DNA from: Treponemataceae bacterium | GTDB taxonomy: Bacteria; Spirochaetota; Spirochaetia; Treponematales; Rectinemataceae | Assembly: GCA_963667725.2 (NCBI GenBank) | Contig: CAXXHO010000005.1 | Span: 800,001 to 864,000 of the forward strand | Reading direction: 5' to 3' | Length of the DNA stretch: 64,000 nt | Shown here: in pieces, positions 1-64,000 of the stretch | Position numbering within the stretch: the first letter of the stretch is position 1 | How the letters are laid out: every line of letters starts with the position of its first letter | Translations under genes and position numbers: made by a program | Notes under the pieces: model-generated | Database searches by the model: none | What the model saw: only the letters and a program-made list of their open reading frames with translations | What the model was told of the DNA's origin: nothing

Positions 1-683
1 GCCGCCTCCTTGTTTCCGCCGACGGCATACATGTTCCTGCCCAAGGTGGTGCGGTTCCACAAAACCCAGAAGAATATCGTGATGGCCAAGGCGTAGAGGA
101 CGATCCAGGGCAATCGGAAGGAACCGATCTGTATGGCTTCCTGGGCTATCTGGGTAAACCTCGTATCGAACCCGCCGATCGGAGAGGAATTGTTCGCGCC
201 GTCGAAATACAGGGACATGGTGCCGTACACGATCAAATTCATGCCCAGGGAAGCGATGAAGGGAGCGATCTGCAACACGGAGATCAGCAAGGAATGAATT
301 AAGGAAAAGATCAGGCAGACGGTTATCGCGATCAACAATGGGACTATGATCGGCAGCGGTTTCATGTCGGAGAATATCCTCAGCGCGTAATCGGGCTTCT
401 GCAGCAGAGAAGCGCAGATGACGCCGGCGATGCCTACCATCCTGCCCGCCGAAAGATCGGTTCCGCCCAGGAGGATCAATCCCGAGAGACCAAGCGCGAT
501 AATCAGCTTCGGGGCCGCCTGCTGAAGGATAAAGGTCGCGTTCCTCACGCTGAGTATCGACGGCTCAATGATGATTATGGTTACTATGATTCCCAGCAAC
601 ACGAGGTAGATCGCGTATTGCATGAGCCATTGCTTGGCTTTCTTGGCCTTCTCCGGGTTCATTTCCTTATCTTTCGATTCCAT
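1..683 (-). CDS. mglC: Galactose/methyl-galactoside-type sugar ABC transporter permease (3' end runs off the window)
   Basis: Manual translation from the ATG at 683 (GGAGAGG upstream) gives MESKDKEMNPEKAKKAKQWLMQYAIYLV..., with hydrophobic segments and a GGTDLSAG motif; it follows an MglA-like ATPase. Confidence 0.8.
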   Translation of the reverse strand, partial: MESKDKEMNPEKAKKAKQWLMQYAIYLVLLGIIVTIIIIEPSILSVRNATFILQQAAPKLIIALGLSGLILLGGTDLSAGRMVGIAGVICASLLQKPDYALRIFSDMKPLPIIVPLLIAITVCLIFSLIHSLLISVLQIAPFIASLGMNLIVYGTMSLYFDGANNSSPIGGFDTRFTQIAQEAIQIGSFRLPWIVLYALAITIFFWVLWNRTTLGRNMYAVGGNKEA

Positions 684-709
684 TCGCTACACCTCTCCAA
701 GTTCTGGGA

Positions 710-1111
710 TCAATTGCCCGCGAGACCGGTTTCCACGCAAAGGTAGACAAGCGGCTTAGCCCCGGTATTCCGGATGCCATGGGAACCGCCGCTGCGAATG
801 AGGGCTATAGACCAGGGTTTTACGCTGAACGTCTTCCCGGACAGGGTCACTTCGCCTTCGCCTTCGACGATCAGGTAAAACTGTTCGTTGCCGGAGTGGA
901 AATGTTCGCCTACGGACCCGCCTACGGGGAGCGTTGTTTTATGCACATAATGAAAATTGTTGTTCTCCTCAGGATTGCGAGGCCCGATCACCGGCATCTT
1001 GGGCTCATCGCCGAACAATGTCGTATTGACAATCGTGCCTGAGCCATTCTGGCAGTTCGCGACATCATAGGTCGGGGCATCCTCGATATTCCTAAACACG
1101 AATGTATCCAT
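710..1111 (-). CDS. Cupin-domain protein
   Basis: Cupin motifs GEHFHSGNEQFYLIVEGEG and GGSHGIRNTG. Confidence 0.85.
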   Translation of the reverse strand: MDTFVFRNIEDAPTYDVANCQNGSGTIVNTTLFGDEPKMPVIGPRNPEENNNFHYVHKTTLPVGGSVGEHFHSGNEQFYLIVEGEGEVTLSGKTFSVKPWSIALIRSGGSHGIRNTGAKPLVYLCVETGLAGN

Positions 1112-1133
1112 TCTTACTTCTCCCTTTTATTTC

Positions 1134-2633
1134 TTACAAGCATTTGGCGGCCAGGGTCATGATGCTCTCCTGGCTGCAGTCGTTCGCGTCCATGATCCCG
1201 GCGTTCTGGCCATTGCTCATGACGAGTATCCTGTCCGCGAGTCCCAGAAGCTCGGGCATCTCGGAGGAAACGAACAGCACGGCCTTTCCTTCTTTCGCCA
1301 GGGCGACCATCAACTGATAGATTTCGTATTTGGCGCCGACATCAATCCCGCGCGTGGGCTCGTCGAGCAGGAGGATGCGTGGATCGTTGAGAAGGCATCT
1401 GCCAAGCAGGACCTTCTGCTGATTTCCGCCTGAAAGCGAGCTTATCAGGGTTTTCAGCGTCGGCGTTTTGATCCGCATCGTATCGACAGCCCATTGGGTG
1501 TTCTTCTCAACCTTCTTCATTGAGATAAAACCCAGCTTGTTCCGATTTTTCTGGATGCTCGACGAGATCGTATTCCAGCGGATATCCAGCATGGGGTAGA
1601 TTCCCGTCTCGCGCCTTTCTTCGGTCACCATCGCGATGCCGGCATCCTTCACCTTCTTCCGGGATTTCAGTATGTCTTTTCCGTCTACCTGGACGGAACC
1701 AGCCTCGACCGTCCGGAGGCCGATAATGCACTCGAGGAGTTCGGTGCGTCCCGCCCCGACGAGCCCGCCGATGCCCAGTATTTCTCCCGCCCGCACTTCA
1801 AACGAAATATCCTGGATCTTTGGGCTATACAGTGAGCTGAGATGTTCAATCTTGAGGATCGTTTCCCCGATTTTCTTGTCTTTAGGAGGGAATCTATTGC
1901 TCAGCTCTCGGTTTACCATGAGCTTGATCAGCTTGTTCGCGTCGATGTCGCCGATATGTTCCGTGGCTACCCACTGTCCATCCCTGAGCACCGTCACCCT
2001 GTCAGAAATAGCTATGACTTCCTCGATCTTGTGGGAGATGTAGATGATGCCGCAGCCCTCGCTCCTCAATTGCCTGATTATCTTGAACAGGGCTTCCGTT
2101 TCCTTTTCCGTCAAGGATGAGGTGGGCTCGTCCAGAACGATGATTTTCGCGTTGTAGGAAACGGCTTTTACGATGTCGGCCATCTGCTTCATGGAGACCG
2201 ACAGATTGTTGACCTGTGTCCGCGGATCGATATTCATCTTGAAGAGATCGATTATTTTCAGCGTATCCTTGTACATCTTCTTGTCATCGACAAAAAGCCC
2301 CTTGCGGGGATACCTGCCCAGCCAGATGTTATCCATCACGTTTCGCCGGGGCACTTGCTCGAGTTCCTGCTGGACCATCGCGATTCCGATACGCAAAGCC
2401 TGATGGGGATTTTCGATTTTCACCGGCTTTCCGTTCATGAGGATCTCGCCTTGATCCATCGTATAGATGCCGAAAAGGCACTTCATGAGGGTGGACTTGC
2501 CCGCCCCGTTTTCCCCCATGAGGGCGACTACCTCGCCAGGCCTTACATTGATCTGTACGTTTTTGAGCGCCTGTACTCCCGGGAAGCTTTTGGAGACATT
2601 TCTCATTTCCAGCAGGTACTCTCCGGTTTCCAT
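1134..2633 (-). CDS. mglA: Sugar ABC transporter ATP-binding protein with two ABC domains
   Basis: GENGAGKST Walker A, LDEPT twice, LSGGNQQK signature. Confidence 0.9.
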   Translation of the reverse strand: METGEYLLEMRNVSKSFPGVQALKNVQINVRPGEVVALMGENGAGKSTLMKCLFGIYTMDQGEILMNGKPVKIENPHQALRIGIAMVQQELEQVPRRNVMDNIWLGRYPRKGLFVDDKKMYKDTLKIIDLFKMNIDPRTQVNNLSVSMKQMADIVKAVSYNAKIIVLDEPTSSLTEKETEALFKIIRQLRSEGCGIIYISHKIEEVIAISDRVTVLRDGQWVATEHIGDIDANKLIKLMVNRELSNRFPPKDKKIGETILKIEHLSSLYSPKIQDISFEVRAGEILGIGGLVGAGRTELLECIIGLRTVEAGSVQVDGKDILKSRKKVKDAGIAMVTEERRETGIYPMLDIRWNTISSSIQKNRNKLGFISMKKVEKNTQWAVDTMRIKTPTLKTLISSLSGGNQQKVLLGRCLLNDPRILLLDEPTRGIDVGAKYEIYQLMVALAKEGKAVLFVSSEMPELLGLADRILVMSNGQNAGIMDANDCSQESIMTLAAKCL

Positions 2634-2715
2634 CGCTCTCCCCCAGGTAAAATTTTGGATGCGGCGAGAGGACAGCCCCCCGCCACATCCAGAGACATGA
2701 GTCGGTATTTAAATC

Positions 2716-3768
2716 TTACTTTGCTAGCTTATACCCTGCAATCGCTTCGCCGACATTCTCGATGGTGATCTTTTTCTCGGGAATCTTGACGATCTTGTCG
2801 ACCATCTTCCACTCCAGGTTCGCGTCAGGGGCTCTTCCGTTCACCACGTTCATGCAGATATCGATGACGGCGCGGGCCGTATCGTAGGTGCTGGTGAGAA
2901 TGGAACCGAGCATGACTCCGGACTTGATGAGCTCGGCGGTCTCGGGCAGCGCGTTGACGCCGATGACGGGAATGGCCTTCTTGGCGGTGATGAGGCCGTT
3001 CGCCTTGAGCGCCTCGACAGCGCCGAGGGCCATGGCGTCATTGCTGCATACCACCATCTCGATCTTGTCGCCGAACTTGCCGATCCACGAGTTCATGGTC
3101 TCGACAGCCTTGGCGGTGTTCCAGTTCGCGGGCTGGGTGGCGATCTGCTCGGCCGCCATGCCTGAGGCCTTGATGCCCGCGTAGAATCCATTGGCGCGGT
3201 CCGTCGCGTCGCTGTGGCCCGGGGTGCCGGTCATGAGGACATACTGGAGGACGCCGTCGCGATTCGTGTCAAATTTCTTGGAGTCCTTCTTCCAGGCGTC
3301 CGCTACCATCTCGCCCTCCAGCTGTCCCTGATAGAGGGCATCGAGGCCGACATACCAGCACTTGTCATAGCTATTCAAGACTTCCGTGGTTGGCTTGCGG
3401 TTGAAAAACACGATTGGGAGGCCGGCCTGCTTGGCTTTCGCGACGATCGTATCGCCGGCGGAGGTATCTACGGGGTTTACCGCCAGAATGTTCACGCCCC
3501 TGGAGATCATCGTGTCGATGCGCTCCGTCTGGGTAGCCTGGACATTCTCGCCGTTGACCATCATGAACTTCAGACTCGGATACTTTTCGTTCATGTAGTA
3601 GTTGACGCCGTTGCGGATGTATCCCACGAAGGTATTGGTAAAATCAAAAATTGAAACACCAATATAGGGAACTTGCTTGGCGGAAGCAGTTTGCGCCGGA
3701 ACCGCCGCGGCACTGACGAAGATCAGGACAGCGACCAGCAGCAACGAAAATACGGAGCTCTTTTTCAT
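2716..3768 (-). CDS. mglB: Periplasmic sugar-binding protein (MglB-like)
   Basis: Signal peptide, PBP1-fold motifs (SNDAMALGAVEAL), Ca-binding-like loop DTNRDGVLQ typical of galactose-binding proteins. Confidence 0.75.
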   Translation of the reverse strand: MKKSSVFSLLLVAVLIFVSAAAVPAQTASAKQVPYIGVSIFDFTNTFVGYIRNGVNYYMNEKYPSLKFMMVNGENVQATQTERIDTMISRGVNILAVNPVDTSAGDTIVAKAKQAGLPIVFFNRKPTTEVLNSYDKCWYVGLDALYQGQLEGEMVADAWKKDSKKFDTNRDGVLQYVLMTGTPGHSDATDRANGFYAGIKASGMAAEQIATQPANWNTAKAVETMNSWIGKFGDKIEMVVCSNDAMALGAVEALKANGLITAKKAIPVIGVNALPETAELIKSGVMLGSILTSTYDTARAVIDICMNVVNGRAPDANLEWKMVDKIVKIPEKKITIENVGEAIAGYKLAK

Positions 3769-3848
3769 TATCTCCCTCCTGAAAGTGTGTTATTCTACAA
3801 CCCCTGCTCGTTTCTAGGTATCTGCAGATACTCGAGCACAACGAGCGC

Positions 3849-4013
3849 AACTTGTAGTACATTATCCAGGGCTAAGTAAACCATGCATGTACCGAGGTGT
3901 CAAGTTTTATTTTGTGTACACACTATGATTTCCTGTTGACGCGCCATCTCGATTGCCCGTACCATAAACATAGGTTGTAGTACAACCGAGGGCTTATTAC
4001 TTGTAGAACATCT
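3849..4013. promoter_or_regulatory. Three GntR/FadR-like operator copies (TTGTAG[T/A]ACA) in the divergent promoter region
   Basis: AACTTGTAGTACATT 3849-3863, palindrome GGTTGTAGTACAACC 3973-3987, ACTTGTAGAACATCT 3999-4013. Confidence 0.65.
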
Positions 4014-4035
4014 ATATATCAAGGAGCACTCAATT

Positions 4036-4884
4036 ATGGGAAACAGTATCCGGTACGCGTCCCCAACCTTTCTTTTCCGCGATATATGCCGCTCGCGGCT
4101 TGGGCAGATCATGCAGCGTCTTGCGGCCATAGGGTTCGAGGGATTGGAGCTCTATGGTATGTTTGGATTGAGCGGCGAAGAGATCCTCTCCTTCCAGGAA
4201 GAGAGCGGCCTCGCGATCACCTGCGACCACATTCACTATGAAGAATTCTCCAGCGACACGCTGAACGTCATCACCCGCCGTACCGCTTTGGGCGCACGAT
4301 ACCTGACAATCGATAATATCCCGCCCACTTTGCTGCCGGGAACGGACTTATTCCCGGAGGCAATCCGCGAGATTGAGCGGATATCCCACCTCTGCAGGCG
4401 CCATGGAGTGCAGCTTCTCTATCACAACCACGGCTACGATCTCATGAACAAGGTAGACGGAACACCGCTATTGGATATCATTCTGGACAGTACGGATCCC
4501 GAACTGCTGAAATTCCAGCCCGACCTCGGCTGGATTTCCTTAGGCGGCGGCGATCCCGTCCAGTATCTCGAAAAATACAGATCCCGATGCCCCATCATCC
4601 ACATGAAAGACTACTTCGCCACAGCCCCATTGCTTCTAGAATCGCCCTTTCCCCTGGGCAACGAGCGCGGCGGAGCCGAATATAATTCCTTTGAATTCAG
4701 GCCATCGGGCTACGGAATCATGAATTATCCCGCGCTCATGCCCAAGATTCTGGCATGCGACCCGGAATGGATAACCACGGATCACGACCTGTCCTACGAA
4801 AGGGATACCTATGTTGACATGAAGATGGGGCTGGACTACGCGAAGTACCTGGTCTCCATGCATTCGGGGAGGGCGGATATTTAG
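4036..4884 (+). CDS. Sugar phosphate isomerase/epimerase (xylose-isomerase-like TIM barrel)
   Basis: GFEGLEL, LLYHNH, QPDLGW and IHMKD motifs; AAGGAG RBS. Confidence 0.85.
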   Translation: MGNSIRYASPTFLFRDICRSRLGQIMQRLAAIGFEGLELYGMFGLSGEEILSFQEESGLAITCDHIHYEEFSSDTLNVITRRTALGARYLTIDNIPPTLLPGTDLFPEAIREIERISHLCRRHGVQLLYHNHGYDLMNKVDGTPLLDIILDSTDPELLKFQPDLGWISLGGGDPVQYLEKYRSRCPIIHMKDYFATAPLLLESPFPLGNERGGAEYNSFEFRPSGYGIMNYPALMPKILACDPEWITTDHDLSYERDTYVDMKMGLDYAKYLVSMHSGRADI

Positions 4885-4964
4885 ACCGCAGGACTCTCCG
4901 GCGTCAACAATTTAGTAGTATAATGTAATACGCTCTGGGTCGCCGGGTGCGGGAGGTAGATAGG

Positions 4965-5315
4965 ATGAGAGTCTTCTATATTGTGTTGGTGCTTCTGGTG
5001 GCTGTCGTAGCCGTTATTTTCGCGCTGCAGAACAGCGCGGCCATAACGATAAGCCTTTTTTCCTGGTCGATTTCGGGCTCGCTCTCGCTTTTCCTCATTG
5101 TTACCCTGGCGATTGGTTTCCTGCTCGGCGTCCTGCTGATGACGCCGTCGGTCTTCAGGCGGAGCCGGATGGCGCATGGACTAAAAAAGCAGGTCTCGGC
5201 ACTCGAAAAGGAAAAGAACACAATAACCCAGAGACCGGCTGAGGCCGAGACGTCCACGGAGTATGGGGCATCGAATAAAGCTCAGGAAGCCGAAACCTCG
5301 GAGAAACGCGAATAA
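4965..5315 (+). CDS. LapA (DUF1049)-family membrane protein
   Basis: IFALQN motif, two TM segments and a coiled-coil tail; GGAGG RBS before the ATG at 4965. Confidence 0.8.
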   Translation: MRVFYIVLVLLVAVVAVIFALQNSAAITISLFSWSISGSLSLFLIVTLAIGFLLGVLLMTPSVFRRSRMAHGLKKQVSALEKEKNTITQRPAEAETSTEYGASNKAQEAETSEKRE

Positions 5316-5361
5316 AAAAGCCCGGGGCTATGAGGTCAGAGATGACCGTCAGCCCCGGGCT
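5314..5361. terminator. Intrinsic terminator between convergent genes
   Basis: 11-bp stem AGCCCGGGGCT/AGCCCCGGGCT with an A-run on the left (U-tail for tex). Confidence 0.7.
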
Positions 5362-5381
5362 CGTCTTCGGCTTTTCCTTTT

Positions 5382-7781
5382 TCAGCGCTTCTTGAAGAGA
5401 TCGGCGAAGGGATTGTAGGTCATGCCGTCGTCTTCCCTCTCCCTCGGCGCGGGGCGCTGCGAAGAAGGCCTTTGCCCAGAACGCTGATCGCTCCGCTGCT
5501 CCGGACGTTTATCCGAATGCTGCTCTGGTCGATGCTCAGGACGCTGTTCCGGACGGCCGCGGGAATCGCCGGCAGGCCGCGCGACTACCCTGACCGCTTT
5601 TTTCGGTCCCTGGTCGCCTCCTGCTGGGTTCCTGTCGGTCTTCAGCGAGAGCCCGATCCTGTGGCGCGCCTCGTCCAGGCTGATGATGGTGAACTCCCTC
5701 ACGTCGCCCACCTTGATCGCTTCCATGGGGTCGCGCACGAACTGGTTCGAGAGTTCGGAGATATGGATAAGGGCGCTTTCCTTGATGCCGATGTCGACGA
5801 AGGCGCCGAAATCGACGACGTTCTTCACCTTGCCCGTGACCTTCATGCCCTCCTTGAGGTCGGAGAAGTTGAGGACGCCCTTCGAGAGTATGGGCGGCGG
5901 CAGGTTTTCGCGCGGGTCGCGGTTAGGTTTCTTCAGCTCGACGATGATGTCGTCCATGGTCGTGTCGCCCACCGAGTATTTTTCGCGTAAGGCGGCCCTC
6001 TGTTCGCGCGAGGGATCGGCGCCGGCCTTGATGAACTGGAGGATTTCGGCCGCCAAGGCGTAGTTTTCGGGGTGAACCCAGGTGTTGTCGAGCTCGTTGG
6101 CGCTCTCGGGAATCTTGAGGAAGCCCGCGCACTGCTCGAAGGTCTTCTCGCCCAGGCCGGGGATTTGGGTGAGCATGTCGCGCGACTTGATCGCTCCCTT
6201 TTCTTCCCTGAACTTGACGATTTTCTTGGCCAGGCCCCCGTTGATGCCCGAAACGTACTTAAGGATGGCGTGGCTCGCGGTGTTGAGGTTGACGCCGACC
6301 TGGTTGACGACTGAGCCGACGACCTCGTCCAGCTGCTCGGTCAGCTTTTTCTGGTTGACGTCGTGCTGGTAGAGGCCGACGCCGATGCTTTTGGGATCGA
6401 TCTTGACGAGCTCGGCGAGGGGGTCCTGGAGGCGGCGGCCGATGGAGATGGCGCCCCTGATGGTGAGGTCGAGATCGGGGAACTCTTCCCTGGCGATGTC
6501 GCTGGCGGAGTAGACGGAGGCTCCGTCCTCATCCACGGCGGTGAACTTGCAGTCGAGGCCGTTCTCCTCGATCGAGGCGGCGACGGCGGCCTGCACTTCG
6601 TGGCTGGCGGTGCCATTCCCCACGGCGACGATCTCGATGCGGTGCTTCTTGACGGAGGCGGCGATGGCCTTCTTGGCTTCCTCGAGCTTCGTTTCCTGGT
6701 TGATGACGAAATAGTCGAGGAACTTGCCCGTCTCGTCCAGGGCGGCGCACTTGGTGCCGGTGCGGATGCCGGGGTCCACGCCGAGAATCCTCGAGCCGCG
6801 CAGGGGCGGCTGCATGAGGAGGTTCTTGAGGTTTTCGGAAAAGACGTCGATGGCGTGGGTTTCGGCGTATTCGGTGGCGTCGGAGCGGATTTCGCGGATG
6901 ACGGCGGGTGAAAGGAGCCTCGAAAGGCCGTCCTCGATGGCTTCGGCGTGATAATCGTTATGAATCCAGGCTTTGTCCTTGAGGAGGGCGGCGGCTCCTT
7001 CCTCGTCGACGTCGATGGTGACGTCGAGGGCCGATTCGCGCTCGGCGCGGTTCACGGCCAGGACTCGGTGGCTTTTCAGCGTCGAGAGGGGCTCGGAATA
7101 GTCCCAGTACATCTGATAAGTGGACTTTTCGCGGGCGGCATCGTCGCCGACGCCCTTCGTGACGAGCTTGCCCGTCTTTTTATACCAGGATTTGACGGCG
7201 GCGCGCATCTCAATGTTCTGCGAGACGCGCTCGGCGAGGATGTCCTTGGCGCCGGCGATGGCGTCCTGGGCTGTCGCCACCGAAAGTTCGGGGTGTTCAG
7301 CGTCGGCGCGGACGAAGACGGGCGCCGCCGCGTCGACTTCATGCTTTTCCTTCTCGAGCATTATTTCGGCCAGCGGGCTGAGGCCCTTTTCCTGGGCGAG
7401 CATGCCCCTGGTCTTCTTCTTTTTCTTGTAGGGCGCCCAGAGGTCGTCCAGTTCGGTGAGGGTCGAGGCTTTGACGATATTTTCGTAGAGTGTTTCGTCG
7501 AGTTTGCCGAGGGCGGCGATGCCCTTGGTCACCTCGATCCTGCGTTCCTCGAGATTTTTGTAGCTCTCGAATTTATGGACGCAGTCGCGGACCTGGACTT
7601 CATCGAGGCTGCCGGTTCTTTCCTTGCGGTAGCGGCTGATGAAGGGAACCGTACTTCCTTCGGCGGTCAGGGTGATGACGGCCGATACTTGCGCGGCCTT
7701 GATGTTCAGGTCTCCGGCTATCCGGTTCAAAATGGCGATCTCGTTGACTGCCAGTTTTTCTATGTCGGGCAATTGGCTCAT
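5382..7781 (-). CDS. tex: Tex family RNA-binding transcriptional accessory protein
   Basis: TVPFISRYRKE, DPGIRTGTK, RRLQDPLAELVKIDPKSIGVG, C-terminal S1 domain. Confidence 0.95.
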   Translation of the reverse strand: MSQLPDIEKLAVNEIAILNRIAGDLNIKAAQVSAVITLTAEGSTVPFISRYRKERTGSLDEVQVRDCVHKFESYKNLEERRIEVTKGIAALGKLDETLYENIVKASTLTELDDLWAPYKKKKKTRGMLAQEKGLSPLAEIMLEKEKHEVDAAAPVFVRADAEHPELSVATAQDAIAGAKDILAERVSQNIEMRAAVKSWYKKTGKLVTKGVGDDAAREKSTYQMYWDYSEPLSTLKSHRVLAVNRAERESALDVTIDVDEEGAAALLKDKAWIHNDYHAEAIEDGLSRLLSPAVIREIRSDATEYAETHAIDVFSENLKNLLMQPPLRGSRILGVDPGIRTGTKCAALDETGKFLDYFVINQETKLEEAKKAIAASVKKHRIEIVAVGNGTASHEVQAAVAASIEENGLDCKFTAVDEDGASVYSASDIAREEFPDLDLTIRGAISIGRRLQDPLAELVKIDPKSIGVGLYQHDVNQKKLTEQLDEVVGSVVNQVGVNLNTASHAILKYVSGINGGLAKKIVKFREEKGAIKSRDMLTQIPGLGEKTFEQCAGFLKIPESANELDNTWVHPENYALAAEILQFIKAGADPSREQRAALREKYSVGDTTMDDIIVELKKPNRDPRENLPPPILSKGVLNFSDLKEGMKVTGKVKNVVDFGAFVDIGIKESALIHISELSNQFVRDPMEAIKVGDVREFTIISLDEARHRIGLSLKTDRNPAGGDQGPKKAVRVVARPAGDSRGRPEQRPEHRPEQHSDKRPEQRSDQRSGQRPSSQRPAPREREDDGMTYNPFADLFKKR

Positions 7782-7906
7782 GGTCCCCTACGGTACGCAA
7801 AGTCGGCGAGAATTGCAAGCGTTCATCCGTTCATTTTATTATGGACATTCCGATGGGCTTGAATTATGCTTGTTTTTTAGCTTGTGGCATTGGGCTCGGA
7901 AAGGAA

Positions 7907-8518
7907 ATGGGAAAAAACGATAAGCGCGTAAGGATATTCTCCGCACTCGAGGTGGCCAACCTATGCGGTGTGGTAAATCAGACTGCCATCAACTGGATCA
8001 AGGCCGGCTATCTCAAGGCTTTCACGACGCCGGGCGGCCAATTCCGCGTGTTCGCCGAAGATCTCATCGCCTTCCTGGAAGACCGGAAGATGAGAATTCC
8101 TCCTGAAATCAATGCCGGGGTGAACGATTCCGTCGATCCCGGCCTCATTCTCATCGTCGACGACGATCCCGATCTCAATACCATCCTCAAGAGAATGCTC
8201 GAAAGGAAGCTCCCCGACATCAGCGTCGCCCAGGCTTTCGATGGCTTCGAGGCCGGCAGGATCATCGCCGAGAGGCACCCAGCCCTTGTCTTCCTGGATT
8301 TCGACCTGCCGGGCATCAACGGGAAGAGTCTCTGTCTGCGCATCCATTCCGATCCATCGATCGGGAAGCCTTCGGTCATTTCCATGACGGGCATCGATAC
8401 GCCTGATATGCGCGAAGAGATGCTGGCGGCGGGCGCTGACGACTTTTTCGGAAAGCCCCTGGATTTCGAGGCGATAATCAGGCGGGCTTCAGAACTTCTG
8501 GCTTCGAGGGCCAGGTAG
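7907..8518 (+). CDS. Response regulator with N-terminal excisionase-like HTH and a receiver domain
   Basis: FSALEVANLCGV...TPGGQFR HTH; ILIVDDD...FLDFDLP...KP receiver; AAGGA before the ATG at 7907. Confidence 0.85.
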   Translation: MGKNDKRVRIFSALEVANLCGVVNQTAINWIKAGYLKAFTTPGGQFRVFAEDLIAFLEDRKMRIPPEINAGVNDSVDPGLILIVDDDPDLNTILKRMLERKLPDISVAQAFDGFEAGRIIAERHPALVFLDFDLPGINGKSLCLRIHSDPSIGKPSVISMTGIDTPDMREEMLAAGADDFFGKPLDFEAIIRRASELLASRAR

Positions 8519-9073
8519 GTGAAGCCGCTCGGGACCTTCCTGGACGGCCGGCTCATCGTCGCCGTGGGCGATATCACTCTTTTCGATGGGAATGCCATCG
8601 TCAACGCGGCCAATTCGGGCCTCCTGGGGGGAGGCGGCGTGGATGGAGCCATCCACCGCGCGGGAGGCCCGTCCATACTCGCCGAGTGCCGCGCCCTCCG
8701 CGCCGGCCCGCTCAAGTCCGGCCTGCCCGCCGGCGAGGCCGTGGCTACAGGGGCGGGAGCCTTGCGGGCAGACCGCGTCATCCACACGGTGGGACCGGTC
8801 TGGCATGGCGGAGGTCGCGGCGAAGCCGCAGTCCTCGCGTCCTGCTACCGCCGCTGCCTGGAAGTCGCGGCGGCGGAAAATCTCGCCCTCATCGCTTTCC
8901 CGGCGATTTCCACCGGTGTCTACGGCTACCCGAAGGATAGCGCCGCTTTGACGAGCTATGCGGCGATCGCCGATTTCCTCTCGAGCAACGGCCTTCCTCG
9001 CAGGGTCTGGCTGGTATTCTATTCCGAGGCCGACGCTAATACTTTCGTCGCTGCGGCGCGGCCCAGGAAATAA
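8519..9073 (+). CDS. Macrodomain protein (O-acetyl-ADP-ribose deacetylase / ADP-ribosylhydrolase, YmdB-like)
   Basis: GDIT, AIVNAAN, GGGGVDGAIH, VIHTVGP, AFPAISTGVYGYP. Confidence 0.92.
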   Translation: MKPLGTFLDGRLIVAVGDITLFDGNAIVNAANSGLLGGGGVDGAIHRAGGPSILAECRALRAGPLKSGLPAGEAVATGAGALRADRVIHTVGPVWHGGGRGEAAVLASCYRRCLEVAAAENLALIAFPAISTGVYGYPKDSAALTSYAAIADFLSSNGLPRRVWLVFYSEADANTFVAAARPRK

Positions 9074-9150
9074 TAACGGGCAACGACGCATCATAAAATA
9101 TGAATTTTGCAGCCTGAACGCCGCCGATTTCCAGATTTAAGGAGAGAACC

Positions 9151-10596
9151 ATGAAACGCCACATCCTCGTTATCGCCATCGCGATCTGTCTGGCCATAGC
9201 CATGCCCGCGGCCGCGGGCTCGCTCTTCTTCACCGTCCTGCGTCCTTTCGTGCTGTATGACTCCACGCTGCCCGCCGATGTCGCCATGCCCAGCGCGGAG
9301 CTCTACGTGGACTACTATAAAACACCTGCCCTTCTCAACTTCGGATGGGAAATGACAAACAAGAACGTGGATATCGCGATCCGTTTCGATTTCCGCTACG
9401 ATTTTTGGGCATATATCACGTCTAATGCCCACACCAACATTCCCTTCGTCGAAAACGGCGCCAATCCCATCCTCGATTTCAATTACCCCACCGTGGGCTA
9501 CGCTTCCTGGGGGAACGACAAGGCTCTCGCTTCATTCGGTCGCCGTCAGCTCAAATGGGGTCCGGGCACCTACGATATCGCCCTTTCCGACGCAGCCCCC
9601 TACTTTGACAATCTCTGGGCGCAGTACAAGGCCAAGGCCAGCTACGGGACATGGTGGGCAAATTTCGTCGCCATCTCCATGGATCGCGCCGCGGCCAACG
9701 GTGGCAACTATTACTATCTCTACGAAAGCGCGCCTTCTTCGAACGCCGCTGAGCAGAAAACCGTCCTCGCCCATAGGATCGGCTTCGAAAACGACTTTCT
9801 GCGGGTGGGCTTTGGCGAACTCAACGTCGTCTACGGCGTGACCCCCGACCTTCAGGATATCGGACCTTTCCTTATTTACCACCACCTCTACCAAGACGCC
9901 AATTCGAACGTCCTCATGACCTTGAGCGCCGAAACGAAGGTGGGACCGGTGCGGGCATTCGGCGAATTCGTCATGGACGATCTCACGCTCGGCTTCGAGA
10001 ACTCCACCGATAAGCCGACGTCGATGGGCTGGTTCCTGGGCGCCGAGATCGGCCTTTTCGGCAAGGAGACGTACGTTTCGGAAAGAATCGCGGAAGCGGA
10101 TTACGCCTTAAAAGAAGCCACGTTTGCCGAACCTCGGGGGCTCACCCTTGGCTTCGAGCATTACAGGACGACGACCTATCTCTATAACCGTTCGGAGGAC
10201 GCGGGAAAATTCACCGTCCCCGACCATCGCTTCACCATGGGCAATGGGTACGTTGATGATCCGGCCGCCTACTTTATCGGATTCCTGTATGGACCCAATA
10301 CCTCGCTGGACATGTTGACGTTCCGGCACGAATCCAAAAACGCCAAGGCTTCGCTATTTCTCAAGCGGCTCAGGCAGGGCTCCTACGGCATCCTGGACGA
10401 TTATATCTCAGGCTCGAACACCCTGGACTGGTACGCGCTCACCGAGCCAATCGCCCAAACATGGATCGTGGAGTTTGCCGGCGACTACTCGTTTTCGGAG
10501 CGCCTGCGAATCGAAACCCAGGCTTCGGCGGCCTTCGGCGACGAGCCCGGCATCAGGCTGGGCGCCGGCGCCTCCTGGAGGCTGGACGCGCGCTGA
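9151..10596 (+). CDS. Exported protein, probable outer-membrane beta-barrel (Wzi-like)
   Basis: Signal peptide, aromatic-rich amphipathic strands, FGRRQLKWGPG resembling the Wzi GR..WGPG motif. Confidence 0.55.
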   Translation: MKRHILVIAIAICLAIAMPAAAGSLFFTVLRPFVLYDSTLPADVAMPSAELYVDYYKTPALLNFGWEMTNKNVDIAIRFDFRYDFWAYITSNAHTNIPFVENGANPILDFNYPTVGYASWGNDKALASFGRRQLKWGPGTYDIALSDAAPYFDNLWAQYKAKASYGTWWANFVAISMDRAAANGGNYYYLYESAPSSNAAEQKTVLAHRIGFENDFLRVGFGELNVVYGVTPDLQDIGPFLIYHHLYQDANSNVLMTLSAETKVGPVRAFGEFVMDDLTLGFENSTDKPTSMGWFLGAEIGLFGKETYVSERIAEADYALKEATFAEPRGLTLGFEHYRTTTYLYNRSEDAGKFTVPDHRFTMGNGYVDDPAAYFIGFLYGPNTSLDMLTFRHESKNAKASLFLKRLRQGSYGILDDYISGSNTLDWYALTEPIAQTWIVEFAGDYSFSERLRIETQASAAFGDEPGIRLGAGASWRLDAR

Positions 10597-12140
10597 GCGG
10601 CGAAGCAAAGAGGCTCCAGGCTCCCGCCATATGCGACAAACGCGGCAAGCACGGCCGGATCGAAATGCTCCGGCCTGGTTCGGCCATCCCCTCGCGTAAT
10701 TATCTCGAATGCTCTCTCGTGGCTCATCGCCGGTTTGTATGCCCTCACGTTCCTGAGCGCGTCGTACTGGTCGGCGACGGCGGTAATACGCGCCTCCAGC
10801 GGAATTTCCTCGCCCTTCAACCCACAGGGGTATCCGCTTCCATCCCATCTCTCGTGATGGGAACTGGCTATCCTGTTCGCCATGCGGAGTCTTTCATGCG
10901 CGCCGATTATCTTAGCTCCGTATAGTGTGTGCATTTTCATTATTTCAAATTCTTCGACCGAAAGGCTTCCCCGTTTCTTCAGTATTTCCCTGGGTATCTG
11001 GATCTTCCCGACATCGTGCAGCTGCGCCTGCATCCCGATGCTTTCAACGAAACCCGCATCCATCCCCATGGCCTCCGCCAGAAATGAAGCGTATTTCCCC
11101 ACCCGCAAGATATGCTCGCCCGTGTCATCATCATTGGCCTCCGCCACGCGGGCCAATGTAAACACGATATAATCGAAGGCTTTTCCCGTTTCCTGCATCT
11201 CGGAGGCGATGGAGCGGAGAAACATGATCTGCATCGCGATAGCCTTCAACACGATGGCATCCTGGTCGTCGACCGGCTTCTTGAGACCGTAGGAAACTAG
11301 ACACAGCCCGCCTCCTGCCCTACAAATCAAGTTGCCCAAACGGATTCCCTCTTTCGCGAAGGTCGACGATGCCAAGGCGGCTTCGGAGGAAGAACTTAGC
11401 CCGTCGTTCATATACAGCACCCTTGGTTGTCCGTCCAGAAGGAATGAAAATTCTTCAGCCCGAAATCTTTCGCCCGTCTCGACGGCTCCGGGGCCGGTCA
11501 TATCGTAGTGTATCCAGCCCGTTTCCGTCGTACCTACCAGCATCCCTTGGGTCCCGCGCTTCCATCCGACGCTCGCGCCCTTTATCAGCGCATCTATTTC
11601 CGAGAAAAAATTTAATCGGCCCGTCGTCGATGAGCCTGAGGCCCTATTGCCCCTTTCCGCCAGCCCCGCGAGCATGCCGAACAGGGAAACAAGCTTCGAA
11701 TTCTGCTCTTTTATTTCGATGAGTTTCCTTATCCTCGCCAGAACCTCCAAGGATCCGAAAGGCTTGGTGACGAAATCTTCGGCTCCCGCCTCAATGCTCC
11801 TTATTTTTTCTTCCCTTGAGGACAATGCGGTGATCATGATGACCGGAAGGTTGGATGTGTCCGGGGAAGCTTTTATGCGGCGGCACACTTCATACCCATC
11901 GATGCTGGGCATCATGACGTCGAGGAGGACGAGATCGATTTCTTCATGTTTGAGGATAGAGAGTGCCTGGTCCCCGTCGGCCGCGCAGATGACTTCATAT
12001 CCGGATGACCCGAGAATTGCCTCGAGGAGTTCCAAATTCAGCGGTTCATCATCCACACACAGAATTTTCGCCCTAGTCGTCGTTGCTGTATCGTGGCGAT
12101 TTCGGAAATCACTGCCTTCTTCTGGAATTGTCCGCTGCAT
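10485..12140 (-). CDS. Response regulator with HD-GYP phosphodiesterase domain (RpfG-like)
   Basis: N-terminal receiver; TGEHILRV, LHDVGKI, HHERWDGSGYP, VADQYDAL. Confidence 0.9.
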   Translation of the reverse strand: MQRTIPEEGSDFRNRHDTATTTRAKILCVDDEPLNLELLEAILGSSGYEVICAADGDQALSILKHEEIDLVLLDVMMPSIDGYEVCRRIKASPDTSNLPVIMITALSSREEKIRSIEAGAEDFVTKPFGSLEVLARIRKLIEIKEQNSKLVSLFGMLAGLAERGNRASGSSTTGRLNFFSEIDALIKGASVGWKRGTQGMLVGTTETGWIHYDMTGPGAVETGERFRAEEFSFLLDGQPRVLYMNDGLSSSSEAALASSTFAKEGIRLGNLICRAGGGLCLVSYGLKKPVDDQDAIVLKAIAMQIMFLRSIASEMQETGKAFDYIVFTLARVAEANDDDTGEHILRVGKYASFLAEAMGMDAGFVESIGMQAQLHDVGKIQIPREILKKRGSLSVEEFEIMKMHTLYGAKIIGAHERLRMANRIASSHHERWDGSGYPCGLKGEEIPLEARITAVADQYDALRNVRAYKPAMSHERAFEIITRGDGRTRPEHFDPAVLAAFVAYGGSLEPLCFAAQRASSLQEAPAPSLMPGSSPKAAEAWVSIRRRSENE

Positions 12141-12143
12141 GGG

Positions 12144-12515
12144 TTATTTTTTCCCGATGAACTGGCTGATTTCTTGCGCGAAGGTGTGTGTACTGATGGG
12201 TTTCCCGATAAACCCGGTATTGGAAATGGTTTTTATCTCCTCCTTGCCGTCGGGCATCACGGAGGCGGTCACAAATATAATGGGAATCGTCCGGGTCTCT
12301 TCGTATCCGCGCAGCAGCAAGGCGGCTTCAGAACCGCGGATATCCGGAAGGCGAACGTCCATGATGATGACATCCGGCCTTTCCTTCCTTGCTAAAGCGA
12401 TTCCGCTGCTGGCGTCTTTCGCCTCGAACACCTCGAAGCCGGCGATTTCCAGGAGATCCTTTTCCAGAAGCAGATTGTTGTCGTTGTCGTCGACGACCAA
12501 TGCTTTTAATTTCAT
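12144..12515 (-). CDS. Single-domain response regulator (DivK-like)
   Basis: LVVDDN, IIMDVRLP, FVTAS, GKP. Confidence 0.9.
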   Translation of the reverse strand: MKLKALVVDDNDNNLLLEKDLLEIAGFEVFEAKDASSGIALARKERPDVIIMDVRLPDIRGSEAALLLRGYEETRTIPIIFVTASVMPDGKEEIKTISNTGFIGKPISTHTFAQEISQFIGKK

Positions 12516-12516
12516 A

Positions 12517-14805
12517 TCAAGCCACCTTGGCGGAAATAATAGGCAAGGAAAAGTGAATCAGCGTACCTTTATCCAAGCCTTCTGAGGTCGCGGACAATTC
12601 TCCGCCGTGCAGTTCGACCATCTTTTTGGAGAGCGGCAACCCCAGCCCTGTGCCCTCGGTCACCCTCGAATAGGGAGTATCCACGCGGAAAAAACCTTCG
12701 AATATTTTCCCCATATTTTCGGGGGCAATGCCAATGCCGGTATCCCAGACATCGATCACGATATCGGGACCGGCTTTTTTCGCTCGCATGCCGATCACTC
12801 CCCCCTCGGGCGTGAACTTCACCGCGTTCGAAAGCAGGTTGTAGATGATCTCCTTGACCTTCAGTTCATCGGCTTCAATATCCGGCAGGTCCTCCGGTAT
12901 CTCCAGGACCATCTGAAGATTCTTTTTTCTCACCATGTCCGCCACAAGCAGGGAAATCTCATTCAATAGGCTTTTTGTGGGCAGGATGGACAGCGCGAGC
13001 TTCATCTTCCCGGCTTCGACCTTCGCCATATCGAGAATCTGATTTATGAGAAGGAGAAGATGTTTCCCGCTGACCAGTACGTTGTTGACATATTTCTTCT
13101 GTTTTTCGTTGAGCGTCCCGAATATCTCGTCATACAGCACTTCAGAGAAACCGTTTATCGAATTGAGGGGTGTCCTGAGTTCATGCGACATGTTCGCCAG
13201 GAACTCGGATTTCGCCCGGGCGGTCCGCTTCAGCTCGGTCGTCAACTCCTCCAGTTCCTCATGGGCCTTTTCAAGCCCTTTTTCAACTTTCCTTCGCTCG
13301 GTGATGTCCTCGATTGCCAGAAGGATTATCTTTTCCTTCCCCGACATTCTCTGGATCTGCCGAGCGTTCAGCAGCATGACTCGTCTCCCGATATCCGCGA
13401 AGTCGTGCTCAACTTCATAGTTTCCGAAAGTCGCCTTCTGGGGGAGGATGTTTTCGAGCAGTTCCCGCAGTTTCGGGATATCCCACTGCTTGTTGCCCAG
13501 ATCGTAGATGAGCTGGCCCACGGTCTCCTCGGGCTTAACCTTGAAGACTTCGTAGAATGAACGGCTGGCCGATACAACCCGTAAATCCTGATCGAGGGAT
13601 ATAAGGGGTTCGCGCACCGTGTTGATGATGCTTTCGGAGTACTCGCGGGCAACATCAGCCGTTCGCTTCACAAATTCCAGTTCTTTGTTGGCTTTGCTCA
13701 AGCCAATTTCCGTTTCCCTGTGTTCCGTTACATTGCGAAAGACCATCACGGCACCGATCAGCGCGCTCTCGCGATTTCGAATCGGCGCGCAGTTGTCGGC
13801 GATACTGTATTCCTGGCCTGTACGCGAGATTAAAATAGTGTGGTTTGCCATTCCTTGTATCGTGCCGTTGGCCAAAGTATCGGCTATCGGCATTTTGATG
13901 GGTTGGCGTGTTTCCTCGTTGATGATGCGGAAGATCTCTTCCATAGGGCGGCCATTTGCTTCCGCCAACGTCCATCCGGTTAGCTTTTCGGCGAGCGGAT
14001 TCAGAAGTGTCACGCATCCACCCGAATCGGTGGCAAGCACCGCATCGCCGATGGAGTTGAGCGTGGCGGTGAGCTTCCCCTCGCTGGCTTGCAAGGTCAC
14101 ATTGGCATGCCGCAGCTGATTGTTCAGATCCTCCTGGATCTCCAGCAGATGCAGTGTTTCGGCATGAACCAGGTTCTTCAGCTGATTCTTAGTTTCTTTA
14201 TAGATGAATCTCATGAATAAGAACGCATACAAAAGAGAAAATAGATTAAGGGTTATGATGGTTATGAGCAGATACCCCATGTTCGATTGAAATTTTTCGT
14301 CATGCCGCGCTAACACGTCTTGTTCTTTCCGGATAAAGCCGTTCATTTCGGTACGGATCGAATCCATCAGCGATTTACCCTGGCTGCCCCGTATATTCGC
14401 CAGCGCAGCGGACAGGTCGTTGTTGCGGCGCAACTGGATATTGAGCGACAATTCCGCCAGCTTGGCTTCTATCATCGGCGCAAGCGTATCCAGATATTCG
14501 TAGGCAGGGGCGGTCAATGGAGTTCTGCGCAGTTCCGCTAGGTGAGCGGTGACGCCGTCGCGCACTCCCAAGAACGGTTCCAGAAAGGTCTCGTCACCGG
14601 TTAGAAGATAACCGCGCTCGCCGGTTTCAGCGTCTATGAGCAAAGACATAAGCGTATTCGCGTTGTCCAGTACGTCGGTGGCATGTTTCCTGCCATCCGC
14701 TTCTTCTTTTATTTTACTGAAAGCCCACAGCGAAACCAGCACCATCACGAATACCACCAGCGCCATTCCCGCGAGAAATGCGAAATTCTTTCGGGCAATT
14801 TTCAT
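12517..14805 (-). CDS. Membrane sensor histidine kinase (CHASE3-PAS-PAS-HisKA-HATPase)
   Basis: DAETGERGYLLTG CHASE3 motif between two TMs, two PAS domains, H-box MSHELRTPL, N-box NLLSNAVKF, G boxes. Confidence 0.92.
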   Translation of the reverse strand: MKIARKNFAFLAGMALVVFVMVLVSLWAFSKIKEEADGRKHATDVLDNANTLMSLLIDAETGERGYLLTGDETFLEPFLGVRDGVTAHLAELRRTPLTAPAYEYLDTLAPMIEAKLAELSLNIQLRRNNDLSAALANIRGSQGKSLMDSIRTEMNGFIRKEQDVLARHDEKFQSNMGYLLITIITLNLFSLLYAFLFMRFIYKETKNQLKNLVHAETLHLLEIQEDLNNQLRHANVTLQASEGKLTATLNSIGDAVLATDSGGCVTLLNPLAEKLTGWTLAEANGRPMEEIFRIINEETRQPIKMPIADTLANGTIQGMANHTILISRTGQEYSIADNCAPIRNRESALIGAVMVFRNVTEHRETEIGLSKANKELEFVKRTADVAREYSESIINTVREPLISLDQDLRVVSASRSFYEVFKVKPEETVGQLIYDLGNKQWDIPKLRELLENILPQKATFGNYEVEHDFADIGRRVMLLNARQIQRMSGKEKIILLAIEDITERRKVEKGLEKAHEELEELTTELKRTARAKSEFLANMSHELRTPLNSINGFSEVLYDEIFGTLNEKQKKYVNNVLVSGKHLLLLINQILDMAKVEAGKMKLALSILPTKSLLNEISLLVADMVRKKNLQMVLEIPEDLPDIEADELKVKEIIYNLLSNAVKFTPEGGVIGMRAKKAGPDIVIDVWDTGIGIAPENMGKIFEGFFRVDTPYSRVTEGTGLGLPLSKKMVELHGGELSATSEGLDKGTLIHFSLPIISAKVA

Positions 14806-14933
14806 ATGATGCTGGTTCTCCCTCTATGGAAAGTCTCCCGCTGACGTTATGCCAGCGGCCGGGGTTATCGTTCGAACGCCTCCGCTGATCGCCCATGACA
14901 ATACAAAAGATCGGAATTGGGCAGGGAATAGTC

Positions 14934-14985
14934 TGTATGCCAGCGCACATAGTCAATGAATCTTTCATATGTGCTCTATCGAACA
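14934..14985. promoter_or_regulatory. Back-to-back pair of Crp-family operator-like sites
   Basis: Minus-strand TGTGCGCTGGCATACA (14934-14949); plus-strand TGTGCTCTATCGAACA (14970-14985), followed 21 bp later by TATGCT (15007-15012). Confidence 0.65.
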
Positions 14986-15128
14986 GATAAATTCCTGGCG
15001 TCGTCGTATGCTGAATTTCATTGAGCGGGGAATATGTAGGCCCGTATCCTGCCGATTTGAGGCATTTATACGTGACGGCATTGTAGCCTGCAGACGATCT
15101 GGAACAGATTTCCAGAAAGGAGCTAGAA

Positions 15129-15962
15129 ATGGCGAAGAAGTTGAAGGTCGCATTACTCGCGATCGCGGTGATTAGTCTCATTATAGGTCTCACGGCTTGC
15201 GCCGGGGCGCCAGCTCCTGTTGACAAGTCGAAAGCGGAGCTGGTTACGTACGTACCGGAAACCAAGGTTAAAAAAGCATATCAGGTGCTCAACGACGGGA
15301 TGTATGTGTTGGAAGGCGTCGTCAGGACGGAAGACGGACAGCTGGCCGACTGCGACATCGAAGAGATAAATACGATGCTGGTCTGGGGAAATTTCGCATC
15401 GAACAAGATCACCAAGGATGAGATGGCGAAGCTGGGAGAAGACAACATGTTTACGGCCTTGTTTAAAGGACATGGAACTGCCGTGCCTACTCAATTCGCC
15501 AAATATGTCCAAGTAGGGGATATAGTCTTCACCGCAAGCGCCGACGCTAATGGGCAGATCATCTATACATCCGATACGACCGGTGAAGTAGTTTCATATT
15601 TTACGAAGAGCGAAGACAACATAGCCTTGTTTTTCAAGGAGATGCGTTTCGGGAATTACTGGCTGCTGAAAAAAGTTGACAAGGGTTACGAAAAATTCGA
15701 AATCGCTTCTTTCTTCCAGGATATCCCAGGCGCCACTCTCGAAAAGAGCAAAAGCCAGAACAAAAAATATTGCATGCACTGGGACAACTGGGTTCCCAAC
15801 ATCTACAAAATCGAAACCTTCTTCAAGACAAATGGCTTTATCTCCGGGAACTTCAAACAGGGCTCCGACGGAACGTGGGCTGTCGCGGATGTCGTCACCG
15901 GAGCTACAATAGCTGAGTTCGAAGGATATGCCGGAATCCTGTACAAGGCGAACAGCAAATAA
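15129..15962 (+). CDS. Lipoprotein of unknown function with a C-terminal flavinylation-like motif
   Basis: Lipobox LTAC; DVVTGAT near the C-terminus; AAGGAG RBS. Confidence 0.7.
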   Translation: MAKKLKVALLAIAVISLIIGLTACAGAPAPVDKSKAELVTYVPETKVKKAYQVLNDGMYVLEGVVRTEDGQLADCDIEEINTMLVWGNFASNKITKDEMAKLGEDNMFTALFKGHGTAVPTQFAKYVQVGDIVFTASADANGQIIYTSDTTGEVVSYFTKSEDNIALFFKEMRFGNYWLLKKVDKGYEKFEIASFFQDIPGATLEKSKSQNKKYCMHWDNWVPNIYKIETFFKTNGFISGNFKQGSDGTWAVADVVTGATIAEFEGYAGILYKANSK

Positions 15963-16006
15963 AAACCGATTTATCATGTATCAGTGATTTGGATATACGA
16001 AGCAAG

Positions 16007-16047
16007 ACGGGCTGCCGACGATAGTGATCGTTTAGCAGCCCGTTTTT
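16007..16047 (+). terminator. Intrinsic terminator
   Basis: ACGGGCTGC/GCAGCCCGT stem followed by a T-run. Confidence 0.6.
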
Positions 16048-16132
16048 GTATCCGAAGCGTATGGTTGGTGCCACATAAACCTCGTCGGTTTTACGCCTGC
16101 CTATAAGGGAAAAAACGAGAAGTGAAAATACC

Positions 16133-16162
16133 TTGACGACGGCCGCCCTCGACCGGTATAGT
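16133..16162 (+). promoter_or_regulatory. Sigma70-type promoter for tRNA-Gly
   Basis: TTGACG-18 nt-TATAGT. Confidence 0.6.
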
Positions 16163-16205
16163 GACCTGTAAAAATCGCGTCGAGAGAAGCGACGCAGGTC
16201 CAATC

Positions 16206-16276
16206 GCGACCGTCGTATACCGGTATTACCCGAGCTTCCCAAGCTCGAGAAGCGGGTTCGACTCCCGTCGGTCGCT
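16206..16276 (+). tRNA. tRNA-Gly (anticodon CCC), CCA not encoded
   Basis: Acceptor stem GCGACCG/CGGTCGC, anticodon arm CGAGC-TTCCCAA-GCTCG, T-loop GGTTCGACTCC, discriminator T. Confidence 0.93.
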
Positions 16277-16373
16277 CTACGATAACGTCATTTTACGTTC
16301 GGTTTGGCGCTTCCGCCGGTTTTTCGATGGCTTCGCCGCCGCGCGCGTGGTAGAATCCCACGCGGAAACCCCC

Positions 16374-17375
16374 ATGGAAAAAATGTCAGCGCGGAAAGCA
16401 TCCGCCCGCCCACTTCTCTTCGCCGCCATACTATTCGCGCTCGTCGCGCAGTCCTGCGGGAACCTGTTCCCGCCTCCATCGCCTTACGACGAGAATCCGG
16501 ACGAGGCCGAGCGCCTGACCATACTGGCCGACATACATCTGCCCTATAAGGCTTCGAAGCTCGAAAACGCCGCCGAGGGCGAGGCGCGGACCGCCGCCAA
16601 GCTGGCCATGCGCGATGATATCAACGCCTGGACCGATACGAGTCGCGTCATCCTGACCGGAGACATGGTCGGCGAGCGGGGATGCCCGGATGAGTATGCC
16701 ATCGCGCTTTCCTATATTTCGGGCTTGAGCGGCCAGGTCCGCCCCATCGCTGGCAATCACGAGTACACCTATTCCGACGAGTTCGGCCCGACGGGGAGCC
16801 TCGTCCTCTGCGAGGCGGACGAGAGGGCGCGGAAACTGGAATATTTCAAGACCGCTATGGGATTGGAGTCCCTCCAGCGCGAAGAGGAGCTGGGCGGCTA
16901 CGAACTGATCTACCTTTCCTCCGATTCGCTCGACACGAGCCGCCGGGTCGGGATCTCGCCGGAGTCCCTCGCATGGCTCGACGATTGCCTATCCGCGCAC
17001 GCGTCGCTTCCGACGATTATTTTCTTCCACGCGCCGCTCAAGGGAACGCTAAACGTCAAGGGCAAGCCGGCTTCCGGAAATAGCGTCGCCCAACCCACGG
17101 ACGCGATCCACGAGATCCTCGGGCGCCATCCCCAGGCCTTCCTTTGGGTTTCGGGGCACACGCACACGAGGCCGAGCAACGCGTCCTTCGCGTCGCCAAT
17201 CAACCTGTACGATGGCCGCGTCATGAACATCCACTGCCCCGATTCGGATCGTATCGATCCTTGCACGAACTCCTTGTGGCTCTATCCCGACCATGTCCTG
17301 ATCAGAACCTACGATCATCGGCGAGGCGCCTGGCTCACGAGGCTGGACCGGCGCGTGGCGGCCTGGGGCCGTTAG
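16374..17375 (+). CDS. Calcineurin-like metallophosphoesterase, probable lipoprotein
   Basis: ADIH, TGD, GNHE, FFHAP and SGHTH motifs; signal peptide ending AQSC; start moved downstream of the tRNA (exact start uncertain). Confidence 0.85.
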   Translation: MEKMSARKASARPLLFAAILFALVAQSCGNLFPPPSPYDENPDEAERLTILADIHLPYKASKLENAAEGEARTAAKLAMRDDINAWTDTSRVILTGDMVGERGCPDEYAIALSYISGLSGQVRPIAGNHEYTYSDEFGPTGSLVLCEADERARKLEYFKTAMGLESLQREEELGGYELIYLSSDSLDTSRRVGISPESLAWLDDCLSAHASLPTIIFFHAPLKGTLNVKGKPASGNSVAQPTDAIHEILGRHPQAFLWVSGHTHTRPSNASFASPINLYDGRVMNIHCPDSDRIDPCTNSLWLYPDHVLIRTYDHRRGAWLTRLDRRVAAWGR

Positions 17376-17608
17376 TGTGCGGTAAGATCAATTCAACGAA
17401 GGCGGAATTAACGCGCTCCTTAGCGACAAGACAAGGCTTCCACACATGCTGCCAATTTCAGATCCTGTGAAAAACGAGGTGCGGGTGAACTGCAAGTGCC
17501 CGAAGGGGAGGACACTTCATATTATTGCAGATAACTATTCAATGCATATGACCAAAGAAGTGCGAGAGTATCTTGAATCCATTGATTTTGGATGATATGG
17601 CTTCCGGA

Positions 17609-17656
17609 GAGCTTCCCAAGCTCGAGAAGCGGGTTCGACTTTCGTCGGTCGCTCTA
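17609..17656 (+). repeat. Direct repeat of the 3' part of tRNA-Gly (att-like site)
   Basis: 48-bp copy of 16232-16279 with 2 mismatches (GACTCCCG vs GACTTTCG). Confidence 0.9.
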
Positions 17657-17857
17657 GAAACCAAAAGTCCGCGTAAAGCGAGCCTTTTCATTTTTACGGA
17701 AGAAATATCATAGTGAAGGAAAAAGTCTCGTTTGCATGGTTCCCCAATACATTATATATCGGAAATACGCCTTATAAAGTTATTTACGAGATAATGACCC
17801 CTCACCCAAGGCAAGCTATCCAATGCGATCAGGGTCAATTTTTAAGGTAGTATTTGC

Positions 17858-17905
17858 TTGACAACCAGAAAAATCAAAGACATACTCAAATAGCAAAACG
17901 TTTTG
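17858..17905 (+). promoter_or_regulatory. Sigma70 promoter plus LacI-type operator of the sugar operon
   Basis: TTGACA-17 nt-CATACT (17858-17886), then the CG-centred palindrome CAAAACGTTTTG (17894-17905). Confidence 0.7.
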
Positions 17906-17938
17906 ACAACGTTTGACAAAACCAAGGAGGTGAAAGTG

Positions 17939-19168
17939 ATGAAAAGGCTTGCCGTGTTCACTATTATTCTAGTGAGCGTTCTCATGCCGGCGTTCTCGGC
18001 GCCGACCACGTTGACTGTACTCTGGTTCAACGATGCAAATGAATCCGAAGTATTTAAAAATACGATGGCGGATTATGTGGCAAAGAATCCAAACGTCAAA
18101 CTGGATGTACAAGTCGTGGCTTTCAGCGCCTATGAGCAGAAGCTGAAGCTGATGATCGCGGGAGGCAATCCTCCCGATGTCGCCCGGATTACGAATAATC
18201 AGATTTCAGCCTTGATCGATGCATTATTGCCCCTGGACGGAAAAATTCCAGGCTTGGAGGAAATGAAGAAAAACTACCTGTCCGCTTCGCTTGCCTTCGC
18301 CCTGGATGGTAAGGGGAAGCTCGTGGCATTCCCTACCGAAGCGACCGCGAATGGTATGCTGGTGAATAAAACAGCCTTTAAAAACGCGGGAATCGATGTG
18401 GACGCGGTTTCGAAAACCTGGACATGGACAGACTGGGAAACAATTATCGCCAAGGTTGTCGCGGTCAACTCCAAGATGAAGTACGGATTGGCGGTGGATT
18501 TCACGCCCCATAGGTTTTCCACACTGATGTTCCAGCAAGGAGGTCATTTCCTGAATGCCACCCAAACCGGGATGGACTTTGACAACCCGGGAACTATCGC
18601 CTCGCTGCGTTTCTTCAAGAGTCTGCACGACAAGGGCCTGATGCCGAAATCAGTCTGGCTGGGATCGGAGAATCCCGCCGAGCTTTTTCAAGCCGGCCTT
18701 GTGGCATGCCATATCGGAGGAAGCTGGAATATCAACACTTATAAACAAAACGTAAAGGATTTCGAATGGGGCGCCGTCAGAATGCCTAAGGGAGCGATTA
18801 ATTCCTCGGTACCAGGAGGAAAATTCATCGCCACTTTCAAGGGAGGGAAGAACGAAGCCGAAGCCCTGCGCCTGATCACCGCGTTCGCGGACAAGGATCA
18901 CACATCGGCCTATGTGCGGGATACGTTCAATCTCTCGTCCCGCACGGACACCGTCGTAAATTACCCATCCAACAGCCGGGACTTCGCCATCTTCCTTGAA
19001 GAACTCAAGGTAACTCCCTCGTTTACCGCCGATGAGTGGAAAAATGTAGAACTGAACAAGGTTAGCACCTTCATACGGGAACAAATAGTGCAAGTACTGA
19101 TGGGAAATCTGACACCTGAACAAGCAGCCAAGGCGGTACAGGAAAAGGGATCTACTTATTTCAAGTAA
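17939..19168 (+). CDS. Carbohydrate ABC transporter substrate-binding protein (CUT1)
   Basis: Signal peptide, GGNPPDV motif, AAGGAGG RBS, followed by two permeases. Confidence 0.88.
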   Translation: MKRLAVFTIILVSVLMPAFSAPTTLTVLWFNDANESEVFKNTMADYVAKNPNVKLDVQVVAFSAYEQKLKLMIAGGNPPDVARITNNQISALIDALLPLDGKIPGLEEMKKNYLSASLAFALDGKGKLVAFPTEATANGMLVNKTAFKNAGIDVDAVSKTWTWTDWETIIAKVVAVNSKMKYGLAVDFTPHRFSTLMFQQGGHFLNATQTGMDFDNPGTIASLRFFKSLHDKGLMPKSVWLGSENPAELFQAGLVACHIGGSWNINTYKQNVKDFEWGAVRMPKGAINSSVPGGKFIATFKGGKNEAEALRLITAFADKDHTSAYVRDTFNLSSRTDTVVNYPSNSRDFAIFLEELKVTPSFTADEWKNVELNKVSTFIREQIVQVLMGNLTPEQAAKAVQEKGSTYFK

Positions 19169-19212
19169 TATCTCTTGGATGTGAAGTCGAGCAACAATCG
19201 GAAGGGCGGCGA

Positions 19213-20103
19213 ATGAGAAAAAAAACGAAAAACAGCTTTAATCAGGCAACGGCTCCTATTCTTTTTCTCTTACCGAATATGATAATTTTTTCGGTATTCA
19301 TTATCATTCCCGCCTTCCAGGGATTGCGCATGGCTGCCTATGAATGGGGAATTCTTTCTACACCACGTTTTATCGGATGGGCGAATTTCCTTGAGCTGTT
19401 GAACGACGCAGTTTTCTGGAAAACATTTTCCAACACCCTGATTTATTCATTGTTCTCGGTACCATTATTGGTAGCAGTTGCGTTGCTCCTGGCCTTCTTT
19501 CTGCAAGATAATTCGATGAAGGGTGTACGTACATTCAGGTCGCTGTTTTACATCCCTTCGTTGTTAAGCATGATCACTGTCGGAATAGCGTGGCGATTTA
19601 TTCTAAGCGACGAGATGGGCATCGCGAATTACCTGATAAGGTCCATGGGAGGGGAAGACATTCACTGGCTTACGGAGCCGGGCACTGCCATGCTGAGCAT
19701 CATTCTTATTACGGTGTGGGCAGGTGCGGGTTATTTCATGGTGATAATGATAGCCGGTTTTCAGGCGATACCGCAGGAGTTGTACGAAGCCGCCCGGATA
19801 GATGGAGCCTCCCCTCAGGATACTTTCTGGAAAATTACCCTACCCATGCTTCGCGGCACTATTTTAGTAACCCTCGTCCTGGCAACCATCAATTCTTTCA
19901 AGGCCTATGAGTTGATAATAGTCACCACCGGCGGCGGGCCGGGGTATGCCACGAAATTCATTGTCCAACAGGTGTACCAAGCCGCCTTCATGGAAGATCG
20001 AATGGGCTATGCGGCCATGATGTCCATCGTGTTGATGATCCTCATCTCCGTGATCACCGCATTCCAATTCGTTCTTACGGGGAAGAAGCAAGATTATGAA
20101 TAG
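19213..20103 (+). CDS. Carbohydrate ABC transporter permease
   Basis: EAA loop YEAARIDGA, multiple TMs. Confidence 0.92.
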   Translation: MRKKTKNSFNQATAPILFLLPNMIIFSVFIIIPAFQGLRMAAYEWGILSTPRFIGWANFLELLNDAVFWKTFSNTLIYSLFSVPLLVAVALLLAFFLQDNSMKGVRTFRSLFYIPSLLSMITVGIAWRFILSDEMGIANYLIRSMGGEDIHWLTEPGTAMLSIILITVWAGAGYFMVIMIAGFQAIPQELYEAARIDGASPQDTFWKITLPMLRGTILVTLVLATINSFKAYELIIVTTGGGPGYATKFIVQQVYQAAFMEDRMGYAAMMSIVLMILISVITAFQFVLTGKKQDYE

Positions 20104-20917
20104 ACGCGGCAAGCCTTTTTTACTTTATGCACTGATCGCGTTATTCGCGGCGATGACGGTGTTTCCGATACTATGGGCAGCGCTTTCCTCCTTTAAGCCG
20201 CAGTCGGAACTATTCACCGTTCCCCTTAAACTTCTCCCCTCTAGCTGGACAACGTCAAATTATGTTGCCGCTGTCGGGCAGGGTAATTTTCTACAATATT
20301 TTTCAAATACCGTGTTCGTAGCGGTGACAGCCACGCTCATCACGGTGACCATAAATCTAATGGCCGGATACGCGCTGGCCAAATATAAGTTTCCAGGCCG
20401 AGAGGCAATATTCACCATAATGCTGGCTACGTTGATGATACCGCTGCAAGTGATTATGGTTCCGATATTTCTCCAATTGAAAGCCCTCGGACTTCTCAAT
20501 TCGCTTTGGGGTATTATCATTCCCCCCGCGGCGACTCCCACCGGAATATTTCTCGCGCGGCAATATCTTCAGACTTTGCCCGATTCACTCATAGAGGCGG
20601 CCAGGATCGACGGAGCCGGAGAGCTTTTCATTTTTCGCAAAGTTATAGCGCCCTTGGCGAAACCGGTCATAGCAACTATCGCGATTTTTTCATTCATGTG
20701 GCGATGGAATGATTATCTCTGGCCTCTTATCGTGATAACGGACAATAAAAAACAGACTATGCAGCAAGCTTTGGCCAACTTTGTCGGACAACTTCAGATC
20801 AATTGGTCAAGTCTATTAGCCATGACGACGATCGCCATCATTCCCATGATCATAGTGTTTCTCCTTTTCCAAAAGCATTTCTTGTCAGGCATCACAACTG
20901 GCGCGGTAAAAGGCTAG
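20096..20917 (+). CDS. Carbohydrate ABC transporter permease
   Basis: EAA loop IEAARIDGA, WNDYLWP. Confidence 0.92.
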   Translation: MNRRGKPFLLYALIALFAAMTVFPILWAALSSFKPQSELFTVPLKLLPSSWTTSNYVAAVGQGNFLQYFSNTVFVAVTATLITVTINLMAGYALAKYKFPGREAIFTIMLATLMIPLQVIMVPIFLQLKALGLLNSLWGIIIPPAATPTGIFLARQYLQTLPDSLIEAARIDGAGELFIFRKVIAPLAKPVIATIAIFSFMWRWNDYLWPLIVITDNKKQTMQQALANFVGQLQINWSSLLAMTTIAIIPMIIVFLLFQKHFLSGITTGAVKG

Positions 20918-20920
20918 GAT

Positions 20921-23338
20921 ATGAAAAAAACAGTCGGGAATCTTTATGACTACAAATTGGATTCAGGGCAGGGAAATCATGCTCTCTTCACCGCCTTCGG
21001 AGAGGGAGGGAAAATTCATGTATCGTTCCATACACCCACTGTAATCAAAGTGGAATATGAATTTGACGGCATAAAAATCGCGCCGGAATTCAGGGAAGCC
21101 AGCTCTTTTATCACCTCGGGTGACTATACAAATCTGGTGGCACCCAACGTTTCTATAGAAGAAACAGACCTTGATTATTCACTGGCCGTATCAAATGGAC
21201 CACATCCTCCTACTATCGTGCGCATAGAGAAAAAGCATGGCACTCAGTCAGTTTATCAGGGAGAATTCCTCGTTCATGGCGGCAAGCTCGGGACTCATGA
21301 CACGGTTATTCCGACCTATCCGGTGCGATGCCTTTCCGAGAGCATGGATTTATCCCCGCTCGCGCGATTCAACTTCCCCCTAGCGGCCGAGGATGCATTT
21401 TATGGCTTGGGCGATAAGGCGGGACCACCCAACCGTCGCGGGTTTCGATTCAAGTTTTCCAATCGAGATGCCTTGGGCTACGACGCCGAAAAATCGGATC
21501 CACTCTACAAATCAATACCATTTTTTATAAAGAAAAATGTAGTCACCGGAGTCTGTTGCGGCCTTTTTTTCCCCTCCGCGTGGATCGAAGACATGGATTT
21601 TGGCAGGGAAAGCCCTTACTACTTCAAGGTCGATGTAAGAGGCGGGCCTTTTTCCTATTTCATCTTCTTAGGCCCGGCCTATCGGGACATTTTGGAAGCC
21701 TATTCCCGCATCACAGGTTTCCCGACGCTACCTCCGCTCTTCAGTTTCGGCTTTTTAGGATCTTCGATGAACTATGTGGAAGGAGACGATGCGGAGGAAA
21801 AAATAGAGCGGTATTTCAACAGGGTGGAGGAAGAAGAAATTCCTTGCGAAGGAATGTATGTATCCTCGGGATATTTAAAGGCTCAAGACGGAAAACGATA
21901 TGCGTTTCTTTGGAATAAGGACAAGTTTCCCGATTACCAATCATTTATCAGAAAGCTTTCTGGTCGAGGCTACAATTTATGCATGAACATAAAGCCCGGT
22001 ATACTCTGTTCGCACCCCTGGTATAAAAAGATCGCATCGAATGGATTTTTAATAAAGAATGCCGAAGGAAGGCCATACAAGGAATTCTTCTGGGGCGGGG
22101 AAGCTTCCTTCATCGATTTTGACAATCATTCAGCGGCAGCGTGGTGGAAATCCCAGCTTAGGGAAACGTATATCGAACATGGCTGTACGGGAATCTGGAA
22201 TGATAATAATGAGCTCGAGTTGGAGGAACCTGGACTTCCCGTATATAAGACCAAACAGTTGTACCCAGTTAAAATGGCCAAGGCGGCATACGAGGCATTC
22301 AAAGAATTCAATCCGGAAGAAAGGCCTTGGATTTATTCGCGCTCGGGATATTCGGGATTGCAGCGATATGCCCGCACATGGACAGGGGACAATTGCAGCG
22401 ATTGGAAGACACTGCAATTCAATCAATATATGGGGTTGTCCCTCGGTCTGAGCGGCATGCCCTTTTACGGTCATGATTTGGGAGGATTCTTCGGTGATCC
22501 GCCCTCCGAGGAGCTGTTGATGCGTAGCTGTCAGTCTGCCGTGTTTCAGCCCCGTTTCGTGATACATTCCTGGCGGGAAGATGGAAACCCTACCGAACCC
22601 TGGACCTTTCCCCGAGTCAAGGATCGAATTCGCGAATATATCCTCGAACATTACCGATTCATGCCCTATACCTACAATTGTGCGATCATGGCATCATTGC
22701 ACGGCTTGCCTATCGAAAGGCCGCTATTCCTGGAATATCCTGAAGACAGGCATCTGAATGAGCTGGATCCCCATTATATGTACGGGCCGTCAATTCTGAA
22801 AGTCCTCGTCGTTCGGGAGTCAGATCTGGCCACCACCGTACGATTTCCTTCCTCCGATTCCTGGTATGATCCGGTAGAACATTATCTATATCAACATGGC
22901 GGCAGCGCTCTGGTGAAAGTTCCCTTAGAAGGAGCGCGATGGTTCGCGAAGGCGGGATCAGTGATCCCGACAAGTCCTGGGCTTGTCAAGTTGAACACCG
23001 CCTATTTCGCGTTAGTCGATTTTATGGCATACCCTCCCGATAAAACCGAAGAGCGGGTGTTCACCTATTTTGAGGATGACGGCAAAGCTGAATGGAGCCT
23101 TGGTCGATACAACGAATGGGTGATTCATCTGGCTTACGACAAGAACAAGCATCATGGCACTATTAGAATTCATGAAGCGTACCATGGAGGAACAGATTCC
23201 GATCCTGATCGCGCATTCCGCTTTTCCCTTCCCCCTTCTTTCCAGTTCACCGGAAGCGCTGCAGCCGAGATTACGGTAGGACAACTTCATCTTGATGGAA
23301 CTTACGCATTGGATTTTGAGGGTGGCTATCACGGATAA
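20921..23338 (+). CDS. Glycoside hydrolase family 31 (alpha-glycosidase)
   Basis: DPLYKSIPF, nucleophile motif GIWNDNNE, acid/base motif TWTGDN, GHDLGGF. Confidence 0.9.
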   Translation: MKKTVGNLYDYKLDSGQGNHALFTAFGEGGKIHVSFHTPTVIKVEYEFDGIKIAPEFREASSFITSGDYTNLVAPNVSIEETDLDYSLAVSNGPHPPTIVRIEKKHGTQSVYQGEFLVHGGKLGTHDTVIPTYPVRCLSESMDLSPLARFNFPLAAEDAFYGLGDKAGPPNRRGFRFKFSNRDALGYDAEKSDPLYKSIPFFIKKNVVTGVCCGLFFPSAWIEDMDFGRESPYYFKVDVRGGPFSYFIFLGPAYRDILEAYSRITGFPTLPPLFSFGFLGSSMNYVEGDDAEEKIERYFNRVEEEEIPCEGMYVSSGYLKAQDGKRYAFLWNKDKFPDYQSFIRKLSGRGYNLCMNIKPGILCSHPWYKKIASNGFLIKNAEGRPYKEFFWGGEASFIDFDNHSAAAWWKSQLRETYIEHGCTGIWNDNNELELEEPGLPVYKTKQLYPVKMAKAAYEAFKEFNPEERPWIYSRSGYSGLQRYARTWTGDNCSDWKTLQFNQYMGLSLGLSGMPFYGHDLGGFFGDPPSEELLMRSCQSAVFQPRFVIHSWREDGNPTEPWTFPRVKDRIREYILEHYRFMPYTYNCAIMASLHGLPIERPLFLEYPEDRHLNELDPHYMYGPSILKVLVVRESDLATTVRFPSSDSWYDPVEHYLYQHGGSALVKVPLEGARWFAKAGSVIPTSPGLVKLNTAYFALVDFMAYPPDKTEERVFTYFEDDGKAEWSLGRYNEWVIHLAYDKNKHHGTIRIHEAYHGGTDSDPDRAFRFSLPPSFQFTGSAAAEITVGQLHLDGTYALDFEGGYHG

Positions 23339-23364
23339 CACATATTCATCAAAAGGATGTTCAT

Positions 23365-24378
23365 ATGGACGTAAGCGTTAAGCAGCTAATGCTTGTTGGT
23401 AAGTTGAAGATCGAGATTAGAGAAAAAACACTTTCCGCGGAGCCTGGCAGCGTAGTGGTAAAAAATCACTACGCACTAATAAGCCCAGGGACCGAATTGG
23501 CGTTGTTTACTGGTACCCACATAGGATTTTCAGATCCGGAAATCACCTGGGCTCGTTACCCATTGCAGCCCGGCTATGCCTCAGTAGGCACGATCACTTT
23601 CATCGGCTGCGATGTTACGGGATTTACCATAGGCGAGCAGGTTCTCCATTTTAAGCCTCATGCCGATCAAGCAATCCTTACACCGAGAAAGGATTTGATT
23701 TTTAAAATACCTGTGGGGCTAGACAGTAAAAGAGCCCTATTCGCCCGGTTTGGCCAGATAGCATACACGGCTGTTGCCGCATCCGGAAAGAAGGATGGAA
23801 ATGTGCTTGTGCTTGGTGGTGGAATCGTCGGCAATTTATGCGCTCAGCTTTTTCAAGCCAAACAGGGACGAAAAGCGATAATCGCAGATATTGCCCAATC
23901 CCGTGCCGCCTTGGCATTGCGCTGCGGAGTCGATGCATCAATCTGCACTTCGATCCGCGATATTGAAGAAGCGATCCCTTCGCTTACCAATGGAGAAGGA
24001 GTATCCACCGTCGTGGAGGCAACGGGGGTTCCGAATCTCGTAACGGAATCGCTTAAGGTGGTGAATAGACTTGGAGAGGTAATCCTTCTCGGTTCCACAA
24101 GGGGGAAGGTGGAAATAGACGTCTACAAGCTAGTCCACCGCAAAGCCGTCAGCCTGGTTGGGGCGCACGAAAGCAGATATCCGCTTTTTTCGACATCCGA
24201 ATCCCTCGCTTCACATAATTTGTTCGGTAATGAGGTGCTAAGGATGATAGCGGGGAACGAGCTCAAGGTAGAGGAGTTCCTAACGGATATCGTACCACCA
24301 GCGCGGGTGGCCGACGCCTATGATCTTCTACTGAATGATCGTGATACGCATCTCGGAATAATAATCGACTGGGAATGA
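23365..24378 (+). CDS. MDR-superfamily (zinc-type alcohol dehydrogenase-like) oxidoreductase
   Basis: ISPGTE, PGYASVG, GGGIVG nucleotide-binding motif. Confidence 0.82.
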   Translation: MDVSVKQLMLVGKLKIEIREKTLSAEPGSVVVKNHYALISPGTELALFTGTHIGFSDPEITWARYPLQPGYASVGTITFIGCDVTGFTIGEQVLHFKPHADQAILTPRKDLIFKIPVGLDSKRALFARFGQIAYTAVAASGKKDGNVLVLGGGIVGNLCAQLFQAKQGRKAIIADIAQSRAALALRCGVDASICTSIRDIEEAIPSLTNGEGVSTVVEATGVPNLVTESLKVVNRLGEVILLGSTRGKVEIDVYKLVHRKAVSLVGAHESRYPLFSTSESLASHNLFGNEVLRMIAGNELKVEEFLTDIVPPARVADAYDLLLNDRDTHLGIIIDWE

Positions 24379-24388
24379 GGAGCAAGAC

Positions 24389-25252
24389 ATGATGGAACGA
24401 AAGTCAAGGCTGACAGGCATTGGGGACGAGGGTGGAGCCAGTATAGCAGTACAGATTTCCAACCATCGAAATTTGGGGTGGGACAGCATTGAGTTGCGGA
24501 GTATCGATGGAAAAAACATATGCGAGATGGATGACAAGGCATTCGATTCCGTCTATGCCGAAATAAAGGAAGCAGGGATCCGCACAATCTGTTTCGGCTC
24601 GTCAATTGCAAACTGGGCCAGACCGATCAGTACCCCCTTTTCCCGAGATATCGAAGACCTGCGCCGGGCCGTTCCCAGGATGCGCCGCCTGGGGACATCC
24701 TTCATCAGGATCATGTCCTATCCCAATGACGGCGGGGATGAAAAATCTTGGAAGGTCGAAGTTTTTAAGCGAATGAGCGAACTCGTGACCATCGCCGAGG
24801 GAGAAGGCATTGTGCTTGTATTGGAAAATTGCGACGGGTGGGCATCGACAACGCCTCGGCAGCTTTCCGAACTTCTTTCTCATTTTCACACCAACGCGTT
24901 ACGGGTCGTTTTTGATCCAGGCAACCCGATAGGACACGGGGCTAACGTTGAAGATGTTTGGTCATTCTACCGAGCAGCCTTGCCGTATATTGTCCATTTC
25001 CATATCAAGGATTGTAGGCGCTTTCCGGATGGGAGCATACAACACGTAATGCCAGGAGATGGAGATTGCGACGTGGAGGAGATCATTCGTAACCTTGTGA
25101 AAACGGGATATTCAGGAATGTTCTCTATCGAACCTCATCTCTCGGTCAGCGCGCATCTTGGCAGTATATCATTCGAAGGCAATAATTTACAGGAAAACTA
25201 TCTTGAATATGGACGCCGAGCACAAGGAATACTAGATAAAATTGGAACCTAG
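24389..25252 (+). CDS. Sugar phosphate isomerase/epimerase (TIM barrel)
   Basis: LVLEN, FDPGN, HFHIKD, SIEPH. Confidence 0.85.
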   Translation: MMERKSRLTGIGDEGGASIAVQISNHRNLGWDSIELRSIDGKNICEMDDKAFDSVYAEIKEAGIRTICFGSSIANWARPISTPFSRDIEDLRRAVPRMRRLGTSFIRIMSYPNDGGDEKSWKVEVFKRMSELVTIAEGEGIVLVLENCDGWASTTPRQLSELLSHFHTNALRVVFDPGNPIGHGANVEDVWSFYRAALPYIVHFHIKDCRRFPDGSIQHVMPGDGDCDVEEIIRNLVKTGYSGMFSIEPHLSVSAHLGSISFEGNNLQENYLEYGRRAQGILDKIGT

Positions 25253-25310
25253 AAGAAAACACGTTGTTGATCAGGGGATTATCAAGTAGGATAATCCATA
25301 GAGGCTTAGG

Positions 25311-26339
25311 GTGGAAGAAAAGCAGGACAAGAACGTTACTATCCTTGATGTTGCGCACATGGCGGGTGTATCTCCTTCCACAGTAACACATACCCTAAAC
25401 GGAAAAAGACCAGTTGGCGAAAAAACCCGGGATCGGGTGATGAAAGCCATCACGGCGCTGAACTATATTCCATCATCAAACGCTCAGAGTCTTCGCGGCG
25501 GCAAATCGAGGATTATTGGTTGCCTTGCCATGGATATCACCGAGACCTTCGTCAATCAAATCGTGCGGGGAGTTGAGCGAGGCCTGTCGGGGAGTGGACT
25601 TTCCCTGCTCTTCGTTTCCAGAGTGGAATTCGGCAATGATTATGAAGCAGCTTATGCCTTTCTCAAGGGTCATTCCATCGATGGTCTGCTTTTATGCCAT
25701 CATCTTCCTCTGGGGCCGGTCCTGTATCCCGCTGTTGCCCGAAACCAAGTTCCTACCGCATCGGTGAACATGGAGATCCCTGGGGTGATTTCGGTCATTC
25801 CGGACAACTACCAGGGTGGTTTCCATGCGGCGGAACACTTATATGCTTCGGGGATGCGCCATCCGGCTATGATCTGCGGTCCGGCGAATCGACTATCCGT
25901 CCAAGACCGATTGAGAGGATTTCGTTCCCGTCTCAAGGATCTTGGTTTGGAGCTCGAGGAGCGCAATATCCTGTTCGGCGAGTATGACTTCGATAATGGG
26001 TACGAATCATCGCAAAAGCTCATGGATTCCCGCAAGGAAATCGATGGCATATTCTGTGCCAACGATTACATAGCCGCAGGCACTATAGCCCGGCTGATTG
26101 AGATGGGCATCGCAATACCTGACCAGGTACGCGTTCTTGGATTCGACAACCGTGACTTTTCGGCCTTCAAGCCCATTCCGATCAGCACCTTTGAGCAACC
26201 TTTACAGGAGATGGGGTTTATGGCGATCAGCTTGCTCCGTAATGTAATCGACACTGGCGGACAGCAAAGCAACTCATCGAAACATGTGCTGCAATCGAGA
26301 CTTATCCCACGGGCAAGTACGATGAAATTAATAGTATGA
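25311..26339 (+). CDS. LacI-family transcriptional regulator
   Basis: TILDVAHMAGVSPSTV HTH, FCANDYIA, GFDN. Confidence 0.92.
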   Translation: MEEKQDKNVTILDVAHMAGVSPSTVTHTLNGKRPVGEKTRDRVMKAITALNYIPSSNAQSLRGGKSRIIGCLAMDITETFVNQIVRGVERGLSGSGLSLLFVSRVEFGNDYEAAYAFLKGHSIDGLLLCHHLPLGPVLYPAVARNQVPTASVNMEIPGVISVIPDNYQGGFHAAEHLYASGMRHPAMICGPANRLSVQDRLRGFRSRLKDLGLELEERNILFGEYDFDNGYESSQKLMDSRKEIDGIFCANDYIAAGTIARLIEMGIAIPDQVRVLGFDNRDFSAFKPIPISTFEQPLQEMGFMAISLLRNVIDTGGQQSNSSKHVLQSRLIPRASTMKLIV

Positions 26340-26630
26340 ACCCACACGCCAATACAAAAGAATCAAATCCACAATGATATTGTACAGTGCTCTGTAAACG
26401 CCATCCATTGTATCTGTAACTCTCTAGGAAAGGATCTTTCTGGAATACAGCTCAATGATCGTTACCAGATAAACATGGCCGCTCGAACTCTTGAAATAGA
26501 TTTTATCCGAAGCCCAGAATGGGGTTGACAGCCATATCGCCTTCCCTCTGGCTCGTCTTCAACCTGACACTCGTGGGCACCCTGCCCATGCTCTGGATGC
26601 TGCGCTGAGGGAAGAACGGCCCGCCGCAGA

Positions 26631-27803
26631 TTATTCCAGCGCCACCCTGTCCTTCGCCAGCGCCGAGGGATCGGCGAAAAAAGCGCCCACGCCTTTGTCC
26701 GTCAGTTCCGTGTAGGAAGGCAGCCCGTCGAGGGCTATCGGCTTCTCGGGGTACATCATGCCCCAGACCTCGAGCACCTTCTCGATGGTTGTCACATGCC
26801 TGCCGACCCTCACCTCGATGGGCCAGCCCTTTTCGTCAATCGGCCAGTAGAGGAGGCCGGCCTTTCCGGCCTTGAGGACGAAATCGTCCTGGCCCGTGAG
26901 GAGGAGCTTCTCGTTCGTGGCTCCCCTGACGCGGTCGAGGAAGGGTTCGGGGGATTCGAAGAGGAGGGCTGTCGCGTCGGAGAAATCGCCGATCTCGCGG
27001 TGCGTGAGCCCGTGGAGGGATCTCGGCGACACCTCCATGCCGATCCTGAACTCGTTTGCGGAAAGCTCCATCGAAGCCATCGCCGCGATCTCCTGGGCAT
27101 CCTGGTGCGCCACGATGGTGCCGATGACGGGGTATTCGAGCTCGGCCTCGTGGAGGTCGATGACGAGATCCACCTTCTCCTTCCGTATCATCTCCATGAA
27201 GGCGAAGGCTGTCCGCTCGCAGATAAGGCCATTTGGCCTACCCGGCCAGGTCCTGTTGATGTTGCGGATATCCATGTAGGCCAGCATCTGGCCGCTGGGG
27301 AAATGCACATAGGTTTCGGGATCGGGCCAGGAGTCCAGGGGATTGGCCGAACGGTCGCCCATCCGGTATTTCTTCTGACCCCAGTCCGTCTTGATCGAGT
27401 AGAACTGCGGATAAGCCTCGCCCGGCCTCGTGACCGTGGAAGCGCTGCGGTTCGTGTGGATGGCGACCATGAGCCTGCCGCTCAAAGGTCTGGCGTTCTC
27501 CACCAGGAGTTCGGCGGCGAGGGTGGTGGCAGGCTCCTCGGGGTGGGTTCCCCCGAGCACGAGAATCGTCGAGCCGGGCACGCCCGAATCGAGGACGTAG
27601 ACGTTGCAGTCGTTCATCGAACCCGCGAGCGGGGCGAACCATTCGTGCAGCGATCGCGTCGAGGTGACGCCCGGGCCCAAAACCACTGTTTCCTTCCAGT
27701 TCCGGTGGTCGTAGAAAGCCTTCCCCGCGAAAACCATCACCGCGAGCCAGAGTACCAGCGCCAGGCCCTTGAATATCGTCGCGCTTTTTTCATCATCTTT
27801 CAT
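26631..27803 (-). CDS. Membrane-anchored succinylglutamate desuccinylase/aspartoacylase-like (M14) hydrolase
   Basis: N-terminal TM; GGTHPEE (HxxE), NINRTWPG and DLHE zinc-carboxypeptidase motifs. Confidence 0.8.
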   Translation of the reverse strand: MKDDEKSATIFKGLALVLWLAVMVFAGKAFYDHRNWKETVVLGPGVTSTRSLHEWFAPLAGSMNDCNVYVLDSGVPGSTILVLGGTHPEEPATTLAAELLVENARPLSGRLMVAIHTNRSASTVTRPGEAYPQFYSIKTDWGQKKYRMGDRSANPLDSWPDPETYVHFPSGQMLAYMDIRNINRTWPGRPNGLICERTAFAFMEMIRKEKVDLVIDLHEAELEYPVIGTIVAHQDAQEIAAMASMELSANEFRIGMEVSPRSLHGLTHREIGDFSDATALLFESPEPFLDRVRGATNEKLLLTGQDDFVLKAGKAGLLYWPIDEKGWPIEVRVGRHVTTIEKVLEVWGMMYPEKPIALDGLPSYTELTDKGVGAFFADPSALAKDRVALE

Positions 27804-27821
27804 TGTATTCCCTCCGCGCCG

Positions 27822-27977
27822 TCATTTGAGCCTGATGAGTCGCATGACGAAGGGCATCAGCACGACCAGGTAAAGGAGCGCTTTCTGCAGGTTCTTTGTC
27901 CTGACGAAATTCCACGCGAGGCAGACCGCGAAAAAGGCCGTCATCGCGTAGTACAGAATCATCACCGCATCGTTCAT
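27822..27977 (-). CDS. Small two-TM membrane protein (51 aa, not in the ORF track)
   Basis: MNDAVMILYYAMTAFFAVCLAWNFVRTKNLQKALLYLVVLMPFVMRLIRLK*; GGAGG RBS; fills the gap in the operon. Confidence 0.75.
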   Translation of the reverse strand: MNDAVMILYYAMTAFFAVCLAWNFVRTKNLQKALLYLVVLMPFVMRLIRLK

Positions 27978-27989
27978 GGCATTCCCTCC

Positions 27990-29279
27990 TCAACCCAGAA
28001 CCGTGAGGAACTTGAGCTGGTTGCTGAAAATGACGACCAGGGTGGCAAGTGCCATTATGAAGAGCACGGGGACGATCGTCGCCTTGACGAAACCGCGGTA
28101 GTACGGCCCCTCGTAGGAAGTGACCATCACCGCCGCGCGGCCCACGACCAGGGTGGGCGGAAGCATGTCGCCTATCGGCCACATCACCGCCATCGCGGAG
28201 AGGGCGACGACGGGATTGATGCCCTTCATATTGAAAAGGAGGATGAGGGGGACGCCCAGAAGCGGCGCCGCTGCGTACTGCACCAGCCCCTCGGAGAAGG
28301 GCAGGATAAGGAAAAGAGCCGCTATGATGACGACGAGGGGAAGCGTGACAACGCTGAGCGAGATAAGCCCCCTGACCCCGCTCAGGCTCATCACCTGCAC
28401 CAGGATTCCGACCACGATCATCATGCCTATCAGCGGCAGGAGCTTGTCCACCGTATCCCGCGCGATCTGGAAGACCGCGAGCTTTTTCGTGCTCGCGGCC
28501 ACGGCGACGGCGCCGGAAATCATGAAGCAGAGGGGAAGCCCCAGGATCGGGAAGGAGTAGGGGAATATTCTCGAAAGCGCGATGAGGACGATGAGAACGG
28601 CGAAGGGCAGCCCCACCCTCCAGCCCCGCATCTTCGTATCGATCTTGATTTCGGCGAGAACCTTTTCGGCATCGATCGGCCTGCCTTTCCAGCCCAGCCA
28701 GAACATGCTGAAGAGGGCGCCGGCGATCGACAGGGCTCCGAGGGGCCCTATGAAACCGACATAGGGCATGTTCGAGCCAGCGGCCGCCATCATGGCCCAG
28801 AGGTTCACCGGCGGCGCGGCCGCGCTCATCGCGGCGCAGAGAAATACTATCGCGGTGACCTTCTGTTTCGGGATGCCCATTTCGGCGAGGACCTTCGAGG
28901 CGAGGGCTCCGACCACCAGGACCGTCACCGAGCCGGAGCCCGTGAGGGCGCCCGGGATGAGGAGGATGAAGGTGAGGAAAAGGAGGCAGAGAAAGCGGCT
29001 GGCGTGAAAGCGCTTCACGATGCCACCGACGATGAAGTCGACGCCGCCTGATTCCTTGACGATGTTCATGAAAAAGGTCGCGCTGAGAAAGATGAGCGTG
29101 ACGTCGAAATAAGTGAAGGAGCCGTCCACGATGTGCCGGGCGGAGAAATCGGAGGCGTTCGCGAGCCCTCCGCCTATGGCCGCCAGCAGCATCGACAGCT
29201 CGACCGTCACCTTGAATCGGCTCGCCACGATGAAGATGAGGACCATGACCCCCAGGACGATCAACGCGTGGTTAAGCAT
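27990..29279 (-). CDS. IT-superfamily transporter (DctM/TRAP large-permease-like)
   Basis: Many hydrophobic segments; GALTGSG and AAPPVN motifs. Confidence 0.78.
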   Translation of the reverse strand: MLNHALIVLGVMVLIFIVASRFKVTVELSMLLAAIGGGLANASDFSARHIVDGSFTYFDVTLIFLSATFFMNIVKESGGVDFIVGGIVKRFHASRFLCLLFLTFILLIPGALTGSGSVTVLVVGALASKVLAEMGIPKQKVTAIVFLCAAMSAAAPPVNLWAMMAAAGSNMPYVGFIGPLGALSIAGALFSMFWLGWKGRPIDAEKVLAEIKIDTKMRGWRVGLPFAVLIVLIALSRIFPYSFPILGLPLCFMISGAVAVAASTKKLAVFQIARDTVDKLLPLIGMMIVVGILVQVMSLSGVRGLISLSVVTLPLVVIIAALFLILPFSEGLVQYAAAPLLGVPLILLFNMKGINPVVALSAMAVMWPIGDMLPPTLVVGRAAVMVTSYEGPYYRGFVKATIVPVLFIMALATLVVIFSNQLKFLTVLG

Positions 29280-29324
29280 CGGAGCCTCCTTGAGCGCGAA
29301 ATCGCAGGCTTGTCCGAGCCGCCG

Positions 29325-29915
29325 TCATTTGGAGAAAATCTGCGGGAAAATCTTCAAAAGGTCCAGCTGCTGGTCGATGAAGATCTGCGGCAGCTTCTTG
29401 TCAGCCGCCGTCTTCGTGAAGTAACCGTCCTTGTTGGCCTGGTTGTGGGTGACGAGAACATCGGCGAGCGGCGTCATCGCTCGGATGGACTGCTCGTCGG
29501 ATTCATCGACCCGCCTCGAGGCTCCCTCTATCTGGGCCACGATTACCTTTACGCCGGCACTCTTCGCTTTTTTCACGAGGTCGGTACAGCGCTTGATTTC
29601 CTCGCTCAGCTCGACGCCCGCCGATCCCATTCCCTTGAGGCTCGTTCCCGTTATCACGATGAGAGTCTTGTAGGGTTTCGCGCCAAGCTCTTCCGACGTC
29701 GCCAAATCCTCCAGATCAGCCTCCAGCTTGAGCTGGCGGCAGATGACTTTCACGTAGACCCCGCCCGGGCTCTGTCCGCATGCGGTGATCAGGATCGGAG
29801 CCTTCAATTCGGGCAGATTCTTGGGAATCGCGGCCTGGGCTCCTACCGCGGCGCCGCAGATCAGCCCGAACATGATGAGAGCGGACGCGAGGAAAGCGAA
29901 ACGAGTAGTGCGCAT
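29325..29915 (-). CDS. Exported protein, DUF6305-like
   Basis: Signal peptide; ITACGQS and GTSLKGMGSAG motifs recalled for this family (not searched). Confidence 0.6.
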   Translation of the reverse strand: MRTTRFAFLASALIMFGLICGAAVGAQAAIPKNLPELKAPILITACGQSPGGVYVKVICRQLKLEADLEDLATSEELGAKPYKTLIVITGTSLKGMGSAGVELSEEIKRCTDLVKKAKSAGVKVIVAQIEGASRRVDESDEQSIRAMTPLADVLVTHNQANKDGYFTKTAADKKLPQIFIDQQLDLLKIFPQIFSK

Positions 29916-30040
29916 ATGGTGAGTGACCTCCTGTCAGCGCCCGGGAAGGGTGACATTCACGTCGCCCCCTCCCGAACGAATGTGGCCGGGGATCGGGCGG
30001 AACCGCCTCCAGGCAGTCCCGCCGGATCCAGAACAGCCGC

Positions 30041-31702
30041 CTATTTCTCGTCTGGATAGATGATGTTCTTGTACTTGTCGAATTTGGCCGATTCGCCGTA
30101 CTTCACGGCCGCCAGCCACTCGTCGGGATAGCCCTTCGTCTTGTACCAGAGATAGCCGTCGTTGTACTTCGCCACAAGCTCATCGGCGAAGGCCCACCAC
30201 TCGCTCACGACGCGGTTGATCGAATCGCCCGTATAGCGCGTGAGATAGGCTTTCGCGAGGGCCGGATTGGTCGCGTACATCGCCGCGGCGGCGGCCTCGA
30301 CGGGACCCTGCATGGCCAGGAATTCGCCCTCATAGAGCGCCTGTTTGGCCTGGATGTCCTTGATGATGTAGGAATAGGAAAGGTTGGCCCAGTTTTCCAC
30401 GAAGTCGAAAGCCCACCACGCCGAATCGCGGCTGAACTGGTAGCGGTTCTGTATGGCCAGGGATTTGGGAAGCGAGGTCACGCCGGCGTAGATCGGCATG
30501 AACACCGTCGCGTGGGGAGCATCCTCCCCGAACCACAGCACGCCGCCGACGGCGTCCGGCAGCCAGGCGCGGGACTGGGACACGAACACATAGGAGCAGC
30601 GGAACATGGAAATCGCGCGTTCCCATCCGCCCGAGTTCGGCGCGGATTTGGTCGCCCAGCGGTTCGGGTTCCCGAAGGGGCCGGCCTCGACGTCCTTGGT
30701 GAGGTCGAACTGCGTGCCTTCGTAGTGGTCGCGGTAGAGGGCGAAGGCGTCCTTGACGCTGACTTTCTTGTCGGGGGTCACGGCGAAGGGGAATCGCCTG
30801 GCGAAAGGATCGAAGTTCTTGGAGGGCGCTACCGTCGAATAGACGCGCCACTCGCGCCTCGAGTTGTAGGGATTGTCCTTCGGCGCGTAGACTTCCCAGA
30901 AGCGGAAAGTGGATTTGCCGTCCCAAAAACCCATTTCCTGGGCCAGGCTGTAGACGTTCGGGGAAGCCATGTACCAGTCGGGCTTGGAGAGATCGAGCTC
31001 GCCGATGCGCGAGCGGTTCGCGGAGACGAATACCTTGTCGTCCGGAACGCGCTGGGCTACCCACACGGCTCCCGGCTTCCCGGAATCCGGGGTCCAGAGC
31101 GGTCCTGAGCCGATGCACTCGAATACCCAGCCTTCGTTCTCGTCGGTCACTGTCAGGCATTCGCCGCCGTCGGCATAGCCGTACTTCTCGGCGAGGGCGC
31201 CCATGATCTGCACCACTTCCCGCGCCGTCTTGCCGCGCTGGAGGGCGATCGCCTCGAGCTGTTCTATGTAGAACATCCCGTTGGGGTTGTTCATTTCCCT
31301 GCGGTTGCCGATGGTGGTTTCGCCGATCATGACCTGGAACTCGTTCATGAAGGGATAGGCGATCTGGAAATAGGTGTAGGTTTTCTCGACCTGGGGAATC
31401 TCGCCCCTGACCGTCACCTTGACGCTCGGGTTGTCCGAATAGAGCAGATCCTTCAGGATCTTGACCGTCTCGCCGGGCTTGAAGGTGGCTCCGGGAATGA
31501 CGGTAAGGCGGGAATCGTAGTTGCCGTCGCAGGTGTGCGAGGTCATCACCGATCCGTCGGCGGAGGCCAACTTGCCGATGATGAGCGCCGTGCATTCGCC
31601 CGGTTCAAGATCAGGCGAAGCGTACTGGGAAAAATCCTGGGCGCCGGCGAACAAAGCCGCGAATACCAGGACAGCCGCCAAGAGCGCTGTTTTCTTCAAC
31701 AT
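30041..31702 (-). CDS. Exported C69-family dipeptidase (Ntn hydrolase)
   Basis: Signal peptide, then ECTALIIGKLASADGS (Cys nucleophile); MNEFQVMIGETT, GPFGNPNRW. Confidence 0.88.
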   Translation of the reverse strand: MLKKTALLAAVLVFAALFAGAQDFSQYASPDLEPGECTALIIGKLASADGSVMTSHTCDGNYDSRLTVIPGATFKPGETVKILKDLLYSDNPSVKVTVRGEIPQVEKTYTYFQIAYPFMNEFQVMIGETTIGNRREMNNPNGMFYIEQLEAIALQRGKTAREVVQIMGALAEKYGYADGGECLTVTDENEGWVFECIGSGPLWTPDSGKPGAVWVAQRVPDDKVFVSANRSRIGELDLSKPDWYMASPNVYSLAQEMGFWDGKSTFRFWEVYAPKDNPYNSRREWRVYSTVAPSKNFDPFARRFPFAVTPDKKVSVKDAFALYRDHYEGTQFDLTKDVEAGPFGNPNRWATKSAPNSGGWERAISMFRCSYVFVSQSRAWLPDAVGGVLWFGEDAPHATVFMPIYAGVTSLPKSLAIQNRYQFSRDSAWWAFDFVENWANLSYSYIIKDIQAKQALYEGEFLAMQGPVEAAAAAMYATNPALAKAYLTRYTGDSINRVVSEWWAFADELVAKYNDGYLWYKTKGYPDEWLAAVKYGESAKFDKYKNIIYPDEK

Positions 31703-31755
31703 AGCAAATCCCCCTTTTCTTTCAATGTGCGTCTGCACTTCGAACTACGGCATTT

Positions 31756-31771
31756 AGCATGCGCCCCGCCA
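31756..31771 (-). promoter_or_regulatory. Possible sigma54 (-24/-12) promoter
   Basis: TGGCGGGGCGCATGCT: GG-N10-GC spacing, AT-rich tract upstream. Confidence 0.35.
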
Positions 31772-32194
31772 TGGATTCAAAAATTTCAGGCGGAGAAGAT
31801 AGAACGATCCAATCCAAATCAATTCTTTTTTATTTTATTCAATCTTAGTGCCTGCGTTCGCGCTGTCAAGGAATATATGACCATGTTTGAAATGTTATTT
31901 TTTGGATTTTTGCCGAGGTTTCACCGCGCTCGCATCGATCGCTTTTTTATAGCACGGAAAGCAAGCAAGACCGGCGGCGAGGCCTTGAAGGCGACCACTG
32001 AAAAACGCGGCATCAAAATAAGAAATGAAGCATGATTCCATTATTATTTATTTATATTATATAAAGTTATGCATATTGATCCTTAAGAAGACCAATACTC
32101 ATGCTCATTCTTCATGTCTTTCGCGGCGGTCCCTGCCCGTCATTCATAAGCACAGGCTTCGGCGGCGGCGCTGAAACATTCATCAAGGTCTCTT

Positions 32195-33397
32195 TCACCC
32201 AGCGGACAAGCCGGCAAGGTAGTTCAGCGCGAACCCGGCGAGAAGCGCGGCGCCGCGAGCAAGCTGGTCGTCGCCCGCGTTGAAATGGGGCGAGTGATGT
32301 GGCTTGTCGGTTCCCTTGGAGGGATCGTTGATGCCCAGCATGCCGAACACGGCGGGTATTTTTTCGCCGTAATAGCTGAAATCCTCCGAGCCCATGGCGA
32401 TGGGGATTTCTTTCGTGTTTTCTTTACCCAGCAGATCGGTGGCCGTGCGCAGCATCAAATCCGTCAACGCGGGATCATTCACCGTCACCCCATAAATCTG
32501 CGTGTAGGTAAGGGTGGATGCGCATCGAAGGGCATCCGAGACGCCTTTGATGACTCTCGCCATGCGCGATTCCATCTCGGAGCGCGTGGTCCTGTCGGTA
32601 GTCCTGACGTTGCCGGTGATGAGCGCCGTATCGGGTATGATATTGGGCGCGCTTCCCGTTTCTATCTTGCCCACGCTCAGCACGACGCTTTCCAGGGGAT
32701 TGATCTCCCGGCTCACGATCGTCTGGAGCATGGAAATGATGTAACTCGCGGCTATCGTGGGGTCGATGGCCTTGTGGGGCATGGCCCCATGGCCTCCCTG
32801 ACCTTGGATCGAGACTTCCCAAATGTCGGCAGAAGCCATTATCGGGCCATTTTTTATTGCCAGGACACCGGCCGGGTGCTCGGACATCACGTGCAGTCCG
32901 GCGATCGCGCTCACCCCTTCCAGGACTCCTTCCTCTATGAGCTTTAGAGCGCCGGAGTTTCGCCCCGTTTCCTCGGCGGGCTGAAAAATAAGGCGGACCC
33001 GGCCGGAGAAGCTATCCTTCATGGCCATCAGTATCCGCGCGGCCCCGATCAATATCGCGGCGTGGGCATCGTGCCCGCAGGCGTGCATCACGCCTCCGAC
33101 AGTGGACGCGTAAGGGACATCGTTCGCCTCGACTATCGGCAAGGCATCGATATCGGCCCTGAGCGCGACACAGGGGCCTTCCCCGACGCCCGCTATTTCG
33201 GCGATCACGCCGGATCCCGTACCGGCAAAACCTCTCTTGATGTTTTCGCAGCCGAGTTCCCTCAGCAGCGATTCTATTTTCTTGGAGGTTTCGATCTCCT
33301 TCCACCCGAGCTCGGGACGAGCGTGTATCTCATGCCTCAAGGCGATCAAGTCTTTCTCGATTCCCCTGGATAGGTCAAGTATTCTTTCTGAATTCAT
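32195..33397 (-). CDS. M20D amidohydrolase
   Basis: LRADIDALP, MHACGHDAH, FQPAEE, GGHGAMPH, GSEDF. Confidence 0.93.
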   Translation of the reverse strand: MNSERILDLSRGIEKDLIALRHEIHARPELGWKEIETSKKIESLLRELGCENIKRGFAGTGSGVIAEIAGVGEGPCVALRADIDALPIVEANDVPYASTVGGVMHACGHDAHAAILIGAARILMAMKDSFSGRVRLIFQPAEETGRNSGALKLIEEGVLEGVSAIAGLHVMSEHPAGVLAIKNGPIMASADIWEVSIQGQGGHGAMPHKAIDPTIAASYIISMLQTIVSREINPLESVVLSVGKIETGSAPNIIPDTALITGNVRTTDRTTRSEMESRMARVIKGVSDALRCASTLTYTQIYGVTVNDPALTDLMLRTATDLLGKENTKEIPIAMGSEDFSYYGEKIPAVFGMLGINDPSKGTDKPHHSPHFNAGDDQLARGAALLAGFALNYLAGLSAG

Positions 33398-33415
33398 TCG
33401 GTGCGTCCTTCTCGA

Positions 33416-34594
33416 TCAGAACATTTTCACGATAAAGCCAGCCAGTATCACCGAAGCTACGGTCACCGTGGTAAATCCCGCGATAAGCATTTTGGGCAGA
33501 ATGCGCTTCAGGAGAAACTGCTTCTCGCTTTCATTTTGGGAGAGCGAGGCCGCGACTTCCTGGGAAATGATATAGGTTCCGGGGAACCCGAAAAGACAGG
33601 TGGAGCCGATGGCAAGGCTCAGTTCCCAAGAATATCCCAGGAGCTTGCTGAAGAGCAGAGCAACGGCGATCATACCGATCAGGGAAATCACGAAGGCGAG
33701 AAGCATGGGAAGCAATAGAGACACGACGAGCTCCGGCGTGGCTTTGGAAAGGCTTATGAATATAGGGACGAGGAGGAAAAACATGGCGAGTCCGGCGGAA
33801 TTGGCCTTGTCCAGTACCTTGAATTCGATGAAGCCTATCTCATACGCGATGATGCCGAAAAAGAGGGCGACGATATAGGGATGAATGACGTTCCCTATGA
33901 GGCCGGCGGCGCCCACGGCCAGCCACGCGACCAAGAGCGTCTTGGCGAGGAGGATAAAGGGCGTCTGCAGACCCTTGGGCAGCGGCGGAATCAGCCGCCA
34001 GGATGGAACCTCCGGATCGGAAGCATTCTTGGCTGAGTCTTTTTCCGCCAATCCTCCCGACCTGAAACCGGCGATAAGCCTTTTCCCTTCTCGTTTGAGG
34101 CAAAACGACGCGATCGGCAGGCCTATAAAGCTTTGGAGGACCAGGAGAAGCGTGGCGAACACCATGAGCGTCTCCTGCCCCTTGGCTTTCGCCGCTTCGC
34201 TGACGATGAGCGTCGCGACGACGCCGCCTGAAATTGGCCCGATGGCGGTAAGAGCCCGTTCCTGCCCGATGAGAGGAGTTCCGATGAAATAAAGCGTGAC
34301 GGAAAGGGCGATGAGGGCCGAGATGGCCACGAGCACGGTTCTCCACTCATCCTTCAGGTCTTTGATCTTCATCAGGCTGCCCATATAGACCATGAGCATC
34401 GAGATGAGGGCCATCGCCACGGGAGCTATCTTGGAATCATCGAAGAGCGTCTTGGGGATGCCGACCCAGAAACCGACCAAAAAAAGAAGGCCCGAGGCGA
34501 ACATCATGGAAAAGAGGGCTTTCGTCTTGTGCGAAACATAGTCCCCGATCGCGTAGATGACGGCGATGATCAGGATAGCGGTAAGCGCTGGCAT
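33416..34594 (-). CDS. Polytopic membrane protein, probable amino-acid/peptide transporter
   Basis: Many TM segments, GPISGGVVA; GGAGG RBS; directly upstream of the amidohydrolase. Confidence 0.65.
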   Translation of the reverse strand: MPALTAILIIAVIYAIGDYVSHKTKALFSMMFASGLLFLVGFWVGIPKTLFDDSKIAPVAMALISMLMVYMGSLMKIKDLKDEWRTVLVAISALIALSVTLYFIGTPLIGQERALTAIGPISGGVVATLIVSEAAKAKGQETLMVFATLLLVLQSFIGLPIASFCLKREGKRLIAGFRSGGLAEKDSAKNASDPEVPSWRLIPPLPKGLQTPFILLAKTLLVAWLAVGAAGLIGNVIHPYIVALFFGIIAYEIGFIEFKVLDKANSAGLAMFFLLVPIFISLSKATPELVVSLLLPMLLAFVISLIGMIAVALLFSKLLGYSWELSLAIGSTCLFGFPGTYIISQEVAASLSQNESEKQFLLKRILPKMLIAGFTTVTVASVILAGFIVKMF

Positions 34595-34837
34595 AAGAAC
34601 CTCCCGTAGACCGTTGCGATAAAGTCACGCTGCACGGAAAATGGATCCAACCAATCCTATGTTTCTATGCATCGATACATTCAAGCCTAGGCGGTTCGCG
34701 ATGTCAAGCTGAATTTTTCGATCTTTCGATAAAAATTGTCAGTATTTATGCCGCAAAAGCACCTACCGCCCTCGTCGACGAATTCCATATTGGCAGCGTA
34801 CCATACTGCGGTTATAGTAGCCTCAAGAGGAATACGC

Positions 34838-35878
34838 ATGAAAGCCGCCATTTTCGACCAGTTCCGCGCTCCGATCGCCATCGCCGAAGTGCCCGACCCC
34901 CAGGTTCCCGAGGACGGCGTCGTCCTGGCCGTGGACGCCACAGGCATCTGCAGGAGCGACTGGCACGGCTGGCAGGGCCACGACACGGACATCAGGTTGC
35001 CCCACGTTCCGGGACACGAGCTCGCGGGCACCATCGTCGAGGTGGGCAAGGGCATCAAGAACTGGAAGCGCGGCGAGCGGGTCACCATGCCCTTCGTGGC
35101 AGGCTGCGGGCACTGCGCCCCCTGCCAGTCAGGCAACCAGCAGGTCTGCGACCACCAGTTCCAGCCCGGCTTCACGCATTGGGGATCCTTCGCCCAGTTC
35201 GTCGCCATCCACTACGCGGACATGAACCTCGTCCGCCTCCCGGACAGCATGGATTCGGTGTCCGCGGCGAGCCTCGGTTGCCGTTTCGCCACCGCCTTCA
35301 GGGCCCTGGAAGCCCAGGCCAGGGTGCGCGCGGGCGACTGGGTCGCCATCCACGGCTGCGGCGGCGTCGGTCTCTCCGCCGTCATGATCGCCAAGGCCAT
35401 GGGCGCCAGAGTCGTCGCGGTGGACATCCAGGAGGACAAGCTGGACATGGCGAGGCAGCTCGGCGCCGACGTGGCCATCGACAGTCGCGCCACCCCTGAC
35501 ATCGTCGGCGCCATCAAGGACGCCACAGGCGGCGGCGCCCAGGTTTCCATGGACGCCCTCGGCAGCCTCAGCACCTGCTTCAACTCGGTGGCCTGCCTCG
35601 CCAAACGGGGGCGGCACGTGCAGGTAGGCCTCATGCTGGGCGACCAGCACCATCCCGCGATCCCCATGGATCTCGTCGTCGCCCGGGAACTCGAAATCTA
35701 CGGAAGCCACGGCATCCAGGCCCACCGCTACGACGTCCTCCTTGGCATGGTCGCCTCAGGCACCCTCCGCCCCGAACTCCTCGTCACCGACCGCTACACC
35801 CTGGCCGAAGGCATCGACTTCCTCCAGAAGATGGATCAGTTCCCGGGCATGGGGATCAGGGTGATCGACAGGATATAG
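34838..35878 (+). CDS. Zinc-dependent alcohol dehydrogenase family protein
   Basis: GICRSDWH, GHE, structural Zn motif CGHCAPC..C, GCGGVG. Confidence 0.93.
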   Translation: MKAAIFDQFRAPIAIAEVPDPQVPEDGVVLAVDATGICRSDWHGWQGHDTDIRLPHVPGHELAGTIVEVGKGIKNWKRGERVTMPFVAGCGHCAPCQSGNQQVCDHQFQPGFTHWGSFAQFVAIHYADMNLVRLPDSMDSVSAASLGCRFATAFRALEAQARVRAGDWVAIHGCGGVGLSAVMIAKAMGARVVAVDIQEDKLDMARQLGADVAIDSRATPDIVGAIKDATGGGAQVSMDALGSLSTCFNSVACLAKRGRHVQVGLMLGDQHHPAIPMDLVVARELEIYGSHGIQAHRYDVLLGMVASGTLRPELLVTDRYTLAEGIDFLQKMDQFPGMGIRVIDRI

Positions 35879-35947
35879 GTAAAGACTGGAATTCATACGG
35901 TATCGCGGTTTTTCAAGAACCAAAAAGGAGTCCATTCCCGATTGGTC

Positions 35948-35975
35948 TTGACTTTTCGGGAATACGCTCCATAAT
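35948..35975 (+). promoter_or_regulatory. Sigma70 promoter, likely giving a leaderless transcript
   Basis: TTGACT-16 nt-CATAAT ending 6 nt before the ATG at 35982; no Shine-Dalgarno. Confidence 0.5.
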
Positions 35976-35981
35976 AGTCAT

Positions 35982-37109
35982 ATGGAACGAAGCATCGCGC
36001 CATTTATCCTAAAAGATCTGCAAAAGAAAATCGTACTCGTTTCGGGACCTCGCCAGGTCGGTAAAACCACGTTGGCCAAGAACCTCATGAAAGAGTATGA
36101 CTACTTCAATTTTGACAACAGCGAACATCGTCTCGCGCTGAACGAGAAAAGCTGGGACAGGCGAAAACCCCTGGTGATTTTTGACGAGCTTCACAAGATG
36201 CCGGAATGGAAGACGTATCTCAAGGGGATTTTTGACGTTGAAGGAACAAAGCCCGCTCTCCTGGTGACAGGAAGCGCAAAACTTGACGCGTTCAAAAAGC
36301 TTGGGGATTCCCTTGCTGGTCGCTTTTTTTCCTATCGCCTCCACCCCTTTGATGTCAAAGAGGCATCCTCGCTCATAGAACCGGAAGAAGCCTTGACTCG
36401 CTTGCTCAAAATGGGAGGTTTTCCCGAGCCATTTCTGGAGAATGATCCTGTTTTCTATGCTCGTTGGAAGAAATCTCATATCGATGTCATCCTGCGACAG
36501 GATTTGTTCGACCTTGCGGCGATTCAGGATATTCTTTCCGTAGAGACCTTGATAGAAATGTTGCGAAGTCGAGTCGGATCGCCAATTTCATATGCTAATC
36601 TCGCTCAAGACCTGAAGAAAGATCCTAAGACGGTAAAGTCATATCTCGAGTTGCTGGAAAGTCTCTATATCATATTTCCGGTACGCCCATGGCATCGAAA
36701 CATCGCTCGCTCAATTCTAAAGGAGCCGAAATATTATTTTTTCGATACCGCTATGGTAAAAGGCGATGACGGAAAAAAGCTTGAAAACGCTGTCGCCTGC
36801 ATCCTTAAAAAGCAGTTGCATTACATGGAAGACACGCGTGGTGTCTCCACTGAATTATGCTATCTTAAGACGAAAAACGGGAATGAATTGGATTTTGTTG
36901 TGTCGCAGGATGGCGAATTGACTCACGCTTATGAAATAAAGTTATCGGATTCATCACGTTCGCCATCGTTTTCCCATTTTGAGGCTACGCTCGCCAAAAC
37001 GCACAGGATACAGATCGTCATGAATTGCGAACGCGAGAAGACTTTCCCGGACGGTCTTGAAATCCGAAAGGCCGCCGCCTATCTGGCCACGATCGATGTG
37101 AGCAGATGA
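35982..37109 (+). CDS. AAA+ ATPase with DUF4143-type C-terminus
   Basis: GPRQVGKTT, IFDE, LVTGS, SLAGR, PKYYFFD, ELDFV...YEIK. Confidence 0.88.
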   Translation: MERSIAPFILKDLQKKIVLVSGPRQVGKTTLAKNLMKEYDYFNFDNSEHRLALNEKSWDRRKPLVIFDELHKMPEWKTYLKGIFDVEGTKPALLVTGSAKLDAFKKLGDSLAGRFFSYRLHPFDVKEASSLIEPEEALTRLLKMGGFPEPFLENDPVFYARWKKSHIDVILRQDLFDLAAIQDILSVETLIEMLRSRVGSPISYANLAQDLKKDPKTVKSYLELLESLYIIFPVRPWHRNIARSILKEPKYYFFDTAMVKGDDGKKLENAVACILKKQLHYMEDTRGVSTELCYLKTKNGNELDFVVSQDGELTHAYEIKLSDSSRSPSFSHFEATLAKTHRIQIVMNCEREKTFPDGLEIRKAAAYLATIDVSR

Positions 37110-37136
37110 GAACGATGAAAGATTCCCTCTCACCGC

Positions 37137-37171
37137 GAAAGGCCGCCCGGAATGACGCCCAGGCGGCTTTC
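37137..37171. terminator. Hairpin terminator between convergent genes
   Basis: GAAAGGCCGCC...GGCGGCTTTC imperfect stem. Confidence 0.55.
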
Positions 37172-37188
37172 AGCATTTTTTGAAATTT

Positions 37189-38817
37189 TTATTTAATCAG
37201 CTTTATCACGTTTTCGGCCACGTACCACTTCGAGCCATTGAAAACCGCCACGCCCTCCGAATCCACCGCCTCGCCGTTCAGAGAGACGACGCTCTTGTTG
37301 CGGGGTATGCGCAGCGTTTTATCACCCTTGACGGCGACGAGTACGATGTTTTCCGGATCGGTCTTGTCCACCGAAACGGTGGCGCCTATCTTGGAGAACA
37401 TCGAGACCGCGTCCTGGAAGAGGCGGGAGGTCGTCGCCTCGAGATCGACGTTCATCGTCGCGGCCATATAGGTCGCGATATCGGTGTTCCTCACCAGGCC
37501 GGAGAGTCTTTTGCCGAATGGATCGTAGCCGTACAGGACGACATCCTCGCCGGTATGTCCGTTGGTGGTGAAACCGATCTTCGCGCGGGCGGCGACCATG
37601 GGACCGATCGCGTAATTCAGGGAACCGGACTTCGCGGCGGCAAGCGCGGCGACCTCGGCGTCCGTCAGGTCGGAGATTCCCATGTAGGCGGCGACGACTT
37701 CCTTTATCGCCTCTTCCTTGGAACGATCGGCAGCCTTGGCCGCGAGCGTCGCCGCGAGCGCCGCCTCGAGCCCTTCGCCGGTGAGGCTCGCTTTCTTGAG
37801 CGGATTGATGAAGGTGGTCCAGGAGGTCTTGTCGTAGCCGGAACTGATCGAGCGATCCCCTATCGAGATGCCCGAATTGCCATGGTCGGTAGCGGCGATG
37901 ACGACGGTGTTGCCGTCCTGTTTCGCGAAGTCGAGGGCCGCCTTCACCGCGTCGTCGAAGGCGATTATATCGGTGACGAGTGCGACTGGATCGTTCGCGT
38001 GCGCCGCCCAGTCGATCTTGGAGCCTTCCACCATGAGGAAAAATCCTTTTTTATTGGACGAGAGGATTTCGATGGCTTTAGCCGTCATTCTGGCGAGCGA
38101 GGGTTCGTTTCCCGAATCCCTGTCGATGTCGTAGGACATCGCGGTGGCCGTCTTGTTCTTGCCGAAGGTGCCGACGAGCCTGTCGCCCCTGAAAGCGCGC
38201 AAGTCCGAGGCGTTGTCCACGTAGCCATAGCCCCGCGACGCGAGAATGGCTTTCATGTCCTCTTTATCTTTTCTGGCTTCCGCGTTCAGGTAAGGCGTTC
38301 CGCCGCCGAGGATTACGTTGAGCCCGTTGTAGACAATCTGTTCGGTCAGGTTGTCGTAATTGGAGCGGGAGGGATCGTGGGCGCTGAAATCGGCCGGCGT
38401 CGCGTGCATGAACTCGCTTGTGCTGATTATGCCTGTAGAGCGGCCGCTCAGGCGCGCGGCCTCGAGAATCGTCGCCACCGGGCGCGATTCATCGGCCTCG
38501 GGAACCGCGACCCCGGGAAGCAGGTACAGCTTGCCTATGCTTGCCACGTTCCCTGTCTGGGAAGCCCAGCCGGTGGCAAAGGCCGATCCCGCGGGCGCGG
38601 AATCGGCGATGGTCCCATCTGAACTCCATGTGCTCACGAGACCGCAGGCTATCTCATCCAGGGCCAGCGGCGCTCCTTTATAGAACCTGGCCAGGGTAGT
38701 GCCCGCCACGCTCATGCCGTCCGGGATGAGCATTATCACGTTCTGGGCGAAAGCCCGCGTTCCCATGCCCAGAATCAGCATCGCCAAGACGACCCCGTTC
38801 TTCATGTTTCTTCTCAT
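37189..38817 (-). CDS. phoA: Alkaline phosphatase (PhoA family), exported
   Basis: NVIMLIPDGM, ADSAPAG catalytic Ser, HATPA, FFLMVEGSKIDWAAHAND, TDH, GHTGEDV. Confidence 0.9.
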   Translation of the reverse strand: MRRNMKNGVVLAMLILGMGTRAFAQNVIMLIPDGMSVAGTTLARFYKGAPLALDEIACGLVSTWSSDGTIADSAPAGSAFATGWASQTGNVASIGKLYLLPGVAVPEADESRPVATILEAARLSGRSTGIISTSEFMHATPADFSAHDPSRSNYDNLTEQIVYNGLNVILGGGTPYLNAEARKDKEDMKAILASRGYGYVDNASDLRAFRGDRLVGTFGKNKTATAMSYDIDRDSGNEPSLARMTAKAIEILSSNKKGFFLMVEGSKIDWAAHANDPVALVTDIIAFDDAVKAALDFAKQDGNTVVIAATDHGNSGISIGDRSISSGYDKTSWTTFINPLKKASLTGEGLEAALAATLAAKAADRSKEEAIKEVVAAYMGISDLTDAEVAALAAAKSGSLNYAIGPMVAARAKIGFTTNGHTGEDVVLYGYDPFGKRLSGLVRNTDIATYMAATMNVDLEATTSRLFQDAVSMFSKIGATVSVDKTDPENIVLVAVKGDKTLRIPRNKSVVSLNGEAVDSEGVAVFNGSKWYVAENVIKLIK

Positions 38818-38936
38818 TTTCACTCCTTATCCCCGCAGGGGTTGGCTGAGAATAGCTTGTGAATGTTAAAGGTCCTTTTCGTTTCCATGAAAAATTGGTA
38901 AATACGACGACACGCAATCGAAGCGATGAGAAATCC

Positions 38937-39800
38937 CTATGGCCAGTTGGGCGTCGCGGTTCTGTATATGTTCCAGGATCCGGTAAACGCGTTGGAGTCC
39001 AGGGTTATGGCCGTCTGGGCCAATAGCCTGCCGTTGACAACCGCCCCTGTGTTCACTTCAATTAGGGTTTTGCACAGGATGATTCCCTTGAAATCCGATG
39101 TGGTTCCCAAGGTGGTCTGTCCAGCGACCGGCCAGAAAACGTTCTTGGCCACAGCTCCGCCGCTCAACGTTACCATGGCGCCATTTCCCACGGTGAGATC
39201 CTGCGCTATCTAGAATATCCAGACATCGTTGGCGCCACCGGAGAGCGTGCGTCCCGACGCGTCGGTATAGGCAGTTTCCATGTCGCCTATGGCCGTCGTC
39301 AGGTTGGCCGGCGTAGGAACCGCATAATCTGCGGCGTAGATGCTTCCCGTGACGAAGGGCGATGTCGAGAAGACGTTAGTCGCATCCATTGAGAGCGAGA
39401 AGCCTGTGATGTAAGTGGCGGCGGCCGGGCTTACGCCGATGTCACCGGTGATGGCCGTCGTTCCGGAGGTTCCGAGTTCGACAGGCGACGGACCGGCAGC
39501 CATATTGACCCCTGTCGTGAAGTTCCAAACGTATTCCGCTTCCATCGCGTTGCCGGCAAGATCCTTGACGGCGACCGTCATAGTCGCCGTATAGAGGGTG
39601 CTGCTCGCAAGTTCGCTTTCAGGAGCGAGGGTAGCCACGAGATCTTCATAGGAGACCGCAGATGGAATGGGGGTAAGACCCTGAGCCAAGGAGAATGATA
39701 CGACATCCACGGTCGCGGCATCGTCGGTGGTTACAGGGTTAGCGCACCCGAAAACGAGCAAAGCCGCAAGAAAAATAGGTATAAAACAAAACTTTTTCAT
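38937..39800 (-). pseudogene. Degenerate Ig-like + DUF3494 (ice-binding-like) lipoprotein gene
   Basis: Lipobox VFGC; aligns with 41135-42214 but has three in-frame deletions and a TAG at 39210-39212 replacing Q of WIFQI; the frame continues to 38937. Confidence 0.8.
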
Positions 39801-39825
39801 ACAACGCACCTCCTGATCAGTGCCA

Positions 39826-40173
39826 TCAATGAATCGTGTTGGCGCCGAGGGTGACAGTCGCTGTGTATTCTGTGCTTGCCGCAAGGTCAGCGTTCGGGTT
39901 GAAAGTCGCTACCTTGGCCGCGTAGCTCACGACGCCGGCTACGGGAGTGACTCCCTGGGCAAGAGTAAAGGTAAGATCAGTAATCGTCGCCGAATCCATA
40001 TCTTCATCAAAGGTCGCCGTAACGCTGGCATTTCTCTCTACCGCGACCGCCGCATCGGCTGGACCCGTGGAGCCGATAGTGGGTGGAGTAAGGTCTTCTA
40101 TGTCCATGGGTGTATTGCAGCCGAACATCGCAAAGGCTGCCAATAGCAGCCCGATCAAAACTAATTTTCTCAC
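39826..40173 (-). CDS. Lipoprotein with a single, C-terminally truncated bacterial Ig-like domain
   Basis: GTG start after AAGGAG; lipobox MFGC; TPPTIGSTGPAD...ATFDEDMD...TFNPNADL, ending before the DLAGN strand seen in its paralogues. Confidence 0.7.
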   Translation of the reverse strand: MRKLVLIGLLLAAFAMFGCNTPMDIEDLTPPTIGSTGPADAAVAVERNASVTATFDEDMDSATITDLTFTLAQGVTPVAGVVSYAAKVATFNPNADLAASTEYTATVTLGANTIH

Positions 40174-40223
40174 ATTATGTATCTCCTTATAGTTACAAAA
40201 TACGCCTCTTCCGAAAGTCGGCC

Positions 40224-40315
40224 TGTTTGCCAGCACGCATAGGACATCTTCGCAACTCTTCATATGTAAATAAAATATTTACGTTACTTTCGCATCATCT
40301 GTGGGCTGTCGCATA
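40224..40315 (-). promoter_or_regulatory. Two Crp-family operator-like sites
   Basis: Minus-strand TGCGTGCTGGCAAACA (40224-40239) with TATTTT 21 bp downstream (40197-40202); minus-strand TATGCGACAGCCCACA (40300-40315). Confidence 0.55.
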
Positions 40316-40363
40316 GACTGAGCCTAGCGGCGAGCCGTATGGTTACTTCCAGAAAAGGATTGA

Positions 40364-40492
40364 TTCCAAGGAATCGTGCTCTGTCAGACCGCGATCCATC
40401 CGGGAACCGGGGTTAGCGCCAATGGCAGGCTTCTGTCGCAGACGGCCGTGACCATTGACGGCAGTACGGTGGATGAGCCCTCTATGCAATAG
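40364..40492 (+). pseudogene. Orphan C-terminal fragment of a DUF3494 gene
   Basis: Translates FQGIVLCQTAIHPGTGVSANGRLLSQTAVTIDGSTVDEPSMQ*, matching the end of 41135-42214; no start codon or RBS. Confidence 0.8.
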
Positions 40493-40517
40493 CCGAAATA
40501 ATCCAACCACTGAGTAC

Positions 40518-40569
40518 GCAGATAAAAGGCGGGACCGGGGCGAATGCCCCGGTCCCGCCTTTTATCTGC
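40518..40569. terminator. Bidirectional terminator, perfect 24-bp inverted repeat
   Basis: GCAGATAAAAGGCGGGACCGGGGC-GAAT-GCCCCGGTCCCGCCTTTTATCTGC. Confidence 0.8.
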
Positions 40570-40592
40570 CGCGCGAGTGTCCTTAGTAAGGT

Positions 40593-40937
40593 TTATTGTC
40601 GCGCGAACTCGCGAACAAGTCCGCCACCCGAAGGCGTCAATGTCATGATAGAATTCCCGCTATTGAAGGAATAGATTTCGACCTGGTCCTCCGAAGATCC
40701 GGCCCACGTCACTGTCAGTGTGGTACTGTCGGAAACCCATGTGCCCGTGGTGACAACACCCACGCTCAAAACCGTCGTTGTCCCAAGGCTGGTACCATCA
40801 GCATTAAAGTCATAATTCGTGGTTACCCCCAATGTTGTGTTTTCCCATACCCCTACGATCGGGTTGAATATTGAAGTAAGTGTGCAGCCCGAAATTACAA
40901 GTACGACAACTAATGCGAAAACAATGCGTTTTTTCAT
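40593..40937 (-). CDS. Small beta-rich lipoprotein (lipocalin-like)
   Basis: Lipobox ISGC, IVGVW, FNADGT and GTW motifs; GGAGG RBS before the ATG at 40937. Confidence 0.7.
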   Translation of the reverse strand: MKKRIVFALVVVLVISGCTLTSIFNPIVGVWENTTLGVTTNYDFNADGTSLGTTTVLSVGVVTTGTWVSDSTTLTVTWAGSSEDQVEIYSFNSGNSIMTLTPSGGGLVREFARQ

Positions 40938-41001
40938 AAAAATCCTCCGATTTTTACTTCTTTGACCTAAATAGACTATAGACACAACGAAGAACAACAT
41001 C

Positions 41002-41043
41002 TGTGCGGCAGCGCACATACTGATCTATGTGTGCTGCCGCACA
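41002..41043. promoter_or_regulatory. Back-to-back Crp-family operators driving divergent promoters
   Basis: TGTGCGGCAGCGCACA (41002-41017) and TGTGTGCTGCCGCACA (41028-41043); each has a -10-like hexamer 21 bp outward (minus-strand TATAGT 40975-40980; TATTCT 41065-41070). Confidence 0.75.
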
Positions 41044-41134
41044 GACCTTCCCTATTCAAATGCCTATTCTTTGAACATAGCGAAGGGCATACGACCATGA
41101 AATTTACCGCCCCTCTTTATCAAGGAGAACTTCC

Positions 41135-42214
41135 ATGAAAAAAATCGTAACATTAATGCTTCTATTGACGATCCTGTTCGTTTTTGGCTGCGCCAATCCA
41201 ATCATCGACGGAGAGACTGTCGCGCCGACGGTCAGTTCAACGCAGCCTGCCAGCGACGCCACGGCCGTCGCCAGAAATACGACCCTTACGGTGACCTTCA
41301 GCGAGGAAATGGATCCAGTGACTCTCAACGCAACATCTTTCACCTTATCGGAAGGATCGAATACGGTAGGCGGATCGGTGAGCACAACAGGCACCATCAC
41401 GAGCTTTAACCCAACATCAGACCTTGCGGCAAACACGCTCTACACGGCGACGGTTACCGTCGCGGCAACGGATCTGGCCGGCAATGCCTTGGCCGCGCAA
41501 AAGGTATGGAGCTTCACCACAGGCGGTACATCAGCCGCCGGTCCCGCGGTCGTCAATCTCGGAACGGCGCTGGATTTCGTCATTCTAGCCAAGTCAGGCA
41601 TCGCTACGATTCCGACTTCCGCCATAACCGGTAATATCGGCGTAAGCCCAATAGACCAAACGGCCATCACAGGCTTCTCGCTTGTCATGGATGCTTCGGA
41701 TACCTTTGCCACTTCATCCCAGATTACCGGAAGAGCCTACGCGGCAGACTATATTTCGCCCACTCCTTCCAAGATGACGACAGCCATCAGCGACATGGAA
41801 ACCGCCTACACCGATGCCGCGGGACGCGCGACGCCAGACTTCATCGAACTCGGCAGCGGCCAGATCGGCGGGCTCACCCTCGTTCCTGGACTCTACAAAT
41901 GGGGCACCAATGTCCTGATATCGACCGATGTCACCCTCTCGGGCAGCGCTAGCGATGTCTGGATCTTCCAGATTTCAGGCGGAATCACCCAGGCCTCAGG
42001 AATCACTGTCCACCTCGCGGGCGGCGCCCTTGCCAAAAATATTTTCTGGCAAACTTTTGGCCCAGTGGCTCTCGATACCACTGCACACTTTGAAGGCGTG
42101 ATAATCTCATCCACCGATATCACCCTGGCCACCGGGGCTTCCATCAATGGAAGGCTCCTCTCCCAGACCGCCGTCACGCTCGATTCGAGCACGGTTGTTC
42201 AGCCCGCGCTGTAA
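41135..42214 (+). CDS. Lipoprotein with an Ig-like domain and a DUF3494 ice-binding-like domain
   Basis: Lipobox VFGC; APTVSST.P...TFSEEMD...DLAGN; FVILAKSGI, AYTDAAGR, TLVPGLYKW, VWIFQI, NIFWQ, NGRLLSQTAVTLD. Confidence 0.9.
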   Translation: MKKIVTLMLLLTILFVFGCANPIIDGETVAPTVSSTQPASDATAVARNTTLTVTFSEEMDPVTLNATSFTLSEGSNTVGGSVSTTGTITSFNPTSDLAANTLYTATVTVAATDLAGNALAAQKVWSFTTGGTSAAGPAVVNLGTALDFVILAKSGIATIPTSAITGNIGVSPIDQTAITGFSLVMDASDTFATSSQITGRAYAADYISPTPSKMTTAISDMETAYTDAAGRATPDFIELGSGQIGGLTLVPGLYKWGTNVLISTDVTLSGSASDVWIFQISGGITQASGITVHLAGGALAKNIFWQTFGPVALDTTAHFEGVIISSTDITLATGASINGRLLSQTAVTLDSSTVVQPAL

Positions 42215-42255
42215 AAGATTATTTTTGAGTTGATGTATTAGTGCTAGAATAATTT

Positions 42256-42290
42256 GGGGCGCCTGCTGAGAATCAGCGGGCGCCCCTTTA
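42256..42290 (+). terminator. Intrinsic terminator
   Basis: GGGGCGCCTGCTGA-GAA-TCAGCGGGCGCCCC followed by TTTA. Confidence 0.7.
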
Positions 42291-42311
42291 TTTGCCGGAA
42301 ATCGGTAGTTG

Positions 42312-43067
42312 TTATATTGCGGTGATATCAGGCAGGAGACGGATGAACTCTTCCTTCACGACTTTATAGCATTCACATACTCGGGCTTCGAGCCCTGGCC
42401 TATCCAGAACGGTGAGGCATCCACGGCTGTAACTTATCAAGCCGGCATCCTGCAATTTTCCCGCGGCCTCGGTTACGCCTTCGCGTCGCACCCCAAGCAT
42501 GTCCGCGATCAATTCCTGTGTCATATTGAGAACATTTCCGGAGAGTCTGTCCATGCTCAGCAAGAGCCAACGGCACAGTTGCTGATCGATGCTGTGGTGC
42601 CTGTTGCAGATGGCGGTCTGGGCCATCTGGGAAAGCAATGCCATTATGTACCGCATGAAAAGATGCTGCATGGCCGGATCGCGGTCGAATTCCCGTTTCA
42701 ACAGATCGCCGGGCAAGCGATAGGCGGTTCCTTCGCTCTGAACCAGCGCACGGCTCAGCATCGACGCTCCTCCCATGAACAGGGCCACACCCACGACACC
42801 TTCCCTGCCAACAACGGCGATTTCTGCGGTGGAACCGTTTTCTAGCACGTTCAGCAGCGACACGATCGCGGTGGTAGGGAAATAAATGTAATGAGATTTG
42901 CCGCCCGCCTCGCTGATAGTCTCTCCCAGGGCGAGCTGTACGCGTTCAAGGTGGGGCAGGACTCTTTGATACTCAAGCTCGGGAAGGGCCGCGAGCAGAT
43001 GGTTTTGACGAGGATTGGGAGCGTAGGGCGGGCTCGATAAAATGGCCAAAAAACCCCTCCTTGCCAT
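42312..43067 (-). CDS. Crp/Fnr-family transcriptional regulator
   Basis: cNMP-binding-like N-terminal domain (AEIAVVGREG) and HTH MTQELIADMLGVRREGVTEAA. Confidence 0.93.
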   Translation of the reverse strand: MARRGFLAILSSPPYAPNPRQNHLLAALPELEYQRVLPHLERVQLALGETISEAGGKSHYIYFPTTAIVSLLNVLENGSTAEIAVVGREGVVGVALFMGGASMLSRALVQSEGTAYRLPGDLLKREFDRDPAMQHLFMRYIMALLSQMAQTAICNRHHSIDQQLCRWLLLSMDRLSGNVLNMTQELIADMLGVRREGVTEAAGKLQDAGLISYSRGCLTVLDRPGLEARVCECYKVVKEEFIRLLPDITAI

Positions 43068-43150
43068 TTATTTCATTTATTGGACAATATTTTCGCAAGT
43101 CAGAGCAAAGATGTCAATATATAAAAAATAAGGACTCGTCGACAACGCTA

Positions 43151-43193
43151 TGTGCGCTACCGCACAGATGGGCGCTCTTTTCGTCGATAGCCT
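43151..43193 (+). promoter_or_regulatory. Crp-family operator with a class II-like promoter
   Basis: Consensus site TGTGCGCTACCGCACA (43151-43166), then TAGCCT 21 bp downstream (43188-43193). Confidence 0.75.
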
Positions 43194-43210
43194 CAACTGG
43201 ATGAAGGAGG

Positions 43211-44740
43211 ATGCTCTTGAACCAGCTCCTGCGTATTCTCATAATCGATGATTCGGAAGACGATGCCAACCTTATACAGCAAGCACTCCAAATCGGCGGC
43301 TATGATGCGATTTCCGAAATTGTCGATTCTTCAGAGGATATGCTTGTCGCCTTGCAGCATCAGAATTGGGATGTCATTACATCCGACCATGGTATGCCCC
43401 ATTTCAGCGCTCCGGTGGCGCTTAAGATCGCCACGGAAAGATGCCCTCTCGTGCCATTCATCATCGTTTCAGGGGAAATCGACCTCAATCTTGCCGTATC
43501 CCTCATGAGAACTGGCGCCAAAGACTACATCACAAAAACGGAGCTATCCCGATTGGTTCCGGTGATCGAGCGCGAACTCCACGAAGTAAAACTGCGCAAG
43601 GAAATCCAGAAGATAGAGAGCGCCCTAAAGCGCTCGGAAACCCGTTACCGGCGGCTCTTCGAGACCGCCGAGGACGGGATATTGATACTCGACGCGATAA
43701 CGGGCCAAATCCTCGACGTAAACCCTTTCCTCATCAAGATATTAGGATATTCCAAGGATGATTTTCTGGGAAAGATGCTTTGGAATCTTGGCTTTTTCCA
43801 CGACGAGGAAGAGTCGAAAAAAGCTTTTGCCGAACTACAGGAAAAAGGCTACATCCGTTACGAAAACCTTCCCCTGGAAACAAGCAGCGGGAAAAAGATA
43901 TCCGTCGAGTTCGTCAGCAATACCTATATGGTCAACGATATGAAGGTTGCCCAATGCAACATACGCGACATATCCGAACATCTGAAAGACGAAAAGGAAA
44001 TCAACAAGCTCAATTCGGAATTGGAGCAGCGCGTAAGGGAACGAACCCAGCAGCTAGAAGCCCTCAACAAAGAACTCGAAGCCTTCGGCTATTCCGTATC
44101 CCACGATCTGCGCGCCCCGCTGCGGCGCATCATGATGTATACGACGGCCCTGAAGGAAGACATCAAGACCAAGCAATGCGCCGGAAGCGGCGAGCTAATT
44201 GAAAAAATCAACAGCAACACGCAGAGGATGGACAAGCTCATCGGCGCTTTGCTGGACCTTTCGCACTTAACGCGTCAACCCTTAAAACATAATACTGTGG
44301 ATTTGAGCGGCCTCGCCCACAGCATAGCCAACGAACTGACGCAGAGCCAACCCGATCGCAACGTCGTCTTTATCATCGCCGATGGAATAAAAGTCAACGG
44401 AGACAGCCAACTGCTGCGCAGCGTAATGGAGAACCTCCTGGGCAATTCCTGGAAATACACTTCCAAGAAGGCCACCGCCACCATTCAGTTTGGCGTAACG
44501 CAGCATGCCTCAGGCGGCGATGTCTATTTCGTGAAGGATGACGGCGCCGGTTTTGACATGGCCTATGCCAACAAGCTGTTCGGAGCTTTCCAGCGATTGC
44601 ATAGCGAAAAGGAATTCCCCGGGATCGGCATCGGGCTGGCGACCGTTCAGAGAATAATCAACAGTCACAAGGGGCAAGTCTGGGCCGAGAGCGTCATGGG
44701 AGAAAGCACCATATTCCGCTTTACGCTCGGAAAAGAATAG
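43211..44740 (+). CDS. Cytoplasmic hybrid kinase: receiver-PAS-HisKA-HATPase
   Basis: ILIIDDS receiver, PAS (RYRRLFETAEDG), H-box SVSHDLRAPL, KLFGAFQRLH, GIGIGL. Confidence 0.92.
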   Translation: MLLNQLLRILIIDDSEDDANLIQQALQIGGYDAISEIVDSSEDMLVALQHQNWDVITSDHGMPHFSAPVALKIATERCPLVPFIIVSGEIDLNLAVSLMRTGAKDYITKTELSRLVPVIERELHEVKLRKEIQKIESALKRSETRYRRLFETAEDGILILDAITGQILDVNPFLIKILGYSKDDFLGKMLWNLGFFHDEEESKKAFAELQEKGYIRYENLPLETSSGKKISVEFVSNTYMVNDMKVAQCNIRDISEHLKDEKEINKLNSELEQRVRERTQQLEALNKELEAFGYSVSHDLRAPLRRIMMYTTALKEDIKTKQCAGSGELIEKINSNTQRMDKLIGALLDLSHLTRQPLKHNTVDLSGLAHSIANELTQSQPDRNVVFIIADGIKVNGDSQLLRSVMENLLGNSWKYTSKKATATIQFGVTQHASGGDVYFVKDDGAGFDMAYANKLFGAFQRLHSEKEFPGIGIGLATVQRIINSHKGQVWAESVMGESTIFRFTLGKE

Positions 44741-44841
44741 AAAGCCGGCCTCGCGCGGCTTCGGAATTCCATTGCGATCGCTCAAGAAGATCGGTACAAT
44801 TCCTTGAGATATGCCATTGACGGCATGCGCAAGGAGTCTCG

Positions 44842-46257
44842 ATGATCCAACGACCGCACAGTATCTTCCTGGCGGGAGAAAAGCCCCGCCTTGTCGAAAT
44901 AATCCAAAACCTCGCTCCGGAATTCGACTACATCAGCGTACTGGGAACCGACGACCGCGGGTTGTCCTATTACGCGACGCCCGGAGAAACCCGGACCGCG
45001 GAACCCATGTGGGTCCAGCGCGGTTTCGTGTTCAGGGCGCAGGACGAAGGCAAGGTTGTCGAATACGCCTGCCCGCTCCTTCCGGGCAAGGAACCGGCCG
45101 AATCGGCTGAGATCGTGTCGAAGGAGCTCAGGAAACTGCTCGATGGGGAAAGCGCCCTGCGCTATCCGCCCATTCCCGACGAAGCCCTCGTCGAGGAATT
45201 CCACGGCTCCATCGAGGAAGACCCCTTCGCCGCCGATCCCGAGGCTGTATTGTCCCGCCTTGCGGCGATACGGGAAAAGCTTACCGACGGCAAGATCGTC
45301 GTGATGGCCCAGTCCCGTTACGAATTCGTCGACGTATCCAGGATCTTCATTTCGCCCCGCCGCTCCCTTTTCCAGAGTTTTGCCTGGTCCCAGGCCTATC
45401 TCTTCGGCGTCGCGCGCAAAGGCCAGAGCTCCAAGATGTCCTATCGCCCCGTTTCGGGCAGAAAGGGTCTGGAAATTCTCAACGAGCTGGAAGGCAAAGC
45501 GCCGGAACTCACCGCTGAGTTGGCCTCCCTCCTCGATGCCGTCAGAATCGAGCCGGGTGAATATCAGGTCATCCTCGATTCCGACATGACGGGCACCCTA
45601 GCGCACGAAGCCTTCGGTCACGGCGTCGAAACCGACATGTTCCTCAAGGGCAGGGCGAAAGCCGTCGAATACCTCGGCAAGCGCGTCGGTTCTGATCTCG
45701 TGACGATGTACGACGGCGCGGACGGCGTCGATCAGTGCGGCTCCTTCCTCTTCGATGACGAGGGAACCAAGGCCACGAAGACGAAAATCATCGACAAAGG
45801 CATTCTTCTCGGAGGCATCTCGGACGCGCTCTCGGCCCTCACCCTCGGCATCCCCCTGACCGGAAACGGCCGGCGCGAGGCATTTTCCCACAAGGCATAC
45901 GCCAGGATGACGAATACATATTTCGCGCCGGGCTCATCGAAGCTCCAGGACATGATTTCTTCCGTCAAAAAAGGATGGATGCTCTCCCGGCTCACCTCGG
46001 GCATGGAAGATCCCCGCAATTGGGGCATACAGCTTCTCTGCCTAGTCGGCAGGGAAATCGTCGACGGCAAGTTCACCGGAAAGGTGGCGAGTCCTGTCGT
46101 CTGCTCGGGCTACGTCCCCGATGTCCTCCAGGCCATCGACATGGTTTCCGACGATTTCGAGCTCGCCGGTTCGGGGGCATGCGGCAAGGGACACAAGGAA
46201 TTGGCGAAGGTTTCTTCCGGCGGCCCCTGCGTCAGGACAAAGATGAGGTTGGGATGA
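44842..46257 (+). CDS. tldD: TldD-family metalloprotease
   Basis: LAHEAFGH, FDDEG, TGNGRR, RMTNTY, CGKG. Confidence 0.85.
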   Translation: MIQRPHSIFLAGEKPRLVEIIQNLAPEFDYISVLGTDDRGLSYYATPGETRTAEPMWVQRGFVFRAQDEGKVVEYACPLLPGKEPAESAEIVSKELRKLLDGESALRYPPIPDEALVEEFHGSIEEDPFAADPEAVLSRLAAIREKLTDGKIVVMAQSRYEFVDVSRIFISPRRSLFQSFAWSQAYLFGVARKGQSSKMSYRPVSGRKGLEILNELEGKAPELTAELASLLDAVRIEPGEYQVILDSDMTGTLAHEAFGHGVETDMFLKGRAKAVEYLGKRVGSDLVTMYDGADGVDQCGSFLFDDEGTKATKTKIIDKGILLGGISDALSALTLGIPLTGNGRREAFSHKAYARMTNTYFAPGSSKLQDMISSVKKGWMLSRLTSGMEDPRNWGIQLLCLVGREIVDGKFTGKVASPVVCSGYVPDVLQAIDMVSDDFELAGSGACGKGHKELAKVSSGGPCVRTKMRLG

Positions 46258-47645
46258 TGAAAGACACAATAATCGCGGCGATAGGGAAAATAAATTCGGG
46301 CAAGGGGCCGAAGGTGGCCGACTGGCGGCTGATCGGCACGGAAATCTCGCGTGGCGAGAGGTATTTCATCAAGACGGGCACCGAACTGTCCAGGACCGTC
46401 GAGGAAACGCGGTATTCGCTCACGGTCTATGTGGACGCCGAGGTTTCGGGAAAAAAGGTAAGGGGAGACGCCACCGTCACGATCCAGCCCAGCCACGGGG
46501 AAGCGGAAATCGAGGCGAAAATTCTCCAGGCGGTCTTTGCCGCTTCCAAATCGAAAAACGCGTGGTTCGACCTGCCCGGTCCCTCAGCGCCCAAGGTTGT
46601 CCTACCCGCTTCGGGGTTCGACGGGCTGGACGGGCAAAACCGGATGAAATCCGTCCGGGACGCCCTGTACGCCCCCGAGGCTGAAATCGCGGCGGCCGGT
46701 GCGGCGGCGGCCGCCGCGGCAGAACCCAACGCGACGGCCGGGCTTCCCCGCGTCAACGCCCTCGAGATATTCCTTTCCCGCGAGGATAAGGTCTTCTCCA
46801 ACTCCAAAGGCCAGGAATTCCGGACCTCCGCTTGGAGAGGATACTCCGAATTCGTCGTCGAGGCTGATTCCCGAAAGGGGATGGTCGAGCTTTTCGACGA
46901 TATAGAGTTTTCCGATCCAGATGCCGGACGCCTTTCCGAGGCCACGCGATCCAGGCTTGTCCAGGTAAGGGACAGGGCGCTCGCGGCCCCTATGGGAGCC
47001 CTGAAAGATCTCCCCGTCATTCTCTCGGGCAGGGAAGCGGAAGAGGTTTTTGCCTGGTTTTTCGGAAATTCCACGACGAGCGCTATCTTCACCAAATCTT
47101 CGTCTTTCGTTCAGGGAGCCAATGTCCAGCAGGCCGAAGGAAGCGAAAAAGTCGAGGATCCCCTCGACCTATGGGCCGAACCTTTCATCCAGGGACTCCC
47201 GGCCTCTTCTGCCTTCGACGCGGACGGTTTCCCCCTCGAACGCTGCGCCGTCATCGAAGGCGGCTATCTCAAAACCCTTGTCGGCGCCATTCGCTATGCC
47301 GACTGGCTGGGCGTGGAGCGAAAAGGCTCGTTCCCGCTGTTCTCCGTATCGCCGGGTTCCATGAGCATGGCGGACATGCTCGCGAAGCCCCACCTGGCGC
47401 CCGTCATGTTCTCGGACTTCAGGCTCGATTCGGTCACGGGCGACTTCGGCGCCGAAATCAGGCTCGCCTATTGGTTTGACGGAAAAAAGCGCGTTCCAGT
47501 GACCGGCGGATCAATTTCGGGGTCGGTGTCCGAACTTCGATCCACCATGAGACGTTCCTCGGAACGAGCGCTCGCCTCCCGCTCTCTCTGCCCCAAGGCA
47601 TTGCTGCTGAAAGGCGTTTCGATCACGGGAGCGGCTTTTTTATAA
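46254..47645 (+). CDS. PmbA/TldE-like partner subunit
   Basis: ATGA overlap with tldD; FDADG, TGDF and PVTGGSISG; lacks HExxxH. Confidence 0.75.
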   Translation: MMKDTIIAAIGKINSGKGPKVADWRLIGTEISRGERYFIKTGTELSRTVEETRYSLTVYVDAEVSGKKVRGDATVTIQPSHGEAEIEAKILQAVFAASKSKNAWFDLPGPSAPKVVLPASGFDGLDGQNRMKSVRDALYAPEAEIAAAGAAAAAAAEPNATAGLPRVNALEIFLSREDKVFSNSKGQEFRTSAWRGYSEFVVEADSRKGMVELFDDIEFSDPDAGRLSEATRSRLVQVRDRALAAPMGALKDLPVILSGREAEEVFAWFFGNSTTSAIFTKSSSFVQGANVQQAEGSEKVEDPLDLWAEPFIQGLPASSAFDADGFPLERCAVIEGGYLKTLVGAIRYADWLGVERKGSFPLFSVSPGSMSMADMLAKPHLAPVMFSDFRLDSVTGDFGAEIRLAYWFDGKKRVPVTGGSISGSVSELRSTMRRSSERALASRSLCPKALLLKGVSITGAAFL

Positions 47646-47674
47646 AATCTGCGCGTTACTGAACATTTTTCGGA

Positions 47675-48862
<1,188 letters not shown>

Positions 48863-49067
48863 AATACCCTCTTTAGCAAGAATTTTTTACCCGCCCGCAA
48901 TTTGGAGAACTCGGCGGGACCATCCCGAATCGGAAAACTTCCTTCGGAAAGGCTTTAGCGGGAGTTTATTGTTTCAGGCGCAAAGAGTCAACATCGGCGG
49001 CCCATGCCGGCCGCTGGAAATGCCGAAGATATTTCATTGAGGGGTCAAACATTCCGATACTGATACC

Positions 49068-50168
49068 ATGGTCAGGAAGCGCTTCCGCGGCATCGGTTCC
49101 GCGTTCACCTTCATTCTCGTCATTCTCTGCGCGGCGCTCTTTCGCCCCGTTCCCGCCGGCGCCGACGCGGGGGATATCCCCCTGCCGACTCTGACACCCT
49201 CGCGCACGAGGAATTCCATACTCGTCGCGGCCGAGCGCCACCTCGGCACTCCCTATGTTTACGGAGGAGAAAGCGTAGGGGGCGTCGACTGTTCGGGATT
49301 CGTGTTTCTCGTTTTCCGGGAAGCCACGGGCCATTCCATACCGCGAACCGTTATCGAACAGGGCCGCTGGGCGATGATCATACCTAAAAGGGAACTCAAG
49401 CCCGGCGATCTCGTCTTTTTCAGCCTCAGCCCGGGTTCCCCAACCTCCAAAACCAAACTCTTCGCCACGACCGCCGATGGAACGAAGGCCCTCGCGAGCG
49501 CGGCCGATCACGTGGGCATCTACGCCGGAGACGGGATGTTCATGCACGCGGCGAGCGCCGGCGCGAAGACCGGCGTCATAAGGAACTCTCTTTCCGAGCC
49601 TTCGTGGGCAAGACGCTTCCTCTTCGCGGGAAGAATCGTGCCCGCGTCGGCGCTCTCCGGAATGGCCCTCGACTGGGGCGTATCGGCCAGCTTCGACGCC
49701 GAAATTCCCGAAGGCACAAGCCTGGAAGGCCTCGGCTTCCGCGGCGCAGGCCTGAGGGTTGCCGTCACCTATCCCCTGTTCAACAATTTTTCCATCGGCC
49801 TTCAGGGCCGCATCGAATGGGACAGCCTTCTGGATACGGTCAGGCTGCCGCTGGAACTCCTCGTCGGCCAGAACCAGGGCTTCTCGATCTTCGCTGGCCC
49901 AGCCCTCACCCTGGGATCGCCCTCCCTCCCGGCCTCGGAAAACGGCACGGCGCGCGACTATGAAGCGGTCAACGGCTGGCTGGTTTCGGCGGGCATACGC
50001 TGGTCCCCGCAGCTGATCCGCTCTGGGGCTTCCAGCGCGGGACTCTTCGCGGAGCTCCGCTTCAACCGCTACCTGCCTCTGTCCGGCCAGGCCGCCGATC
50101 TGGCGGCCGACCGCCGCGCGACCATAAGCCTGGGCCTTGGTCTTCGTTTCCGCTCCGTAGGGTATTAA
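49068..50168 (+). CDS. NlpC/P60 (C40) peptidase with a C-terminal beta-rich domain
   Basis: Signal peptide; LGTPYVYGG, DCSGFV, PGDLVFF, HVGIY, MHA; about 170 aa of amphipathic strands after it. Confidence 0.85.
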   Translation: MVRKRFRGIGSAFTFILVILCAALFRPVPAGADAGDIPLPTLTPSRTRNSILVAAERHLGTPYVYGGESVGGVDCSGFVFLVFREATGHSIPRTVIEQGRWAMIIPKRELKPGDLVFFSLSPGSPTSKTKLFATTADGTKALASAADHVGIYAGDGMFMHAASAGAKTGVIRNSLSEPSWARRFLFAGRIVPASALSGMALDWGVSASFDAEIPEGTSLEGLGFRGAGLRVAVTYPLFNNFSIGLQGRIEWDSLLDTVRLPLELLVGQNQGFSIFAGPALTLGSPSLPASENGTARDYEAVNGWLVSAGIRWSPQLIRSGASSAGLFAELRFNRYLPLSGQAADLAADRRATISLGLGLRFRSVGY

Positions 50169-50187
50169 AACATTCATGATACTGAAC

Positions 50188-50232
50188 AAAAAAGGCGGTT
50201 ATCGAGAGGATAAGCTCTCGATAACCGCCTTT
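50188..50232. terminator. Bidirectional terminator
   Basis: 18-bp stem AAAGGCGGTTATCGAGAG/CTCTCGATAACCGCCTTT. Confidence 0.8.
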
Positions 50233-50271
50233 CTGGCACGGAACCAGGCTCTATTCAGAGCAGCCTGAGGT

Positions 50272-51111
50272 TTAGGCCATTACCGGCACCTTTTTCTTCT
50301 CGCCCATCACATCCGTCTCGAGAAGCTTGTAGGCATGCGTCGGGCACTTCTGGACGCAGACGCCGCAGGAGGTGCACTTCGAATAATCGGTGACGGGGAT
50401 GCCGTTCACCATCGTTATGCACTTCTCGGGGCAGCTCTTCACGCAGATTTCGCACTTGATGCAGCCCGTCTTGCAGGTCTTCATCACGTTCGCCTTCACC
50501 ACGTTCCTGTTGGAGCAGAGGACGATTGAGCCCTTCTTGCCGCGCGGCACCAGGGCAAAAAGCTTCTGGGGACACTCGGCGACGCACATGCCGCAGCCGG
50601 TGCAATTGTCGTAGTTCACGTGGGGCAGGCCGTCCTCGCCCATCTCGAGCGCGTCGAACTTGCAGACTCTCGTGCAGTCTCCCAAGCCCTGGCAGCCCCA
50701 GGCGCAGGCCTTTACGCTTCCGGTCGAAAGCTTGGCGGCCCGGCAGGTCTTGATGCCGATGTAGTCGCCCTTCGAAACGGCGAGATCCTTCGTCCCCTGG
50801 CAGAGCAGGACGGTGACGACATCCTCAGCCGCCGCGTTGACGCCCATGATCTGGGACACTGCTTCCGCGGTTGAGGCGCCGCCGGCCGAACACTTCGTCG
50901 TCGGCGCGCGGCCGGTGGCCACAGCCTCGGCGTAACCATCGCAGCCCGGGAATCCACAGCCGCCGCAGTTGGCGCCCGGCAGGGCCGCGCGCACCTCGTC
51001 GATCTTCGGGTCCCGTTCCACCTTGAATTTCTGCTGGAAGAAGCCCAAGGCGATGCCCAGCACAAAGGCAAGGATCGCCGCGAAAACAATCGTTATCAGA
51101 ATGACTGTCAT
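50272..51111 (-). CDS. rnfB: Rnf complex subunit B
   Basis: LPGANCGGCGFPGC and several ferredoxin CxxCxxCxxxCP motifs. Confidence 0.93.
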   Translation of the reverse strand: MTVILITIVFAAILAFVLGIALGFFQQKFKVERDPKIDEVRAALPGANCGGCGFPGCDGYAEAVATGRAPTTKCSAGGASTAEAVSQIMGVNAAAEDVVTVLLCQGTKDLAVSKGDYIGIKTCRAAKLSTGSVKACAWGCQGLGDCTRVCKFDALEMGEDGLPHVNYDNCTGCGMCVAECPQKLFALVPRGKKGSIVLCSNRNVVKANVMKTCKTGCIKCEICVKSCPEKCITMVNGIPVTDYSKCTSCGVCVQKCPTHAYKLLETDVMGEKKKVPVMA

Positions 51112-51121
51112 TTTCCTTCCC

Positions 51122-51697
51122 CTATTTGATGAGCCCGGAGAAGCCCATGAAAGCCACGCCCAGGAGACTCGAAGCGATGAAGAGAATAGGCGTTCCCTGG
51201 AGGAACTTAGGTACCGGACTCGTCTTCATCCTGTCGCGTACGCCTGCCAGCAGCACCATGGCGAGCAGATATCCAAGCGATACGCCGATGGCGTACACGA
51301 TGGACTGTATGAAGCTGTAGTGGTTGTCGATGTTCTCGAAGGTCACGGCGAGGATGGCGCAGTTGGTCGTGATCAGCGGAAGGTAGATGCCCATGGCCGC
51401 GTAAAGGCCGGGAATATTCTTCTTCAGGTAGAATTCGACCAGCTGTACAAGGCTCGCGATGACAAGGATGAACACGAGAATCTTGAGGAAGGTGAGGTTG
51501 AGGGGCAAGAGGACAAAATGGTACAGCGGCCATGTCGCGGCGGTAGCAAGCACCGTCACGAACGTTACCGCGAAGCCCATACCCACCGACTGGCCCACAT
51601 CATTCGTCATGCCCACATAGGAACAGAGCGCCAGGAAGCGCATAAGCACGACGTTGTTAACGAGAAGGGCTACGAGGAATATTTTCATCATATCCAT
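51122..51697 (-). CDS. rnfA: Rnf complex subunit A
   Basis: NNVVLMRFLALC, LPLITTNCA. Confidence 0.93.
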   Translation of the reverse strand: MDMMKIFLVALLVNNVVLMRFLALCSYVGMTNDVGQSVGMGFAVTFVTVLATAATWPLYHFVLLPLNLTFLKILVFILVIASLVQLVEFYLKKNIPGLYAAMGIYLPLITTNCAILAVTFENIDNHYSFIQSIVYAIGVSLGYLLAMVLLAGVRDRMKTSPVPKFLQGTPILFIASSLLGVAFMGFSGLIK

Positions 51698-52315
51698 TTA
51701 CGCACGCTCCTTGGCGGAGTTCTGCATCCGCTTCTTGAGCCAGATGTTGAGCGAGATAAAGAGGCCGAACACGAGGAACCCTCCGGGGGGAAGGATGAAG
51801 AAGAGAATCGGCTGATAGGATTGGGGCATCACCTGCATGCCGGCGATTGTCCCGTTTCCGAGAATTTCGCGGAAGGCGGCGATGCCGATCAGAACCCAGG
51901 TATAGCCCAGGCCCATGCCCAGGGAATCGAAAATGGCAGGCAGGACCTTCTGTTTCGAAGCGAATGCTTCGACACGCCCCATGATGATGCAGTTGACGAC
52001 GATGAGGGGAATGAAGACGCCCATGCTCTTGGACAGGGCAGGGAAGTAGGCTTTCATCACGAGGTCGACCATGGTGGTGAAGGCCGCGATAATGATGATG
52101 AATATGGGCATGCGCGCGGATGAGGGAATCGCCTTCCTGAAAAGGGAGATGAAAATCTCGGAGAAGAGGAGGACGAAGGTCATCGCCAGTCCCATGCCTA
52201 TACCGTTCGAGACGTTCGACGTGACAGCGAGGGCGGAACAGAGTCCAATCATGAGCATCAGCAGGGGATTTTCATAGATGATTCCCTGCTTGAAGATTTT
52301 CCAGAGGTTTTTCAT
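51698..52315 (-). CDS. rnfE: Rnf complex subunit E
   Basis: GLCSALAV, IPLIVVNCII, LPPGGF; GGAGG RBS before the ATG at 52315. Confidence 0.93.
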   Translation of the reverse strand: MKNLWKIFKQGIIYENPLLMLMIGLCSALAVTSNVSNGIGMGLAMTFVLLFSEIFISLFRKAIPSSARMPIFIIIIAAFTTMVDLVMKAYFPALSKSMGVFIPLIVVNCIIMGRVEAFASKQKVLPAIFDSLGMGLGYTWVLIGIAAFREILGNGTIAGMQVMPQSYQPILFFILPPGGFLVFGLFISLNIWLKKRMQNSAKERA

Positions 52316-52316
52316 G

Positions 52317-52973
52317 TCATTTACCTCCCGTCGTTTCGGTGGCCAAAGACTGCTGCGCGCCCTGATCGGCTTCCGATCCATCGGTTACCGTCGAATTCTC
52401 GAGCCAGAGCGCGGCCGATTCGGCGGCGCTCTTTATAATGCGGGTCAGGGATTTCGATGTGATGGTCGACGCGGTTATGGCGATGACATCCTTTTTCACC
52501 TCGAAGGCATCGGTGATGAACTTTCCGGCAAACTGGCCCGGGAATGTCACTTTTTCCGCCTTCTTGACGAAATAGCCTTCATTCTTTGCGTTGGCGCCGA
52601 GGCCGGCCGTGTCGTTGAGCTCGAGAACGCGTACGCCGGCTATGCTCCTGTTGAGCCTGACGCCCACAAGAAGGGTCGCCTTGCCGCCATAGCTGGCTCC
52701 CGAGGCTTTTATGGCCACGCCGAGTGGTACTTCGGCGCTTTTTACGAGCATGGCATTCTGAAAGATTATTTCTGAGTCGCTCGACACCACGGAAGAGGAA
52801 ATATCCTCGAATATTTCTCCGTCGGGAAAAACTTCCTTCAGCGAGGCGGTAAGGGCGATCTGATCCTGGGCCTCAATCTGCGGTTTGGTGATGGAATAGA
52901 CCACCGCTAGGCTGGCGCAGGCGCCTACGGCGAAAATGGCCAGAATAAGGCCGAGTTTTACTATGTTCTTCAT
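52317..52973 (-). CDS. rnfG: Rnf complex subunit G
   Basis: N-terminal anchor, DTAGLG, FMN-site region ITASTITS; operon position. Confidence 0.88.
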   Translation of the reverse strand: MKNIVKLGLILAIFAVGACASLAVVYSITKPQIEAQDQIALTASLKEVFPDGEIFEDISSSVVSSDSEIIFQNAMLVKSAEVPLGVAIKASGASYGGKATLLVGVRLNRSIAGVRVLELNDTAGLGANAKNEGYFVKKAEKVTFPGQFAGKFITDAFEVKKDVIAITASTITSKSLTRIIKSAAESAALWLENSTVTDGSEADQGAQQSLATETTGGK

Positions 52974-53980
52974 TTGCCGGCCTCCTTCGTGGGTTTAATG
53001 GGCTTGACGGGAGGCACATAGCCGTATTTCTTGACTCGGATCTTGTTCAGGAAGGGCGTGATGATGTTCATGATGAGGATCGAGTAGGTGACGCCTTCAG
53101 GGAATCCGCCGAACTTCCTTATTATAACGGTGATCAAACCGATTCCGATGCCGAAAAGGGCCTGACCCGCTGGGGTGAGCGGCCGCGTCGAGTAGTCGGT
53201 GGCCATGAAGAAGGCGCCGAATACCACGCCGCCGGTCAGCAGGGCGAACAGGGGATTCATGCCGAAAACCCAGGCGAACACGAAGGTCGAGGCCAGGACT
53301 GATACGGGGACGATCCACTGAACAACGCCAATACCGATCAGGAAGAGTCCGCCAAGAAGGATGAGAAGGATCGAACTCTCGCCAAGGGAACCGGAGCGGT
53401 AGCCCATGAAGAGCTGCCTAAGGAAAGCGCCCGTATCGGAGGCCCCGAAATAGGTGGCCACATCGGCGAGGGAAGCTCCTTGCTTCATCAGGGCGAGCGG
53501 GGTGGCCGCGCTCGTGGCATCGGCCGCGAGGGCCAGGCCGTTGGGCATGGACCAGGTCGTGATGGCCGCGGGAAAGCTCATCAGGAGGAAGGCGCGTCCG
53601 ATCAGCGCGGGGTTGAAGGGGTTGGCGCCGAGACCACCGAAGAATTCCTTGGCCACGACGATCGCGAAAATGGCGCCGAGAGCCGCCATCCAGAGGGGCG
53701 TCTTGGGAGGCAGTATCAGGGCGAGCAGAAGGCCAGTGATGACGGCGGAAAAATCACCGATCGTCGTCGTGGCCTTGATCGCCTTCCTGAAGACGAATTC
53801 CGCGGCTACAGCCGAAATCACGGATACCAGGATCAGCGCGAGCGCCGAGAATCCGTAGAGGTACACACCATAGCCGACGGCGGGAATCAGGGCGATTATG
53901 ACCGAGAGCATGATGCGCGATGTGCTCACCGGCGTGAACGAGTGGGGGCTCGAGGAAAGCAATATGCCTTTAGCGGGCAT
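52970..53980 (-). CDS. rnfD: Rnf complex subunit D
   Basis: FGGLGANPFNPAL, SAATPL, GSLGE, FFMATD. Confidence 0.93.
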   Translation of the reverse strand: MPAKGILLSSSPHSFTPVSTSRIMLSVIIALIPAVGYGVYLYGFSALALILVSVISAVAAEFVFRKAIKATTTIGDFSAVITGLLLALILPPKTPLWMAALGAIFAIVVAKEFFGGLGANPFNPALIGRAFLLMSFPAAITTWSMPNGLALAADATSAATPLALMKQGASLADVATYFGASDTGAFLRQLFMGYRSGSLGESSILLILLGGLFLIGIGVVQWIVPVSVLASTFVFAWVFGMNPLFALLTGGVVFGAFFMATDYSTRPLTPAGQALFGIGIGLITVIIRKFGGFPEGVTYSILIMNIITPFLNKIRVKKYGYVPPVKPIKPTKEAGK

Positions 53981-55352
53981 TCTGGGCCTCCTTTTGTTTC
54001 AATGCGCGCAGCACCTGCTTGCCTACCCTGAAACGCTGCACGAGGTGCCGATGCGCCGGGCATACGAAGGAACAGGTTCCGCATTCGATACAGTCGAGGA
54101 GGCCGATCTTCTCGGCTTCCTTATAGTCTTCGCTTTCTATGGCGACGGCGAGAAGAGCGGGGGACAGCCTGCAGGAGCAAGCCCTCATACACCTGCCGCA
54201 GCGGATGCAGGTCTCCTCGTCGTAATGCTTCGCTTCCTCGGCGTTGAGAAGAAGCACGCCGGAGGTGTTTTTCTGGACGGGAATCTGGTAGTTGGGAACG
54301 GCTACGCCCATCATGGGACCGCCGTAGATGATCATCGCGAGAGCCGCTTCGTCCACCTGGGCAAGCCCCGCGGCGATAATATCAGCGACGGGAGTGCCAA
54401 TCGGCGCGATCACGTTTACGGGTTTCGCGCACGCTCCGCCCGAAATCGTAAGCCCGCGCTCTATGAGAGGCTTGCCCTCTTTGAAGGCGTCCACCATGGC
54501 GCACAGCGATCCGATGTTCTGGACGACGCAGCCGACATCCATAGGCAGTCCGCCGGAGGGCACTTCCTTGCCGGTTATCGCCGCGATGAGCATTTTTTCG
54601 CCGCCCTGTGGATACTTCGTTTTCAGCAGCTGGACGCGGATTTTCATGCCGGCGCGCGTGCGCGGGCTGGAGGCTATCGCCTTTTCGAGGAGGGGAATGG
54701 CGTGCGCCTTGTTTTCCTCCACTGCGATGATGCCTTCGGGAGCACTCACGATTTTCATCGTGATGGCCACGCCTTCGACCACATCCTCGGGACGCTCGAT
54801 CATTGTCCGCTCGTCAATCGTCAGGAAGGGTTCGCACTCGGCTCCGTTCGCTATAACGTAAGATATAGGCTTGGAGGGGGCCAGCTTTACGTGTACGGGA
54901 AAGCCCGCGCCGCCCATGCCTACGATTCCCGCCGCGCGGACGCGAGCCAGGGCCTCTTCCTTCGTGCAACTGAAAACATCGAGGGGCGGCATGAAATCGA
55001 CGAGATCTTCCGGTGCCGGCGCCGCCTGTCCCTCGGCCGGAGGAGGCAGGGCTTCGATGATGATGCAGGGGCCATCGTTGTTGTTGGACTGGGTTCTCGG
55101 TTCGATTTTCTTGACGACGCCGGCAATGGGGGAATGGACGGGAACCGTCATTCTGCCATCGGCATCGGCAATTTTCTGCCCGCGTTTCACAATATCGCCG
55201 ACCTTGACCAAAGCCTGGAGCGGAGCTCCGAAATGCTGGTTAACCGGGACGACGACTTGTTTGACCTCGCGCAGACGTTCGACCGCTAGGCCGCTCGAGC
55301 GGTCTTTTCTCTCGGGTGGGTGTGCTCCACCTTTAAAGGTCTTTACTGTCAT
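53970..55352 (-). CDS. rnfC: Rnf complex subunit C
   Basis: FKGGAHP, GMGGAGFP, NGAECEP, GGPMMG, two 4Fe-4S motifs; AAGGAG RBS. Confidence 0.93.
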   Translation of the reverse strand: MTVKTFKGGAHPPERKDRSSGLAVERLREVKQVVVPVNQHFGAPLQALVKVGDIVKRGQKIADADGRMTVPVHSPIAGVVKKIEPRTQSNNNDGPCIIIEALPPPAEGQAAPAPEDLVDFMPPLDVFSCTKEEALARVRAAGIVGMGGAGFPVHVKLAPSKPISYVIANGAECEPFLTIDERTMIERPEDVVEGVAITMKIVSAPEGIIAVEENKAHAIPLLEKAIASSPRTRAGMKIRVQLLKTKYPQGGEKMLIAAITGKEVPSGGLPMDVGCVVQNIGSLCAMVDAFKEGKPLIERGLTISGGACAKPVNVIAPIGTPVADIIAAGLAQVDEAALAMIIYGGPMMGVAVPNYQIPVQKNTSGVLLLNAEEAKHYDEETCIRCGRCMRACSCRLSPALLAVAIESEDYKEAEKIGLLDCIECGTCSFVCPAHRHLVQRFRVGKQVLRALKQKEAQNAR

Positions 55353-55561
55353 GGCGGAAAAAATCTCCTTTGCAGGTAATATCCGCTTTCGTGCGTGTCC
55401 CGTCGAAAATGAAAAGTGGACACGATGAATGGGTGGGAAATCGCGAAATTCTAACCCAAATAATCCAGAACGGTCAAGCTGGAAAGTATGGAAATGCATC
55501 TATAAGTCTTTATATCATCGATGATAAGCGTCGGGTTTTTCGATATTATATTATCTATAAA

Positions 55562-55601
55562 AAAAGCCGGCTTAATTCCCTTAATGGGTAAGCCGGCTTT
55601 T
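55562..55601. terminator. Intrinsic terminator after jag
   Basis: 13-bp stem AAAAGCCGGCTTA/TAAGCCGGCTTTT. Confidence 0.75.
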
Positions 55602-55635
55602 CAATGGCATCCGGAAAGGATGCGCTTCCGTCTGG

Positions 55636-56373
55636 TTACTTTCTGCCGCGGAACATCACGCGGACCTGCTTGTAAAGGCCTTCGCCTTCGCTTTTCGTCT
55701 CGATGTCAACGATGTCGTTCAACGTCGTGTGAATGATTCGGCGCTCGAAAGGATTCATCGGCTCCAGCAGGATCGAGCGTCCTGTCCTCCTCACCTGTTC
55801 GGCGGATTCATAGGCTATGCGGACGAGGGATTCTTCCCTGCGGATCCTGTAGTTCTCTGAATCCAGGATGACTTTTATGTCTTCCCTGCCGAGCTTTCCG
55901 GCATAGACATTGGCCAGGAGCTGAAGGGCGTCGATATTTTTGCCCTTCTTGCCGATGATCATGGACGTATTTTCCGTCTCGATCTTCAGGCCAACCTTCT
56001 TCTCTTCCCTGAACAGGACCGATACCTTGGCGGGATAGCCCATTTTACCGACCACTTCCGTCGTCCAGGCCACCATCTTCGTCTCGAACTCATCGATCGG
56101 CATCTTTTCCGCGTCGGAGAGCGGAGCGCGTTCGATCGGCGAGGAAGCCGAGGCGGCGGGAGCGGGGGAAACAGCCTTCGGCGCCATGGCCGGATTCTTC
56201 GGCTCGGCTTCGCTGGTATGCACCCTGATCCGCACTTTTCCCTTCTTGAACAGACCGCCGGAGAGGGACTCCAGGATCTCCACATCGAACTCGTCCGTTT
56301 CCAGTCCGAGTTCCGAGGCGGCAAGCTCGATAGCCTCACGCTCCGTCTTGCCTTCAAATTCATATATCATCAC
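55636..56373 (-). CDS. jag: Jag/KhpB/EloR RNA-binding protein
   Basis: Jag N-terminal domain, KH (IIGKKG), R3H (ERRIIH). Confidence 0.92.
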   Translation of the reverse strand: MMIYEFEGKTEREAIELAASELGLETDEFDVEILESLSGGLFKKGKVRIRVHTSEAEPKNPAMAPKAVSPAPAASASSPIERAPLSDAEKMPIDEFETKMVAWTTEVVGKMGYPAKVSVLFREEKKVGLKIETENTSMIIGKKGKNIDALQLLANVYAGKLGREDIKVILDSENYRIRREESLVRIAYESAEQVRRTGRSILLEPMNPFERRIIHTTLNDIVDIETKSEGEGLYKQVRVMFRGRK

Positions 56374-56415
56374 GAATCTCCTAAAGAGAGGGATATTACT
56401 TGCTCGCGGTCAGCC

Positions 56416-58506
56416 TCAACGCTTCTTTCCCGCCTGCTTTCCGGATTTTACGTCACCCGACGAAGCCCCGGGTTTCTGGTCCTTGGCCGCTCTGCCCGCA
56501 TCGACGGCACTGCTCGCCTCGGCTCCTTTCTTCTCGAGCCAGTTCTTCACCTTTTCGCTGAATCCTTCGGCGGAAACCGGGGCGCCGCCGCGAACGGTTG
56601 TCTTTCCGGCGCTCTTCATGGCGACGGATCCGCCCTGAACGGGCTTGCCCGCGGGAGCCTTGGCCACCGCAAGCTTATGATTCTTCAGCATGTTGTTGAT
56701 GACCATCTGCTGGAGAATCGTTAACACGTTGCTTACGATCCAGTAGAGCAGAAGGCCGGACGGAACGTCGTAGAGGACGAAAAAGAACATTATTGGCATT
56801 CCGTACATCATAAGTTTCATCTGGCTGGCGCTTTGGCCGGGGCTTTGGTTGCTCTGAGTGAACTTGCCATACAAAAGCTGGCTTGCCAGATAAATGATGG
56901 GCAATGCCCGTAAATCGCTCCAGCCGACGAGCGGAAGCTTGAAAGTGCCGAAATTCCAGATGGATTCGGGAAGGGAAAGGTCGCCGATCCAGCCCGCGAT
57001 GAAGCTCGCGCCCCTGAGGTCGAAGTGATTGTTGAACAGGTTGTACATGGCGATGAAAAGCGGGAACTGTATCAGCATGGGGAGGCAGCCGGACATCGGA
57101 TTGTAATTCTCCGCCTTGTAGAACCCGGCCATTTCCTGGTTCAGCTTCTGGGGATTGGACTTGTACTTGGCCTGCAGCTCCTGGATCTTGGGCTGGAGTT
57201 CCTGCATCCTGGCGGTGGAAATGGAACTCTTCTTCGTGAGCGGGAAGAAGAGAGCCTTTATGATGATAGTCACTATGATTATGGCCACGCCATAATTCGG
57301 GATGAGCTTATAGGAAATATTCAGGAGAAACTTGAGGATGGTCTCGAGCCAGCCCAGGAGGTTCGAACGCTCCGTCGCGTCTTCCAGGCGCATTCCCTGC
57401 AGCCCAAAGGCATTCTTGTCGGAATACTCGTACTTGGCAAGCTCGCCTGCTGTTCTCGGCCCGAAGTAGAAATAGTACTTGTCGGTCTGGCTGGACGAAT
57501 TGATGACAGGCCTGGAGAGATACATCGAATTCGTTTGCTTGATCGTCTGGTCCTGGGATTGCAGGTAGCTGAAGGTGGCGAAAGGCGCTTCGGGTATGGC
57601 GATGAAGGCGAAGTATTTGCCGGCGAGGGAGCCCCAGGTCGGCTGCTCTTTGATGACCTGGAAATTGCCGGCTTTCGCCGTCTCGAGCTTCTTCTTGCCG
57701 TTGACCTCGAGGATGTACTTCCTGTAGTCGGCGTTTTTCGGAAGATGATCGAAGCGGGGGCCGATCTGCGGTCCGATGGAAAGCGTATAGGCGGTGCCGT
57801 TGGTGTTCAGGGGAATCTGCGCGCCGTTGGCGCCCTCGAGGGTAACCGCCATGGCGAAGAGATACTCGCCGTCGCGGAAGGTGAAAGCTTTCCTATAAGT
57901 AAAGGGAATCAGCTCGCCCGTTCCGTCTGCCTTCGCGTAGAAGGTTCTGGAGAACTGAATCGTCTTCCTCTCGCCGTCAAGCCAGCTGACGTTCATCAAC
58001 TCCTTGACCGGATAGGCGTCCTGGGCCCCGAAAGCCAGCGAAATGCCGTTCGAGCCTTTTTCGCCTGGCACGATCAGATCCACGTAGCCGTCTTTGTCTT
58101 TGTGGTCTTTAAGCTTGAGGGAAACGATGTCGCCGCCGGCGTTGCTTAAAACCGCTTTGAGAAGATCGGTTTCGATCGTATAGGTGGATTCGGCCTGGGG
58201 TACGGGAATCGCGGCCAGGCTCGCGTCAGCGCCCGCTGAAAGGGCCGGCGCTTCCGCCGCCACGACAGGCGCGGACTGCGTCGTCACCACGGTGGCCGCC
58301 GGCGTGATCCCCTGCCCGCCCCGTGTCGTCACGACTTGCTGGCTCGTGGTTTGCTGAGTCTGGGCCTGCTGGGGGGCGGGCGGGAAAATGGCATTCTGGA
58401 CAATAAAGCCAACGCCTACGATCAGGGTCGACAGCACAACCGCTATGATGGTGCGCCTGCTCTCTTCTTTGGTCTGGGATCCGTCGTTCAGGTTGAATAT
58501 GCTCAT
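56416..58506 (-). CDS. yidC: Membrane protein insertase YidC
   Basis: [37 protein letters not shown]. Confidence 0.95.
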
Positions 58507-58733
58507 GGTATTGGGTCAAAACCTCCCGGGTTTCTGGGATGACATCGTAAAATCCTCTTGACGGCAAGGTATCCGCCCTTGAAAGGTCCATACTTGGCGA
58601 TTGCCTGGTAAGAATAGGCGGAACAGGTGGGATAAAACCTGCAGGACGGGGGAAAGAGAGGGGAAATGAGAATCTGGTAGAGCTTGATGAGGACGAGGAA
58701 CGGAAATGAAAGTATCTTTCTCAGCACATTCAT
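58503..58733 (-). CDS. yidD: Membrane protein insertion efficiency factor
   Basis: [22 protein letters not shown]. Confidence 0.95.
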
Positions 58734-59098
58734 CGCACTAACCCCGCCTTACGAAGAAGCAGGAGCATCAGGCCGGAACACTCCGCGAAACTGTCGTATT
58801 CTGGGTACAGCACGAAGGCCACATCGCTGCCGGGGGCAATTCTCTGCTTGTTGATACGCCACACTTCACGGGCAATCCGTTTTGCCCTGTTGCGTTGTAC
58901 CGCCCCTTCAAACGAACGTACGGCGACAAAAACCGCCCGGCTCCTGCCAAGGGAATTTCGCGCGACGCGAAGAACCATCCCTTTGCAGGAATACCGGGCG
59001 CCTGTGCGGAAAATCCGGTCAATTTCCGATTTGGTCCGAACTTTCTCGGACTTCGGAAAATCCTGTCTCGTTTTTTCCATATCCCCATCCGGGGACAT
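58730..59098 (-). CDS. rnpA: Ribonuclease P protein component (start may be the second ATG)
   Basis: [12 protein letters not shown] motif; position between rpmH and yidD. Confidence 0.9.
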
Positions 59099-59102
59099 TC
59101 CG

Positions 59103-59258
59103 TCAATACTTCTTGTTCTCGTCGGCGACGCTGAGCTTGATCCGTCCCTTCGCTCTTCTTCTCTTGAGAACGAGGCGACCGCCCTTCGTGCTCATGCGGG
59201 CGCGAAAGCCGAATTTCCTGTTTCTCTTGGTTCTGCTGGGTTGATAGGTGCGCTTCAT
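59103..59258 (-). CDS. rpmH: 50S ribosomal protein L34 (51 aa, not in the ORF track)
   Basis: [60 protein letters not shown]. Confidence 0.97.
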
Positions 59259-59358
59259 GGCAACTTGCTCCTTATCCTATAGGCGACAGCGCGCGAACGC
59301 CGGTCGATTTCTGTTTCAGCCCCTTCGGGTCTTCGGGCACACGTGAGGCAGGTTCGTG

Positions 59359-59388
59359 AGTATAAAACGATGGGCCAGGCTTCGTCAA
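59359..59388 (-). promoter_or_regulatory. Sigma70 promoter for rpmH
   Basis: TTGACG-18 nt-TATACT on the minus strand. Confidence 0.55.
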
Positions 59389-59446
59389 TCGGCCATGCTG
59401 CGGCGTTCCACTCCTCGCGCGACGCGCAAAAGGCGCGGCTATAGCC

Positions 59447-59950
59447 CTATTTGTTGATGTTTTTCCTTATTCGGGCAAACATGGCCACCATATCTTGTGG
59501 AAGCTTTGTCTCATGGCCGGCTTTTTCGTCCATGGCTTTTTCGGCTTCCTTTTCTACTTCCTTTTCGGCCGTCGATTCAGGGGCTGATTCGGGAGGACGG
59601 AGGCCTGAAACCCGCCCGGGCATCGAGGCCGAAACGCTCGCCGACACCCCGCTCTCGCCAAGCCTGAAAGCGATGCCGCGAATCTTCAGGTCGGGAAAGC
59701 GCCGCTGTATTTCCTCGAGAATCCTGTCCTGCTGGAGCTGGAGCAGCTGCATCCAGCCCTGATGCTCGGTCTCCACGATCAGAATGCCGTGCCTGATGTC
59801 GGCCGGCTTGGAATGCTCGCCCAGCCTGGAGCCTGCTATGAGCTTCCAGGAATTTCCGAAACCAGAATACAGCTCTCCCTTTTTGACCATATCCTGGTCG
59901 AAGAACGAAGAGAGAAGTTCAGAGACTGTCTTGATTCTGGAATCGGCCAT
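59447..59950 (-). CDS. DUF721/DciA-family protein
   Basis: WKLIAG...HS.P.....GILIV....GWMQLL pattern; lies after recF. Confidence 0.8.
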   Translation of the reverse strand: MADSRIKTVSELLSSFFDQDMVKKGELYSGFGNSWKLIAGSRLGEHSKPADIRHGILIVETEHQGWMQLLQLQQDRILEEIQRRFPDLKIRGIAFRLGESGVSASVSASMPGRVSGLRPPESAPESTAEKEVEKEAEKAMDEKAGHETKLPQDMVAMFARIRKNINK

Positions 59951-61028
59951 GGCTCACCTTATACACGATCGTATCCCCGTTCCCATACTCCGTCCACGGT
60001 TCCTCGGGCAGAAAGGTGAAGAAAGCCTGAGCGCCTTGTCCCGGACCAGGCAGAAGATCCAGGAATCTCCGGCGCCTCCCCACGTCCAGCTCCAGGAGCA
60101 CGTCGTCCAGGAGAAGAACCGGCCACCGGGAAGTCTGGCCGGCGTAGGCACGCGCCTCTATGACGCGCAATATGAGGGAAACAAGCCGCAGCTGGCCGGT
60201 GGAAGCCCTGTCCGTGAACACTTCTCCCTCGCAGGAGAAGTTCCAGCGGTCCCTGTGAGGTCCCGTCCTCGTCGTGCCGAAGAGCACCTCGCTCTCCCTC
60301 CTCGCCGCCAGGAGTTCGAGGGCAGAATCCATGGAGGAATCCTGGGGCCAATTCGACGCGTAGGTCAGGTCTACCTTCCGGCCGAGCAGCGCCACCGATT
60401 CATAGAGACCGGGAAACTCCTCCTGGAAACGAAGGTGCAGGGCTCGCCTCGCCTTCATGAGCTCCAGACCGTAGGAAACGAAGAGGGGATCCATGGCCTC
60501 GAGCAGGTCGTAGGCGCTTTCCTTCAGGGCGGCGTTCCTCTGCTTGAGAATCCTCTTGTAGGATCGCAGTACGTCGATGTAGGAAAGCGAAAGCATGCCG
60601 GCGCACTGGTCGAAAAAAAAGCGCCTCCTTTCGGGATCGCCGGCGGCGAAGGTAAAGTCCTCATGGCAGAAAACCACGGAGGGATTGTGGAATACGAGTT
60701 CCTTTCTGTCCCTGAGCGGTTTGCCGTTCAGCCTGATGTCCTTTACGGAACCCTCCACGCGGACGGAAATCTCCTCATCCAGTACCGAATCCCCGCCTGA
60801 AGCCGACCAGAGCCCCGTCAGGCCGAAGCCGGAAGCGCCGGCGGCGGGGATTTGCGCGTCCACGAGACCGCGAAAAGACGCGCCATAGCAGAGAAAATAC
60901 AGCGCCTCCAGGAAATTAGTCTTTCCCTGACCGTTTTCCCCTATGAGGAATATTTTTTCGGCGTCAACGTCGATTTCCCCGTCTTCAAGATTGCGAAACG
61001 AAACGAAGCGGGCGCGCTTGAAAGGCAT
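59919..61028 (-). CDS. recF: DNA replication and repair protein RecF
   Basis: FRNL, GENGQGKTN, GPHRD, STGQ, LLLDDVLLELD. Confidence 0.95.
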   Translation of the reverse strand: MPFKRARFVSFRNLEDGEIDVDAEKIFLIGENGQGKTNFLEALYFLCYGASFRGLVDAQIPAAGASGFGLTGLWSASGGDSVLDEEISVRVEGSVKDIRLNGKPLRDRKELVFHNPSVVFCHEDFTFAAGDPERRRFFFDQCAGMLSLSYIDVLRSYKRILKQRNAALKESAYDLLEAMDPLFVSYGLELMKARRALHLRFQEEFPGLYESVALLGRKVDLTYASNWPQDSSMDSALELLAARRESEVLFGTTRTGPHRDRWNFSCEGEVFTDRASTGQLRLVSLILRVIEARAYAGQTSRWPVLLLDDVLLELDVGRRRRFLDLLPGPGQGAQAFFTFLPEEPWTEYGNGDTIVYKVSHGRFQNQDSL

Positions 61029-62134
61029 CAGTCAATCTGCATCGGCATGACTATATGGAAATAGTCCCCTCTCGGTTCGGGCCTGAGCGTTATGGCGCGC
61101 GAGGGATCGCTGAATTCCACGACGAAATTCTCGGAATCGAGGACGCGCAGCGGCTCCTCGACGTACCTGTAGTTCAACGCGATAGTCGTATCCTCGCCCT
61201 CGTACTCGCAGGGAATTTCCTCGCGCGCGGCGCCTATCTCGCTTTCCTCGGAAGAAAGGATGAGCCCGTCTCCCGACAATGAGAAGAAGGTTCTGTTGGA
61301 TTTCTGCTCAACGAAAATAGAGACGCGCTTGAGGGCCTCCATCAGGTCGGCCTTCTTCACGGAGAAAGAGAATTTCTGGCTCTGCGGTATGACCTTCTGG
61401 TAGTTGGGGAACTGTCCCTCTATGAGAACGCTCGAAATCTGGTAGCTGTTGAAGCGGAAGAAAATGCTCTTGTCGGTGATGGCCATGGAAATCATGCCTT
61501 CGTCGGAAAGTCTCTTGTTTATGATGCCGAGAACCTTCGTCGGGATGATGACGGGCCTGAAATCGGGAATATTGGCCTCAAACTCGTTCTTGACGAAGGC
61601 AAGGCGGCGTCCGTCCGTGGAAACCATGACGATCGCGCCCTCGGGAGTCTTTTCCATGAACACGCCATTCATGAAATAACGGGTTTCGTCGGTGGAGACC
61701 GAAAAAATAGTCTGTGTGATCATCCGCTTGAACTCGCGGGCGGGGATATCGAAGAAAAGCTCTGGTTCAGCCCTCGGCAGTTCGGGGAATTTTTCGCCCG
61801 AGAGCGTTTTCAGCTGGAAACGGACCTTTCTCGCCACCGGCTTGAGCACGACCCTTCCCTCATCCTGTTCGACGCTGAGATCTCCGTCGGGAAGCGAGGA
61901 AAGAATTCCGGTGAGCTTGTCGCAAAATACCGTAAGGGAACCCGGAATCACATCGCCCACCGGTATGGACGTCTCGAAACTTACTTTTACGTCGGTGGCC
62001 CTGATCAGAAGTTTTGAATCGGAAGCTTCAAGAAACACGTTGGACATTATGGACAAAGCGTTTTTCGATGCTATCACTTCCTGGGCAAAGGCAATTTCAC
62101 GAAAAAGGCTGGTCTTATCGCAGGTAAATTTCAT
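61028..62134 (-). CDS. dnaN: DNA polymerase III beta clamp
   Basis: DETRYFMNG, STDGRRL, LIEGQFPNY, VMPM. Confidence 0.97.
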   Translation of the reverse strand: MKFTCDKTSLFREIAFAQEVIASKNALSIMSNVFLEASDSKLLIRATDVKVSFETSIPVGDVIPGSLTVFCDKLTGILSSLPDGDLSVEQDEGRVVLKPVARKVRFQLKTLSGEKFPELPRAEPELFFDIPAREFKRMITQTIFSVSTDETRYFMNGVFMEKTPEGAIVMVSTDGRRLAFVKNEFEANIPDFRPVIIPTKVLGIINKRLSDEGMISMAITDKSIFFRFNSYQISSVLIEGQFPNYQKVIPQSQKFSFSVKKADLMEALKRVSIFVEQKSNRTFFSLSGDGLILSSEESEIGAAREEIPCEYEGEDTTIALNYRYVEEPLRVLDSENFVVEFSDPSRAITLRPEPRGDYFHIVMPMQID

Positions 62135-62433
62135 CGCATCCCCCTGAGATGATATATATGTTTTATTCTACCAGAACTTCGTTCATTTTGAAACAGTCGC
62201 TCTTCTCTTTTTTCTTTTCCCTCTCTCTATTGATTCTTTATATAGCTTTATAAAAGAGTAATAATAGTAATAAGGAACCAAGATATGTGGATAACCCATT
62301 TAATTGCATAGAGGCAATAAAAATATGTGCTGTGCAAAACCTGTTGACAGAGCCTTGTCTTTATCCACAATATCCACCGCTTCCCCGATTGTCCACAACC
62401 CTTAGGCTGTTGTGCACCGTTTATAAAGGGCTT
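62135..62433. other. Chromosomal replication origin (oriC) between dnaA and dnaN
   Basis: DnaA boxes TGTGGATAA 62286-62294, TTATCCACA 62361-62369 and TTGTCCACA 62389-62397; DnaA-trio-like run TAATAATAGTAATAA 62259-62273; AT-rich tract. Confidence 0.88.
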
Positions 62434-63951
62434 TTACTTGGACTCGCTTTCCCTGGCTTCCCTCAGAAGTTTTTGGATGGAGGCGTCGAAAGAAGGGTCG
62501 AATTTCACCATCTGCTCGATCTTCTGGCATGAGTGCATCACCGTCGTATGGTCTCTGCCGCCGAACTCCACCCCGATCTCCGTCGTGGAGTACTCAGTTA
62601 CTTCCCTGATGACGAACATGGCCACCTGGCGGGCGAGGGCGATGTTCTTGCTGCGCTTCTTGCCTTTCAGGTCGGAAAGCGAAAGTTTGAAGAAATCCGC
62701 CACCATTCTTATGATGGAATCTACGGTTATGGCGGAATGCCGGTTGGTGTTGAACATTTCCTTGAGGAGATTCCTGGCGATGTCGACGGTGAGGTCCTTA
62801 TGGACGAGGTCGGCATAGGCCGTCAGCTTCACTAGGCAGCCTTCGAGATCGCGCACGTTCGAAGAGACATTGTTGGCGATGAGATCTATGACCTCGTCGG
62901 CCACGTTGACGCTTTTTCCCGATTGGATGAGCTTCTGCTTGAGAATGGCTACCCTCGTTTCGTACATGGGCGGCTGCACGTCGACGATCAGTCCCTTGTC
63001 GAAGCGGCTTTTCAGCCGGTCCGAAAAGTCCTTCAGTTCCTTTACGTGACGATCCAGGGTGAAAACCATCTGCCGCTCGGAATCGTAGAGGGCGTTGAAG
63101 GTATGGAAGAGTTCCTCCTGGACGCCGGGCTTGTTCTGGAAAAAATGTATGTCGTCGATGAGGAGGACGTCGGCGTTGCGGTACTTGTTCTTGAACTCAT
63201 GGGTGGAACGGTCGTGTATCATCTGGATGAATTCGTTGGTGAATTCCTCGGCGGTTATGCAGATGACCCTCTTTTCAGGGACGTTCCTGAAAACATAATT
63301 GCCGATGGCATGCATGAGGTGGGTCTTGCCCAAACCGACGCCGCCGTAGATGAGGAGGGGATTGTAGACCCTGGCGGGGCTCTTGGCCACGGCTTCCGAG
63401 GCGTTGAAGGTAAAGCGGTTGTTGTCGCCCACGATAAAATTCTCGAACTTGTAGTCCTGCCGCAGTGAGGGGTGATTTCTGGGCCTGTTGTCGACCGCGA
63501 TACCCTGTTCCTTCTGCTGTTTTCGGCCGGGAACATCGTAATAAAGGGTCGTCTTGGGCGCCGCTGACCCTTCCGCCTCCGAAGGCGCTGGTTTTTCGGC
63601 GGGGGATGCGAGGATTTTCGCGGCCTCCGTCGCGGCCGAGGCCGTTGACGCTGCCGTTGTCGTTGCCTCTGCCGTGATGGGGCGCGTCTTCGATTCCATC
63701 GCTTTTTCGGCGCTTACCTCCAGCCTCAGATCCAGGGCGGTAAGCTCCCTGATAATATTCTGCATGAAGGAATGGTATTTTCTATTGAACTGGTCGCGGA
63801 GGAAGGAGTTGGGGGCGTTGACTGCCAGGGTTCCTTCGGCGAGCGCTTTATAGGAGAGCCGGAACCACATAAGGTACTCTTGTTCCGGTATGTCTTTGCG
63901 CGCGATTTCCAGCGCCTCGCTCCATATAGCGGAGCCATCGAAGTCTGCCAT
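62434..63951 (-). CDS. dnaA: Chromosomal replication initiator DnaA
   Basis: YNPLLIYGGVGLGKTHL, LLIDDIHF, NVRDLEG, FGGRDHTTV. Confidence 0.98.
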   Translation of the reverse strand: MADFDGSAIWSEALEIARKDIPEQEYLMWFRLSYKALAEGTLAVNAPNSFLRDQFNRKYHSFMQNIIRELTALDLRLEVSAEKAMESKTRPITAEATTTAASTASAATEAAKILASPAEKPAPSEAEGSAAPKTTLYYDVPGRKQQKEQGIAVDNRPRNHPSLRQDYKFENFIVGDNNRFTFNASEAVAKSPARVYNPLLIYGGVGLGKTHLMHAIGNYVFRNVPEKRVICITAEEFTNEFIQMIHDRSTHEFKNKYRNADVLLIDDIHFFQNKPGVQEELFHTFNALYDSERQMVFTLDRHVKELKDFSDRLKSRFDKGLIVDVQPPMYETRVAILKQKLIQSGKSVNVADEVIDLIANNVSSNVRDLEGCLVKLTAYADLVHKDLTVDIARNLLKEMFNTNRHSAITVDSIIRMVADFFKLSLSDLKGKKRSKNIALARQVAMFVIREVTEYSTTEIGVEFGGRDHTTVMHSCQKIEQMVKFDPSFDASIQKLLREARESESK

Positions 63952-64000
63952 TCATTCCTCTGTGATTATTTTTTATTAAACAGGGTATCCACAAGTTTTC

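Follow-up and report, generated by a model that had tools for sequence, protein, structure and literature searches.

Genes and boxes in the window

We analyzed a 64,000-nucleotide stretch (the window) of contig CAXXHO010000005.1 from a Treponemataceae bacterium (assembly GCA_963667725.2). It encodes a Crp/Fnr-family regulator, designated P0001 (42312..43067, minus strand; the likely true start is residue 7, at 43049), and carries seven related 16-mers (boxes), which were found at the coordinates and on the strands given in an earlier sequence-only reading. With gene starts placed at a ribosome-binding site (40173 and 40937), all seven are intergenic, as that reading had stated.

Box 1 (14934..14949, minus strand; TGTGCGCTGGCATACA, followed by GA) is directed at a minus-strand cassette. 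Its predicted target is a CHASE3-PAS-PAS histidine kinase gene (12517..14805), which is separated by a 1-nt gap from, and likely co-transcribed with, the gene for a single-domain receiver protein (12144..12515); both were assigned by Pfam. The cassette also encodes a receiver/HD-GYP protein (10485..12140) with intact HD and GYP motifs, a predicted cyclic-dinucleotide phosphodiesterase. Box 2 (14970..14985, plus strand; predicted -10 element TATGCT at 15007..15012, plus strand) is directed at its predicted target, the gene for a lipoprotein without a Pfam family (15129..15962, plus strand), whose homologues in G001, G020, and G452 are also preceded by boxes. Pfam and comparative searches found no function for this lipoprotein; a distant likeness to FMN-binding proteins is no more than a lead.

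Box 3 (40224..40239, minus strand), the most degenerate with four mismatches, has a TATTTT at 40197-40202, and box 4 (40300..40315, minus strand), also degenerate, has a TATTTT 22 nt downstream (40272-40277), one base beyond the usual 21. Both serve decayed genes: a truncated Ig-like (Big_5) lipoprotein gene (39826..40173, minus strand) and a truncated Ig-like/ice-binding-like (DUF3494) lipoprotein gene (39210..39800, minus strand) are copies of a gene pair that is intact at another place in the genome (C5:1326479-1327600 and C5:1325298-1326458, respectively). The predicted target of box 5 (41002..41017, minus strand; perfect core, predicted -10 TATAGT at 40975-40980) is a small lipoprotein gene (40593..40937, minus strand), for which the earlier label "lipocalin-like" was not confirmed, its product giving only a sub-threshold match to DUF5640. 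Box 6 (41028..41043, plus strand; predicted -10 TATTCT at 41065-41070) is predicted to serve an intact Ig-like and ice-binding-like (DUF3494) lipoprotein gene (41135..42214, plus strand; Pfam E 2.8e-72), and a terminator-like hairpin (42256..42286, plus strand) lies between this gene and that of the regulator. Box 7 (43151..43166, plus strand; perfect core, predicted -10 TAGCCT at 43188-43193) is divergent from the regulator gene, is retained in G002, and has as its predicted target a receiver-PAS hybrid histidine kinase gene (43211..44740, plus strand), whose homologues in L054, L055, L056, and G452 are also preceded by boxes. Two further candidate sites were rejected, one at 31638, which falls among the codons for the signal peptide of a peptidase, and one at 44304, inside the kinase gene.

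Sequence and promoter geometry of the boxes

The proposed consensus, TGTGCG-N4-CGCACA, is matched exactly by two of the seven boxes; one has a single mismatch, three have two, and box 3 has four. GA directly follows six of them, the exception being box 3 (GG), and a TAnnnT hexamer begins exactly 21 nt past the 16-mer in five (TATGCT, TATTTT, TATAGT, TATTCT, and TAGCCT), as previously described. The weak predicted -10 element of box 1, GATCTT (14907..14912, minus strand), lies at the same 21-nt distance and retains the A and the final T of TAnnnT; the orthologous box and this slot are both conserved in G001.

Across the 4.22-Mb genome, the TGTGCG/CGCACA core with a 4-nt spacer occurs in 5 perfect and 13 one-mismatch copies, whereas spacers of 0-3 and 5-8 nt give no perfect copies and 0-6 one-mismatch copies. 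A matrix built from the seven sites has 19 matches of at least 18 bits on contigs C3 and C5, including the 7 training sites, as compared with 0-10 for eight column-permuted matrices. In the genome scan that the sequence-only reading had suggested, the box is thus commoner than spacer-shifted or permuted controls. The genome total is approximately 18 boxes, the window's seven included; the sites at C3:346760 and C5:932979 are doubtful. Of 11 sites outside the window, 9 have TAnnnT at 21 nt, compared with 5 of 539 other positions (p ~3e-17), a count that omits a twelfth match, C3:346760 (18.2 bits, without TAnnnT), and becomes 9 of 12 with it. That the boxes arose by chance or represent repeats or RNA hairpins is hardly conceivable: although the 6-bp palindrome could fold, one box is called terminator-like, and two sites in the window are weak, the enrichment is spacer-specific, the flanks are unrelated, the -10 spacing is fixed, and an Rfam search gave no match.

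The ideal site is TA-TGTGCG-CTAG-CGCACA-GA(C). Class II CRP sites are centered at -41.5, and the symmetric CRP consensus is TGTGA-TCTAGA-TCACA, from which the ideal box departs in each half at positions 5-6 alone. The fixed spacing between box and -10 element, together with a downstream half-site lying over a poor -35 hexamer (CAGAnn), indicates a class II-like promoter architecture, and because this -35 slot is poor, the box promoters would depend on an activator.

The Crp/Fnr-type regulator

P0001 belongs to the Crp/Fnr superfamily, with PF00027 and PF13545 both above the Pfam cut-off, and its predicted model matches the folds of GlxR, NtcA, Clr, and CRP. A search for a solved structure of a close relative found none (best match E 9e-6). 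P0001 falls outside the FNR group as defined by N-terminal Fe-S cysteines and an ExSR helix (PMC3590769), since it has no cysteine before residue 154 and its helix (RREGVTEA) differs. It likewise falls outside the CRP/GlxR type. In an alignment with GlxR, the cAMP-pocket positions Glu72, Arg82, and Ser/Thr83 correspond to V94, M103, and L104, and position 94 is hydrophobic in all 80 homologues; cAMP or cGMP sensing is therefore unlikely, because P0001 lacks the Glu and Arg with which CRP binds phosphate. P0001 has REGVTE in place of the CRP-type helix RExxxR, and the box is not TGTGA-N6-TCACA, the CRP site described with its base contacts in the available part of PMC10187061.

Escherichia coli CRP resembles P0001 in fold, in a TGTG...CACA core with a 16-bp span, in the equivalents of R180 and E181, and in the predicted -41.5 geometry, but positions 5-6 of the box are CG rather than AT, P0001 has Glu for R185, and Glu72, Arg82, and Ser83 of the cAMP pocket are replaced, while a C-terminal CECY extension is added. 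R195 and E196 of P0001 (R180 and E181 of CRP) may read the TGTG part of the box, and we infer that the loss of R185 (here E200) and the additional invariant R194 match the CG replacing AT. Clr of Sinorhizobium meliloti shares the GT-N10-AC frame, a variable spacer of 4 nt, and conservation at the sixth positions; its site, HGTYHC-N4-GRWACA according to the available text (PMC10187061), differs in having conserved C6/G11 where this box has G6/C11, and Clr has the helix RPKVNR instead of REGVTE and binds cAMP and cGMP.

The regulator gene has a sigma-70-like promoter (43089..43117, minus strand; TTGACA-17-GAAAAT with a TG extension), whose spacing from box 7 does not fit class II. Class II self-activation, i.e., a box directed at the regulator gene, was not seen at the window locus but occurs in 21 of 70 non-spirochaete loci. 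A second paralogue on C3 has a private E-to-K change seen in none of the 80 homologues. A search for RNA reads of this organism found none; a sequencing run only presumed to be RNA yielded just two short contigs, both on the regulator gene, and is not counted as evidence here.

Co-occurrence of the box and the regulator

Among 69 genomes of the family, at least two exact boxes are present in 9 of the 13 that encode the regulator and in 1 of the other 56. A Fisher test gives p 1e-7, which overstates this association because the genomes are related to one another and the sites used to tune the IUPAC pattern came from G000 and its relatives. The remaining four carriers have 1-5 one-mismatch boxes each, and in three of them boxes lie on the contig of the regulator. 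The homologue set comprises 80 loci (1.04 Mb) from Spirochaetota, Pseudomonadota, and Acidobacteriota. Scanning this homologue-carrying DNA, much as had also been suggested, gave 160 matches of at least 18 bits compared with 0.6 for permuted matrices, with a site at 71 of the 80 loci, and no matches were found in 41.6 kb around other Crp types. With a symmetric matrix, the 70 non-spirochaete loci contain 193 sites; TAnnnT follows 93 of them at 21 nt, whereas any other offset accounts for 1-21. When these sites were oriented by the -10 element alone, the right flank, which occupies the -35 slot, was G in 69, A in 87, and C in 51 of 91. This GAC flank looks like a remnant -35 hexamer, which fits what class II activation predicts. 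Comparative evidence supports the earlier proposals that the neighboring Crp/Fnr protein reads the boxes, that the geometry is class II-like (fixed -10 spacing and -35 overlap), and that the listed genes are targets.

The overlap of the downstream half-site with the -35 slot would also suit a repressor, with P0001 blocking the -35 region and genes derepressed under stress. We consider this improbable: a repressor does not need the one-base-exact spacing that holds in three phyla, the poor -35 slot suits an activator-dependent promoter, and the related protein BerA activates (available part of PMC3584217). Slightly more remote still is the idea that another factor, either an alternative sigma factor with a CGMACAGA -35 element or the C3 paralogue, reads the boxes and that the P0001 gene is a mere neighbor. 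The motif is directional with a better conserved right half, a second paralogue exists, and the regulator was not found in G452 (88% complete, 420 contigs) despite four exact boxes. However, both halves are conserved as a palindrome, with asymmetry only in the flank overlapping the sigma-70 -35 hexamer; the boxes track the P0001 branch from phylum to phylum and were not found near other Crp types; and G002 keeps 13 boxes without the second paralogue.

The P0001 branch is very large: all 8,000 candidates that were scored fell at E <= 1e-20, giving at least 8,000 homologues. Plasmids and islands, pKLC102 among them, also carry it. The regulator-box module is patchy within the family and was probably acquired horizontally.

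Comparison with BerA of Burkholderia

P0001 groups with a BerA-like branch: BerA has 48% identity to P0001 over 224 residues, an identical recognition helix (MLGVRREGVTEAAG), and the CNRHH and CECY motifs, and both proteins lack the cAMP contacts of CRP. In a FastTree phylogeny with a weak backbone, BerA lies outside the P0001 clade as a sister branch, which does not indicate orthology, and a B. cenocepacia record contains closer copies (66% and 63% identity). According to the available part of PMC3584217, BerA is an activator whose DNA binding is enhanced by c-di-GMP, and it switches on exopolysaccharide genes and is in turn controlled by RpoN/BerB, whereas the predicted targets of P0001 are lipoprotein and stress genes and its own gene has a sigma-70-like promoter. 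The ligand of BerA may not carry over to P0001, because BerA is a 48% sister branch and not the closest Burkholderia homologue.

We found no published DNA-binding motif of BerA in the literature text available. In 14 Burkholderia records, box-like sites of the bep locus precede acetyltransferase-manC (14/14), an ACP operon (14/14), berA (10/14), a hydrolase gene (9/14), and a beta-helix gene (6/10), but not berB or an internal ligase gene (0/14 each). At the promoters shifted by BerA, strong boxes occur in 1/14 (bepA/wza) and 0/14 (bepB/wzc) records, whose gene order is unlike that of the published strain; the published bep order and orientation were found in none of the 14. When five right-half strings were looked up in a B. 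cenocepacia dRNA-seq table, none belonged to a complete box in register, and a gene-name search of one file of the dRNA-seq supplement gave no match.

Discussion

We propose that the boxes are P0001 binding sites that mediate class II-like activation of stress and surface genes throughout the genome, a reading that we regard as probable from the comparative sequence evidence. A P0001 dimer would bind the box, centered approximately 41.5 bases upstream of each predicted sigma-70 start site, and its downstream half-site would overlap the poor -35 hexamer, yielding activator-dependent promoters; the class II mechanism itself is textbook knowledge. The predicted regulon includes Ig-like/ice-binding-like lipoproteins, the hybrid kinase, and the CHASE3/HD-GYP cassette, and further targets in this genome are csbD-ytxH-catalase, DUF5670, an RNase II-type nuclease, and small secreted proteins. 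In other phyla the predicted targets are CsbD, BON, OsmC, DUF5670, ferritin, and glycine-zipper genes. Given these targets here and elsewhere, the regulon reads as a general-stress and surface programme; the surface-remodelling programme suggested earlier is too narrow for a regulon of approximately 18 boxes spread over the genome. General stress regulons of sigma-B and sigma-S include csbD, ytxH, katE, osmC, and osmY. By gene content, the families overlap (CsbD, YtxH, catalase, OsmC, BON, and ferritin), but a Crp-type activator is predicted to act at sigma-70-like promoters in place of an alternative sigma factor.

The input signal is the weakest step. By analogy with BerA, we tentatively suggest c-di-GMP; the HD-GYP cassette would then close a negative feedback loop. 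The earlier link to cyclic-dinucleotide turnover gains from the reported response of BerA (available part of PMC3584217) and is weakened by its dependence on the single weak-promoter box at 14934 and by the absence of the CHASE3/HD-GYP cassette from the congener G002. The MrpC binding site of Myxococcus xanthus differs from the box. In the available text on this CRP-like protein, it directly activates pmxA, a cyclic-dinucleotide phosphodiesterase gene (PMC8844925), which is the control scheme suggested for box 1, but MrpC is a developmental regulator. A plausible alternative, at somewhat below even likelihood, keeps the same box and activator with a non-dinucleotide input, either metal or redox sensing by a Cys/His cluster or the protein level together with the neighboring hybrid kinase. 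C154, H158, C231, and C233 are invariant in 80/80 homologues, catalase, OsmC, and ferritin are among the predicted targets, PAS hybrid kinases and receivers repeatedly adjoin the regulator, and 1 of approximately 18 boxes serves a cyclic-dinucleotide enzyme despite approximately 18 GGDEF and 10 HD-GYP motif matches in the genome. Against this, BerA has the same Cys/His residues and is reported to be c-di-GMP-responsive (PMC3584217, available part), and sensing by the cluster may coexist with c-di-GMP sensing.

Among the matches listed in a search of literature text (logos in figures and motif catalogues aside), no publication on the box motif or the RREGVT helix was found, and the same literature had nothing joining Crp to CsbD/lmo0937, BON, or DUF3494. 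The available parts of PMC3590769, PMC8510549, and PMC10187061 mention neither the box motif nor the P0001 branch.

Returning to class II-like activation by P0001, a defined box would make regulons predictable in hundreds of genomes and provides a directly testable candidate site for the biofilm regulator BerA. For DUF3494 ice-binding-like genes, P0001 provides a first candidate regulator, and the predicted regulon suggests that a Crp-type activator can control classic general-stress genes. More speculatively, and on balance doubtfully, this horizontally mobile Crp/Fnr branch might supply at least three phyla with a portable master switch for general stress, which would do the job of sigma-B/sigma-S through the housekeeping sigma factor, be gated by c-di-GMP or Cys3-His, share its box with BerA, and in spirochaetes have recruited ice-binding-like lipoproteins and an HD-GYP loop.

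Distribution of the box in the window and the genome

The seven 16-mers described in the sequence-only reading (starts 14934, 14970, 40224, 40300, 41002, 41028, and 43151) were confirmed by a sequence check; the strands, the adjoining GA, and the TAnnnT hexamers that follow five of them at 21 nt are also as described. Relative to TGTGCG-N4-CGCACA (hereafter, the box), two sites have no mismatch, one has one, three have two, and the site at 40224 has four. The window corresponds to C5:800001–864000 in a genome of 4.22 Mb, which contains 5 perfect and 13 one-mismatch copies; the same core with other spacer lengths gives no perfect and 0–6 one-mismatch copies. These sites had been proposed to define a regulon, and a matrix built from the seven, which holds no −10 information, returned 19 matches of at least 18 bits in the two large contigs (12 beyond the window), against 0–10 for permuted matrices. 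A TAnnnT hexamer lies at exactly 21 nt in 9 of the 12 matches beyond the window (C3:346760 is without one), compared with a background of 5 in 539 positions. The consensus from 18 sites is TATGTGCGCT(A/G)CCGCACAGA. The box is more than a chance occurrence. A box-like site of 17.5 bits at G000:C5:932979 (−), with TACCTT at 21 nt, is located upstream of a transposase-like ORF of 551 amino acids.

Candidate reader of the box

The genome encodes two members of the Crp/Fnr branch with the recognition helix RREGVTEA: P0001 (window 42312–43067, minus strand) and an 81% paralogue on contig C3. Among the matches listed, the closest homologues of P0001 are labelled Spirochaetes/Rectinemataceae, so the host is probably a spirochaete. 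The branch is present in 13 of 69 family genomes. Nine carriers have 2–14 exact boxes each and the other four have 1–5 one-mismatch boxes each, whereas 52 of the 56 non-carriers have no exact box, three have one, and G452 has four, although the statistic for this comparison is inflated because the genomes are kin and the box pattern was tuned on them. G416, scored as a non-carrier with one exact box, has a regulator fragment at a contig end. No regulator was found in the G452 assembly (88% complete, 420 contigs), whose boxes (L196, L199, and L202) lie upstream of homologues of two window targets, the 15129 lipoprotein and the hybrid kinase. The simple reading is therefore that its regulator is on a missing contig, though G452 remains an exception.

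The related genome G002 has 13 boxes even though the C3 paralogue is missing there from between the two boxes that flank it in the host genome. In this paralogue (G000:C3:1242765–1243508), Lys replaces the DNA-reading Glu of the recognition helix, a change found in none of 80 homologues and not in the copy of another relative, G001; the protein may be non-binding or dominant-negative. Given the boxes of G002 and this private substitution, P0001 is the likely reader.

Box and regulator in other phyla

The best 80 of 155 homologue loci, comprising 10 loci from spirochaete-type bins (some encoding the same proteins as the family genomes compared) and 70 from Pseudomonadota/Acidobacteriota, were scanned with the matrix from the host genome. 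This gave 160 matches of at least 18 bits against 0.6 expected, with a site in 71 of the 80 loci. Cultured carriers of a homologue include Methylophilus, Nitrosomonas, and Halomonas strains. No box was found around other Crp types in the 41.6 kb scanned. With a symmetric matrix, 93 of 193 sites in the 70 non-spirochaete loci have TAnnnT at 21 nt, compared with 1–21 at other offsets. Minor peaks lie 16, 22, and 27 nt past the 16-mer, part of which may reflect repeated homologous promoters. L132 (pKLC102) has six boxes around a Crp homologue at 9109–15382, one of them facing a large glycoside hydrolase 94 gene.

Protein features and promoter geometry

The Pfam domains and predicted structure of P0001 indicate a Crp fold. 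In the alignment, R180 and E181 of CRP are retained as R195 and E196, and R185 is replaced by Glu. In CRP, R180, E181, and R185 read G2 and the G4:C pair (PMC10187061). This fits the boxes, which retain TGT, are less constrained at the fourth position (G in 54 of 91 sites), and show newly conserved G6, C11, and G12; any new residue–base contacts in P0001 are inferred. The cAMP-pocket Glu, Arg, and Ser of CRP are replaced in P0001, and all 80 homologues share C154, H158, C231, and C233.

With 91 sites oriented solely by their −10, TA stands to the left of the palindrome and GA(C) to the right (G 69/91, A 87/91, C 51/91). The −35 slot with a 17-nt spacer is CAGAnn, which retains the GAC of TTGACA, and the palindrome has an apparent direction because its right flank overlaps this slot. 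This is the pattern expected if a class II site overlapped a weak sigma-70 −35 hexamer. The predicted site centre of −41.5 is deduced from the −10 position; transcription would begin 33–35 nt past the 16-mer, at predicted positions 14900, 15019, 40190, 40968, 41077, and 43200 in the window.

Comparison with BerA

The closest characterized relative is BerA, a c-di-GMP-responsive Crp-type activator in Burkholderia. It has 48% identity to P0001 and an identical recognition helix, but it branches outside the P0001 clade, and NZ_CP091013.1 encodes copies closer to P0001. The berA gene was marked in that record by its published RpoN site (PMC5552954). BerA is reported to be an activator of the bep exopolysaccharide genes whose DNA binding is enhanced by c-di-GMP (PMC3584217).

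With a matrix built without the bep loci and a cut-off of at least 9 bits, boxes were found in Burkholderia records upstream of the acetyltransferase–manC unit (14/14), the ACP operon (14/14), berA (10/14), a hydrolase gene (9/14), and a beta-helix gene (6/10). With the same matrix, there were none before berB or an internal gene (0/14 each). The promoters shown to be shifted by BerA are those of wza and wzc, and boxes precede these in only 1/14 and 0/14 records, which is evidence against the link. The records are also mutual kin, all have a gene order unlike that of the published strain, and contain a second paralogue in the locus; the assignment of these boxes to BerA is therefore suggestive only. 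In the berA–bep loci (L138 and L144–L170), several boxes have TG-n-TCTAAT, TTCAAT, or TCTACT one base further on in place of TAnnnT, perhaps a sign that a different sigma factor is used. Species differ in the order and origin of the exopolysaccharide genes adjoining berA.

Predicted targets and history of the module

Predicted targets in the window are an intact Ig-like/DUF3494 lipoprotein, a small lipoprotein of unassigned fold, a hybrid kinase, the 15129 lipoprotein, and a CHASE3 kinase–receiver–HD-GYP cassette with intact motifs. An Ig-like/ice-binding-like lipoprotein pair at 39210–40173 (−) is decayed, with internal deletions and early stops; it is a copy of the pair intact at C5:1325298–1327600 and is served by the two weakest boxes. 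Directly past the small lipoprotein gene, a perfect 23-bp inverted repeat with a 6-nt loop (40518–40569) is terminator-like both ways. Beyond the window, predicted targets are csbD–ytxH–ORF–catalase, DUF5670, an RNB nuclease, three further DUF3494 lipoproteins, and small secreted proteins that match no Pfam family. Among 97 first-downstream ORFs at the homologue loci, picked by eye from 198 after removal of duplicates, Crp genes, and doubtful frames, the matches included BON (5), CsbD (4), DUF5670 (4), GGDEF/EAL (2), and ice-binding (4, one gammaproteobacterial) domains, as well as receiver or PAS proteins, OsmC, ferritin, STAS, and Usp. No domain was matched in about 40 of the 97. The target families overlap classic general-stress gene sets.

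Box 1 (14934, −), which precedes the cassette, is retained with its weak −10 in G001. In G002, however, the cassette next to tRNA-Gly is missing altogether, so that cyclic-dinucleotide turnover would be an accessory arm of the regulon. The variable block (about 8950–16170, cassette and lipoprotein) adjoins tRNA-Gly(CCC) at 16206–16277 and is present in G001 and absent from G002. At the syntenic position, G001 has no counterpart of the 38.9–44.8 kb block and G002 lacks part of it. In a tree whose backbone is weak, the spirochaete regulators are nested within proteobacterial homologues; the module was likely gained horizontally. At 50272–63951, the window holds ordinary origin-region genes (dnaA, dnaN, recF, dciA, rnpA, yidC, and jag), then an rnf operon.

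In the published literature searched, no paper with the box motif was found. The class II logic of the predicted box promoters is textbook. Our verdict is that the box appears to be a genuine operator, belonging to a Crp/Fnr branch that is widespread but unstudied.
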